DNA of 64,000 nucleotides from Isurus oxyrinchus. Lineage: Eukaryota. The position numbers and the translations under genes are program-made. Below are positions 1 through 64,000 of the stretch, in pieces (position 1 is the first letter of the stretch; each line of letters begins with the position of its first letter). Location: the NCBI GenBank assembly GCA_026770705.1, contig JANJGN010000014.1, positions 129,890,001-129,954,000 of the forward strand. The letters are read 5' to 3'. The notes beneath the pieces were generated by a model. That model searched no databases. It saw only the letters and a list, made by a program, of their open reading frames with translations, and was not told the origin of the DNA.

Positions 1-406
1 CTATACCTTTTGTGCCCTTTTAGTCTTATTTCACCACCTCCAGTAGAGCTATCTGTACCTTGCGTGTCCTGCCATCCATTCTTAATTAGCACATTCTTTT
101 AGATAATATCACCACCTTCAACACCTCTTTGTTCTTGATCTGTGACATCTTTTGATTATCTGCTCCTATCACTGCTTGCTTGTCCCTACAACCACACCCA
201 CCCCCACTTCTCTTCCCTGATGCTCCCCCCCCCACCTTAAACCAGCTTATATTTCTGCCCTCTCCTATTTTTACTTAGGGTAGGGTCATGAGGACTTGAA
301 ACATCAACTTTGTTCTTCTTCGCTGATGCTGCCAGACCTGCTGAGTTTTTCCAGGTAATTCTGTTTTTGTTTTGGATTTCCAGCATCCGCAGTTTTTTGT
401 TTTTAT
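1..406 (+). mobile_element. Penelope-like retroelement terminal fragment
   Basis: gggtcatgaggacttgaaacatcaac...gatgctgccagacctgctgagttttttccagg...atttccagcatccgcagttttttg, repeated many times in the window. Confidence 0.7.
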
Positions 407-637
407 ATTAGTGATGCTAGTTGTAGTGTTCCTGCCTGTTTAAGATCAACTGACTTAGTGTAAAGTTGGGACTTCTACGGCTTGTGTGACTCCAAGACCA
501 GCCTGGATAATATATTTATCCACCAATGCAAAAGAGGAGTGTCTGTTGAACTCCTGCATTTAGTAAGACAGTCCCTGTACAATATCTAGTTTTTGCACAT
601 TGGTAACTTCCATAATCTGTTGCAGAGCTTAAACAAG

Positions 638-1287
638 CTGACTGACTAAGATATAAGCAAAAAACTGTGAACGCTGGAAATCCAAAACAAAAATAAAAAT
701 ACCTGGCAAAACTCAGCCGGTCTGACAGCACCTGTGGAGAGGAACACAGTTAATGTTTCGAGTCCGTATGACTCTTCAACAGAACTAAGGAAAAATAGAA
801 AAGAGGTGAAATATAAGCTGGTTTAAGGGTGGGGGGGGCGGGGGTGGGGTGGGAGTGGGACAAGTAGAGCTGGATAGAGGGCCAGTGATAGGTGGAGATT
901 GCCAAAAGGACAAAGAGGTGTTGAAGGTGCTGATATTATCTAAGGAATGTGCTAATTCCTTAGATAATATCACCACCTTCAACACCTCTTTGTCCTTTTG
1001 TCTGTGACATCTTTTGACTATCTCCACCTATCACTGGCCCTCTATCCAGCTTTACTTGTCCCACTCCCCCTTAAACCAGCTTATATTTCACCTTTTTTCT
1101 ATTTTCCTTAGTTCTGTTGAAGAGTCATACGGACTCGAAATGTTAGCTGCGTTCCTCTCCGGAGATGCTGTCAGACCTGACTGACTAAGATAAAAGCAAA
1201 AAACTGCGGATGCTGGAAATCCAAAACAAAAACAAAAATACCTGGAAAAGCTCAGCAGATGCTGTCAGACCTGCTGACTGACTAAGA
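638..1287. mobile_element. Compound Penelope-like insertion with a long inverted repeat
   Basis: Arms about 720-947 and 956-1176 are reverse complements. ctgactgactaaga occurs three times (638, 1177, 1274). Confidence 0.8.
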
Positions 1288-4200
1288 GTTCCCAATAGCA
1301 CACTGATAAGAGTCCATGAAGCCAGATAAAGATAAACACTGATGATTTAAAAAAAAAACCCAGAATACTGCAGATGCTGAAATTATGAAAACAGTGTTGG
1401 AAATACTCAGCAGGTCTGGCAGCATCTGTGGAGAGAGAAACCAAGTTAATGTTTCAAGTCAAATATGACTCTTCAAGTCATGTTTCTTCCTTTAGGTTAT
1501 AGACAGGTGAACACTTGGCTTGCAGCTCAATGCAAAAACTAGGATCTTGATCCCAGATATACGTGGTTACAAAACACAAATGCTAACTTTGATTTAAAGT
1601 TGGGGGCTGGGAACTCCATTCCCAATGAGCCATGGGTCGGCTGGGAAATGGCCTCACATGCGTAGCTCATTCTCTCTCTCTATCTTCCCACGACCATCCC
1701 TCAATTAGTCGGTGAACCATGGCAAAGTGCGTTTTTTTTTTAATTATGGGTAGGACGAGGTGACAGGGTCCTAAGCCTGCCTCAGCTGGAATGGGGTCTG
1801 AACCCTGTGGTTTTCTCATTGGTCTGATCAACGTGCTAACCGCCCATCTCGCAACCCCCTCCCCAGCCCCCTTCATCATAGATTCTAGTCATTTCCCGAC
1901 AACAGGTGTTAGGCTAACTGATATTTAATTCCCCTTTTTACCTTACTTAAATAGCAGAGCAATGCATGCAATTTGTCAATCTAGACAAATGGTCTCTGAG
2001 TTTTGAGAACTGGGGCATCTGCAATATCCTGGGATGGCAACGATCTAGTGCTGGGGATTCATTTCTATTTCGAGCCATAATTTTAATATGGCTGTTATTT
2101 TGCTTGAGCCCCTATCCCTGATCCGATATTAATTTCCTTGGGATTGTCTGGCATGCTCTACTCTTCCACTAATGACGCAAAGTTTGCCATTTCCTTTATT
2201 TTCATTTTGACATCACTGTTATTAACTTTCCAGAATCCCACATGGCCAGACTCCTTTCCCTAATGCAATTGCAAACATTTTCTGTGTTAATAATGATATC
2301 CCTTTTGCAGGTTTCGTTTCACCCTCTCTTTTTATCGCTCCTGTCTGTCTCATCACCTATTTGCTGTTGCTCTTTGTAAGTCGGTCACCAGGAGTTGTGA
2401 CATTTTTACATTTTTGTATATTTTTTCTTTTAGTTCTATTTTTGTTGCCTGCCTCCTTGTGTCATCCTGGGCGGTTTATGTTATTCCTCTTGCCATGATG
2501 GGTATAAACTGGCTCTTTATCATGTCAAATTCTTTTTAGGTTACCTCCCATTGATCGTCTGCCATTTTACCCACTAATAGATTTGTCCAAACTTGTTTTA
2601 ATCCAGATTAGTTTCCCAATGATTTTAAAAGGAGTTTACACCATATTTTTTTTTTTTACAGGATTGGTAGCCCATGGTGAGGAATATAACAGAACATTGC
2701 TGGGTTGTTAAACTTAAATCTGTGATCACCATTACAATTACAATATAATGTATTTATATAGTCTTCCTGCAACTTTAATTCTTAAGTTTGGATGTACACA
2801 TGATAGAAGTTAAGCTAAGTGGCACTTGAAAGCATAATTCAATGCTAAGGCAATATGCTTTCTATTTCTAGGCTTCAACCTAATCTCATCTTTTGTGATA
2901 CTTCATTCAGTGGGATTTTCCATCTTGTTGAAAATGTGCTAGAAAGTGATTTAATGAATATTAACAGCAACAGCACCCCATCCATCCCTTTGAAGATTCA
3001 CTTCCACCACCGACACACAATGGCAGCAGTGCAAGATGCACTGCAGCAACTTGCCAAAGCTCTTTCGCCAGCACCTTCCAAACCCTGAACTCTACCACCT
3101 AGAAGAACAAGGGCAGCGGGTGCATGAGAACACCAACACCTGCAAGTTCCCCCGAAGTCGCTTATCACCCTGACCCACCATTTGTTACTTCTTCGCCGGG
3201 CTGAAACCCAATAACCCCTCCCTAACAGCGCTGTGGGTGTACCTACACCACATGGACTGTGGGGGTTCAAGAAAGTGACTGACCACCGACTTCTCAAGGG
3301 CAATTGGGGATGGATAATAAATGCTGGCCTAGCCAGCAATGTTCATATCCCAAGAACGAATAAAAAAAATTATATATGTTATGCATTATGCTTTCTTATA
3401 TTGTTTACCGTTTGTGTACACCCAAAGCTATTAAAGCTTCAAGTTGCGCAAGATCTTTAAGTTCCCTGAATTGTAATAACTTGGATTGTATCAGTTGCCT
3501 CAAGATGTTGTTCCCCCCAATTTCATTGAAATATCACATGTTTAAAGCAAATTGCGTCACCACCCAAATATTTCAAATCTGATTGGTCTTGGTTTCACAT
3601 TTAACCTACAAATGCTAATTTACTAGATATCCTAAATGGGGTCTGAGCAGCACCTGTGAAGCCTGATCTTTCAAGCCATAAAGCACGTTATGTCCAATTT
3701 TAGATGCAGTCTAATACAGCTGTTCCTCCATCCCTACCATTTCAGTAGGGCGGCACTTGCACTGGACTGCTTGTACAATGCAGAGATCCAGTTCGGTATT
3801 GAGTGCAATGCATGGAGTGGTCAGACTTAAGCTGACAGCTGAGTCATGGGCCATTTCTGTTGATCTAGAATGCCATTGGCTCCCATACAATCAATTAGTT
3901 CAGATGCAGCACAGGATATGTGCAATTGACTAAGCTCTCCTTTTTCAGTGCAAGAACACTTATCTACTGCTCCCTAAATAATACTGAGTCTGAATTGTGC
4001 ATTTAGTGTGGTTTCTGTTGCAGCCAGTTCCAATTTACCACAATTGTGAGAAGGACGACATAGAGAATAGGCTAGAGAGTGGAAAACTACCTCGCAAGCC
4101 TGTTCAGGGAGGTTTGATGCACTAGTTGGTCAATGACCAAAAAATTAAGCCAGTTGCAACAGTATTCTGTTCATGTGGCCACCATCTAACTGCAGAACAG

Positions 4201-4319
4201 TTTTTGTTCACACCTGGTCTCTGCTGCAGCAGCACCGCCTTGTTTATATGTTGGTTTACAATTGATAATGGAACTGCTGTCAATGGCACAAACAATCTAT
4301 GTGCAGCATTGTCAGACGT

Positions 4320-5505
4320 ACTTCAGTTGGTAGAACTCTTGCCACTTGAGTCAGGAGGTTGTGGATTCAAGTCACGCTCCAGAGATTTGAACCTGATGCT
4401 CCAGTGCCGTACTTGGGGAGCACTTCATTGTTGGAGGTGGCATCCCTTTGGATGAGACGTTAAAGCTAGGCCCAATCTGCCCCCTCAGGTGGTTATAGAT
4501 AGGTACAAAAAAAAATCCTGTCTCACGATTTGCGTAGAGCACGGGGGGCAAAATTTAACCTTCGCGCCACCCTCCTGCCTGGTCCCAACCTGTCAGCAAT
4601 GCAATGGAGGAGTGGTGTAGGTGAGGCTTAGAGCAGCTGGCCCACCCGTGCTCCAACTGAGGCACTTGTGTGGCCAATTTTTGGTCACTTGAGGTCCCCT
4701 TCCCACCCATTCTCATGAAGCTGGCAAGATGGGGTGGGGGGTGCGGGGTGGCATGAGAAGGCCTGGCAGGTTATCCTGCTTGGGCCTCCAGCAAGAAAGA
4801 GTTGAGCCTCCATCACTGGACCCCTTTCCCGATCAGTGCTCCTCTCTTTTTTTCCAAGCCCCCGCCACCCCCCCCACCCCACCACCTCTCCATCAAGACC
4901 CAAACCCCCCCCCCCCACCTCTCCACCACTCATCCTAACTGCAACATCCTCACCCCCCGCCCCCCCCCCCCCCCCCCCCCCACCACCCCACCGTGCACCC
5001 CCAACCCTGGAACTTACCTTCAACCAGGTTCTGGGGCTGACTTGTGAGACTGCTTGTAGTTGAATAGCAGTAGTGCTCACTGCTCCCAGTGACGCTGCTG
5101 GGACTGGAGCTGCTAGCCAATCGGTTTAGCCGACTGGTCTCTGAGGAAGGACTTCCTTCCGAGTGAGAGACTGAAGTCTCACCTTCAGGCAATTAGTGCT
5201 CCTCGGAGCATTAAAGAGCTGAGGGACAGCCGACTTTGGTGAGGATGCATTCCACGCCAACTCTTTGGGCGGTGGTTGTTTGGGGGGAACCCTCCAATTG
5301 GTTAAATTCTGTCCCAGGTGTTCTGATCAATACCTAACTCTCAAATGACATCGCTAAAGCAGATTATCTGGTTGTTATCACATCGCTTCTGGGAGCTTGC
5401 TGTGCATGAATTGGCTTCCACGTTTCTTACATTACAACAGCGACTGCGTTTCCAAAGCACTTTATTGTCCGTAAAAGTGCCAAGGTTGTAAAAGGTGCTG
5501 TATAA
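4320..5505 (+). mobile_element. DeuSINE (SacSINE1/AmnSINE1-like), split by a MITE
   Basis: tRNA-like head tcagttggtag...ggattcaagtc, Deu-domain-like ctttggatgagacgttaaa, L2-like tail gtttcttacattacaacagcgactgc. Confidence 0.7.
4545..5315. mobile_element. TIR MITE (Harbinger-like) inserted in a DeuSINE
   Basis: ggggcaaaatttaacc ... ggttaaattctgtccc inverted ends. The SINE sequence resumes after 5315. Confidence 0.7.
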
Positions 5506-5510
5506 TAATT

Positions 5511-5614
5511 GGGGTGGGATTTTCCGGCCCCTCCCACTGCCAGGATCGCCCGGTCTCGCCGAAACTCAGTGGACTTTTGACTGCTCCAGGTTGGATCCTG
5601 GAAAATCCCAGCCA
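5511..5614. mobile_element. Short MITE
   Basis: gggtgggattttcc ... ggaaaatcccagcc inverted termini. Confidence 0.65.
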
Positions 5615-6079
5615 TTGTGCCTGTTTTGCCCTGTTTACTCATTGTTTCAACATAGCTCCCAGCAATATCCTCCACTGTGCTCAAGGTTACCGGTTCAATA
5701 TGAAGTGTGACACTTGAATTTTGCTGTGATGCAATCATTCCTTATGTCAACTGTTTAGATTCCATTTTATTGCACTCAGTAGAAACACTGGGCTGGATTT
5801 TCATCTCTGAGGCAGGGATTGGGAGTCTGGAACTGTCTGGGCACCGCAACCCTGCCTCTAACCTGGCAGTGCCTGCCTGACATATTTCTCTAGGAACCAG
5901 GCGCAGGCTGGAAATGGGCTTGTCTTCCAGGGTGAGCCATTTAGAAGCCCCACTTCCATCTGCCCAGGCATCAGCCCAGTTCTCAAGGTGGGTGTTAAGA
6001 GTCCCTCACCCTCACCCATATCCAGGGTGACGAAGTGCCCCGTATTTTGACTGCTTGACCCATGCCCCTTAAGGGGAAG

Positions 6080-6277
6080 GAAAACAATAAATGCTGGTCT
6101 GACAGCATCTGTGGAGAGAAAGACAGGGTTGACGTTTCGAGTCCGTATGACTCTTCTTCAGAGTGAAGAAGAGTCACCTCCGATGAGTAAGTGTCATACG
6201 GACTTGAAACGTTAATTCTGTCTTTCTGTCCACAGATGCTGCCAGACCTGCTGAGTTTTTCCAGCATTTTTTGTTTG
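6080..6277. mobile_element. Penelope-like inverted terminal pair nested in the Harbinger remnant
   Basis: cagcatctgtggagag..gacgtttcgagtccgtatgactc / gtcatacggacttgaaacgttaa..ccacagatgctg. Confidence 0.7.
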
Positions 6278-6487
6278 TGGGGTGAGTTGGGGGGGCAGAT
6301 GTTGATCTGTGCAAGTGGCTGAGGAGGCAGCCTCCAGAGAAGATGAGGCCAGATGGAGATGTGAGGGGGTGTGTGAGAGAGAGAGAGAGAATGGTGATGT
6401 CTGTTGAGCTGGCGGTGAGTGAGATGCCAGGGAATGTGTGATGGGCTCGAGTATGTGAGTTTAGAGTGATGAGAGGGTTTCCTTACC

Positions 6488-6710
6488 TGGCCACACAGAT
6501 GAGATCATTCAACCTCTTTCTGCACTGGATGGCCAACCTCTTCTGTGCAGCATTGGCACTGACCACCGCTGCCACCACCTCCCAAGCCAGAGTGATGAGA
6601 TTGCTGGACCTCGTGCAGCCAGAGCGCGGTGGGGGTTGGAGGACATCACAGCGGGCCTTCAAAAGGCATTCCAGTGATGGGTCACTGAACTCTTCTTGGC
6701 TTCCAGGGCT
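6488..6710 (-). pseudogene. Myb/SANT-like DNA-binding ORF exon of a PIF/Harbinger transposon remnant
   Basis: FSDPSLECLLKARCDVL...AWEVVAAVVSANAAQKRLAIQCRKRLNDLICVAR, followed by donor CAG|gtaagg. Matches the Harbinger ORF2 / NAIF1-type motif AWE.IA..V.A....RT..QC.KKW.DL. Confidence 0.75.
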
Positions 6711-7663
6711 CTGTCTTCACAGGAGCAGTCCTGAGCTGCAAATATTGAGAACTGTGTGCGCGGCTACAGTTTAGATATAGTGCCCGGAGTGAGGAACCGG
6801 TGTGGTAACGGCATGGCGGGCGGTTCAGAGGCCACCCGCCAGCGAGGTGGCGTGATTCATGTGGCTGCATAATTAACGAGGCAGGAAGCAGATGATTTGG
6901 TGCGAAAACTCACCATTGTAGCCGGCGGGTAAAACATCTTTTTGTGCGCCCGCTACAGCACTCAATGCAATTCTGGGATGATTCTGCAATTCTGCGATGA
7001 TTCTGCAGTGTCTCTTCGGTTACCTAGTTCCAAAGCTCCCTACTTACACCTCTCCGCCTCTCTACCTCAGCTTCCTCCTTTTAAGCCGATTCTTAGAATG
7101 ACTCTTAGGTCACATGACCAAAAGTTACCAAATACTTCCTTATGTGGCTTGGTGTCATAATTTGTTCCATAATGCTTCTGTGAAGTGCCCTGGGATGTTT
7201 CATTATGTTAATGGAGCTATAAAAATGTAGGTTGTTGTTCTGAAATGAAATGGACAGACATATGGCAAAGGGAATTTAACATGGATAGAAGAGGTACATT
7301 TTTGTTAGGGAGAATGAAGAGAAATGATATGAACTAAATTATACAGTTTTAAAGGAGGTGCTTGAACAGAGACGTCTTGAGGATATATGTACACAACTCT
7401 TTGAAGGTGGCAGGACCAGATGAAGAGGCGGTTTTAAAAATGTGTGGTATCCTTGGCTTTATTAATGGTGGTATTATTTTGTGATTATTCCTTGCTGAAC
7501 ATTTTGTTTTGATGATGCCCAACCAAAACAGTTAATGTCATGTTGGATCACCCTCTATAAAAAGAGCCTTGTGAATATTTGGGTAGGAACAGGATTACAA
7601 GTTCTGAGAAGATTGTAGAGAAATATTTTTGCAGGACTATTGCTAATGCCATGGCAATGTTTT

Positions 7664-8200
7664 TTTTTTTATTCGTTCATGGGATGTGGGCATCACTGGC
7701 TGGGCCAGCCTTTATTGCCCATCCCTAAATGCTCTTAGTAGGTGGTGGTGAGCTGCCTTCTTGAACCGCTGCAGCCCATGTGGTGTAGGTACACCCACGG
7801 TGCTGTTAGGGAGGGAGTTCCAGGATTTTGACCCAGTGACAGTGAAGGAACGGCGATATATTTCCAAGTCAGGATAGTGAGTGGCTTTGAGGGCAACTTC
7901 CAGGTGGCGGTGTTCCCATCTATCTGCCGCCTTTGTCCTTCTAGATGGCAGTGGTCATGGGTTCGGAAGATGCTGTCTAAGGAGCCTTGGTGAGTTGCTG
8001 CAGTGTATCTTGTGGGTGGTACACACTGCTGCTAATGTGCTTCGGTGATGGAGGGAGTGAATGTTTGTGGATGGGGTGCCAATCAAGTGGTCTGTTTTGT
8101 CCTGGATGGTGTCAAGCTTCTTGAGCGTTGTTGGAGCTGCACTCGTCCAGGCAAGTGCGGAGTATTCCATCAAACTCTGACTTGTGCCTTGTAGATGGTC
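7664..8200 (-). mobile_element. CR1-superfamily LINE 3' fragment (family sharing its tail with the SINE)
   Basis: MEYSALAWTSAAPTTLKKLDTIQDK..SLHHRSTLAAVC..LLRQHLPNP. Other copies at about 2970-3370(+), 21750-22050, 43310-43705(+), 44990-45390, 46195-46600 and 47680-48340. Confidence 0.8.
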
Positions 8201-8826
8201 GATGTCAGAGCAAAGAAACCAACTGGCTTGGAAATATATAATGTATAAGACTGGATTTTAAATTGATTTTCTTTTCAAGAGCTTTGCTTGACCTAGTTAC
8301 TAGGAAGTTCAAGGGATACTTGAATCAATTTATTTAATCTTCTGAGGAAATGTCTCAAGACTCTACAGAACAGAGAATGAACCTGGTCAATAGTGTGAAT
8401 ATTGGGGAAAATAAAGTGTATAAAAAGACCATCTTGTCTTTCCTTCTCTTTCATAGTCTTTGCAAAATGCGGCCCCAAGGAAGGTTTTATAACAATGCCA
8501 AATATATTGACTTTCCTTCTTTCTGTTCTTGATCCTCTGGTAGAAAGGGATGGCTTACTCCTTTCTAACATCCAGCGCCTCAAACCTGTTGTGCTATTCA
8601 CTGAGATCATGATTGATCTGTGATCTAATGTTCAGAGACACAGATGTGTCTGAATGCTTTGGAGGATTTGTCAGAGATACAATCAACCAGGGCTTTTATC
8701 TTTCTTTTCTTACTTTCCCTTTTCATTCCCTGCAAACTCCCCGCCAAGCTAATTTTCTTCTAGTCTAGTCCTTGTGTGTGTGTGTACCTTTCTTTCTTTC
8801 TATCTCTCTATCAATCAATCTGTCTA

Positions 8827-8828
<2 letters not shown>

Positions 8829-8885
<57 letters not shown>

Positions 8886-8908
8886 ATCAATATATATATA
8901 TATATATA
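8829..8908. repeat. (TA)n microsatellite
   Basis: Directly visible. Confidence 0.95.
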
Positions 8909-11049
8909 ATTCTATATGGACCTATGTCCCTGCCTAAACAATCATACTCCTTTTCTCTTGATTGGAGAGCTTGACCTTCTCTAACCTAAGGCTCATGATA
9001 GCCCTAGATGACATGATATCCAGCTGATTTTAATTCGTTTCCCCTCTTGAGAGTTCTTGGACAAGTGTTTTCAGCCAAAGTTTCTGTTTTCTAAACAAAG
9101 GCGATGCAGTTGAATAGATCGAATAACCATGTTTTTGGACTGTTTAAATAGCTTTGGCTCAAGGCTAGTATTTGAAAATGCATCTTTAAAAGACTGAGTT
9201 CATTGTCTGAAGAAATGCACCAGAGTTGGGTCACGTCTCTGCACTCTAGCTTCAGGATGTTTGCAGGACTAGTCAGACAAGGAGAGTTTCCTGTTTTGTT
9301 TCATCCTAGTTTATAATGTGAAGTACAACGACTTTGCTTAAATGTAGGCAAACATGCACGCTGAATGTTTTGGAAATGACTTTTCTGGCTTACATGAGAG
9401 TTTAAAAATATTTACCTCACAAAAAAATAGCAAAATAATTATTAAAAAGCTAACGTTAGTAATTAATTATTGTTTTGAAAGGAGGCAAACTGGTTTGTAT
9501 GTCTCCTGTTGACAAGCTTTCCATAAAATTTATTGTTTTTATATGTTTTCTCAGGGTCCCGCCCTGATTAATTGGAAAATACTGCAATCTGTGGTGAACT
9601 TCTGGTAGACGTTGAATACTGTGGAAACGAATTATGTTTTTCAGCTCGGAAGGAATTTTGATCTGCTTTGCTATATGGCCAAAATGAGGCAGGTTTAAAC
9701 AAAATACATCAGATTTCTTTTAAAGAAAATTGTACAAAATGTTGCTGACTTTTAAACTGGTCTCATATGGATTCCTAGCAGTTCACTTAAATTAGTTGAA
9801 ATATGACTACTAGTTCCTTCAGATAAGCTTTCAGTGTAGGACATTTAAGCATTTGTGTAATCTAGAACTCAATGATTCAAGTCCCTCTGCACAGCTGTGA
9901 CCAGCCTTCCAAGATTCTCTTCCTTGTCTTCAAGTTCCTCTCTGATCATCTCCTGCTCCATGTAGCTGCACTGATCTCCGATCCCTCCACTCCAGTGTTG
10001 AAGGCTGATTTTCTGATCCTGTATATCTCTCCTCTCCGGAATTCTCTGCTCTAAATCCACCTCACATCCCTTGTCTTTTATTAAAACAAGTAAAGACTTT
10101 TGACTCTTCTCTCCAGCGTCTTTCTCTCTTTTATCTGCACTGTTCTCTACACTATTAATTGTCTGTCATGGTTACCTGCACAGTGCTTGTTATAGTTAGT
10201 ATTATAAAAGCTTGTTATAGTTAGTATTGTCGTTCATATTTTTTTAAAAGTCTAATTTTGATTTCAGCCAATGAGGGCATCATCAGGGATAAGGAATTTT
10301 ACATGTACATATTTACCCATAATTTTTTTCAGCAGCGATGAAGATATAGATCTGTACGCTAATGTTCCATTTTAACATGCTACAAAATATGCCTCGCCCA
10401 TTTGTACCTATCATTCCTTGTTGGTAATTCAGTTTGTTGTGTACAGCACATTTAATGAGTTTAATGAGTCATAAAAATACCTGGCATACTTATTGACGAT
10501 TTAGACCAGCCACTGTGTTAAATAGGCTTCCCTCAAGCCTCAGTCAGTAGCCATATTGGCTAGCTTCCCCAATTTACTCTATATTAAAAGAGCTATAAAA
10601 TTACCAAATTATTTTTCCTGTTCACACCTGGTGAACAGTGATTGTGTAGATGGCAAGTAAATACTGGATTTGGCTCCACCCAAGCTGAGACCGCGCACCA
10701 ATGGGCACAAGCCAGCCACTGATACCTCATGCCCAATGGATCAAATTTTATTGCCATGTGTCTATGAAGGTACTGGTGACTGTAATCTAGTGCTTGCTAT
10801 GGAGGAAGACAGAGAAAATCAAATGATATTCTTTTCCACTCGAGGCAAGGGCGAAACTGCTCATTTTAATTAGATAATTAATTTGTCACTTTTTGGGAAA
10901 CAGTTCGGTGAATGACCTGAATTCCTTTCTGGCAAGGGCAAGATCTTGCTTTTCTAAGTTCTCTCTTATTTATTCATTGAAGTATTTTCTTACCGTTCAG
11001 AGATAAAAGTTGGACTTTGCCGACTGGGTGAAGGAAATTGACTGCATAT

Positions 11050-11405
11050 AGGGCTGTTTTCCTTAGAACAGAGGAAGCTGAGGGGTGACCTCACTGATGT
11101 GTACAAAGTTGAGGGGCCTAGATAAGGTAGACAGGAAACACTTGTTTCCCCTAGCTGAGGGGTCAATTACCAGGGGCCATCGATTTAAGGTTATTAGTAG
11201 AAGGATTAGAGGGGACATGAGGAAAAACTTTTTCATGCAGAGGGTGGTGGACGTCTAGACTTCACTGTCTAAATTGGTGGTTGAGGCTGAAACACTCAAC
11301 TCATTTAAAAGTGCTTGGATCTGCACCTGAAATGCCATTACTAGCAAGGCTATGGACCGATGGGCTGAATGGCCCCTTTCTGCATTGTAACATTTCTATG
11401 GTTCT
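11050..11405 (+). mobile_element. CR1 LINE 3' fragment
   Basis: ttagaacagaggaagctgaggggtgacctc... and CR1 tail gggctgaatggccc. Confidence 0.8.
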
Positions 11406-11899
11406 ATCTTTATCTGCTCTGCATGCTGTGCCAGTTATCATTCGCAAATGGGGGTAAAGCACACCGCCATTGTCAAATATACACGTGTGCAATGGCATTT
11501 GTTGCCCCTATTTGTGAGCTCACAATCGGAACAACCAAATTTGTGGCCGTGGTGATTTACCTTCCCGATGTCCAATCCACTTGTTGTTCTGAAAATTGCC
11601 ATGGACAGGTATTCAGCATCAATAGATGAAGTCAGGGTGGTGAATGCTCAGTCAGTAATTACAACGCATTACCAAGACCTGCAAGGCCACACAGAATGCA
11701 AAAACCTTTCCATTGTATCTTAGCCAACTAAATAGGACTCTCTTATGCTCTAGGGCATGCATATGTACAGGAAAATCACCAAGGAAGTTTGAAAATCCAA
11801 CAACTTACATTTCTGTTGCACCTTTAACATAATAAACATCCAAAGACACTTCATAGGAACGTTACAGAACAAAATATAACACTCAGCAATGTACAAATG

Positions 11900-12428
11900 A
11901 ACATAGGAGCATTAGTAGACCCCTTGGCCCCTCGATCCTGCTCCGCCATTCAATAATATATTGGCTGATATGATTGTAACCACCCGCCTATCCCCGATAA
12001 CCTTTCACTCCCTTATTTATCAAGAATTTATCTAGCTCTGCCTTAAAAATATTCAAAGACTCTGCTTCCACTGCCTTTTGAGGAAGGGGGTTCCAAAAAC
12101 TCACCACCCTCAGAGAAAATATTTCTCCTCATCTCTGTCTTAAATGGGTGACCCCTTATTTTTAAACAGTGACCCCTAGTTCTAGATTGTCCCACAAGAG
12201 GAAACATCCTCTCCACATCCACCCTGTCAAGACATCTCAGGATCTTATATGCTTCAATCAAGTTGCCTCTTACTCTTCTAAACTCCAGTGGATACAAGCC
12301 TAGCCTGTCCAACCTTTCCTCATAAGACAACCCACACGTTCCTGGTGTTAGTCTAGTAAACCTCTGAACTGCTTCCAATGCATTTACATCTTAAATTAGG
12401 AGATCAATACTGTACACAGTACACAGCA
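11900..12428 (-). mobile_element. CR1 LINE 3' fragment
   Basis: ORF 12043-12378: EAVQRFTRL..SYEERLDRLGLYPLEFRRVRGNLIE. Confidence 0.88.
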
Positions 12429-12559
12429 TCTTAAAGGACAAAAGCAAGATAGAAGTGGAAAGGGTTAGGGAGAGTATGCCATAGCTTTGGGGCTATACAG
12501 CTGAAAAGCACAGGCATCAATGGTGGAGCGATTAAAATTGGGGATGCTGCTGCTTCTTG

Positions 12560-12712
12560 ATTTCTCTGCTTGAAGGCAGGTCCGACCCACAACCATGACG
12601 TCCACCATGGAGGGCAAGGAGGCAGTCCCCGAATCCACCCCACCAGAATGGGGATCGAACCCCATGCTATTGGCGCCAACCTGATGCACAGCAGCCAACT
12701 GAGCCAACCACC
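12560..12712 (-). mobile_element. Short tRNA-derived SINE
   Basis: Minus strand TGGCTCAGTTGG (A box) ... GGTTCGATCCC (B box), no intact cloverleaf. Confidence 0.6.
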
Positions 12713-14671
12713 CACCTCACCCTGCACCCGCTGTCCCCCTGCCCCAACCCCCCCAAGCCCCCCAGAAAATAAAGGCTGATTTGGAAAGTCATATGGCAGA
12801 TGTTGAGAGGATCTGATACTGGGCGCATCCCAACCTTCATTTGAGTTTTTGTTGTAACTGACTTGGATTTTGGTGGCCGTTTGAAAACTCAAGTGGGTAG
12901 AAAATAGCACTGAAACTCATTGTGAGAGGAGTTGAGTTCCAAAAATGAGCGTGGATTCAGGTTTGTTGTTTCAATATGGAGGTCTCTGAAGAAGGCAATA
13001 TTTACATGGCTATGGAGAAAGAGCAGGGGCTGATCTGATCTTTCAAAACAGCCAACACAGGCATGACGGGCTGAATGGCCTCTTTCACTGTTAAGATTCT
13101 GTGAAATGATTCACAGTATTAGGTAAACACAAAGTAACTCTTGGAGAGAGCGATAGAGACATAAATTCCCTCTGGCACATTGGTTAAAACATTTATTAAA
13201 TTTGTATTTCTACCATCAGAATCCATTTAAAATGTTTAATGACCATGTTAGAACTTGATGAGAACAGAAGGAAAAATGTGACCTGATGGAAGATAGTGTA
13301 CAGAGGCAGTTAGATCCCTTGATGATTCTTATAAAGTATTGAGTTATTTTGCTATTATCTTTCCAGCAGGAAGAGTACCTAACCCTATGCCTGTCACAAC
13401 ACTGCAGCGAGAGAGAGAATCTCTCTAGATTTATATTAACAGCACTCATAAACAATCGTTTCATTCATAAAAAAACAATCTTGTTTATGGGTATAATTTT
13501 TAAGGCCATAATCAATGCTGTCAACAAGGTAAAATTTTATGTCCATGTGTTAATATAATGTGTAGGTATATGCTGGGTAAAGAGGCACTCTCCCATTCCA
13601 GAGAGGTACAGGGCCTCATAGACGAACTGATCTTAAATTGTGCATTAACCCCCCCATCTGGCTACCTAACTAATCAAATTCACTTCCAAACATTAGACTT
13701 TACTACTGGCTGGAATGAAGAGTACTAGTTTATTTACCCTGAACTGGTGCCTAGTCATTCATCTGTGTCGTGAACTTCAAGCATTTCTTTTTTTGGAGTG
13801 AGTGTACTGAAGAATGGTGTACTTTTCACTTTGAGCATTTAAGGTATTTGGCAATGAAATTTGAGGACAATATGTTTTTATGCAGCGAGTTGTTTGAAAA
13901 TGGAATGCACTGCCCAAAAGATTCTTTTAATAACGTTCTAATGGCAATTGGATAAATACTTGAAGCACAGAACATTTGCAGGGCAATGTGAAAAGAAGGG
14001 GATGGGACTAATTGGATAGCTCTTTCAAAGAGTTAGCCCCTGCATGATGGGTCGAATGGCCTGCTTTTGTGCTGTAAAGATCTATGATCTGAGGTAAGTG
14101 TTAAGAACTCCCAGCATGAGCCTGATGCAAAGCCAGGCTTGATTTCTGTTGGCTTGTCAGAGGAGTAAAACTGGATTCCTTTTGAGTGTGTGATTGCCAG
14201 CCTTAATCTAATATGTGTAAAATTAAATTAACTAGTTCTGAATTAGGATGGAAGTGTCAGCAAGTGTCTTCAATACCCAATAATCTTTGCTTCTACTCAA
14301 TGCAAGAGCCTGATCCTTGCTTCACCCTGAAACCATCTGGCTGAATGTTAATATTATGGGTGTAACACTTAGTGACATTTCTATAACAGGAAGCTGCAGT
14401 TTCCTACTCTCGATTGTAAAGGTGGGAATTAGAAGTATCAAAACATTAAAAAAATACTTTTATTCCCCTCAACAGGTCCTTGTTTTGAGTGAATAATGTG
14501 TTTACACTAAATGGTCTTTATAACTCATGAACTGGAACACACTTTTATCAACGTACTGCAAACACTGTGTGTGTAGGTTTTATTTACTGATTAGCTCCAC
14601 TGCTAGCTCTGGATGAAAGCTAGAGAGCAAAACTTCTTTTCAAACAGAGCGCTTCCTCTCTTGGTTTCAAT

Positions 14672-15810
14672 TGTGGCTCAGTTGGTAATGCAGTCTCCTC
14701 CTTGAGGCAAAAGTTGCTGCGTTCAAGTCCCACTTCATGGATTTCAACACAGAATCTCAAGGTTGACTCATCAGTGCAGTAGTGAGGGAGTGCTGCATTT
14801 CAGGAGGTTCAGTCTTACAGGTAAGATGTTAAACTGAGGCCTCCTCGCGTGGATGCGAAAGATCCAACGGCATTAATTGAAGGGGAGGAAAGGAATCTGC
14901 CTTGCGTCCTGGCTCTCATCCAACATCATTAAAACAGAGTCTGCACATTCTGACATTGCTGTTTGTGGGAGTTTGCTGTGTGCGGTGTTCCCTACGTTAC
15001 TCTTCACGGTCAGGATCTTTTGGATGGTGGGATTCCCACCCTGCCACCTGAAGAACCAGCGGGGAATCGCATCCCAGCTGATACTGGCTGTCATACAACC
15101 CACAGGACTTCTGCCCCTCACTCGGCAGGAAGTCCTGCCTCAGAATCAGATTGGCCACAAGCAGTCCCCAGATTCTAAGGCCAGGGCCAGGTAACTTCAG
15201 CTGGTCTCGCCTTGGGGAGGGGAGCTGAGCCCCAAGGGGATTGGAGGGGGGGGGGTCTTGAACGATAGGCTGGGGGTGAGGAAGGAGCATCAGTGGGGCG
15301 GGGGGAATGCACAGTGTGGAAAGGAGGCTGTTGAAGGAGGTACCTCACCCACTGCCCGCCCAAGGCCTGAGCAGGGTGACTTTCTGGGCTTCCCCCAACT
15401 GTGCCTGAAATCTTCCTGTCAGCCTGACAATTTAAAACAGTTGGAAAATGGCCCTAAATTGGTCATGAATTGCCCAATTAAGGGCCTCGATGAGGGTACA
15501 GGTGGGCTGACTTTGGCCTCGACTGTCCCACTGCAAAATTGGAAGGCGGGGTGCAGGGGAAGGAGAAGGGGAGGGTGGGAATCCTTCAATGCGCTCCTTT
15601 CCAAACCCCACCCTCCACAACTGCTCCATGAAGACCTGCAACCTCACTCGGGTCACATCTTCCCCTCCCCAAGGGAGGGCAGTTGGAATTTTACGAGGTC
15701 CCCCCCTCCCCAGTCCCTGCTTGCAAACCCATTGACGGGGGCCGTAAAATACAGCCACATAAGTACTTCATTGGCTGCAAAGTGCTTTGGGATTCTGAGG
15801 TTGTGAAGGT
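14672..15810 (+). mobile_element. DeuSINE-like SINE with a nested MITE (about 15008-15756)
   Basis: Head tgtggctcagttggtaa...gttcaagtccc. Tail aagtacttcattggctgcaaagtgctttggga resumes after a GC-rich insert related to 4545-5315. Confidence 0.65.
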
Positions 15811-16268
15811 GTCCCATGAATCCAAATTGTTTTCTTTCCTCTGCCGTACGTTCAGTATTAACGCAACGTGTTCACAAGACCCACATTTATCATGTCTTGA
15901 CATCCACTGATGTTACCCAATGGTGGTTCATCATGAAACCTCACTCAACAGCATCTTGCTTTAGTGTACTGACTGTCTCACAGAGGAACATCTGAAGGCT
16001 TCACAGAAGAGGATGATGCAGAGAAAGAGACAATTGGTGGAGGGTGGGGAAGAAACTGAGGCAATGCTGAAATACTGGGCCATAATCGCTGATGGTTACT
16101 GCACATAACTGATCTCGTTACATAACCATGACTGGAGACTGTTAGTTACATTAACAGATTCCATGAGATTTGTTTGTGTCTTTTATTGGATGTATTTTGC
16201 AAATTGGCATCATCTATTTGACATTGTGCTGGAAAGTACTGGTAACCTATAAACATGTTTGTCGTCTT

Positions 16269-16514
16269 AAACAAAAACAGAATTACCTGGAAAAACTCAG
16301 CTGGTCTGGCAGCATCGGCGGAGAAGAAACGAGTTGACGTTTCGAGTCCTCATGACCCTTCGACAGAACTTGAGAATCAAGTTCTGTCGAAGGGTCATGA
16401 GGACTCGAAACGTCAACTCTTTTCTTCTCCGCCGATGCCGCCAGACCAGCTGAGTTTTTCCAGGTAATTCTGTTTCTGTTTTGGATTTCCAGCATCCGCA
16501 GTTTTTTTGTTTTT
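16269..16514. mobile_element. Young Penelope-like insertion forming a near-perfect hairpin with about 105-bp arms
   Basis: Arms 16269-16373 and 16377-16481 are reverse complements around a gaa loop. 14-bp duplication atgtttgt(c/t)gtctt at 16255-68 and 16515-28. Confidence 0.85.
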
Positions 16515-17606
16515 ATGTTTGTTGTCTTCTCCATTTGGAGATGTGTTCGAGGTATTTAAAATCATGAGGGGTCTGGGCAGGATAGCTAGTGGAAAACAGC
16601 TTCCCATTGATGGAAGGATCGAGACAGAGAGGGCACAGATTTCAAGTTAATAGGCAAAAGAAGCAACGGAAACGTGAGAAACTTTTTCACGCAATGAATG
16701 GTTAAGATGTGGAATGATGCTGCCTGTGTATGTGGTGGAGGCAGATTCAACTGAGGCATCCAAGAGGGAATAGGATTATTATCTGAAAAGGCAAGGTGCA
16801 GGGCTATTGGGGAATGGCGCTAATTGCATTGCTTATTTGGAGAGCCAGGAATAGACATGACTGGCCAAATGGCCTCCTCCTGTGCTGTGATTATCCTGTG
16901 ATTGTGTGACCTTGGGGTTTATGTCTTGAAAGATTGACAAAGAATCTCAAATCTTGCTGTTTTGCAATGTACTATTAGAATTCATATCAAAACCACATTT
17001 AAGGATAATGGTAGCGCTGGTTTCTCTTCAGCAGAGATTCTGTTGATGTTATGTCACTGTTGCTAGTTGGCTGTTTCCAGCTTCCCTTTCCAGTACGAAG
17101 TGTACAAAAGCCTCATTATAACAGCCAACAGATGGTCCCCTCTCTACAGATCTGCCTTCAGCAACTGTCTGACCTGCTAACCTGCAATAGGGGAAAAAAT
17201 GGTGACTGTCTTTGTAAGTCGACCCAAGTTGACTCTCCTCTTGGAAAACATACAAAAATATTTTTCAGAAAACTCCACAGGAAACACAGTTTAGAAAAAT
17301 GGAGCCAGGCATTTCGGGAGTGAAGATTAAAAATGCTGGAAACTCTCAGCCGGTCAGGCAGCAACCGTGAAGAGAGAAACCAAGCTAATTTCCAGGTTTG
17401 TGATCTTGTATCAGAACTGGAAAAAGTTAGTGATGTATTAGGCAAGTGCAGAGGCTTTTGTTTTCAGACTGAAGTTAGAAACACTCCTACCTTTTAAAGG
17501 GTGGTAGGAGTCTGGAACTCTCCTCACCAAGTGGTAGTTGATGCTAGATCAATTGTTCATTTTGAATTTGAGATTGATAGATTTTTGTTAGCCAAAGGTA
17601 CTAAGG

Positions 17607-18308
17607 CAGGCTTGTCCAACATATGGCCCGAGGGCTGAATACGGCCTGCAAAGCCCCTCTATGTGGCCCCCGAGCCAGTTTCCAAAATCCCAGTCAAACA
17701 GGTGAGCTTCAATGGAGGACCCTGCTTGGAGCTTATCAGCAACAAATGAGGGAGAGAAACAATCTCTGATTGGAGGGCTGGATTCTGTGGAAAGGAGCAA
17801 CAACGGGGCTGGGGAGGGTGAAGGTTTGGCGACCTGTGAAGGAGATGGTGCCATGGTGAATGTGTGTGTGTGTGAGAGAGACTGAGCGACTGTGTGTGGT
17901 GTGGGGGTGGGGAGTGTGAGCCTGCCTTGTGCCCAGTTTCACGTTTCTCACTCACTCACACACCACCGCACACCAACACAGATACACGCACCCACTCACA
18001 GTGGATGAGGGTGAGTGAATGAGCACCTTGAGACTGGGAGTGAGCTAGACACACACTCTGACTCTCTCGCACTCTGGTCATTTTGATTAATTATTATTTT
18101 TTAAGTTTAACAATTTATTGTGATGACATTGCTGTACTTTTGCTCAGAAATGATTTCTTTCCTTAAAATCTCAATTTAAAAAAAGATTCAATTTATTGCG
18201 CCAAACCTTTGCTTTCTGAAATTTGCTCACTGAGTGAGAAAATTATACGAATGAGCCGCCCTCCCCTTCCCCCCCGCCTTCCCCCAGTGAAAAGGTTGGA
18301 CGAGCCTG
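17607..18308. mobile_element. hAT-type non-autonomous DNA transposon
   Basis: TIRs caggcttgtccaac / gttggacgagcctg. 8-bp TSD tactaagg / tattaagg. Confidence 0.85.
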
Positions 18309-18380
18309 TATTAAGGGATATGCAGGAAAGGCATGTACATGAAGTTAGATCATAGATCAGCCACAATCTCATTGAATGGT

Positions 18381-18611
18381 TGTTATAGAGTTGATCTTCA
18401 GACAACTTCTATTAGTGGAAACATTTAACTTTATTTACAAACAGCAATAGCAACTACACGTGTGCATCAAACTCCATAACTAAAGAAGAACTCTCTGGTC
18501 GAGATTCTCCACACTGTTAACACATTGGGTTTACACTGATCATGTGATCTTACAACACATGATTATTCTTAAAGCTACAGTCCAACATTTCCCAAAACTA
18601 TAGTTACGACG
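18381..18611. mobile_element. Solo LTR of the element-2 family
   Basis: Collinear with 48636-48869. Exact TSD atggt at 18376-18380 and 18612-18616. Sits inside a CR1 3' tail. Confidence 0.9.
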
Positions 18612-20974
18612 ATGGTGAAAAGGCTCAAGGAGCTGAAAGGCCTCTTTCCTTTTCCTATGAGACCCAGCCCTCAGGAAAGAAAAGGAAAGATTTCTTTAAA
18701 CGAACTGGGATGAAATATTTTAAGTGCCAAGTTCCCCACCACTACTTGACTCAAGCAAGCTATGTTGTCTAAATTCACTTGAACCAATGAGAACCACTAC
18801 TGCTTTGCATAACACCCTTCTAAATTCCTGACCCCCACCACCATTGGCACCATTTCAACTACAACCTGATGTTTACCCTCTGTGCCTCCTAATCTTACAA
18901 CAGGAATTGGGCTTTGCCTGTCACTTGGTTCACACCCTGCCATTGAAACTCTGCCTATCTGAACTTGTTTCCCAGCCTGCAAGCAAATCCACAGATTAGT
19001 TAAACTGCAAAGTTTACCTAACAGTCCTTTTGCAGCAAGTTACTTTTAGTAGGGCAAATAATTTTATATCATGTTCTGTAATACAGGTACATACAGGCAA
19101 ATTTATACTAAGGTTGTCATCAAGAATGAGTTATGTAGTTTTATCACCCTCCCTAATGTAGTTCCTGCATTCTACACATAGCTACATGCCATATAATGCA
19201 TGCTCAGTTGAGATAATTTCAAGCTGCATCCAGCTAAATAAACTATGACAGTTTAGTTTGACACTATTACACATTTTTAAAAATGACTATCTCAAAATCC
19301 TGTCGATAACCTTACAAGGAAATTTATCCAAATAAGAATATCCTCTTTTCAGTGACTGAAACACATCAAGTTCTCGAAGATGATTTTTGCTTTGTACAAT
19401 ATATGAAAAGCGCCAAGGTTCATTTGCAACTTGTTGCTCTACTTAAACCTGTTTTTTTTTTAAAAAAAGCCACCACTTTGCAAATGTTCTGAATAGCACC
19501 GGACATTGGTGTGTATTGAATTCAGTTAATTTTCACCATGGGACCTCCCTCAGGTGAATGAGTTGGTTCGGAACATTAAGGGCCCAAAATAAAACAATCT
19601 TGGATGGTGTCAAACTGGTACCGGTTGACATTTGAGTTCAAATTGTTCTCTGCACTGATAGCTTGGTACTAATATAATTGCTGCCCTGAGAAACTATTAG
19701 CATAGAGGAAATTAAGATGTGGATATAATGCTATCCCTCTGAGGATAGAATTGAGGCAGACTGTCTGGGTAATATATAGGAGCTATTGTGGCCTACTACC
19801 CACCAAGAACTGAGATTAGGTCAAAATAAAGACCCTATAAACATTGCCTGAGCCATTTGGCAGAATGGAATTTTATCCCACATTCTTGACGGTGTTTGAA
19901 AGTAGGCTTCAGAGATGAATAGAAAGTGCATGAACCTGCTCTGGCATTCAAACTCCAGTATTTCATATTTATGTGTGTGTTTTTACTTTGACTTGTACCT
20001 GAAAGTAATGATGATCATAAAATATTTTTGATAGAGTGAACTGTTGTGACTTCTTTTGAATACATTTTATTCGGCCATGGTAACTTGAAACACAACGCAA
20101 ACCAACTGTTAGACTTGATGAATAACACACGCCTACCAGAGTTTTGGGTGGAGTAAAACTTTGTACCAGATGATGCATGAGAAACTGAATCATGTCAGAT
20201 GCACATGCTAGGAAAACCCACAGAATTTGCATGGAGTTAGCCCATGTGTGCTCTAGGCTCTACTAGTGGAAAGAAGGTGAGTGTGGGGAAGAGTCAGGGG
20301 CTCTTTAAACTAGACAAATTGGTTGTTCATGGGTTTTGGAGAGTGGTGGTGGCATGTTGCAGATTACTCAGGTAGTCTGTGTTGCTGTGGCAATGGGCAT
20401 TTTTACATGCATGTTGTAGCCTGAAGCTATGGACAATGATGGTAGAGTCTCCTACTTTCCATCACATGGCTGACCAGGAATCTCTCCTGCTCCTAGCGCC
20501 TGCCATTGGCGTGCGGTGGAAGAATTTTCAGGTTGATAATGTTTGGTCGCATTATGAACGCACCTTCCTTGGCCATTAAGTCCTGGGATGGAACTCAACC
20601 CGGAGTCCCTAGCTCAGAGACAGGGATGCTACCTACCGCACCACAAGATGAGAGTAGAATGGTGCAATTAGTTTGAAATGCTTCAGCAAAGAACCAACAT
20701 AAACGTGATGGCCTCCATCTGATATACATTTCTGGGGCCCAGAATTCCGGTCCAGGCCAAGAGAGATTCATTAGGGGCTGAAAAGTGGGAACTCAGGTTC
20801 TATCTCAAGTTTTTACTTTATGGGTTGCACTATTCCAGTGCTGGGGGTTGGTGAGGTGGTGGAGAGCATGTAGGGTGGTGGAGCAGGGTAGGGCAGGGGT
20901 TGGGGGGTGGGGGGGGGCGCGGGGTGGGTGGGTGCATGGGGCTTTTTTTTCTCTTTACTCTTTCATGAGGTGAG

Positions 20975-21307
20975 TGCATTATTGGCAGTGCTTGCATTTG
21001 TTGCCCATCCCAAAATGCACTTGAACTGAGTGTTTGCTGGGCCATTTCAGAGGGCAGTTAAGAGTCAACCACATTGAAGTGAATCTGGAGTTGGGTGTTG
21101 TTTGGCCAGACCAGAGAAGCATGGCAGATTACCTTCCCTAAAGGGCAACAATTGATAGTTTCCAGGTTTATTAATTGAATTTAAATTCAATTTATCAATT
21201 AAATCCCACCAGCTGCCATTAAATCCCACCAGCTGTCCCCAGAGCATTAGCCTGGGCCTCTGGATTGCTCGTCCAGTGACATTACTACTTTGCCACCATC
21301 TTCCCAC
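20975..21307 (-). mobile_element. tRNA-derived SINE, same family as 34557-34884
   Basis: Reverse complement of the head gatggtggcaaagtagtaatgtcactggac and the shared tail. Further copies at about 30840-31185(-), 46595-46960(+) and 52019-52400(+). Confidence 0.7.
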
Positions 21308-22167
21308 TAGCTGAACATAAAAGTGTTCTTAAGTTCAGAGCCATGGGTCTCTTCAGAAATAGCACTCTGTCTATCTCCTACTGTATTTTCTCAGTAAGGA
21401 GAGGGGAAACTATAAAACAAGCAACTAGCCTATACCTAACTAGTCATGGCACTGGATTGTATTAACATAATTTGTCAATGTTTCAACAGCAAACATAAAT
21501 CCCACTATGCAATTCATTGAAGATCATTGAAAAGAAGTTGGATAATAAGAAAATGTACAACCTGTGAGAGAGCGAACTCCTTGCAACAATGAGAAAACTG
21601 TTGTTGTTATCACTTCAGGTCTGTTGATGTGTCAGTGAGGAAGAGGTAGTTACTGCGCGTATTACCTGAGCTATATAATTCTGTGTTGTGATTCCCATCC
21701 ATATTTTACACTGGATGTAAAATATCCATTCAGTATATGAATGTCTTTTTTTAAAATTCATTCATGGGATGTGGGCTTCGCTGGCTGGGACAACATTTAT
21801 TGCCCACCTCTAGCTGCCCTTGAGAAGGTGGTGGTGAGCTGCCTTCTTGAACCGTTACAATCAATGTGATGTGGGTACACCCACAGTGCTGTTAGGGAAG
21901 GGAGTTCCAGCGACAATGAAGGAACGGCAATATATTTCCAAGTCAGGATGGTGAGTGGCTTGGAGGAGAACTTGGAGGTGATGGTGTTCCCATCTATATG
22001 CTGCCCTTGTTCTTTTGGATAGTCGTGGGTTTGGAAGGTGAGTCTCCAAGGACAGGAATAAGTTGAAATGAAAAATACACAGATATGGAGTTGATTGAAC
22101 TCTGCGCAATGGCATCATTGAGTTTAGAAGTACAAATTGTCTCCCATTTAAGTGTTTTAAAAATTGT

Positions 22168-22808
22168 GGGTTGAATTTATTTCAGATGGTAGGGTTTTCA
22201 CCCACTGGTTAGAGAGCCAGTGAAAGCCTCGCTTGGCCTCCTTTGGGGAAGGCTTGTCATATTAAATGCCAGTTAGGCACTTATGTGACCACCAGCAGTC
22301 CTTCCCCAGGATCAAGGACCCAGAGGTAGAAAATCCTTTCACCACACATCCCCTGGAAGCTGCAGGCCAATCAGTGCAGTCAGTGTTATTGGTGGAGGGG
22401 CTGCCAGCAATGTATTCACTGGAAGGACAGGATCACTGAGGGACCCAGACCAGAGGTGAGTGAGTTGGATAAGGGTCAGGGTGCTGGAGGCAAAGACAGG
22501 GAATGGCTTTCAGCAGTCATTCCATTTCTCAAGGCTGGGTCCCTCGATCAAGCACTCATGAATGCCCAACACAATGAGGCTTGATTTTCAGACTCCCCAA
22601 GTAGCGACCACCCTCCCTGCCGCTGGTTGAATACCAGAAGCAATGGGACGAGGTCCTTAATTGGGCATTAATTGCCCACTTAAGGGACTCAATTGGTGGC
22701 AGGGCAGGAAGGCCATCCACAAACCTTTCTGCCCCAGACTTAATTGGGCCAGAGGTGGGAAGGTGGCGGGGTCCCTACCCAATACCTTCCCACCCGGGTA
22801 AATGCCCC
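22168..22808. mobile_element. MITE of the same Harbinger-like family
   Basis: gggttgaattta ... taaatgcccc ends, with the family's internal motif aattgcccacttaaggg. Confidence 0.55.
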
Positions 22809-23961
22809 TTCACCTCCAAACTTGCCGCAGAGGAGGGCATTATGTTTTTCCACATGTTTCTGCTTCCTGTATCCCCTCCACAGTATTCGCCTCCCCCACC
22901 CCTCTCCCCCGCTTCAGGGGTATAAATATGGAGCGAGAAGAACTCCTGCCAGTCATTACCTCCAATGTGAAAGTGAATCTGTAAGGAGGGTCCTTTACTG
23001 AGAATATATTGAGACATAAACTCCCTTCATTCTAAGCCGTACAATTCTCACCATTCTGTCAGGCACTTAGAAACCTCAATAAACTGGCAGAAAAGTTTTT
23101 TTTTAACTATCTGAAAGCAAGATCCACTTGTTAGCATGATAGCAAGAGTTGATTTACTGAGAATGAAAAGTTTGCACATTACTTAGGGAAATGGTGAACT
23201 TGTCAAGGTTCAGGTTAACTTGTCTTGCTATTAAAAAATCAAATTCAACTTAACAAATATGCAAAAGCTCATATGCAAAATGATCTTGGATAAAGTATGT
23301 TCTGGGGGTCCATCTGACCTGGTCCTTTCCATTCTAGCAGTTTCTTAAGTGAGTCCAATATTTTAACTGCAACTCCTTCTGCTCCGTTGTTCAATATATA
23401 TTTTTCTTCAGAAAGAACGGTATCTGAATGTATAGTGACTGCCCGACATGCAAAAGCTGAGGATTCATGGAGAGGGACTGAAATCTGACAAATATTGAAA
23501 GCAAAATCTCCTACGGCATTGTCTATTCGAAGTGCCCTGTCAACATTTTCCTAGCATATAACATTAATTAGGAGGTGAATACAGTTTACAGAAGAGACTA
23601 TTATGAAGTTGATGGATAGGGAGTCACACCTCTGTTTCTACATGCAAGATCTTTCTTCACCTTTATTGTGCTGCCAGCTGGAGGCACTAAATCGAAACCT
23701 TTTCCATAGGGAGATAAGTTGCAAGTTCCTGAGATTGATGTCAACTCTCATCAGAATGTCTGTGTGCATATGCTTTGTTTGGTCTCATAGCTAAGGTCTT
23801 CATTCAAGCTTTACACCTTACAGATATGGTACCAGTGATACCTTGTGTACAGCAAGTTGGATAAAAACACAACATAACACTGACCATCAAACATTGCAAT
23901 GTTCACCACTTGCTCTGAGATTCTAAAAGCTCCTCACTGATGTGCAATGAAACTCAGACAA

Positions 23962-24516
23962 GGGGTGGAATTCAATGCCTGCTCCTGTGGTAAGTTTGGT
24001 GGCAGGGGCATTTAATCAGGCAGAAATATGGCAGGTTGGTACCCTACCACCTTACCACCTCCACCCCGATTTAAATCCATGGTGGGAAGGTCTATGGACG
24101 GCCTTCCCGTCCTGGCACAAATTGGGGCCCTTGAGCCGGCCGCACGACAAGCAAATCCATGCGGGGTTGCTTGCGGGCTCCTGGGGGTGAGGGCGGGAGG
24201 GCAGTGGCTGCTGAAGGCCCACCCTCCCTTCCTGCCAATCCCAGCAACCCCCCCCCCACCACCCCCATCACACATGTCGCCCATCCCATCATCACTCACC
24301 TGCGGCCTGGGATCCACTATCATTCAGTATATCTGCCTGCCTCTGAATGGCCCAGAGCTCTTGGTGGGCAGGATAACCACCCTTGGGGTGCTTGATCCAG
24401 GGGAAGGACTGCAGCTGCCCAGTTAAGTGCCTGAGTGACATTTAAGGTGTCGCGAGGTTCTCACTAGCTCTCCAAATGGTGAGTAAGACCCACAACCTCT
24501 CCATTGAATACTTCCC
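23962..24516. mobile_element. MITE of the same Harbinger-like family
   Basis: ggggtggaattcaatg ... cattgaatacttccc inverted ends. Confidence 0.6.
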
Positions 24517-26209
24517 AAGGACTGTAGATTCCTAAGACACTGAAATATGCATCTTATCCACTTTCTTTTAAATCGCATGTTCAAAAATGAAGCCCTACCA
24601 TCAAAAAGGTATTACATTTATGGGGATTTAGAAGAGTTAATTTTGAAACTCTTTTGTGTATTTCATCAGAAAATTTACATTGCATGAGTATGATCCAAGG
24701 TCTTACAATTGCTTAGAGAAATGTAGATGGTGTACCTTAGACCTGTAAATTGAGTCAGGAGATTTTGGGTATGAGCCAGGACACTGATTCATAGTCTAGG
24801 TTAACATTCCAGTGAAGTCATGAGTGCTGCATTGTCAAAGTGCTAACTGGTCAATGAGATACTTAATCTAAATCTTATTTTACAGTTGAGATCTTTGCAA
24901 GTAGATGTTAAAGATCCCTTGGCATTATCGTAGGGAGAGGAGGGGCTTGTTCTAGCATTCCTTCATCCACCATTTAAACTAGCTAAGCTGGTTAGAACAC
25001 TGGGACATGAGTTGGCCATTAGCCCCATGACCCTATTCAATGAGATAATGGCTGATCTGTGGCCTAACGCCACAACCTCACCTTTGCCCTATATCCTTCA
25101 ATGCCTTTGGTTAACAGATATCTCTCAATCTCCGATTTTAAATTAACAATTTACCTAGCCATTTGTGGAAAAGAGTTCCAAACTTCTATCACCTTTTCTG
25201 TGTAGAAATGTTTCCTTATTTTCCTCCTGCAAAATCCGCTTCTAATTTTTAAACTCTGCCCCCAGTCCTAAATTCCCCCAAACAGTAGAAATAATTCCTC
25301 TCCATCTGCTTTCCCTGTTCCCTTTAATATCTTCAATACTTCAAATTCCATGGAATACAAGCCTAGTTTATGTAATCTCTCCTTATAATTTAACCTATGG
25401 AGTCCTGGTGGTATTCTAGTAACGATCTACGCTCAAAAACAGAAAACGCTGGAAATATTCAGCAGGTCAGACAGCGTCTGTACAGAGGAACAGAGAACTT
25501 ACGTTTCAGGTTGATGGCCCATCATCAGGACCAGTGATGATTTGACGAGTGTATTGTTCCTGGTGGTGGAGCCTGCTGGCCCTGATCTTGTGTGTTCACT
25601 GATTGTGAAGCCGACTGAAAAATGTGATGAGGTGCTTGTGTTTCCATGCAAGTGGGTTGTTTAACTTGTTCTGTCAGCAGAGAACCAACTGATATCAACA
25701 AGACTAATGACCCTGAGGCAAGCTAAAGGATTACAAGAATAGTGAATTGTGAATATGTGGCTCAGTCTCTTAGCAAAAACCAGGGCATTTTCTGAAAAAA
25801 AAAACAGATTTAATTTCTAGTCAGGACTGGGAGTTGAAAATTAGGGGGATAAACATAAGCTTAACTGATGAAATATCCCATGGAAGATGATAGCTATGAC
25901 CATGAGGCTGTCACTGGTGGCAAGAAATCTGCCAGGGTTGAATAATGGGAGTCATAAAGCTGGTTAAGTATTCGCAGAATCTCTCTGAGTTACACACAGG
26001 GATTTTTAACTCTATCACAGCACGTTTACTGTGCAGAAGGCCATTCAGCCCATTGAGTCTGCACTGGCTCTCTGAAAGAGCATTCCACCTAGTCCCACTC
26101 CCCTGCCTTATCCCTGTAACCTTGTACATTCTCTCTTTTTAGCTAGCAATCCAATTCCCTTTTGAATATCTCACTCAAACCTGCCTCCACCGCCTTTTCA
26201 GGAAGTTTG

Positions 26210-27670
26210 TTCCAAGGGGAAAAAAGGTGGGAGGAAGTAAATACAGTAATTATCACGAGAAAAAGTATCAGGGAAACTTTTGGGGCTAAAGTCCGATAAG
26301 TCCCCTGGACCTGATGGGTTGCATACTAGGAAGTTAAAAGAAGTAACTACACAAATAGGGGATGCACTGGTGGTATTCTGGAAAAGTCCCAGAGGATTGG
26401 AAAACTGCCAATGTAACACCCTTATTCAAAAAGGGAGGAAGACAAAAAAGAGGTAACAATAGGCCAGTCAGCTTAACATCCATCATTGGGAAAATGTTAG
26501 AATTTATTATAAAGAATGTAGTAGCAGAGCATTCAGAAATGTGTAATATAATGAGGCAGAGTCAGCACGTCTTCATGAAGGGGGAATCATGCCTGACAAA
26601 TTTATTAGAATTCTTTGAGGAGATAACAAGCAGGGTAGATAAAGGGGAACCAGTAGATGTAATATATTTGGATTTCCAAAAGGTATTCAATTAGGTTCCA
26701 CACATAAAGCTACTTAATAAGATAAGAGCCCATGGTGTTGGGGGTAGCATATTAGATAGATGAACTAATAGATGACAGAGAGTTGGTATAAGGGGGGGCA
26801 TTTTCAGGATGGCAACCTGTAACTTGTGGAGTGCCACATGGATCAGTGCTGAGGCCACAATTATTTACAATATATATTAATGATTTGGATGAGGGAAGTA
26901 AATCTACTATCACCTAGTTTGCGGAAAACACAAAAATAGGTGGGAAGGCAAGTAGTGAGGATGACGCAAAGAGTCTACAGAGGGATATAGACAGGTTAAA
27001 TAGGTTGGCAAAAACTTGGCAAATAGAATATAACGTGGGGAAATGTGAGGTTATGCGCATGTGAGGTTATACATATAGAAATAGGGGAGTCTTGCTAAAA
27101 CTATACAAGGCACTAGTTAGACCACACCTAGAATATTGTGAACAGTTTTGCTCCCCTTATCTGAGGAAAGATATATTTGCATTGGAGGCAGTCCAGAGAA
27201 GGTTCACTAGATTGATCCCGGGTATGGAGGGATTTTCTTATAAGGAGAGATTGGGCTTGTACTCATTGGAGTTTAGAAGAATGAGAGGTGACCTTATTGA
27301 AGCATGTAAGAATCTTAGGGGGCTTGACAGGGTAAATGCTGAGAGGTTGTTTCCCCTTGTGGGAGAGTCTAGGACCAGAGAGCATAACCTCAGAGTAAGT
27401 GGTCACCCATTTAAGACAGAGATGAGGAGGAATTTCTTCTGAGGTGGTGAATCTGTGGAATTCTTTACTACAGAGGTCTGTAGAGGATGAGTTGTTAAGT
27501 ATATTCAAGGTTGAGATAGACAGATTTTTAATCAGTAAGGAAATCAAGTGTTATGGAGAAAAGGCAGGAAAGTGGAGTTAAGGATTATCAGATCAACCAT
27601 GATCTCATTGAATGGCGGAGCAGACTTGATGGGCCGAATGGCCTACTTCTGCTCCTAGGTTTTATGGTCC
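26210..27670 (+). mobile_element. CR1 LINE, 5'-truncated, degenerate RT and 3' end
   Basis: WKTANVTPLFKKG..RPVSLTSIIGKMLE, VDVIYLDFQKVF, GVPHGSVL, LYKALVRPHLEYC, RRMRGDLIE. Internal deletion at about 27060. Confidence 0.92.
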
Positions 27671-27679
27671 AGACTCCAA

Positions 27680-28060
27680 CCACCCTCTGGTTGAAAAAAA
27701 ATTTCCTCGCATCACATTTATTCCTTTTGTCAATTATTTTGAATCTGTTGTTCTCTTGAATGGGAACTATTTTTCACTATTTATCCTGTCCATACCCCTC
27801 AGGATATTGAATACCTCAATCAAGTCTCCTCTCAGCCTTCTTTTCTCCAAGGAAACCAGTCTCAACCTATCCTCACAGCTCCAGTTCTTCATCCCTGGAA
27901 TCATTCTTGTGAATCTCCTCTGCACTCTCTCCAATGCCTTCACATCCTCCCTCAGGTATGGCATCTAAAATTGAACACGGTACTCCAGATGAGGCCTAGC
28001 TAGTGTCTTATACAAGTTCAACATGACCTCCTTACTCATGTATTCAATGCCCCTGTTAAT
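27680..28060 (-). mobile_element. CR1 LINE fragment
   Basis: LERVQRRFTRMIPG..SLEKRRLRGDLIEVF. Confidence 0.85.
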
Positions 28061-31000
28061 ATTCTTCTGTTTTGTTATATTACGTTTGGAAATTGGGGAC
28101 AGGTTTTGTAGAACTTATCTGGGAAATTACTGGAATGGAATATAATCCATGATTGTGCAGATTAGTGGCCCACAAAAGAATCAAGCTGGGTTTGACTGAA
28201 TTGTTTGTTTCTTCTGTGATCTGCCCCTATGGATCTTTTTAATTGGTATATTCAGGAAAATGGAAATTATATAGTACACACAGACTGGTTTTGCAAAATA
28301 TATAAACCTATGTGAAGGACGAAACCTCAGAGCACATGAAGATTTAAAAAAAAAAATTGAGGAATCTTATGGGGCAATAGTAATTCGGGGACACCGAAAT
28401 TGGGTTTCAATATTATGAAGCTCCTGGTGCAAGGAAGAGGTTGAGATCAGTTGAGGTTCTGTTGAAGAATGGATTGGTCTTTAACATGCTAGAATGTATA
28501 GAAGGAGGAAGATCAAATAGGACATTATGAATGTTCCCTCTAAGCTGCACGGCCCAGAAATCACCCTGTGGCAGACAAACAGGTGCACACAAGAAACGGG
28601 CCCTTTAAGATGCGTGCATGTGTAGCCACATGGTAACACCAAAGGGATTGTGCAGTGCAATAAACAGACCATGCACAGTGAAGAAAAATTAGAGGGAAAA
28701 TTGGACAATATGACCCTATTTGTCTGGGAGGGGAGCCAGTGGGAGTGTTGGGGGGGTGGGGGTGGGGAGGCAGTGGCTTTCAGACATGATAACACAGAAG
28801 TAAGGTTTTCCTAGACAACCTGCAATAATTAAACACAGAATTCATTTAGTAGCTTGCTTGGATTTACCACATGACACCACGCCTGATTGGCAGGTTGGGA
28901 TGGTATGTCAAACATCATGTGTACGGGGTAGGGTAAAGTTAGACATTGCGGAAGGGCTGGGGGTCAGCTGATCATGGGGATCCGGACTGTACAGGTAAGC
29001 TTTTTAGGCCTAGGGGACAACCTACTCCTCCTGACCCACAGGTAGTACAAATAAAAGACACTCATGGATCCTTTTACCTGTCGGTATTTCAAAGGCCCAG
29101 GAATCCCAATTTCCATATGTGAGAAATAGAAATGTTGTTAAAAGGGAGGTTGATGTCCAGCTTAAAAAGATCCAAACTTAAAAAAAAAGGTCTTTAGTTC
29201 TCCATTCCTCTACATGAAAACACATTGCTTATTGTGTCAGCTTTGTAAAACAATGCATCAGCTTTACCTGCTGTGGGTAGAACCCTACACCAGGTTGCCA
29301 TAATTGTGTCAAGGTATTTATTTTCAGAAGTGATGAAGTTGGAAATTTTCTAGAGGCAATCTGGCACCGGAGATTTGCAAGCACTTGGCAACCAATCCAT
29401 GTATCCTCACCAACAGCAACTAAATTTTAATTGCCCTCGGGTTGATATTTATTTACAGCAGTAATTCTTGTGGGTCAGATCAGCTTCAAAATAGCTCCAG
29501 TTTTAACAATGCACTGTGTATGCACTGTCATTATAAAATGTCTAATGACTGGCAGTAAACACTGCCATGAGTTCTTTGTGTTAGGGTTATTATTTTTTTT
29601 AAATTCTCAGTCTCTGAGTCCAAAATCCACCACATTTGAGATTGGAACCAAAGTAGTGTGTTTTTTTGTTTGGGTGGGCAGTGAGAAATGGGAGAGCAAA
29701 GGAAAGAAATCATTTCTCAAATCACGTGTGTATTTTTAATAGAGCACACTCTGAGGGCAAATCCCTGTTTGTGGAATAACTGAGACCTCTCATGCCATGC
29801 CACATTGTTAAGAGAGTTATCCAATTAGTCCCAATCCACTACCCTCCCCCCATCCCTCACCCCCAGTTCACTTCCCATCGCTGTTCAAATTATCTTTTGC
29901 AAGTACATATCCAATTTTCTTTCAAAAGTCACTGTTGAATCTTCCACCCATCCCTTCAGACTGTGTATTCCAGATCATCATTCGCTGTGTTGGTTTTTAA
30001 ACTTCGCATTCTCCTCCTGGATTTATTTTCAATTATTGAAAATCTGTGACTTCTATTTACTGGGCTTTCTGCCAGTAGAAATAGCTTCTCTCCATCTACC
30101 CTATCAAAACCCCTCATGGTTTCGAACATCTCTTTTAAACCTCCCCTTAATCTTTTCTGCTGTGTGGACAACAGCAAAAATTTATATTTATAGGAAGTGC
30201 TGGAAAAAAACTCAGCAGGTCTGGCGGCATCTGTGGAGAGAGGAACAGAGTTAACGTTTTGAGTTGAACATGACTCCCCTTCTGAAGAAGGGAGCAGAGT
30301 TGGGAGCAGGACCTAAATTCAATGGCCTCAGTCTTTCCAATATATAATTGACAGAAACTTCTGCTCAATTGTAGGAACAAGAGAAATGGGAATAGGAGTA
30401 GGCCATGCAGACTGTCGAGCCTGCTCCGCCATTCAAACAGAACACAGCTGATCGTTTACCTCATGTCATTTTTTTCCCCACTATCCCCATATCCATTGAT
30501 GTCATTAGTATCCAGAAATCGATAGTTTTATGTATTGAACACGTTCAATGACTGAGACCCCACAGCCCACTGGGGTAGAGAATTCCAAAGATTCACCATC
30601 CTCAGTGAATCCCATCTGAGCCTTAAATAGATAAATACTCGGATAAGCGGTCTGATACTTAAGCAATTATGAGGAATCAGGAAAGGTGGTGGTGAGATAG
30701 AGCTGGGTATCATCAACATACATGTGAAAACTAACACCCTACATTCTGATGATGTCGCCAAGGGGCAGCATGTAAATGAAGAATAGGGGTAATTGTGTGG
30801 GAGCTGGAGGGAAGCCTTTGCAAGAAATTCACTTATTTATTCTTTCATGTAATGTGGGTGTCACTGGCAAGGTCAACATTTTTACCAATCCCTAATTGCC
30901 CTTGAACTGAGTGACTCTTAACTGCCCTCCCTTTTGCCAATCACATTTCTGTGGGTCACATGTAGACCAGGCCAGGTAAGAATGGCAGATCTCCTTCCCT

Positions 31001-31204
31001 AAGGGGTACTTGAGATTCAGATGGGTTTTTACAACAATCAATGATTGTTGTCCCAGTCATCATTACTGAGACTGGCTTCGTATTCCATATTTATTAATTG
31101 AATTTAAATTCCTAACTGCCTTGGTGGGATTTGAACCCCTCTTCCTGGGCCTCTGGTCTAGTGACATTACCACTATTCCACCAGCTAACTGCTATTATAT
31201 CAAT

Positions 31205-32217
31205 TGTGATGCTTCAAACAATGCACATCAGTAAATTAAACTTTGGCTGTGATGTATAATACTGTGCCTGTTGTAATGTTATATCAATGAGAATTCCACC
31301 CAGCTGGCTGACAGTGGAGAGACATTGGAGGAGGATGGTGTAGTAAACCATATGAAAGGCGGCAAACAGGTCCAGGAGGATGAGGAGGGAATGTTTACCT
31401 TTGCCTTTTGTGACTTTAAGAACTGTTTTGGTATTGTGGCAGAGGCAAAACCCTATTTGGACAGATTCAAACGTGGAGTTCCAGGAAAGATGGGAATGGA
31501 TTTGGGAGGTGACAACATATTCAGGGACTTTGGAGAGGAAAAGGGGGTTAGAGTTGGGGTGGTAGTTTTCCAGGAGAGTGGGGTCAAGGGTTGGGTTTTG
31601 AACAGGGGTGATGGCAGCAAAGTTAAAGGAGAGAGGGACAACACCTTAAGAGAACCATTAACAATGTCAGCTAACCTGGTGACCAGGAGGGGAAGTTGGG
31701 TGGTCAGCAGTTAGTGGGAATAGGATCAAGGGAGCATGAGGTGAGCGTCATGCACAAGTTTAACTCTGAGAGGCCATGAAGGGTGAGAGGAGAGAAACTA
31801 AAGAAAAATGCGAGTTCAGGGCTTGGGCAGAGAGCAGCATTATAGGAAGTTTGGCTCGGTGGGCTAATGGAAGGGAGGGACACAGCTGATTTAGATTTTA
31901 ATCTTTGTGACCAAGAAATCCATGAGCCCCTCATACTTATTGTTGAAGGTGAATGTACAGAAGGATTTAAGGAGACAGTTTGCAGTAGAGAAAAGATGCA
32001 GGGATTCTCTTTGCATTCCAGGATGATCTGAAGTTTCTCATCTATAGTACCATTCTCATAAACATTCTTGGCACTCTCCTCGTTGGTTCTGATTGATCTG
32101 ATATATGATCTGCTTTGGTGTGTAAAGCGCGTAGGACTCTGTGATGCTTCAAACAATGCACATCAGTAAATTAAACTTAGGCTGTGTTGTATAATACTGT
32201 GCCTGTTGTAATGTTAT
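31205..32217 (+). repeat. 78-bp direct duplication (31205-31282 and 32140-32217)
   Basis: tgtgatgcttcaaacaatgcacatcagtaaattaaact..ctgtgcctgttgtaatgttat present twice with 2 mismatches. Confidence 0.9.
31290..32040 (-). mobile_element. L2-clade LINE fragment
   Basis: Minus-strand TSCSLDPIPTN and TPTL..LSPPKS motifs typical of L2 ORF2. Confidence 0.7.
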
Positions 32218-32484
32218 TTGTTGTCTCACTAAGAGGTTTGTAGTGTTGAACGGTAACTGCTTATTGGTAACACATAGCTAGGTACATCTCCGAAACACAG
32301 CCCTGACTAGGTGTTGCCCTTATGCTGGCTTCGACCAGACTCTCTAGGTCACGTCGGCTCTATGTACTAACCTGTCTGCTCTGCGTGCAGGTCTCTTGTC
32401 ATATGACTCTTTACATCACATAGTAGATGGCAGTGGTCTCTAGTCCCACATTAATCCTTGCTATGCCAAACACCCTTATACCAT
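32204..32484 (-). repeat. 3' LTR of element 1
   Basis: tgttgtaatgtt...ctaagagg...ttattggtaacacata...gccaaacacccttatac is collinear with 37490-38211. Confidence 0.85.
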
Positions 32485-32921
32485 ACCCACCCAAGTCTTT
32501 ATCCAACATATTTGCACAGCAATTTTTTTTTTTTTACGTGCTACCCCACCTCCACTCCAAAGTCTCCAACTTTATATATTCAGACAGTCTGGAGGCTTGA
32601 TGGTTGTCCAGATCCTGTTCTAGTCACACTTAGAGAAGTGGTGAGCTCAGTTGTTTTGGGCAACCTTTTTAGAGTGGAGTTGAAATCATCGTCATCTGTG
32701 TTTCTGGTACTTCGGTGTCTCCGTCTGATTTTCTTTTTGTGCTCCTTGGAGTTGAATTTCTCCTTGTCAACAACCTGTTTGTTTTATTAACAGCAGCACA
32801 TGGGAGGAAATTGCTCAATGGCACACATTTTGGTTTATATGTACACCACTTTTTTGTTTCAAACTATTTTTGCGACTAAGAGAGGAACATTAAATTCCCT
32901 TTAGGAAGGGAACTTAGCCAC

Positions 32922-32994
32922 AGGCTCCAGCAAGAGTCGACCTCATGACCCCTGGTTTACGAGACCAGCGCTCTGACCACTGAGCCATGGAGCC
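32922..32994 (-). tRNA. tRNA-Thr(CGT), decayed copy or pseudogene inside LTR element 1
   Basis: GGCTCCATGGCTCAGTGGTCAGAGCGCTGGTCTCGTAAACCAGGGGTCATGAGGTCGACTCTTGCTGGAGCCT, 73 nt. Acceptor stem GGCTCCA/TGGAGCC, anticodon stem CTGGT/ACCAG, anticodon CGT. T arm degraded with CpG-type changes. Confidence 0.85.
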
Positions 32995-33224
32995 AATTGA
33001 ACAAGCCTGTTTGTTTTATGTGGACGCCCTGCATTTGTCCCATTCATTCTGAAGGCAACGTCCACTCCATTGATTCATAAAGTGGACTCGGGTTTTCTTT
33101 TTCCGTGGGTCCTCCATGACGCACCTGGAAATCAACCTTTCCAAAATGGAACCTACATTTCCACTTGTTTCATAATTTCACCCAAATATTTGTTTACTCT
33201 CTTATTTTCCCATTCTTTTTCAAC

Positions 33225-33800
33225 CTCAATAGTTTTTTGACTCAACTCTGGTGGATTCAATTGTTTTTGTTTGAGTTATCTGCAGAACTCTTCTACAAAT
33301 TTAATAACTTCACCTGGGCATCCAGTTATTTTCAAAACATTTATTCAACGGTCACTGACTGCTCCTTAGATTCTTTCAATTCATTCATTAAATCCGCAGT
33401 CTGTTTCTTAGAATTTTCCATATCTGCTTTTAAAGTCTAGATTTGCTCTTCCACATTGTGCATCTCATCTTTCATGTTCTTCAGATTGGATCCAAGTTTA
33501 AGAATTTCATCAGTCTTAGTTGTTAATTCTGCATTCAACCAGGTATTCTGATTCATCAGCAATTCCTCCTCCAGTTCCAGGCACTTTTCATCATACTTAA
33601 TGAGACTTCTGATACTTGGAATTCATCAGATTTCTAATTGAAGATCTATCTTCATTGAATTTGTTTCTACAAGGTTATCCTTTAAGTGTTTCAAGTCCTC
33701 TTTCAAGTGTTCTACTTCCTGTGAGCGACACTCCAGTGTTCTCATCAGGTCTCATTTTTCATCAGCAAGCTCCTCTTTTGTTCGCGGGCATTGGTTTTCT
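33225..33800 (-). pseudogene. TPR: Captured intronless fragment of the nucleoprotein TPR N-terminal coiled coil (about human aa 108-315)
   Basis: [94 protein letters not shown], compared with recalled TPR [95 protein letters not shown]. Similarity continues to LDAQVKLLNL*KSSADNS (TPR LNAHIKLSNLYKSAADDS). Confidence 0.88.
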
Positions 33801-33859
33801 GTATTGAACAGTTCTTCCTTAACAGGGCCTGATTCCTCTGTGCTATCCTCCAAGCTCAC

Positions 33860-35700
33860 GTCCTGTAATTTTACTTTGGCTAATTGGTTCTGAGCCTCTT
33901 CACGCTCCTTCATGAGTGACTTTCAATTGGGTATGTTGCAGAAGTGGAAAAGAATTATTTTTCTGACTGTCAAGTTGAAGCTGCAAGTTTTCTACTTTTT
34001 GTTGCCCCTGTACATAAGAATTCTCCATCTTCTCCTTTTCCTCATGCAGTTCCAAAACTATGTTGTTCTGTGATGTTTTTATTTTCTTAATTCTTTCAAC
34101 AGGAATGTACTATAACTGCACTCCCTCTTCGAATGCCTGGGTGTCTGCAGCTTGGCATTTTCCTCTTGTCATCTTTCACTTCGCAGTTTGACCTCTGTAC
34201 ACCTGCTCATCACTTTTTCCACATGCTCATCCTTTTGATCCACGGCTTGATCAAACTTGCTTTTCATTTCTACATACACCCCTTTAGAAATGTAATGCTT
34301 TTCCAAGTTCTCTTCCAAATGTCCAATTGTTTTCTGCAGCTCTGCAGTCTCTTTTTTGTGCCTCTTGGCTTCCTCCTGGAATATAGAACATTGCTAAGTA
34401 TTCTCTGCCAACTGGTTCTTCCGTTCTTTCAGTGTGACATTAAATTAATTTTGCTTCTCTTCTTTATTTTCCTGAGGAACAAACTTTGACCTGAGGGATC
34501 CTTGGATTGTGTGAAGATCATTCAACAAGTTTCCCCTTTTTTTTACAAAGCTCAAAGGGGAGGCAATGGTGTAGTGGTATTGTCACTAGACTAATAATCC
34601 AGAAATCCAGGATAATGCTCTGGGCAACTGGATTCAAATCCCAGCTGATGGTGGAATTCAAATTTAGTAAAAATCTGGAAATAAAAAGTCAATGACCATG
34701 AAGTCATTGTTGATTGTTACAAAAATCCAACTGGTTCACTAGTGCCCTTTAGGGAAGGAAATCTGCTGCCCTTACCTGGTCTGGTGGTTGACTCTTAAAT
34801 GCCCTCTAGGGCAACTAGGGATGGGTAATATATGCTGGCCTGGCCAGTGATGCCCACATCCCATAAACAATTTTTAAAAAAAAATGTTTCCTCTTTAATT
34901 TCTTGTAATTCAACTGTCTCCTTGACTTGGTTCTGCTGTTCAAGCCAGTCTTCATGATGTTGAAGGTTTATGTGTTCCTTTTGCATTTGATCTTGAAGGG
35001 CACTCAGCTGTTCTTTCAACTGTTTATATTCTGGTTCAGCTCTTGACTTCTCATTCTGCACTCCAGTGCATTGTTTTGTCGCTGTGGATAGTTCCAGTAC
35101 AGCTCTTCCTGAAGTAGTATTCAACATCTTTTTTAAATTCCTCATGTTTTCACAGGGGCATGTATTGAATATTCAAAGAGATTTTCAGGGCAGCAAATCT
35201 TTTTGAGCACATTTTCTGCCTGCTCTTGTGCCTGGCTGTATTTCTGGCTGAGTTCTCCCAACTCCGTCTTTGATTTGCCAACAATGGAATTCAGAGTTGT
35301 TATTTCCTCATGCTTTTCTGGCGATACATACTGATTCTTCATATGACTCAGATTTTCGCTTATTGCATTTTTCTCAACATTCAAACTTTTTTCTTTCTCA
35401 AAGCCTTTTTGTACTGTCACGATGCCTTAGAAATTTGTTTGTTCAGATCTTGAACCGTTTGGTTCATTGAAAACTTTAGTCTATCATACTTGTTGAAAGG
35501 TACATACTCTGCTTGAATCTTGTGTTCGAAGTCGTCAAATTCAGCTCTGATATAAACATTTTCCAATCTTATTTCTGTCCTTTCTTTATCTACCTGCAGC
35601 TTGGAACGTTCTACAACTCTGCCTCCAATCAGAGCTAGTTGGCTCAGCGCTGTCACCTGCTGTTTCAGTTTGGGTAATGTGTCAGCCATTTTCCTCGAGA
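33860..35700 (-). pseudogene. UACA: Captured UACA-like coiled-coil coding fragment (stops, frameshifts, SINE insertion)
   Basis: Manual translation LNDLHTIQGSLRSKFVPQENKEEKQN*FNVTLKERKNQLAENT*QCSIFQEEAKRHKKETAELQKQL, CTEVK..QEENAK and QLDSQKNNSFPLLQHTQLK. These align in order with recalled human UACA KKELDTIQECIKVKYAP...ELKDQLSEQTQKYSVSEEEVKKNKQENDKLKKEI, YTEVK..VEENAK and LLENQKNSSVPLAEHLQIK. Paralogs RAI14 and ANKRD24 are not formally excluded. Confidence 0.8.
34557..34884 (+). mobile_element. tRNA-derived SINE inserted in the UACA-like cargo
   Basis: A-box-like tggtgtagtgg, B-box-like ggattcaaatccc, 3' tail gggatgggtaatatatgctggcc...gcccacatccc and poly(A). The tail is shared with local LINE fragments. 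Confidence 0.8.
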
Positions 35701-35889
35701 TTTATTTCTAAGCCCTCTGGCTGGTTCTCTGCCTTCCCTTTTCCTCCACACTAAACTCTTCAGCTCATGCGTTCCATTGCACTGACCTGGTCTGCCACCA
35801 TCGTGTGGTTTGTTTGGGTATTGTCTTTTGCCCTTTCATTGCCTATTGAGGGTGTTCTATCCCTTCCTTTAAGTTCTGTGCACTCCACA

Positions 35890-36120
35890 ACTTGAAGATT
35901 AAAATACTTGTCAAAGGCTTTTAATATCTCATCAAAGCTGGCTGAGGACCCATCAATGTCTTGTATTGGGATCACTTCATCAGTAAATACCTCAAACAAG
36001 TGTAAAAACATATTAACTTGGTCTTTCTCTGATTTCCTGATGCACCATGATTCTCTAAAAACATTTTTTTCTCCATGACACCCAATTTTGCATCTGGTTT
36101 GGCCCTTGCATGAGTCCAAA
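35890..36120 (-). pseudogene. Gypsy gag N-terminal remnant (element 1)
   Basis: KSEKDQVNMFLHLFEVFTDEVIPIQDIDGSSASFDEILKAFDKYFNL resembles the QVNTLLY...YDEV..AFD.YF pattern of animal Gypsy gag. Confidence 0.7.
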
Positions 36121-37489
36121 GCGGTCTGGTAGTTTCAATTTACCATCCATAGCTGTTTTTCATAATAGGGGAGCACATCTTTATTTTTCTTCTTCCAGGA
36201 TTACCTCCTCTTCCTGTGCTTGTTGGGTTTTGGAGGGTGTTAGCATCTAATAAGTTGTGTTTAATGAATGTTAAATACCCAGTACTTGATGGTAATAAGG
36301 TGAACATGTGCTGGGTGTTGATTTGCTAATGACGCTCAATTTGTATTTAAGGGAAAGCCAGCCACAGCCTGTCCACAATGTATAGTTAATAAGAGTTAAA
36401 AAACGGTTTCCATTTTATACCCACCTTTGGTCAGGTTGAGCATTCGGCTATATTTACAAAAAAAAATAAATAGATTACATCTTGCTTAAAAAAAATCACA
36501 GGCTGTCAGCAGAGGCTGACCGAGGGGTTCGTCCAGTCCAACTGTCTGCAGCTGGGTTTGCAGCCGGTTGTCCTTGGAGAGGGAGCACGCAGTGTCTGCT
36601 GGCACAATAGAGGCCTTTTGTGCCTGGTAGGCACCGTGGGAACTGGGGTGCTTTATTGATGCTTTTTCACCACAATTTGACATTTGTAAGCTTCTTTTAA
36701 CATTTGACTTTCTATTTGCAGCATCCTTTAAGGGGCTGCTTCTTGATTTGTCCCTCGTTTTACTAATTTAGTTTAATTGTTTTAACAAACGAGTAACACA
36801 AACTGTCTGGTGTGTTAGAGAGGAGAAGACAACTCTAGTGAGCAATACGTCTCGCTACTAAGCATCCTAGTCTCTGTATCTCCTTCACATCCAGGCTTGC
36901 GAGTTGGCCAGCAGGGGGTTTCTGTTAGCACCTTGGAAATATTTGAAAAAATTAGTGATTTTGTAGGAAATCTTCAAATAAGTCGTTTGGACCAGCTACT
37001 TGCCATTTTTTTAAGCCTGGGAAAATAAATTTGAAGCCAATTTTTTAGCCTTCTGCTTTTAATTTTTTTCATTCATTTGAGCTTGGCTGCCATGTGGTGT
37101 GGCATTGCCTCTGGACCTAGACTGCAACGTCCTTCCAGCTGCGCTGGTTAACCAATCAGCATGCTCAGTCTGATAAGTGCCCTGATTAGTTTTAAAAGGT
37201 TAGTTCAGCATTTTAGTGAATTTTGCTCACCCTTTTTGTGATCTGGCTAAGTCCCTTGTCTCTGCATTCGATCAGTTTTGGCTTTTGCTCATTCTTTTGT
37301 GGTCTGGCCAGGTCCTGCATTTGATCAGGTCTGGCAATGGAGCTTTCTCAGGTGACATCCAACTACGTCTTCAATTTAGACACCCTTTTCACAGGTCAGA
37401 CTGCAGTTTCTTTACTTCTTCATGCCTTGAGATTCGGAATCCTCCTCTAGCCTCTTTGAGGTTTTGGGTTCATTCTTTAGCTGCCACCA

Positions 37490-37854
37490 TGTTGTAAGGT
37501 TGTTTGGTTTCTCCCTAAGAGGTTCAGGGGCTTGTAAGGTTAATCAGTAACTGTTTATTGGTAACACATAACTATGTACATCTCCAAGGTACAGCCCTGA
37601 CTTAAGTGCTGTCCTCATGCTAGATTTGACCAGACTTTCTAAATCTTTCTTTTATGCTCCCCCCATCCCCACTAGAGCTATACCTTGAGTGCCCTACCAT
37701 CCATTCTTAATTAGCACATTCGTTTAGATAATATCACTAACTTCAACACCTATGTGTTCTTTTGTTCTTTTGTCTGTAACATCTTTTGATGATCTGCTCC
37801 TATCACTGCTTGTTTGTCCCTACAACCACACCACCCCCCCTCCCCACCCCCCCC

Positions 37855-37931
<77 letters not shown>

Positions 37932-38211
37932 CCCCCACACCTTAAACCAGTTTATATTTCACCCCTTCCTTGGATTCACCTAGTTCTGTTGAAGGGTCAT
38001 GAGGACTTGAAACGTCAACTCTTTTCTTCTCCGCCGATGCTGCCAGACCTGCTGAGTTTTTCCAGGTAATTCTGTTTTTGTTTCTAAATCATGCCTGGTC
38101 TACATAATAACCTGTGTGCAGGTCTATTGACATGTGACTCTTCACACTGTGGGTGGTACTGTTTGCCAGTCTCACATTAACCTTTGCAATGCCAAACACC
38201 CTTATACTGCA
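37490..38211 (-). repeat. 5' LTR of element 1, interrupted by a Penelope-like insertion
   Basis: tgttgtaagg...ctaagagg...ttattggtaacacata...gccaaacacccttatactgca, TG...CA ends, PBS immediately internal. Confidence 0.85.
37646..38080 (+). mobile_element. Penelope-like terminal fragment with (CA)n, inserted in the LTR
   Basis: Exact 10-bp duplication tttctaaatc at 37636-37645 and 38081-38090. Same family as 1-406 and 16269-16514. (CA)n at about 37857-37930. Confidence 0.8.
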
Positions 38212-39116
38212 GTGGCCTCTGACCTTTATCTCTTTAATGTATGACTGCCTTAAATGGTCATTAACCTTCTAAGCTTGTGTTGATGATGCTGGCAGAGTTC
38301 TTTGGCTGTTCTGCATTTTAGTTATCTGTTTTCCTCTTTCTCTTGTCATGGGGTCACGTGGATTCTAGGAGATGGTAAAGCCTGCATTCAGCCATAATAA
38401 CACTGACAAAAGGACAGCCTGGATTGTCTTAATTAATTGAGCTTCACTCATACGTCAGCACAACATCTTGTTGCCAACTGGCATGGCCATTTTATTTCCA
38501 GTCAGGATGTAAGTAGAGACCGATTGATTGATTAAAAGCAAAAAAACTGCGGATGCTGGAAATCCAAAACAAAAACAAAAATACCTAAATAAAAACAAAA
38601 ACAAAACAAAGGATTACTTTTACCTCTGTGGACTCCTGCCTAATAGTGTTAGGCTGATGGGAAATAAAAATGTTGGGATACACTTCAGTGCTGCTTTGAG
38701 GTTTAAGTGACTCAGATCTAACCACCCGCCTCCCCACTCCCCCAAACACGCACCCCCCTCCACCCACCCCGCCCCCCCCCCCCCCCCCCCCCCCCCACCA
38801 CCCTCAACCTCCCATTCCATCCCACCCAATCTATGGGGGCACGCTCACATTACTGGGATGAACAACCTTCCTGGACCAATATGTGAATCAACTCTTTGCT
38901 TATTTGAGAGATACTTTAATGCTGTGACAGCACTCATATTGCTTGGGTCAATCCTCTGTCAACTTTCATTTATATGTACCAGACAAAGATGTCAATCTTA
39001 GTGCTGCAAACCATCATAACCCTAGTCACAGAAATTGATAGCCATGCTGTGTAAATTTGACCCATGATTGCATTCAGGTCTTGCTTCCTATATATTTCAA
39101 ATCACATTGCCATAAT

Positions 39117-39362
39117 CTGGGTTGCCAACCCTGCAGGATTGCCCTGAAGTCTCCAGGAATGGAAGATTAATTGCCAGGATGCTGCTGCAAACAAAATTTG
39201 ATGCTTTCTTTCAGTTTCTTTGAGCAACTCCATTAATTACTTATAGAAATACTAAAAAAAATGGGGTGAAAGGGAAGCTGTCTGACAATTTGGGGCCATT
39301 GGAGTTGGGAGGTCATGTGATGAACTCTCCAGGAAGGTGTCCAACTAGAGTTGGCAACACCA
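39117..39362. mobile_element. hAT (Tip100-like) MITE
   Basis: TIRs ctgggttgccaac / gttggcaacacca. Exact 8-bp TSD gccataat (39109-16, 39363-70). Confidence 0.8.
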
Positions 39363-40634
39363 GCCATAATGTGTGTGCTTACCAAACAGATGTTTTCATA
39401 ATTTGATACTTGGGAAGTGCACCCAACTGAGAGGCTAGTGCTGAATTATAAATCTGACGCTAATAAAGTGGTCTTCAATATTTACTCTGGAACATGAGCT
39501 TTGACTATGTTTAGCCCTCCAGCACATGCAGTCTTGTAAAGATTGAGGTGTTGGAGTGGAACACATTGAAGGGATCAATTGTGGTGCATTTTATGTCTCT
39601 GGCAAGTCACACTCAACAAATCTAGCATTTAACATTTGGTGACTGCTCTGTCTTCCTTCTTTGTTTCCCCTTGGGTCAATCTTAAGGAGTCCAGTTTGTG
39701 ATCTTAGGCTGTGCTCCAGAACATGAGTGTTTTCAGCCTTTGTGGCTTGATAGAACAAAATTGTTAATCATCACCAGTAATGGGTGGGTATACAAGCTAA
39801 TGACATCTGTGGTGTAAACGTGTCTCCTGCATATGACTGGAGTATTGTAAATGAGCAGCAAGTATTTGGTTACTTATTCATCTCTTCCCCACAAAAGCAA
39901 AGGATCGTTTCTCAGCAAACAAACACAAATGCTGCCTTTTACAGACACTGTGACTGGGCAGTCAATGGTGATATGTGGCGACATTATGTTCAGCTCCTCA
40001 GGGACCAAATATCTCGACCCAAACTTGCACACGTTTTCATTCTTTGTGGCTCTAAGATAACAGTAATTTGGACAAAAGATTTTCTAGTTACACTATCATG
40101 AATAGAGGTCAAGGTGGTACATAATCCAACAACTAGGCCTTTGGTTATACAGTGGAAAGACAAATTGCTTGTGATCTATTGTACTAATGTCAGTAGGGGA
40201 CTAGCAATAAAAAAGAGGTTCAGATGGTTTCAGATTTTTTTTCCCGAGGCTTTTAGATGTGAGAGTGATTGATAATGTCTTTATTGGTTCTGACAGAAAC
40301 AAAACTAGATATTGAATATTTTACGCAGGGAATGTTTGAGCAGCTTGGGACTTCCATCTGTCAGACCACTGCTTATCAGCTACCTCCCTCCTCTTGGGTC
40401 AGTATCATTTATGCAGGCAGCCAGCCAATATGACAGGGTTATTTTTCATCTCCATGTATAGAAAATAAAACAAACAATGATTCCTTGCTGATGGTTTCAT
40501 AAAATTGTTGCTTTGTTGGCCAGGTGGCAACCAATAGGTTTTCAAATGGAACCCTAAAATGGTTACTGCCAGAAATAGGCCTTTCAGCCTGTTAGGCCTG
40601 TAATAGCTCTCTTCCAGAGCATTCAAACAGGCAC

Positions 40635-41520
40635 ATGAACATACAAATTAGGAGCAGGAGTAGTCCATTAGGCCGCTCTAGCCTTCTCCACCATTCAATA
40701 AAATCATGGCTGATCTGATTGTAACCACTCGCTTACCCCTGATAACCATTCACCCTCTTGTTTATCAAGATTCTATCTACCTCTACCTTAAAAATATTCA
40801 AATACTCTGCTTCCATCGCCTTTTGAGGAAGAGAGTTCCAAAGGCTCTCAAACTTCTGAGAGAAAAAAAAAATCCTCATCTGTCTTAAATTGGTGACCCC
40901 TTATTTAAAAAAAGTAACACCTGGTTTTAAAATCTCCCGTAAGAGGAAACATCCTCTCCGCATCCACCCTGTCAAAACCCTTCAGAATCTTAAAGGTTTC
41001 AATCAAGTCACCTCTTACTCTTCTGAACTGCAGTGTTTACAATCCTATCCTGTCCAACCTTTCCTTATAAGACAACTCATCCAAATCTGGTATTAGTCCA
41101 GTAAACTTTCTCTGAACTGCTAATGCATTTACACCTTTCCTTAAATAAGGAGACCAATACTGTAAACAATGGTCCAGATGTGGTCTCACCAGTGCCCTGT
41201 ACAACTGAAGCATAACCTCCCTACTTTTGTATTCAATTGTCCTCACAATAAATGATAACATTCCATTAGCTTTCCTAATTACCTGCTGTATCTGCATACT
41301 AAACTTCTGCAATTCATGCACTGGGACACCTAGACCCATCTGCATCTCTGATCTCTGCAACCTCTCACCACTTAGATAATATGTTTTTTTTATTTTCCAG
41401 CCAAAATGTAGCCTCCTTATGTCCTCTTCACAACTTACTTTCCCGCCTATCTTTTGTGTCACCTGCAGATTTAGTAACCTTATCTTTGGTCCCTTCATCC
41501 AAGCTGTCTTGCTTGTAAAA
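40635..41520 (-). mobile_element. CR1 LINE 3' fragment
   Basis: KANGMLSFI..LYRALVRPHLDHCLQYWSPYL..SYKERLDRIGL. Confidence 0.88.
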
Positions 41521-44500
41521 AGTAAAAACTGAAGTCCCTCATCCATGATCTTAACTACAATGACCATGTGGTTTCCCTCTGTGAGCCTGAGCTTGGGAGA
41601 GTGGGGGTGGTAGTGGGGATGAAAATCAGCTCTGGTCAATGATCTAGTGGAATGTCTTGTGGAATAAGTTGTTAATCCTCATCCTGTGAGTGACTACCTG
41701 GATGAGGAAATGGGAGGGTTTCTCAAATCCATACAACTGGACCCAAAGAGAGGAACCCTCTTTAGGAATGGAAGAAAGGGAGCTCAGTCAAATTTTATCT
41801 AATGGTCTTATAAAGCACTTAGGCCATTTTACTACATTAAAGGTGCTATATAAAAGTAGGTTCTTGTTATATTTGCCAGCTAGCTATCTGTGGTCTGAAA
41901 CTAAGTGTTACATCATCATCCAGATCCTAAATCAAAATCGAAATCTTAAAAACTACTGATGTTGCCATCTTCATTTAGTATCAGTGCACATTTAACAAAT
42001 CACAACCTGGATGCTGGAGCACTTGTTTCAAAGTTCAGTTGGTAACAAACTAGAGAGTACCCGGGAACTTGGGGAACCTATAGTTCTCTGTGGACCTTCT
42101 CCATAGCAATGCCTTGGCCAATCAGAGTTGAATTGCCAACCAGTCAGCATCCTTTTCTCCTGTAGTATAAATTGTTGTGACTGTTTGTAATTTGGCATTC
42201 TTGCATTTGTCCTGATGAGTGTAAGATGAAAAGCTTCGACAACTTGTCTCTTTCTTTTCAGCAATATTCAACCAGAAAAGAATTAAGAGCTTCAAAATAT
42301 GCTCTCAATTGATCTGCCTTTTCAAGTAAACTACAAATACAAGCACCTCCTATGTCAGGGGAGATGGTCTGGAGGTTTCTCTTACTTAACCGAGATATAA
42401 AATTGTGGCCATAATAATAAAGGTGATAATTTGTTAATTTGCCCAATAAATCTTTTGTGTAAGAGTTCATGTCTAATCAGGCATATGGTTAGAGTCCTAG
42501 CACAAAAGAAGATGGGTGCAGTTTTTGGAGGTCAATTGTCTCAGTCCCAGGACATCACTGTAGGAGTCCCTTGGGGTTCTGTCCTAGGCTAAATCATCTG
42601 CAGCTGCTTCACCAATGACCTTCCCTCCATCATGAGGTCCAAAGTGGGGATGTTTGTTGTTGATGGCAGTGTTCATAATCATTGGCAACTCCTAGTGCTG
42701 AAACAGCCTGTGCTTGGATGGACAAGACCTTAGCAACATTGGTACCTGGGCTGATGTGCGGCACAACTGTTGCTTGCCACTTAAGCACCAGGCACTGACC
42801 ACCTCCAGCAAGAGAGAATCTAACACCCTTCCCTTGTCCTGTTCCCCTAACATGCCTTAGCTCACGGACCTACACTGGTCCCGGTCAAGCAGCGTCTTGA
42901 TTTTAAAATCCTCACCCTGGTTTTCAAATCTCTTCATGGCCTTGCTCCTCCCCATCTTGGTAATCTCCTCCAACCCCTCAACACCCCGAGGCATCTGCGC
43001 TTCTCCAATTCTAACCTCTTGTGCATCCCCCACCCCCAAGGTTAATTGCTCCACTAGGTGGCCATGCCTTCAGTTGTCTAGGCCCCAAGCTCTGGAATTC
43101 CCTCCCTACACCTCTCTGCTGCTCTACCTCACTGGCCTCCTTTAAGATATTTCTTAAAATCCATTTCTTTAACCAAGCTTTTGATTATCTGATCTAATAT
43201 CTCCTTACATGTCTCAGTGTCATACTTTGTTTTTATTAATGCTATTGTGAAGCACCTAATTGGGACATTTCATTATGTTAAAGGCACTATAAATATTTAT
43301 TGATATTCATGTTGACAATCATTGACATTACCATCACTGAATCTCCCACCACCAACAACCTGGTATTCCAACTGACCAGAAACTGAAATTGACCAGTCAT
43401 ATTAATACTGTGGCCGCAAAAGCAGGACAGAGGTTGGGAATTCTGTGAGTAACTCACCTCCTGACTCCCCAAGACCTATCCACCATCTACAAGGCCCAAG
43501 TCAGGAGTCTGACGGATACTCTCCATTTGCCTGGTTGAATGTGGCTGCAACAACACTTAAGACACTCCACACCATACAGGACAAAACAGCCTGATAGGCC
43601 GGCACCATCCACTGCCTTGATCATTTATTCCCTCTATCGCTGGTGCACATTGACAGCAGTGTGCACCACCTACAAGGTGCAATGCAACAACTAACCAAGG
43701 CTCCTTCTTTCTTTCCCTCATTATTTTTCTTTTTGTACCTATTCCATATGACATTCACCTATAGTAATTAAGGCGTGCTCCCTCTCAGTCCATCCAAAGT
43801 GCTGGATGGGGTGCCAAACAAACGGAAATAAAAATACCTGGAAAAACTCAGCAGGTCTGGCAGCATCTGCAGGGAGGAGCACAGTTAGTGTTTCGAGTCC
43901 GTATGACTCTCCTTGTTCAAGGCCCCAGATGAACTGTTACCCTCGGCACATGTTAATCAGCTTGCGCGTTCAGCAAGAAACTTTAAAACCTCAAATTTGC
44001 ATAGACAAATGTAACTATGGGTCATGCTGTGAGATGGCCCAAACCAGCAAAACCTGAGTCAGTAAGTTTTATAACACATGCTAGAAATGTGGTGAATCAA
44101 TTATTCAAACACTTCCCTCTTACAGTGTGAACAACAGTGATCCAGACACAATTAGTTAGATATTACTGGCTTCGAACTGCCTCTGTCACTTTCCAACTGT
44201 CACTTGCTGCTATTATAGGTGGGGAAAGGGGGAGGCCGATTGAGAGCGAGAGGGTCCCCCCTCACCCAAGTTTTCCACTTGTTCTTCCAGAATATGTGTT
44301 CAGCGGGTGTGACCATTTGTGCATATGCATTCAGTTAACATTTCAAAGTTATTAGATAGTAGTTGTCCATACAATTGGCTCGGATTGTTTTCTGTTGGCA
44401 GTCAAATCCATTGTTGTCTACATTTACCAAACTGTTAGCCAAAAATAACACACTCTAAACTGCGTTTTCTGAACTCTGTGCTTTTATGCTTTTATCCTGT

Positions 44501-47500
44501 TAATGCCCTTTCCAAATATTTTTTTTATAAAAACAAGAAACACCCTTGTCTTTCTTAGCCAAAGGCTAAGGAAAGTTTAGTGAACAGCACATGTACAATG
44601 GAGAGTGAGCCTCTGCAGTGTGGGCTGTTCTGCTGTCCCTCTGGCCGCTGGGAGTAGTTGCACAGTGTGAAAGCAATTGAGCTATGCTTGAGGCAGATGG
44701 GAGCTGAGCTGTACTGACCGCCACAGAGGCAACTGAGCTCTTCATAAGTAAGGGTAGATTATCCCCATAGAATTCCTTTCTTGCAAGCACTGACTCTCTG
44801 TCAGGTGATTTTACAACTGCTGACAAGTACCCAGCCAAGTACCCATTTTAAAAAAAACAGACCTGACCTCCATTTATATAACGCTTGTCACCGCCTCGAG
44901 TGTCCCAAAGTGCCATACAACCAATGAAGTATTTGTGAAGTTTAGTCATTGTTGTAATGTATGAAATGTTGCAACCAATTGTTCTATTATTTGTCCATGG
45001 GTATCGCTGGCAAGGCCAACATTTATTTCCCATCCCTAAATGCCTTTGAGATGTGGCAGTGAGCCTTCTCAAACTGCTGCAGCCTGTATGGTGCAGGTAC
45101 ACCCAGTGTTAGGGACAGAGTTCCAGGATTTTGACTCGGCAACAGTAAAGGAACAGCAATTTATATTCCTAGTCAGGAAGCTGTGTGACTTCAAGGGGAA
45201 CTTGCAGATGGTGTTGTTTAAATTGCCTGTTGACCTTGTTGTTCTAGCTAGTAGAGGTCACAGGTTTTGAAGGTGCTATCGAAGGAGGCTTGGTGAGTTG
45301 CTGCAGTGCATCTTGTAGATGGTACACACTGCTGCCACTGTGCTTCGGTGGTGGAGGAAGTGAATGTTTAAGGTGTTAGATGGGTTCCAATCACGGGCAC
45401 ATAAAGGTCCTACAAACAGTAATTTGATAATCAGATAATCTGTTTTTCTGGTGTTGGTTGAGAGATCTAGAACACCAAGAGGACGCTTCTGCTCTTCCAT
45501 GATCTTTTACACCCAATTGAAAATGATTTAACTTCTTACCAAAAAATGGCACCTCTGACAGCACGGCACTCCTTCGGTACTACACTGGAGCGTCAGCCTA
45601 GCAAATGTTAGTATCCTCTTCAATCGTAAAAGTCAGTGCAGCAAGGTCCCATCCAGTTCTTACATGGCAAACATACAGTTGGTAATTGTCAGAAGTAGAA
45701 ACCCTTCTTAATATTTTGTTTCTTTTATGACCAGAAGAATTATAGACAACTAATGCTGAAATCAGCTAATTCTACAATGACTGGGAATCCAATTGAATTG
45801 GACACCTTCTGGGCTGGGTACAATGCAAAGTCTTCCTTTACCTAAAAATCATTTTAGGAAGTTGCAGCATATGGTTTTAGCAGATGCTGTACAGTTAATA
45901 ATAAATTTGTCACTGCTGGGTCAATTGTGTAACATGATATCACTTCACAAAACACATGATAGGTAAGTGAGAGGCTATTGTCCATTGCTGTGGTCCTGGC
46001 ATCCACTTGAAAAGAACAGAATGGGAAAACAAGGCAAGCTCCCAGGTGAAAATCACTATATTTTGTAAAGAATATCATGTGCCAGGGTGTAGATGAGGGA
46101 ACTCAACATGAAACTGTGACTTGCATGTATCACTTGCTATAGAACTGTAGTAAATAGGATACGAGAGGCTAGTAGATATGGTATTTGACTTTCTTTAATC
46201 CATTCTTGGGATGTGAGTTTCGCTGGCAAAGCCAGTGTTCATTGCCCATCCATAATTGCCCTTGAGGAGGAGGTGGTGTGCTGTGGCTCTTGAATCGCTG
46301 CAATCCTTCCTGTGTAGGTACACCCAGAGTGCTGTTAGGGAGGGGGTTCCAGGATTTTGACCCCAGTGACAGTGATGGAACAGCAATATAGTTTCCAGTC
46401 AGGATGGCGTGTGGCTTGGAGGGGCACCTGCAGGTGATGGTGGTGTTCCCATGCGTCTGTTGCCCTGGTTCTTTTAAGTGGTAGAGGTCGTGGGTTTGGA
46501 ACATGCTGTCAAAAGAGCCTTGGTGAGTTGCTGCAGTGCATCTTGTACATAGTACACTACCGCTACTGTGAGTGGAGAGTGTGAATGTTTAAAGTGGTGG
46601 TAGTTATCTAGAGGTCTGGGCTAATAGCCCAGAGAGTGAGTTCAAATTCCACCTTGGCAGTTTGAAAATTTTAACTTTTTAAAACAAAAAGTGAAGTAAC
46701 AAATTTAAATCTAGAAATAAGAAGCCTGCATCTGTAAAAGGTCAGGAAGTTGCTGGATTCTCATTTAAAACCCACTGGTTGGTGAACCTCTTTTCTGGAA
46801 TGGAAATTGCCATCTTAATCTGTCCAATATGGGGCTAATATCCAATGTGACCAATCAGTTGCTTCAAATTGCCACCCAGTGCCTCAAGAAGAACGTGGGC
46901 CATTACCATATATCCAGAGCATCTAGGAATGGGCAATAAATGCTGATGATGCCCACATCCTTTACCAAAATCAATCTTCAGTGAGGAACTTTAAGTCATT
47001 ATCAAGTGTACTTTGAAGTATGTGAAGTTACTGGTGGCTGTCACCTGAGTCTCTATAGCCATGTATGTTTTCTGATTGTAACACTTTAGCATGTATTAAA
47101 TCATTGAAGCTATCCAATTAGGCCCATATCCCTCCCCTTTGATGCCCTTATAATGTTTAATAAGGGAAGTGGAATTTTTTTTTATGGATTCCAGTTCCAC
47201 CCCTGTTTCTAGCAGTTCATATCCAAACCACCCATTGCATGAGGAGAAAAATTGTCCAAGCCTCTCTTTGTTCATTTTGGAAAGCTTATGCTCCCAGTTA
47301 GTAACCAACTGGCCAGTGGAGATAGATATTGAAAGAGTTAAAGTTTAAGGACATAACAGAACAAGCTATCGCATCTATGCACAAGAGCTCCAACATTGGC
47401 CTAGTCTCTAATACTTGCCAAATGCCTTGACTGAGCTGAAAATTAGATGGTTTACGAGAGTTTATTTGAGAACAAAATGGTATTGTGCATAATGAAGGAA

Positions 47501-47679
47501 GTTTATCCAATACTCCATAGATTGTTCAGAGTAGAGTTGCTGTTTTGGGCTCAATCAGCGAATCTGGATGCAAATTGCACTCAGAATTGTGCTTTGTCGA
47601 AGTGATGTTATAATTAATATCTGCCTTTGAACCAGCACAATAGGGCAGCGTATTAGAATGTAGGTGTTATTTCTTTTTT

Positions 47680-48340
47680 AAAAATTTGTTCATGGAATGT
47701 GGGCATCTCTGGCTAGGCCAGCACTTATTGTCCATTCCTAATTGCCCGTGAGATGGTGGTGGTGAGCTGCCATTTTGAACTGCTGCAGTCCATGTGGTGT
47801 AGGTACACCTGCAGTGCTGTTAGGGAGGGAGTTCCAGGATTTTGACCCAGCGACAGTGAATGAACGGTGATATATCCCCAAGTCAGGATGGTGAGTGACT
47901 TGGAGGGAAACTTCCAGGTGGTGGTTGTGTCTGCTGCCCTTGTCCTTCTAGATGGTAGTGGCTGTGGGTTTGGACAGTGCTATCTAAGGAGCCTTGGTGA
48001 ACTTCTGCAGTGCATCTTGTAGATGGTACACACTGCTGCTACTATGCATCAATGGTGGAGTGAGCGAAATGTTTGTGGATGGGGTGCCAATCAAGTGGCG
48101 GCTTTGTCGTGGATGGTGTCGAGCTTTGTGAATGTTGTTGGAGCTGCACTTGTCCAGGCAAGTGGGGGGTATTCCATCACACTCCTGACTTGTGCCTTGT
48201 AGATGAATAGGTTTTGGCGAGTCAGGAGATGAGTTACTCAATGCAGGATTCCTAGCCTCTGACCTGCTCTTTAGCCATAGTATTTATGCGGCTAGCCCAA
48301 CTCCGTTTCTGGTCAATGGTAGCCCCCAGGATGTTGATAC
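47680..48340 (-). mobile_element. LINE 3' fragment, same family as 7664-8200
   Basis: Collinear with 7664-8200 and extends further 5'. Confidence 0.8.
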
Positions 48341-49399
48341 CATTCTCCTTGCATTAAAAAAAAAATTTTGATATATTTTAAGAGTGGTAAGCTGGTGCAG
48401 TTTTTTTATTATTTGTTCATGGGATGTGGGTAACACTAGATAGGCTAGCATTTATTGCCCATCGCTAATTGCCCTTGAGTATGTAGTGGTGAGCTGCCTT
48501 CTTGAACCACTGCAGTCCATGTGATGTAGATGCTTTCATTAATGCTGCTGAAAGTTTATCAAAAAGTAAGCATTTTTAATTAATGTCAATACAACAGCTG
48601 TGAGTAACTAATTTTAAATAACTGAAAAAAACTACTGTTATAGAGTTGATCTTCCAGGCAACTTTTCTTGGTGGACACATTTAACTATATTTACAAGACA
48701 GGAGCAGCAACTACATGTGTGCATCAAACTCTATAACTAAAGAAGAACTCTTTCCCCCAAAGATTCTCCATGCTGTGAACCCAATGATTTACACAGATCA
48801 TGTGATCTTACAACACAGGATAATTCTTAAAGCTGCAGTCTTACATTTATCCAGACTATAATTACTACATTCCTCCCCCATTTAACTTTTTTGTACATTT
48901 TTGTATTTACAAGGATATTTATCTCATGACATTACAACGTTTACACAGGTCATGAAATTACAAGTTCAGTCTTTCAGGTGGTTTCCTGATCCGTATGGAA
49001 CGTCACAGCTCCGTGACTACAATTCTTTTGCAGGAACCACATTCTCTGGATTGGTCCAATCATAGAGCTTACTTTACCAGGTCACCACTTCAGTCCTCCA
49101 CCGAAATTCTTTACATATGCTACTTCTCCAAGAGTAAATTGTCGCTCATAACTATGCAAATCATGAGTCGTTTTTTGGTTCCACCATCCCCCTCCAAATT
49201 GGGAAGTATCAGGCTGAGTCCTGTTCGAAGACAGTGCCTCATCAGTAATTCTATGTGTCTTCTTCTTTCTACCACAGAATTTAGTTTCTGCTTTCTTTTA
49301 GACTGTACTGTCAGCCAGACTTCTCTTGGATACAATCTCAACTTGTCTTAGTTCAGTAGTTGAGCTACCCATGACTTCATTATCTACTCTCTTCATGGA

Positions 49400-49880
49400 A
49401 AGTTCTAAGACTTTTGCTTTAAAAGCCTCTTTGGTTTCATTCAACTGATTCTTCAGCTGTCTGTCTCCTTATTGTATCTGTTGGCTTCCTCCTGGAACCT
49501 TTGATATTGCTGTTTCTTCTCTGCAACCTGGTTCTTCAGTTTGTCCAGAGGTGTTAAATTCTTCCTGTTTCTCTTCATAAATTTTAGAGGTAAAAACTTT
49601 GACCTAAGGGATCCTTGTCGAGTGTGAAGGTCTTTCCACTCCTTGTCTTTTCGAAGCTCACTTGCTTCATCTTGAATTCTGTCATTCAGCAGAGTCTCCT
49701 TGGGTTTCGCCGCTGTTCTTCCCCATGTTGTTGTTTAAGACGATCTTCATTTCTTCAGGTTGCTGAATAGCTACACAGTCCTTTTTTCATCCTGTTGCAG
49801 TCCTTGGACTCTCCAAGCTCTTTCTGAATTACCTTGCCTTGTTCCTTTTCCAACTCAGGAATTCATCCTGCTTCCTTTTG
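49400..49880 (-). pseudogene. UACA: Captured UACA-like coiled-coil fragment in place of RT/RNase H/integrase core (element 2)
   Basis: KDLHTRQGSLRSKFLPL..YEEKQEEFN..LKNQVAEKKQQYQRFQEEANRYNKET is homologous at DNA and protein level to 34320-34525 and to the recalled UACA coiled coil. Confidence 0.8.
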
Positions 49881-49889
49881 AAATCTCAC

Positions 49890-51115
49890 TGGCCAATTAA
49901 GATTAACTTCCCTCAACCAATTTCGACTTAGAAGGCTTGTTCCTCTGCCTTCTAATACCATCAATGCTGGTTGTGCCGATTGGTGTCTATAATGAACGAG
50001 TTATTCTGGTGATACCTTTAACCTGAATTTCTTTACTTGTATACTTTTTCAACTTGGCAAATGTTTGTTCCAAATTTAACTGTTAATCATCTTTATTTAA
50101 ATATCTGAAAGTGTGTTCTTCTATTACAGTGGTAGAAACACCCATGTCTATTTACATTTTTAATGGTTTAACCATTCACTTGCACTGTGATAATAATTGG
50201 CTCTGTCTTCCCAATTTTCATGTTGAATAATGAATAAATGTCAGAATTGGTTGTTTCTGGCTCTGCTACACTATAGGCTTCATTGGACTTTGATTGTCGC
50301 CTAGAAGCCTGTTTAAATCTCACTTTGCAATGTTTCAATATGTATCCACTTCTGTGACAAAAATAACACTCTACCTTTTTAAATTGCTGATCGTTAGTAT
50401 GATTGTTCCCATGTTGATAAAAATTAGTTTTCAACTTTGCTGTTAAGCTGTTTCTTCTAAGTTTACAGTTAGCGGGGGCTGTTTCCCACTTCGCAGTGGA
50501 ATCTCAGCTTTACGTGCCACTTTTGGCTGACTGTTCTCGCCTAATTAGGATAACGGTGCCATTTTGTGCACTTTAAATCACGTGTGAATCACTTGCAGCA
50601 TTTACCATCGCCAGCGTTATTTCTAATGCTTTCTTAAAATCAAGATTCACTTCAGCCAGCAGTCTTCGCTGAACACCACACCACACCACACACCACACCA
50701 CACCACACACCACAGACCAAATGATCTCCGAGCATATCGTTCAGGGTTTCACCAAAATCACAACATTCCATTTAGTTGTTTTAATTTCGTCACGTAGGTA
50801 GTAATGGTCTTCCCCAGGGTTCTATTCCATGAATTGAACCTGAACCTCGGCATTGTGACTTGAGGGCTTAGGTTAAAAATGTCCCTTAACGAGGCCTAAT
50901 AATTAACTGAAGGTCTTCAAATCTGGGGTACTGGAGGCCATCAAGTTTCGAATTAAACCATAGGTCTTGCTTCCACAAATACTCGGGAGGATCGCTTTCC
51001 TCTTTTCCTCTTTTGTGATTTCGTTGCCTTGAAAGAAGAACGCAAGACATTCTATTTTGAGACCAATCATCTGTGGCTGGTTCAAAAGGATCGATTCTGC
51101 CAAACTGTGGCATCT
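49890..51115 (-). pseudogene. Gypsy gag and aspartic protease, degenerate (element 2)
   Basis: Frameshifted gag (IECLAFFFQGNEITKEEKRKAILPSICGSKTYGLIRNL), CCHC-like knuckle, catalytic DTG read as DMG (ACG>ATG), (CACCA)n expansion at about 50672-50713. Confidence 0.88.
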
Positions 51116-54100
51116 CGGATGAGTATATCATCTTTTCTTTTTGATTATCTTAGATACTCACAATCACTTGGTGAGGTACAGCACCAGATCTGATTTATCC
51201 TCATCACCAGTTTGTTATAGAATTGATCTTCCAGACAACTTTTCTTGGCGGACGCATTTAACTATATTTACAAGACAGGAGCAGCAACTACATGTGTGCA
51301 TCAAACTCTACAGCTAAAGAAGAACTCTTCCCCCAGAGGTTCTCCACTCTGCTAACCCATTGGTTTACAGAGACCATGTGATCTTACAACACAGATTTAT
51401 TCTTAAAGCTACAGTCCTATGTTTATCAAAATTATAATTACTATAACTACGTAAAGTATTAAAACTTTACAGTACCCCACTGGAGAGTTACATTGTACAC
51501 TAATGTTTTCAAGTAAATTATTTTTTAATGTTTAAAACTTTTAAAAGATGCCTATTAGTGGCTATCACTCATATTGCAGGGGTGGCACAGACAAGTTGTC
51601 TAGCCATTTTTGTTAGGCGGGGCAAGTATAATTGGGGAAATGCATGTTGGAGATGGGAGAGGAGGAGAGCAAAAAAAAACAGGACAAACTTCTTAATGAC
51701 CATGAACATTCTTCTACTTTGCTCCTTTATTTTGATTTTTTAGAACTTGCTTGAGCAAAGTGGACCATATTAGAGAAACTGACTCGAAGAAATGGCTGAG
51801 CCTTAGGAGCATAAGTTGTTATGACTTGCATCCATAAACTTACATACAACAAGTCCCACATACACTCAAATTCAGAATAGTGAAGGCGGCGAACGCGGTA
51901 AAAACAAAATGTTGAGATGTTAAGTTGGTCAAAATGGTTTGATTTTATTCGCTTCTCTTGAAAAAGGGGGTTCCATTTAGAACCCTTTGCCTTTGTTTCT
52001 GGTGTTGTAGCCACTAGTGGGATGGTAGCCCAGTGGTTACGTAACTGGACTAGTAACCCAGCGGCCTGGGTTTAATGATTTAGATCCAGAGACATGAGTT
52101 CAAATCCCACCATAGCAATTTTAGTTTTAAATTCAGTTAATTTAATAGATCTGAAATTTAAAAAACAGGACTCACGCTATGTTGTAAAAATCCATCTGGT
52201 TTACTAATGGCATTTAGGGAAGGAAAACTGCCATCCTCACCCGATGTGACCTATATATGACTCTGGACCCACAGAAATGTGGTTGACTTTTAAGTGAAAT
52301 AGTTTAGCAAGCCAGGCAGTTGTCAAGAAGCTGGCTCGCTATCACTTTCTCCAACTAGTTGGATAATAAACGCTGGTCTTGCCGGTGATGTGTCCATATT
52401 GTAAACTAATTTAAAACCTATCAGGTTCTGAGGTACATTCCCAGCTGATCCCCTGTGGGTATTTTAATCAGCTGACTTCTGTGGAAACCATGCATTAGTT
52501 GTTAGAGACAGGAGTCAAATTCACCACAAAGAACACATGCAAATCTTGCTCAGCTAAGAATATTTCTGTCTAACACTTGTCCTGTTGTATTCTGATTTAG
52601 GCAATTATATCTATTATATCTTATCCCTTTTCCAGCCTGTATGTAAATGGCACCTGCTTTGTTATGATAATATTAATATGGGTATCTCTCTGAGTAACGT
52701 ATTGTCTGAGGAACGTTGTAAAAATCCAACCCTGCTGGAAACTACTGTGCTTTGTGTGTGTTTGCCTCTAGAAATCATTAGATTTTGCAGTTAGAGGAGA
52801 ACTGGAGAGAATGAGAGCGAACACAGATGACAGGAAACACCACACGAAGGATGTACCACAGTCTCATTTCAAAAGAAAAATGGTGTCTGAATTCTTCAGT
52901 CTCTTTTTTTCTCTTCTAATCCCATAAAGTGTTATCATTTAATATATTTTTCCTTCCCCCCCCACCCCCCCCCCCCCACCTACATTTTCACTTAACATTT
53001 GTCACTCCATCTAATTTCCTACTAAAGCAAAGTACTGCATATGGTAGAAATCTGAAATAAAAGCAGGAAATGCTGGAAGCGCTCACCAGGTTTAACACCA
53101 TATGTGGAGATAAATTCAGGTAACATTTCAGGTGGTTAACCCATCTCTCTCTCTCTCCCTCCCTCCCTCCCTCCCTGCCCCCAATCTCTCTCTCTCTCTC
53201 TCTCTCTTTCCCCCCCCACCCTCCCCCTTTAAGATACTCCTTAAAACAGATCATCACCTCACCTGCTTAATATCTCCTCAGTGTCAAATTTTGTTTCACT
53301 CCTGTGAAGTGGCGTGGAATGTTTTATCTATGTTAAAAGCGCTATATAAATGCAAGTTGTTGTTGCTGTGATCTAATCTTATGTGTGCATGCACTCCCCG
53401 TCAACTTTTATCCATGCCCAATTTAAGAAGGGGGACCACCACCCCACCCTTATTAGGGATGGGCAATAAAAGTGCTGGCCTAGACAGCGATACCCACATC
53501 CCGTGAAAGAATAAAAATAACCTTCCCCATTTTACACCCACCACCAAACCTCCTCCACCTCTGACCCCCAGTGAGATGCTGCAGCATTACTACTGACTGG
53601 CGAGTATTCTTTTTTCATTCTCTAAAGTCTGTCTTTGCACAAAGGTTCAGATTGAATGGGGTGGCCAGGAGGCTGCTCAATGGTGTAATGAGAAGAGGGT
53701 GAGATTGGGTTAACCATATGGGAGAGGTGGGGAGAGACCAGAACATTGATATGACCTACCCTCATAACCTCCCGAAACACTTCACAAGCAATGGATTATA
53801 ATGACACCTGAAGTGAAATTGGTGGACATGGCAGTCAATCAACATAAATAGTAAAAGAGACGAATGATCACATAATTTCTTTCTGTCAATATTGGTTTAG
53901 GGGAGAATGTTGACCAGGACACAATGAACTCTCCCCTTTAAATGGTGCCCAGAGCTCTCTAACCTAGCAAATAGGAATGTTGTTTAATACCTCTGCAACA
54001 TTAGGGCATCATCAACAACACAGCAGTCATTTGAAAACAGCCCGGAGAGCCTAGATTACATTCTCAAGTCCTGGAATGGGACTTGAACCCATAACCTTCA

Positions 54101-54313
54101 CATTGAAAAAGTGTACCAAACGGTGAGACTGATGCATATGGACAAGAGAGCTTTCTTTATCCAGATGTATCTTTTGGGGCGGTGGGGGGGACTAGAGTTC
54201 TGACAGCAGATTTGTCAAGATCTTAATGATCATCGTGTTGGCTCCTCTAAACTGGCCATAGGCTCCCGTAATGATATTTAAGTGGACTGATTCTCTGTTG
54301 TGCTTTATTGCAG

Positions 54314-54379
54314 AAACTCCTCCTGCAGGAGACACAACTGTGAGTGACAGCAGCGGAATGGATTCTGCACTCATTGGAG
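54314..54379 (+). CDS. GYPC: Glycophorin C, penultimate coding exon (66 nt, phase 1-1), end of the extracellular region
   Basis: Acceptor tgctttattgcag| and donor GAG|gtaagg. Translates (E)TPPAGDTTVSDSSGMDSALIG-G, Ser/Thr-rich. Joins in frame to the last exon giving MDSALIGGIIAAV, compared with recalled human GYPC MDIVVIAGVIAAV. Confidence 0.88.
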
Positions 54380-56634
54380 GTAAGGCACTCACCTTCAAAG
54401 TTCATTGGCCAACAGGAAGTCAGCTCATTTTAAGACAAATAAGTCCATAATGTTTTAGGAGTTACTCTGAGCTTTGTGTTTTATTATGGCTCCCATGTCA
54501 CATTGTGGATACCCTGAAGAAACTACAAAGTGCGGCTTAGGTAATGAAGTGAGAAAAGAGAAGCTATTTACGCAAACTGTGAGCTTTTACAATTGAGGTC
54601 CAAGGCAAATCCTACTGAGGCATTCCAGGTCCTATGGAGAGCTTGGATCTGAGCCCTCATGGAGTGGACCCCAAGTACAAGCACCTCACCCCCAAGTGGT
54701 ATAGTGAGCAGCATATGATGTCTACGTGTACCATATTCTACTGACCACAACATGGCCAGGAAGAGGTCAGCTGGTTCACCCTGCTTACCCAGTACCGACA
54801 TGCTGCACACCCCATGACCCCACCCCTCCTTCTCTTGGGAGAGGCAAAGAAAAATTAGGCCAATTTAGGAAAGGAAAACTGGAAATCTCCTCTCTGATCC
54901 CTGAAGCTAATCCATCCAGTTCCAGGAAACCACTGTAGATGAAGACACAACTCCCAATGTTCACTGATTTCTGTCCACAACCTGGAACTCATCCACCTGA
55001 AATTTGGAAGATTATAATGAATGCCATGCACAATATTTAACCTCACACCTGAGGGATGGTTGTGTTGGGGGAAGAGGTGCTGAGAATTAGCAGTAGAATG
55101 TAGTCCAGTATGAACTAGTGTTTGAACAAGAGGGAAAGAAAATAATGCTGGCTGCACTTAATGAAAAGAAAACATAGAAACCATTCTACTCTTTCTATTA
55201 TGATTTTTTAAAAAAAAACCTGGATAGGCAGCAAAATTATTTCCGCATTGAGCAGAATCCTGCTCAGATAGATGATTTTGAGATTGCAGAGTGACCAAGG
55301 CATGAGAGAACGATGCCTCTGACAATAAGCCTGATGACAGAGGAGGAAGTATTGGACAGAAAGCAGGATGGCAGGCAGCGAGTTAAGAATGAATTCAATG
55401 ATGTAACTCTGGCTCGCGAATCATCAGAGAATTGAATTTATAACCTTGGTTTATCTGCCAGTAGGATGTTTGGTGCAAAGCCCAACAGCTTCAAGCCTCC
55501 GTCCTTTGTGTTTTGGACGGTAGGTAAGCAGGGTGCAGGTTAAGTGCTGGAGGCAGCATGATGTAAGTGACAAATCCAACAGTGACTGCATAGAATCACC
55601 TGTGCTTTCAGTAATGTTCCCCTTTATTGTTGAACTATAACTAATGCCTTAAATTGAATTGCAAGATGATTTGCATATTCCTGTGACTGGTAAAAAAAAA
55701 ATTCCACTCTCTATGATCTGTCTGTTACTCTCTCTGTCTTGCTCTTGTGATCTTTTCTTGCTCTGTCCCTCTTGTCCATTACCCAAATCAATGAAATCCG
55801 ACACTTGTTAGGTCGTGTATAATTTCTAATCCATTTAATTGTTCAAGTCTCTGATTTCGTAAAATAGTAAATAAATTTCATAAAAACCCTCTTATAAATC
55901 TCCCTCTCTCTCTCGTCTTTGTTTGTGTGTCTCTCTCTTTCTATCTAACTTAATCTCTCTGACTGCCTGTGTCTTTCTCTGACTGTCCATTCTTGCTCTT
56001 TTTCAAACAATCTGCTAGATTTTATGGTGCCTCAGGGTCAGGCAGGCAGGCAGGAGTCAATTAATGGTTACTCAAGGGCCTCCTCCTGCTGCCACTGGGG
56101 CCTAATCCATGGCGGAGAGGCCCACACCCAAGGGTGCAACTTGGCAGTTATCACTGGTCAGGTTGGTAGCTGGTGAAAAGTGGGAGATGGGTTCCTCCTT
56201 TAAAGGCCCCCTGTGCCCATTGGAAGCAAACCCTGACATATTCACCCTGGTGCCCCACCATCCTCCGCAAGGCCTACCAGCCTGCAAGATCCAGCCTTAC
56301 CTTACAGGTTGGGCCCCATTGCTCCATTCTTTCTCTGGACTGGTTGCAGTCTCAGCAGTGGCCCAATGGCACTGCTAGAACCAGAGAGGTGCCAGTCATT
56401 TGATTGATTGAAAGCTCTCAGAAGTGAGACCTCCTCCACAGAAAGGGGCCGGGGAAAGTCCAGCCTCAAGAAAATTAACAACCTAATCATCATTTAAATA
56501 CCTATGAGGTGAGATGAGCTGGCCAAGCAGAGGCAGACTCACCCCTGACTTTTACATCAAGGGGCAGGAACTCTTCCCATTTCTAATTGCCTCTCCTCAC
56601 CCAACACCCCCCACACTCCCCTCTACCCACCGGA

Positions 56635-57032
56635 GCAAAATATTGTGGGTGCTGGAAATCGGAAATAGAAACAGAAAATGCTGAAAGTACTCAGCATGTC
56701 TGGCAGCACCAGTGGAGCGAGAAATAGAGCTAATGTTTCAGGCCAAATGGCCAATCATCAGAACTCCTAGAAGGACACAAACTTGAAGTGGAACCTGAAG
56801 AAGCCACATTGGACTCAGAGAGAGGAACAGAGTTAACGTTTTGAGACCAGTATGACTCTTCATCGGGTTCTGTTTTCAGTCTGTGTCCTTGTAGCAGTTC
56901 TGATGAAAGGCCATTGACCTGAAACATTAACTCTGTTCCTCTCTCCACAGGTACTGCCTGACCCGCTGAGCTCCTCCAGCAACTTTCTGTTTTTATTTCG
57001 AATCTCCAGCCTCCTCAGTATTTTGCTTTTAT
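56635..57032. mobile_element. Penelope-like inverted terminal cluster
   Basis: Opposed copies of the gctggaaatc..ctcagca..aatgtttcagg / cctgaaacattaactctg..ctgag unit. Confidence 0.7.
56896..56932 (+). ncRNA. Minimal Penelope-type hammerhead ribozyme motif, possibly decayed
   Basis: AGTT-CTGATGA-A-AGG(ccattga)CCT-GAAAC-ATT-AACT: stem I AGUU/AACU, core CUGAUGA and GAAA. The stem III palindrome ACGU reads ACAU. Confidence 0.55.
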
Positions 57033-57734
57033 TTTGGGTTAAAAGTAAACCCAAACTCTCTTTGCACTCTCTGAGATCAGATCCATTCCAATGCAGCTCA
57101 GTGGCATCTGGATTGAATAAATGTAGGCATGCTGCTGAGAAGATACTTAGAACTGTCATCTTTTCACAAGATTACACAGTGTTTTTGAAGGGAAAGGAAC
57201 AAAAACATTCTTGTTTTATTTTATTTTAATAAATGTGTATTTGCTATTTCTTTATGGGAGCTGTCTACTGAAGACCCATGAAGTGAGAGAAGAGACATCT
57301 GTAACCGTTTAATGTTTCTCTCTGGCTGATCGTATTGCTTACTGGCTTTTTCTTTTCTGTCTGATTTGTCTTCCTTCCCCTCCCTGAAATAGCTGATTCT
57401 TTGTGAGGTGTGGTCTCAGAGCCAACAGCTTCCCCCCCCCCCACTGATAATTTCTCCAAGGGTTTGTTACTGATATGTGAGTTTTGACCATTGTCCGTTG
57501 GACAGGGAATAGATGAATATCCATTGAACCAAGTCCTGTTTCTCACCAAGTGTGCATGCTCACACTATTTCACTGGATAGCATGCAAGATGTTTATCCAG
57601 TTTGGACACGCTCCTGTGAGAATAATGCCAGGGTCGTTGGTGAGTTCACAGAAGAGAATGTGAAGATGTTTTCATTAAAACAGGAAATGTCAAGAGGTGA
57701 TCTGACTGAGTTATTGAACCTTGGTGGGAATGCA

Positions 57735-58260
57735 TTGGTGGGAATGCATTGGAGGACTATGCACAGTTCAGGTCCCCATATTATAAAAAAAAAGGATATT
57801 GAGATGCTAAAGAAAATGGAGAAACCAAAAAGGCTGATAATGGAAGTAAAGGTATACTTATCCAGAAAGGGCTGAACAGGCTGGGCTTTTTTCCTCCAGA
57901 AAAAGAAATGCTAAGGGGTGACTTGATCGAGGACTTCAAAATTATCGAAGGTTTTGACAGGGTAGAAGGAGAGATGTTGTTTCCACTTGTGGGGAAACCG
58001 AAAACAGGAGCCATAAAATGGAAGATGGGCACTAATAAATCCAATAAGGATTACAAGAGAAACTTCGTCACCCAGAGGGTAGTAAGAATATGGAGATGAA
58101 TAGCACACATGCATTTAAATGGAAGCTCAGTTAGCACATGAGGGAGAAAGTAACAGAAGGACATGCTGATATTTAGATAAAAGGTGGGGTGGTATTAGGG
58201 TCGTGTGGGTCATAGACCAGTTGGGCCAAATAACCTGTTCATGCTGCAGACCTGATGTAA
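57735..58260 (+). mobile_element. CR1 LINE 3' fragment
   Basis: LRGDLIEDFKIIEGFDRV..RNFVTQRVVRIW. Confidence 0.8.
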
Positions 58261-59574
58261 AATTATGAATGGTTTTGATAAGGCAATAGGTAAAAAAAAA
58301 AAATTCCAGTAGAGGCCATAAATTCAAATCATAAAAAAGAATAGAGGAAGATGCTCACAAAATCATGTAGTACAGTGGGAGATCATTCAGCCCATCATGC
58401 CCATGTCAGCTCTTTGAAAGAGCTATCTACTTAGTGCTGCTTTCCCTCCCCCCACCCCCACCTTCCTCACCTCCACTCTTTCCCTGTAGCCTAGAATTTT
58501 TTGTTTTCCTTTTCAAGTATTTATCCAATTCCATTCTTTAAAGTTCTTAATGAATATACTTCTATAACCTTTTCAGTGCATTCCAGACCACTATAAAGTT
58601 AGGGGATTTCCTGTTCAGCTGATTGTTGGAACATGGAATTCTCTTAACCAGAAATAATAGAACCAGTAGTAACTTTTGAAAGAACAAAAAAACAAAATGA
58701 CTACGCGTTAGTCCTAAGTAGCTAGCTTGCTCATAAAGCTAGCACTGGCATGATGGACATAGTGGCCTCATGTGCTGTAAAATTCCATGATTCTAGGAGT
58801 GGAAGGCTGTCTGAATTTACCTTGAGTGACTTGAGTTAACTGGGGCCACTAACTGAGATTTGCTGATCTCAGGCCCTGAATTGAGCTTGCGCCTATCCCA
58901 GCCTCTGCCTGACTCCTCCAGAGATAGCAATGTTCACTTTGTTAAAGTAGCATTGCTTTGTGGTGTTCTCCATTTTGTGGAGAATTTCTGAACCTTGTTG
59001 GTTTAAATAAATACCTCCCGCCATCCCTCACACCATGAAGGAAAGCTCTTTGTGACAAAACTTTATTTATATAAAAGGAAAATTGTTAATGATTGAGAGA
59101 GGATGATCATTTTGAAACCAAAAAGTTTTAGTAATTGAATCATTCTAGCTTATGCATTCCATATAAATTTTCAGTTCTGCTTTTGAGGTCGACCCTGTGA
59201 GTAGAAATGAAAGGTGTTACAGTTTCCTAATGTTATCATAGTGCCTTAAAATACTGCCGAAGAGAAGATTCTAACTTGCTTGCATCAAGTCCTAGTTCAT
59301 CTTCCTTATCTTTCGTCCCGTACTGTCACTTTCAGATGAGCCATTTGGAATAGTGCAAGGTCGTTGTCCCATCAAATGATTTCAGACAACATAAATCCAG
59401 TGCATTGATTCAATATCAATGAGGAATCAGAGGTTGGAAGTTGATGCAAGTAAATTTAAACCGACATGAGGAAAAAAAACTTCCTTACTCAAGTGTTCTA
59501 AATTTTGGGGATAATCAGCCAGCAATGAAAAGAATAATAATATTGAATTCAACAGCTTCCGACCATGAACACTC

Positions 59575-60102
59575 TCCTCCACTTTTACCCCTTTTTTAAT
59601 CCAATTTTTTACTTGTTTGTTTATTTACCAATTTGTTTATTTATCTAATTTATTTATTTCTTTATTATCCCTATTTTTTATCCTTTTCCCCCAACCCCAT
59701 CGCCCACAGGGCCATATGTCACTTGTGCTTTCACAGAGCGCTGACCCTTGTTCTTCTATTAACATATTCTGCTATCTTACCTTTATGTCACTATCTGCAC
59801 CTTCTTTAGTCTTTCTCACTACCATTAACACTCCCTTTGTCTTGTGTCCATGAGATCTTTGTCAATCTCTCCTGAGCTCCCACCTATCGCTGACCTTCCA
59901 TTTTGCTCCACCTACTCCACCGCCTCTTAAACAGTATAAAATTTATCACATTTCTACTTCTCTTTAGCTATGCAGAAGAGTCATACAGACTCGAAACATT
60001 AACTCTGTTTCTCTCTCCATAGATGCTGCCAGACCTGCTGAGTGTTTCCAGTATTTTCTGTTTTTATTTCTGATTTCCAGCATCTGCAGTATTTTGCTTT
60101 TA
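59575..60102 (+). mobile_element. Penelope-like terminal fragment
   Basis: Ends gaagagtcatacagactcgaaacattaactctg..gatgctgccagacctgctgag..ttttgctttt. Confidence 0.65.
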
Positions 60103-61471
60103 TCTTAGCATAAAAATATCAAGGTTATTGCAGTGATGGGAAGGTTGAGGAACCATTGTGGCAACAGTGGCATATCCTAACGCTAAAGCAGAAAAATTGC
60201 TGCAAAGGTGCCACAATTGTTAGCCTCACTGTAGTTTACAATGACAGAGAGTTTTTGGTGGGTCGAGACAAATTTATTTGGAATAAGCAAGTCTGATGGT
60301 GATTATTTTCCAAGACTGTAATTCAATCAAGTGATTTGAAAGAACATTGTATGTGGCCACAATCGAGCCAGACCGTACACACAACACCAGCGGGACCCTA
60401 AAATTAAATTACTGGTTTATGGTCACTACCAAGATAACTGTTTTTGTCTTCAGTTTTCATCTATTACAACACTGGAGCCAACAGTAACGCTTTTCCCAAA
60501 AGGAGGTTTCACAAATCAGAGTTGGTCATTGCAAGGTTTTTATTCAGACCCTAAAGGATTTTCCATTTCTTTATTCCCTCCCAGTACCTCAATCCAGTTA
60601 ATTTTTTGACACTTGCAACAGCAAAGAGCCAAGTTTTTAATCCTACACAATCTTTTTGAAAACTTAGCAACATGTTCATTCAGTGCATCTTGAAGGTGAG
60701 AGGGCAATTTATTGCTTTCGTTAAATATGTAGCTCAAACTGCCAAGCCCCGGGAGGTTTTTATTATCATGGCCCCTGTTTATTTGAGATAGTGGTCAAAT
60801 ATGATTTTTTTGGCTCTAATATTGTTCAAGAAGCACATTATTTGTTGTACAGTTCATCTGACACCAAGTATTGGCTGAGTTGCAATTTCCTTTTAGCACA
60901 TTGAGAAGACTAAAGGCACTGAGCTGATTTTGAGCCTTCACCAGGCCAGGAACAGAGGTGGCTAAAAATAGCACTCTCCACTGGCATGCCCATTCCCTGG
61001 ATCCATCCCATCCCCAGGTCTTTTTCCCAGAGGTGAGATGGGGTCTGGGTGCTGGTGGCAGGGCTACTGTCCTGCACATGGCAGGTAGCCAATTAGGCTT
61101 TTAACGGGCATCTAAGGGTAACTGAAGGAGGTGAATTGTGATTTTTCTTTGTTTCCAAAACGCAGGTGACAGATCTAGTGTAAACACTCTTGGCAAACCT
61201 AGAGGCCCCCTCTCTTCAAGAATTTATTTCATTCCCTTTTGAAAATGGCCATTCAATCTTCTACTACTGCCTTTTCAGGCATTACATTCTAGGTCATCGT
61301 AATCGCTGTGTTAAATGAATGCCTTCCCCTTTTGTTCTTTTGTTGGTTTTACATGTTATGCCAGCGCACTAATGTGTAGGAAATATGTTGTAACTCTTCA
61401 GCGCTGACCCAGTTATGAATGTTCTTCTGCACTTGCCTTCGAGACACTTAAATTCTCCATTTTACCAACAG

Positions 61472-61668
61472 GCATTATAGCTGCGGTGATATTTGTGGTC
61501 ATTTGCCTTCTTGTGGTTCTAATCCGCTACCTGTACAGGCACAAAGGCACATATCACACCAACGAGGCCAAAGGCACAGAGTTTGCAGAGAATGCAGATG
61601 CTGCTTTGAAAAATGACCCCAACTTCCAAGACGCAGTGGATGAAAGCAAGAAAGAATATTTCATCTGA
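61472..61668 (+). CDS. GYPC: Glycophorin C, last coding exon (TM helix, band 4.1-binding motif, PDZ-binding C-terminus)
   Basis: Acceptor ttttaccaacag|GC. Translates [65 protein letters not shown], closely matching the recalled GYPC C-terminus [24 protein letters not shown]...KEYFI. Confidence 0.95.
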
Positions 61669-63825
61669 CAACTGGTGGTCCTGTTAGTTAGTGGCACATC
61701 GGTAACACTATAGCCAGGACTTGCCGTTCACAGACAGGCCCCTGTGAGGGGAAAATTAACAAGTGGACAAATTAAATTTTAACTCCTCTCTTTCTGGGAG
61801 AAAGTCATGATGTTGGTGCTTTATTTTGCTAGTAAGACAGCATACTCTTGGAAAAGACATTTTTGTACATGCCTTCAATATTGTTTTTTATATTGTGTTT
61901 CCAAAGTACCACTAAAGTGCCAGTGTACAGACATGATACTAGGTGTAACCTGTTACATTTAGCAACCTGCTTTATGGATCTGTGAGAATAACCTAAATAT
62001 CTATGTACAAAACCACTAACAAAGGAGCCACTTGCAATGTGGCTGCAAAGCATAACATTTTTAAATAGTAAATGCTTTTTCTATGTATTCACACTTGGAC
62101 CAGATGTATCCTAAAAGATTGTATGACCATGCTTACTTAAATATTTACCAAACAAAAGTCCTCTGGTTCAGTGGGAACATGCACTATAGGCTGTGATACT
62201 GAGTAATGCAGACCAGGTAGTAAGGATTGAGGTTTCATCTCTGGTTGGTCGGCAGCACCAGATGATTTCCCCCCCATCATCCCAAAAGTGGAGGGGTGAA
62301 ATCAGCTGCTCCTGATCAACCTCCAACTCTAACCCCCACGTAAAGTGCACTTACACCAACATTTCAGTGGGGATGCAGCTTTAAGGCCATTGTGACAGAG
62401 CCTTCATGCTCCCAGCCTCAGTTTGCGTATATGAAGAACAGCCATTTAAGTCAGACACAGTCATGTTGGCACATGGAGTGAACTGACATACAAGTGTGTG
62501 TGTGGGGGGGGGGGGGGGTTGGGGGGGGCGTGCGGTGGGGTGCTATCCCCACCCTGGCAGTTTCTAACTGGTTACAATGAGAGAATACTAACATTGTCAC
62601 ACCACAGTAGTGACCTAATGAATCACAATGAAGGGCGTCAATCTATAAGTGATGTATCTTCACCCTATTCTATGTCACCTAGCCTTGATATAATAGAATG
62701 GATCTCATTTTAAACCCTTGTGTAAATATGCACTGAATTCCTTCTTTTTCCTGCGATATGCCCGAGTATGTGTAAGCATCGTAAACACTAGGAAAGTGAT
62801 GTTACCTATTTTTCAACCAATTTTTTAAAAAATTTCAATACTGTGCAAGTGTTTTAAGTCTTGGATTTCTATCAGAGCTTTCAGTATTTTACTGTGAATC
62901 TTGTGTTTTCCCTTTTTGCAACATGAAGGATATTGGATAATAGGATAGTTTTATTTTTCATTTTTTTATATGTAGTTATTCTCAACCTCTAGGTTGATGT
63001 GTCCGACATATTCCTGGAGGATTAATCTCATAACCCCCCTGCCTCCAACTATGTTTTATTTCCTCATCTCCCAATAAACAAAACATGCTGAAGGGCAATG
63101 ATTTTCTTCCTATTTTTCTCCTGAATTGCTTCCGACAGTGTCCAGGAGATAAATCTTCAATTCTTGGAGGTTTCAGAACAATGCTGGAGGGTCTGATTTC
63201 CCCACACCCGCTTCCCATGTCCTTGCCTCGAACCCCCCTTTGCTGTGTAGCAATTCCCATTTGGAAAACTGACATCTAATCCCGCTCTTCACTTCCTCTC
63301 CCTATCTTCCCTGAGAAATCTCACTGGAAACCAACATTGGAATCTCCAATTCAGGCCCCACACCTAACATATTGCACCAACAATGTTATACCCTTGGCAA
63401 TAGATTTTGAAATCGACTTTATTAAACAGAACTGTTTACCAACAAATGCTTACCATCAGGAATAAAGTCACTTCCTTTCTTCCTTTTTCATCAAAAAATT
63501 GTCTAGCTGCTCCTGGGCTAGAGTTAGACATCAGTGAGCATGTGCAGGAGAGGATGTATGCATATTCATAGTAAACGTACACATGATTTTTTTTTCTTTC
63601 AACCACTAGAAGTGAGCCCTGTGGCCAATGCTGAGTAGTATCTGTCCTCAACAGTAATCATGTAATAATGAGGCGTTAGGCACAATATACATTTATATGG
63701 AACCTGCAATAAATTTATTGTGTACTTCCAACTGGAATCAATTGCAAAAAGACAATAAAACCTCTCCTAAATAAATCTGGATTTGGTCTGATCATTTCCA
63801 TCTGGTTATTGATAGCGAATAAAAC
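61669..63825 (+). other. GYPC: Probable GYPC 3' UTR, end uncertain
   Basis: AT-rich sequence after the stop codon. Cluster of AATAAA hexamers at about 63708, 63754, 63770 and 63818, with earlier ones near 63072 and 63461. Confidence 0.45.
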
Positions 63826-64000
63826 TGAGGTCTAATCTCCATTTCTATTTCATCTCCAAATACTGTTGACCCTCATGTAAAAAGAGAACATTCATTTATA
63901 TAGTGCCTTTCGTGACATCCAAAGCACTTTGCAGCTAATGAAGTACTTTTTTATTTATTTTTATGGACTTCACTGGCAAGGTTAGCATTCATTGCACACA

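Follow-up and report, generated by a model that had tools for sequence, protein, structure and literature searches.

Transducing defective retroviruses carry gag-onc fusions in which host mRNA stands in frame with gag, replaces pol and depends on a helper, and Fv1/TRIM5-type factors combine a capsid binder with a coiled coil. Among LTR elements, maize Bs1 holds pieces of three host genes, all for unrelated enzymes, in one hybrid open frame described as a transcribed and translated chimeric gene (PMC13317346). In animals, LTR-mediated retroposition as described by Tan et al. (2016; PMC5131818) yields young retrocopies, individually counted at 3–15 per species, in which host mRNA pieces lie between LTR-element flanks instead of internal ORFs; switch points show micro-similarity, several parental genes can be combined (four in a mouse case), and chimeras go through further rounds of retroposition as non-autonomous elements. 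HERV-K/FAM8A1 provides another comparison for gag-host fusion (PMC5131818). Bdelloid LTR retrotransposons carry extra coding cargo, including coiled-coil types, swapped between unrelated retroelements, in separate ORF3s behind pol that were considered not to have been taken recently from the host (PMC5408684).

Here we describe two Gypsy families, both non-autonomous, from a lamnid shark genome, in which pieces of host coiled-coil mRNA have replaced the enzyme core. The mechanism is already known and is Bs1-like: an LTR element with three host genes' pieces in one hybrid frame. In contrast to Bs1, every donor is a coiled coil, the elements reside in a vertebrate, the amino-acid sequence has drifted neutrally and the copies examined are decayed; an intact hybrid ORF under sequence constraint was not found (0/98 intact, omega about 0.9). 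The elements share the chimeric build and non-autonomous amplification reported by Tan et al., but comprise thousands of candidate loci with many in-frame deletion subfamilies and a transfer of cargo between two unrelated families. Unlike the bdelloid ORF3s, the shark cargo stands in place of the pol core, continues from Gag or protease as a fusion, and can be traced to named host exons. The gag-onc and HERV-K/FAM8A1 fusions differ from these elements, which are Gypsy, have neither envelope nor signalling domain and were amplified over a long time in the germline. In family 1 a Gag-derived piece lies beside a coiled coil, a likeness to Fv1/TRIM5-type factors that is resemblance only, as no domesticated intact locus was seen among the copies examined and the sequence is not conserved. 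Most known cases of host-gene capture by LTR elements in animals are isolated young loci, few in number, whereas the shark families are abundant and long-lived; we found no published precedent at such scale with inter-family cargo transfer.

Structure, abundance and host donors of two families

The window, 64,000 nt of Isurus oxyrinchus contig JANJGN010000014.1 (GCA_026770705.1, positions 129,890,001–129,954,000, forward strand), contains both elements on the minus strand (Table 1), where the original prediction had placed them. The LTR1 family shows the Ty3/Gypsy hallmarks of LTRs, PBS, PPT and 5-bp TSD, and the LTRs of element 1 are 77% alike in two blocks (32204–32346 vs 37490–37641; 32381–32481 vs 38112–38207). 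The LTR2 family, presumably of the Mag-like clade, has TG..CA LTR ends, PBS, PPT and TSDs of 4–6 bp; in the window copy one terminal dinucleotide is mutated and the LTRs are 88% alike (48636–48867 vs 51213–51443). We take the PBS of element 1 to be of tRNA-Leu type and that of element 2 of tRNA-Ser type.

Table 1. Features of the cargo-bearing elements and a solo LTR in the window
Feature	Position	Strand	Remarks
Solo LTR, LTR2 family	18381..18610	-	82-83% to both element-2 LTRs; ATGGT either side
Element 1, 3' LTR	32204..32484	-	TSD GTGCC at 32199-32203
Element 1, integrase C-terminal tail	32490..33138	-	placed by position and an end motif that we take to mark integrase; natural ORF in L010
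Element 1, spliced nucleoporin TPR cargo	33139..33830	-	start and end approximate; ~aa 98-437, internal deletions; host exons abut, introns absent
Element 1, ninein coiled-coil piece	33832..33916	-	85 nt, 78%
Element 1, UACA giant-exon cargo	33920..35564	-	host exon nt 930-2278, 79-83% identical
Element 1, linker Z (~35 codons) and remnant of downstream UACA piece	35565..35762	-	
Element 1, gag remnant	35763..36134	-	capsid N-terminal part fused to pre-nucleocapsid linker
Element 1, PBS	37480..37489	-	same motif recurs in other copies
Element 1, 5' LTR (LTR1 family)	37490..38211	-	split by later insertion ~37642-38095; TSD GTGGC at 38212-38216
Element 2, 3' LTR	48636..48867	-	TSD ACTAC at 48631-48635
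Element 2, integrase C-terminal tail and polypurine tract	48868..49252	-	tail out of frame with cargo family-wide
Element 2, linker Y' and Lys/Arg-rich end	49253..49349	-	non-host, common to LTR1 family; family frame stops here
Element 2, UACA cargo	49350..49789	-	host exon nt 1510-1862 fused in frame to nt 2304-2411
Element 2, post-protease linker	49790..49874	-	far diverged from RT-bearing family (20 family-wide differences/54 nt)
Element 2, aspartic protease	49875..50229	-	sister copy L041: PF13975 above cut-off
Element 2, gag with zinc knuckle, full length	50230..51140	-	family-wide same as RT-bearing LTR2 family's
Element 2, PBS	51199..51209	-	
Element 2, 5' LTR (LTR2 family)	51213..51445	-	TSD ACTAC at 51446-51450

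As originally laid out, the cargo follows the gag N-terminus in element 1 and the protease in element 2. By eye, against the fuller gag with zinc knuckle of a same-clade element adjoining L076, the gag remnant of element 1 is without the C-terminal part of capsid and the knuckle, and it gave no significant Pfam and no blastp match. Repeat insertions break its UACA cargo (~34556–34881) and occupy its integrase tail (tRNA-like, ~32789–33005), and its cargo contains 12 stops and 9 frameshifts in 612 codons. An RT-bearing relative of element 2 (L182) has the LTR2, gag, PR, RVT_1 (PF00078), RNase H (PF17919) and integrase (PF17921) in Gypsy order. The gag of this RT-bearing family differs family-wide from that of element-2 copies at 2/879 sites, and the ~2.25 kb RT-RNase H-IN core of L182 is absent from cargo-bearing family 2. 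The window gave no tblastn match to RT, and neither element gave a tblastx match to the RT-RNase H-integrase core of an RT-bearing relative; the predicted loss of this core was thus upheld, with the addition that the C-terminal tail of integrase survives in each. Family 2 would make its own Gag and protease and rely on its RT-bearing LTR2 relatives for RT and integrase. A search for an RT-bearing LTR1-family helper found none.

The two families amount to thousands of candidate loci in the lamnid shark genome. The 98 copies examined (68 LTR1, 30 LTR2) are all old and decayed, none intact. Copies are dispersed over many contigs with differing flanking sequence, LTRs bound both sides in 10/15 LTR1 and 15/20 LTR2 copies fetched, and 24 of 27 loci chosen by gag alone carry cargo. 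The original prediction of a multi-copy non-autonomous class was therefore borne out against both a cargo confined to one locus and a family otherwise free of it. A third possibility, a later retrocopy with its own TSD and poly(A), does not fit either, because the cargo is fused straight onto element sequence in fixed phase, replacing the internal ORFs.

The cargo had been recognised as UACA, which is correct for its largest part: the host exon (L021) matches Carcharodon UACA at 99% identity, and cargo copies show ~70–86% DNA identity to it. The 5' part of that exon outside the captured segment is single-copy. The ninein and TPR donors of element 1 had been missed. In sister subfamilies the ninein piece is longer, reaching as much as 270 nt. 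In the window element eight TPR host exons are joined, and at least three are joined in 53/68 LTR1 copies; the missing introns show capture from spliced mRNA, on which the UACA and ninein pieces, each from within a single exon, are uninformative. Amplified subfamilies differ widely in how long their cargo is and what it contains, and some are without UACA or TPR entirely. The cargo is rich in adenine (39–44% A vs 31% in pol). A basking-shark 'uncharacterized protein' shows the same layout, an example of the false UACA-, TPR- or ninein-like gene models that such copies yield in sharks.

Open reading frame and amino-acid drift

Some twenty recombination events are recorded inside the families, all but one in frame. 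Twenty-two recurrent junction types are in frame, 20 of them clearly; at two gag-side junctions phase was read from alignment column counts, per-copy lengths being noisy. For the 16 host-host junctions, all in frame, the chance is 6e-4 under a micro-homology null and 0.002 assuming 75% in-frame odds for each. None of 77 cargo-derived family-wide amino-acid changes is a stop (5.5 expected, P=0.003), a count in which some changes may be the host's, the TPR outgroup being one protein; for family 2 alone the figure is 0/26 and the deficit is not significant. The sole family-wide small deletion is of 3 nt. Omega is 0.92 (quartets 0.69–0.86), and family-wide changes are no more conservative than private ones (BLOSUM, p=0.42). 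Selection for coiled-coil fusion proteins, as originally proposed with dN/dS as its check, is thus upheld for the open frame by junctions and stops, while amino-acid-level selection was not found, omega of about 0.9 indicating near-neutral drift. These sequence comparisons support a frame that was probably held open during family spread while the amino-acid sequence drifted almost neutrally.

The history to which we lean, with modest confidence, combines capture by template switching, handover between families and selection for an open frame with no particular protein favoured. In an ancestor of galeomorph sharks, an LTR1-type element would have taken up TPR, ninein and UACA mRNA pieces as reverse transcriptase switched templates at short homologies. 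The donor mRNAs are A/G-rich and have in-frame micro-homologies in common, so that each capture would favour another coiled-coil donor and an in-frame joint. A helper would have gone on copying the element while many deletion subfamilies arose, and a further template switch may have placed the UACA module of one of these, with its deletion and linker Y, between the protease and the integrase tail of the unrelated LTR2 family. Master copies would have been selected for one long open frame while spreading, and not for a given protein sequence, most likely because a fully translated RNA evades nonsense-mediated decay or is packaged more efficiently with its own Gag, in which case the sequence coding for coiled coil would be filler.

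The main rival, possible but in our view unlikely, keeps this history and has selection act on the fusion protein; little specific sequence is needed to form a coiled coil. In family 1 the fusion to a capsid piece could be an oligomerising tether co-assembling with helper particles, and in family 2 a coiled coil behind the protease could take over from the lost RT and integrase the dimerisation that activates the protease. All three identified donors contribute coiled coil, neither ankyrin nor any other donor domain having been captured, and a single-sequence structure prediction for the open cargo frame of one natural copy (mean pLDDT 78) gives two long helices that run through the UACA-ninein-TPR joints. 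Changes to Pro/Gly make up 5% of family-wide vs 11% of private changes (not significant, p=0.14), and the frame and stop data agree equally well with this reading. When a heterologous zipper was placed behind HIV-1 protease, cleavage of Gag was enhanced, but the same experiment gave a lower particle yield (PMC3291649). The reading is further opposed by the omega, the absent BLOSUM shift, the variable cargo of amplified subfamilies, the loss of most of capsid and of the zinc knuckle in family 1, and the absence of intact copies among those examined. It is doubtful that a class of parasitic LTR elements took up host coiled coils as exchangeable modules for oligomerisation with which to exploit helper particles; if true, such modules on a capsid fragment or protease would have carried defective elements to thousands of copies and been traded between unrelated Gypsy families, and the successive TPR, ninein and UACA captures would reflect selection for coiled-coil structure, not sequence.

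Selection on the frame may also be dispensed with, if micro-homology biased the joints in frame and the masters accumulated too few changes during copying for stops to arise. Between 46 and 53% of k-mers common to donor coding sequences are in phase at 4 nt and 62–95% at 9 nt, and omega is near 1. A frameshifting deletion of 4 nt common to two copies (L025, L075) shows that copying of at least one broken variant continued, and the family-2 frame ends ~46 codons past the UACA piece with the tail junction out of frame, so that reading to the element end was not required. We nevertheless regard this explanation as improbable, given the joint probability for the 16 host-host junctions and the independent stop deficit; exact homology at these junctions, scored solely as the longest exact run and blurred by old divergence, spans 2–13 nt and at many only 2–6 nt. 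The families are a natural data set for the hard question whether selection on the RNA of a non-autonomous element concerns the protein it encodes or simply the fact that it is translated.

Probable passage of the UACA cargo between families

Within the window, the elements resemble each other only at 34332–34526 vs 49449–49639 (74% over 196 nt, E 1e-25), with no LTR or gag similarity found between them. This agrees with the original view of unrelated families with a common internal segment, whose two quoted peptides both occur in the translations. The UACA 1862/2304 junction, an internal deletion, occurs in 29/30 LTR2 and 8/68 LTR1 copies; the second UACA piece of element 2 (49457–49350) is absent from the window's element 1. 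Linker Y is 56% alike between families (29% when shuffled, 30% vs host continuation). All nine cargo rows form one clade (SH-aLRT 97) in a tree whose family-2 rows cover only 25–28% of columns, and five amino-acid states common to both cargos are absent from 13/13 other shark and ray UACA proteins. Ninein and TPR occur in 0/30 LTR2 copies, and family-wide changes in 436 sites number 4 LTR1-only vs 59 LTR2-only, both taken for a direction from LTR1 to LTR2.

The comparison supports a single capture of UACA, after which the cargo was probably handed from an LTR1-type to the LTR2 family. Of the alternatives first put forward, exchange is therefore preferred over repeated capture, because of the shared derived junctions and cargo monophyly. 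An abundant mRNA could have been encountered by each family on its own, and monophyly of long-branched, partly filled rows can be an artefact, yet two independent captures, or local gene conversion between the window elements, are very improbable and largely refuted by the same breakpoint and non-host linker in both families, the joint amino-acid states, and identities of 85–87% to the own family elsewhere vs 74% to each other. Passage of cargo between families that differ in LTRs, primers and Gags implies that their RNAs met in one particle, and the shared junctions could be phylogenetic markers among galeomorph sharks. The cargo branch of family 2 is long beside an unchanged gag, a pattern that points to an intermediate carrier outside the sample or to a gag repeatedly renewed from the helper.

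Elements, copies and age

The two Gypsy elements of the window, element 1 (family 1, LTR1 type) and element 2 (family 2, LTR2 type), were confirmed to have unlike LTRs and a common internal segment, and no RT, RNase H or integrase core was found in either (see table). Their sole mutual similarity was a stretch of 196 nt (74%). Local duplication was rejected as the source of this similarity, and so was gene conversion of one element by the other. Both elements have decayed, with 12 stops and 9 frameshifts in the 612 cargo codons of element 1 and no stops and 5 frameshifts in the 127 of element 2. We take the primer binding sites to be of the tRNA-Leu type in element 1 and of the tRNA-Ser type in element 2.

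Coordinates of the elements, their neighbouring features and related loci (window positions unless a contig, C, or a fetched locus, L, is named)
Feature	Position	Strand	Description
Element 1	32204-38211	minus	LTRs 77% alike; TSD matches 4/5
Element 2	48636-51445	minus	LTRs 88% alike; perfect 5-bp TSD
Solo LTR, LTR2 family	18381-18610		5-bp TSD; 30 kb from element 2
Copy of the left junction of element 1	31205-31282		78 nt, 97% identical (flank, TSD and the opening 14 nt of the LTR); 935 nt upstream of that junction; a small local duplication postdating the insertion of element 1
tRNA-Thr called by ARAGORN	32922-32994		Within the insertion that splits the integrase tail of element 1; probably a tRNA-derived SINE
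Match to host TPR	33796-33139		Eight exons adjoining one another, introns gone
Family-2 protease end and post-protease linker	49790-49900		Also in sister copies
Host TPR gene	C16:74.25-74.27 Mb
Host ninein exon	C19:47.785 Mb		Cargo piece 78-83% identical
RT-like stretch	L079:5720-6270		Within or next to a rearranged family-1 copy
Nested family-1 copy	L076:900-2650		Inside a related element of the same clade

The same builds were present in 15 element-1-type and 20 element-2-type copies fetched with their flanks, and both LTRs were found in 10 and 15 of these, respectively (one of the latter 15 by a 20-nt alignment). Cargo was also present in 24 of 27 new loci selected by family-1 gag alone, and no RT match was found in the sequence examined around these 27. 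The original prediction of a multi-copy class of cargo-bearing, non-autonomous LTR elements was thus borne out. First-look searches returned candidate loci, which are not copy numbers, for family-1 gag (6,869), the RT family (3,820), family-2 cargo (3,661), the ninein-TPR piece (1,963) and the Y-ninein piece (896); a figure of 14,412 candidates was set aside as inflated because the query contains a repeat insertion. LTR-LTR distances were 0.13-0.22 in family 1 (median 0.18, n=11) and 0.11-0.23 in family 2 (median 0.15, n=16), and on this divergence the insertions are old. Two near-identical family-1 copies on one contig (L005 and L006 on C21), 9.8 kb apart, are a tandem duplication that takes in the element; each adjoins an open frame, which we presume to resemble an immunoglobulin V-type exon.

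Donors of the cargo and its transfer between families

A search of the 4.98-Gb assembly, where the window lies on C14, with the interior of element 1 returned a single locus with a long open exon (L021, 911 codons). This exon was identified as UACA, in accordance with the predicted origin of the cargo, and its 99% identity to the Carcharodon protein makes the host a lamnid shark. The 5' part of the exon, which was not captured, is single-copy in the genome. The nucleoporin TPR supplied the 3' part (PF25481 above the cut-off; whale-shark TPR match with E 1e-33), and its exons are joined without introns, which is proof that a spliced mRNA was captured. A ninein piece (aa 1178-1266) separates UACA from TPR and was recovered as ninein in six of six matches; an atlas search with this piece gave generic coiled-coil matches and nothing else. 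All three donors were present in 50 of 68 LTR1-type copies, one or two in 15 and none in 3, as judged from the sequence examined; ninein or TPR was found in none of 30 LTR2-type copies. Two short linkers, Y (about 33 codons, following UACA nt 2415) and Z (about 35 codons, following the gag remnant), are open and in frame. Neither had a clear match to the UACA, ninein or TPR proteins compared, and they may represent two more captured genes, a fourth and a fifth. An origin of linker Y from LTR2 integrase was rejected, local alignments of 52 copies against L182, an RT-bearing LTR2 relative, scoring at shuffle level.

The original prediction had offered repeated capture of one host mRNA and exchange between families as alternatives, and exchange is favoured by a common deletion junction, by linker Y and by monophyly of the cargo. 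Family-2 UACA consists of exon nt 1510-1862 fused to 2304-2411 and followed by linker Y; the 1862/2304 junction was found in 29 of 30 family-2 and 8 of 68 family-1 copies. Between the families linker Y is 56% alike; shuffled sequences gave 29% (at most 45%), and comparison with the host continuation gave 30%. In a protein tree with UACA of 14 sharks and rays, a quick search including 9 of 98 cargo copies and with family-2 rows one quarter filled, the nine cargo rows grouped together (SH-aLRT 97), and their clade joined Lamniformes and Carcharhiniformes in a polytomy. That each family captured UACA independently is, given these shared features, very improbable. Both families share 17 amino-acid differences from the host, of which 5 are cargo-specific and 12 are states in other sharks and rays; these common states place the capture before the lamnid-basking shark lineage's own changes. 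The shared region holds 4 further family-wide changes in family 1 vs 59 in family 2, and family 1 was therefore the source of the cargo that family 2 received.

In the basking shark, one gene model (XP_078395215.1) shows this UACA deletion together with a family-1-type linker. A search of representatives with the natural protease-cargo frame gave two cargo-only proteins and none spanning protease and cargo among the best 150 matches. A cargo-like protein of 113 aa (P0155) was present in a sequencing-run assembly.

Retention of the reading frame

Phase was scored at each junction present in at least three copies. Frame was kept at ninein-TPR (19/20), at the TPR internal deletions (19/20, 35/36 and 35/39), at UACA 1862/2304 (26/30) and five other UACA deletions (4/4, 5/5, 6/6, 6/6 and 6/8), and at UACA-ninein (16/18), TPR-integrase tail (16/21) and protease-UACA (25/29). 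In total, 22 junction types were in frame, including three noisier spans, two of them weak, with column counts divisible by three; the exception was the Y-to-integrase junction of family 2, where the frame ends. Among family-2 copies (L081-L100 and L052-L060) there are two 3' variants, with short (18) or long (8) integrase remnants, and in both the cargo frame stops at a Lys/Arg-rich stretch, which we take to resemble a nuclear localisation signal. An out-of-frame TPR group of four copies was discounted, its members having different private 4-nt losses save for one pair (L025/L075) with a 4-nt deletion in common; this pair also shares TPR-segment variants, yet has unlike UACA layouts, which suggests recombination between subfamilies. 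Evidence independent of junction phase comes from stops, which made up none of the 77 cargo-derived family-wide amino-acid changes vs 7.1% of 4,188 private changes (P=0.003).

Selection on Gag- or protease-coiled-coil fusions, as originally proposed, thus finds support for the open frame, as judged by phase and stops, but not for the amino-acid sequence: omega between families was 0.92 (39:14 vs 942:310), and family-wide cargo changes were not conservative. An omega of 0.32 against the host was rejected as a sign of cargo selection because 42 of 56 UACA differences are states in other sharks and rays, the changes belonging to the host lineage.

The cargo may have been assembled by template switching among co-packaged RNAs with, after the first capture, a bias toward A/G-rich coiled-coil mRNAs (the cargo is 39-44% A), and master copies would have been selected for a translated RNA. 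On balance we favour a frame kept for a benefit at the RNA level, either escape from decay or packaging with the element's own Gag. Selection of a sequence-tolerant fusion protein is a more tentative proposition; the natural cargo frame is predicted to fold as two long helices, and Gag cleavage is reported to increase when a zipper is placed behind HIV-1 protease, though with a lower particle yield (PMC3291649). A pure micro-homology bias is unlikely. Micro-homology was chosen as the null because coiled-coil coding sequences have in-frame micro-homologies in common (in-frame share 46-53% at 4 nt and 62-95% at 9 nt), and under it the chance of frame retention was 6e-4 at the 16 host-host junctions; granting each of the 22 junctions a generous 75% gave 0.002.

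Host-gene capture by LTR elements is known, with gag-onc fusions and Fv1 as analogies; its scale here, the three coiled-coil donors and the hand-over between families in a vertebrate had no counterpart in the literature covered. These vertebrate Gypsy elements do carry an ancient cargo in high copy, built from three coiled-coil donors, which passed between unrelated families and was held in frame. Judged by sequence, the shark families appear to work like LTR-mediated retroposition and to share structural features described for it (PMC5131818). Maize Bs1 likewise has three donors within one frame (PMC13317346), whereas no intact constrained gene was found among the 98 shark copies examined, and bdelloid rotifers are described as swapping extra ORFs among retroelements (PMC5408684). 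The open literature covered gave no account of shark elements with cargo from UACA, ninein or TPR, and the families may be catalogued in Repbase, Dfam, subscription journals or supplements with their cargo unrecognised.

Helper elements

A search by RT identified L182, which carries LTR2 at both ends and the same gag and protease, followed by RT, RNase H and integrase. Between element-2 copies and RT-bearing loci (L182 and fifteen others like it), family-wide differences were found at 2 of 879 sites in gag, 9 of 293 in protease and 20 of 54 just past the protease. On these figures family 2 is a replacement derivative of this RT-bearing family, presumably of the Mag-like clade. Toward the end of the protease and in the linker after it, family 2 lies far from the RT-bearing family, whereas in gag it does not; none of the 46 RT loci examined matched these parts better, which hints at an unsampled intermediate carrier. 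For family 1, none of 30 RT loci matched its gag or LTR, a weak negative as the query RT was of family-2 type. The element in which one family-1 copy is nested (L076) has a fuller gag with a zinc knuckle; it is a lead toward a family-1 helper, and its fuller gag indicates that family 1 lost the C-terminal part of the capsid and the zinc knuckle.
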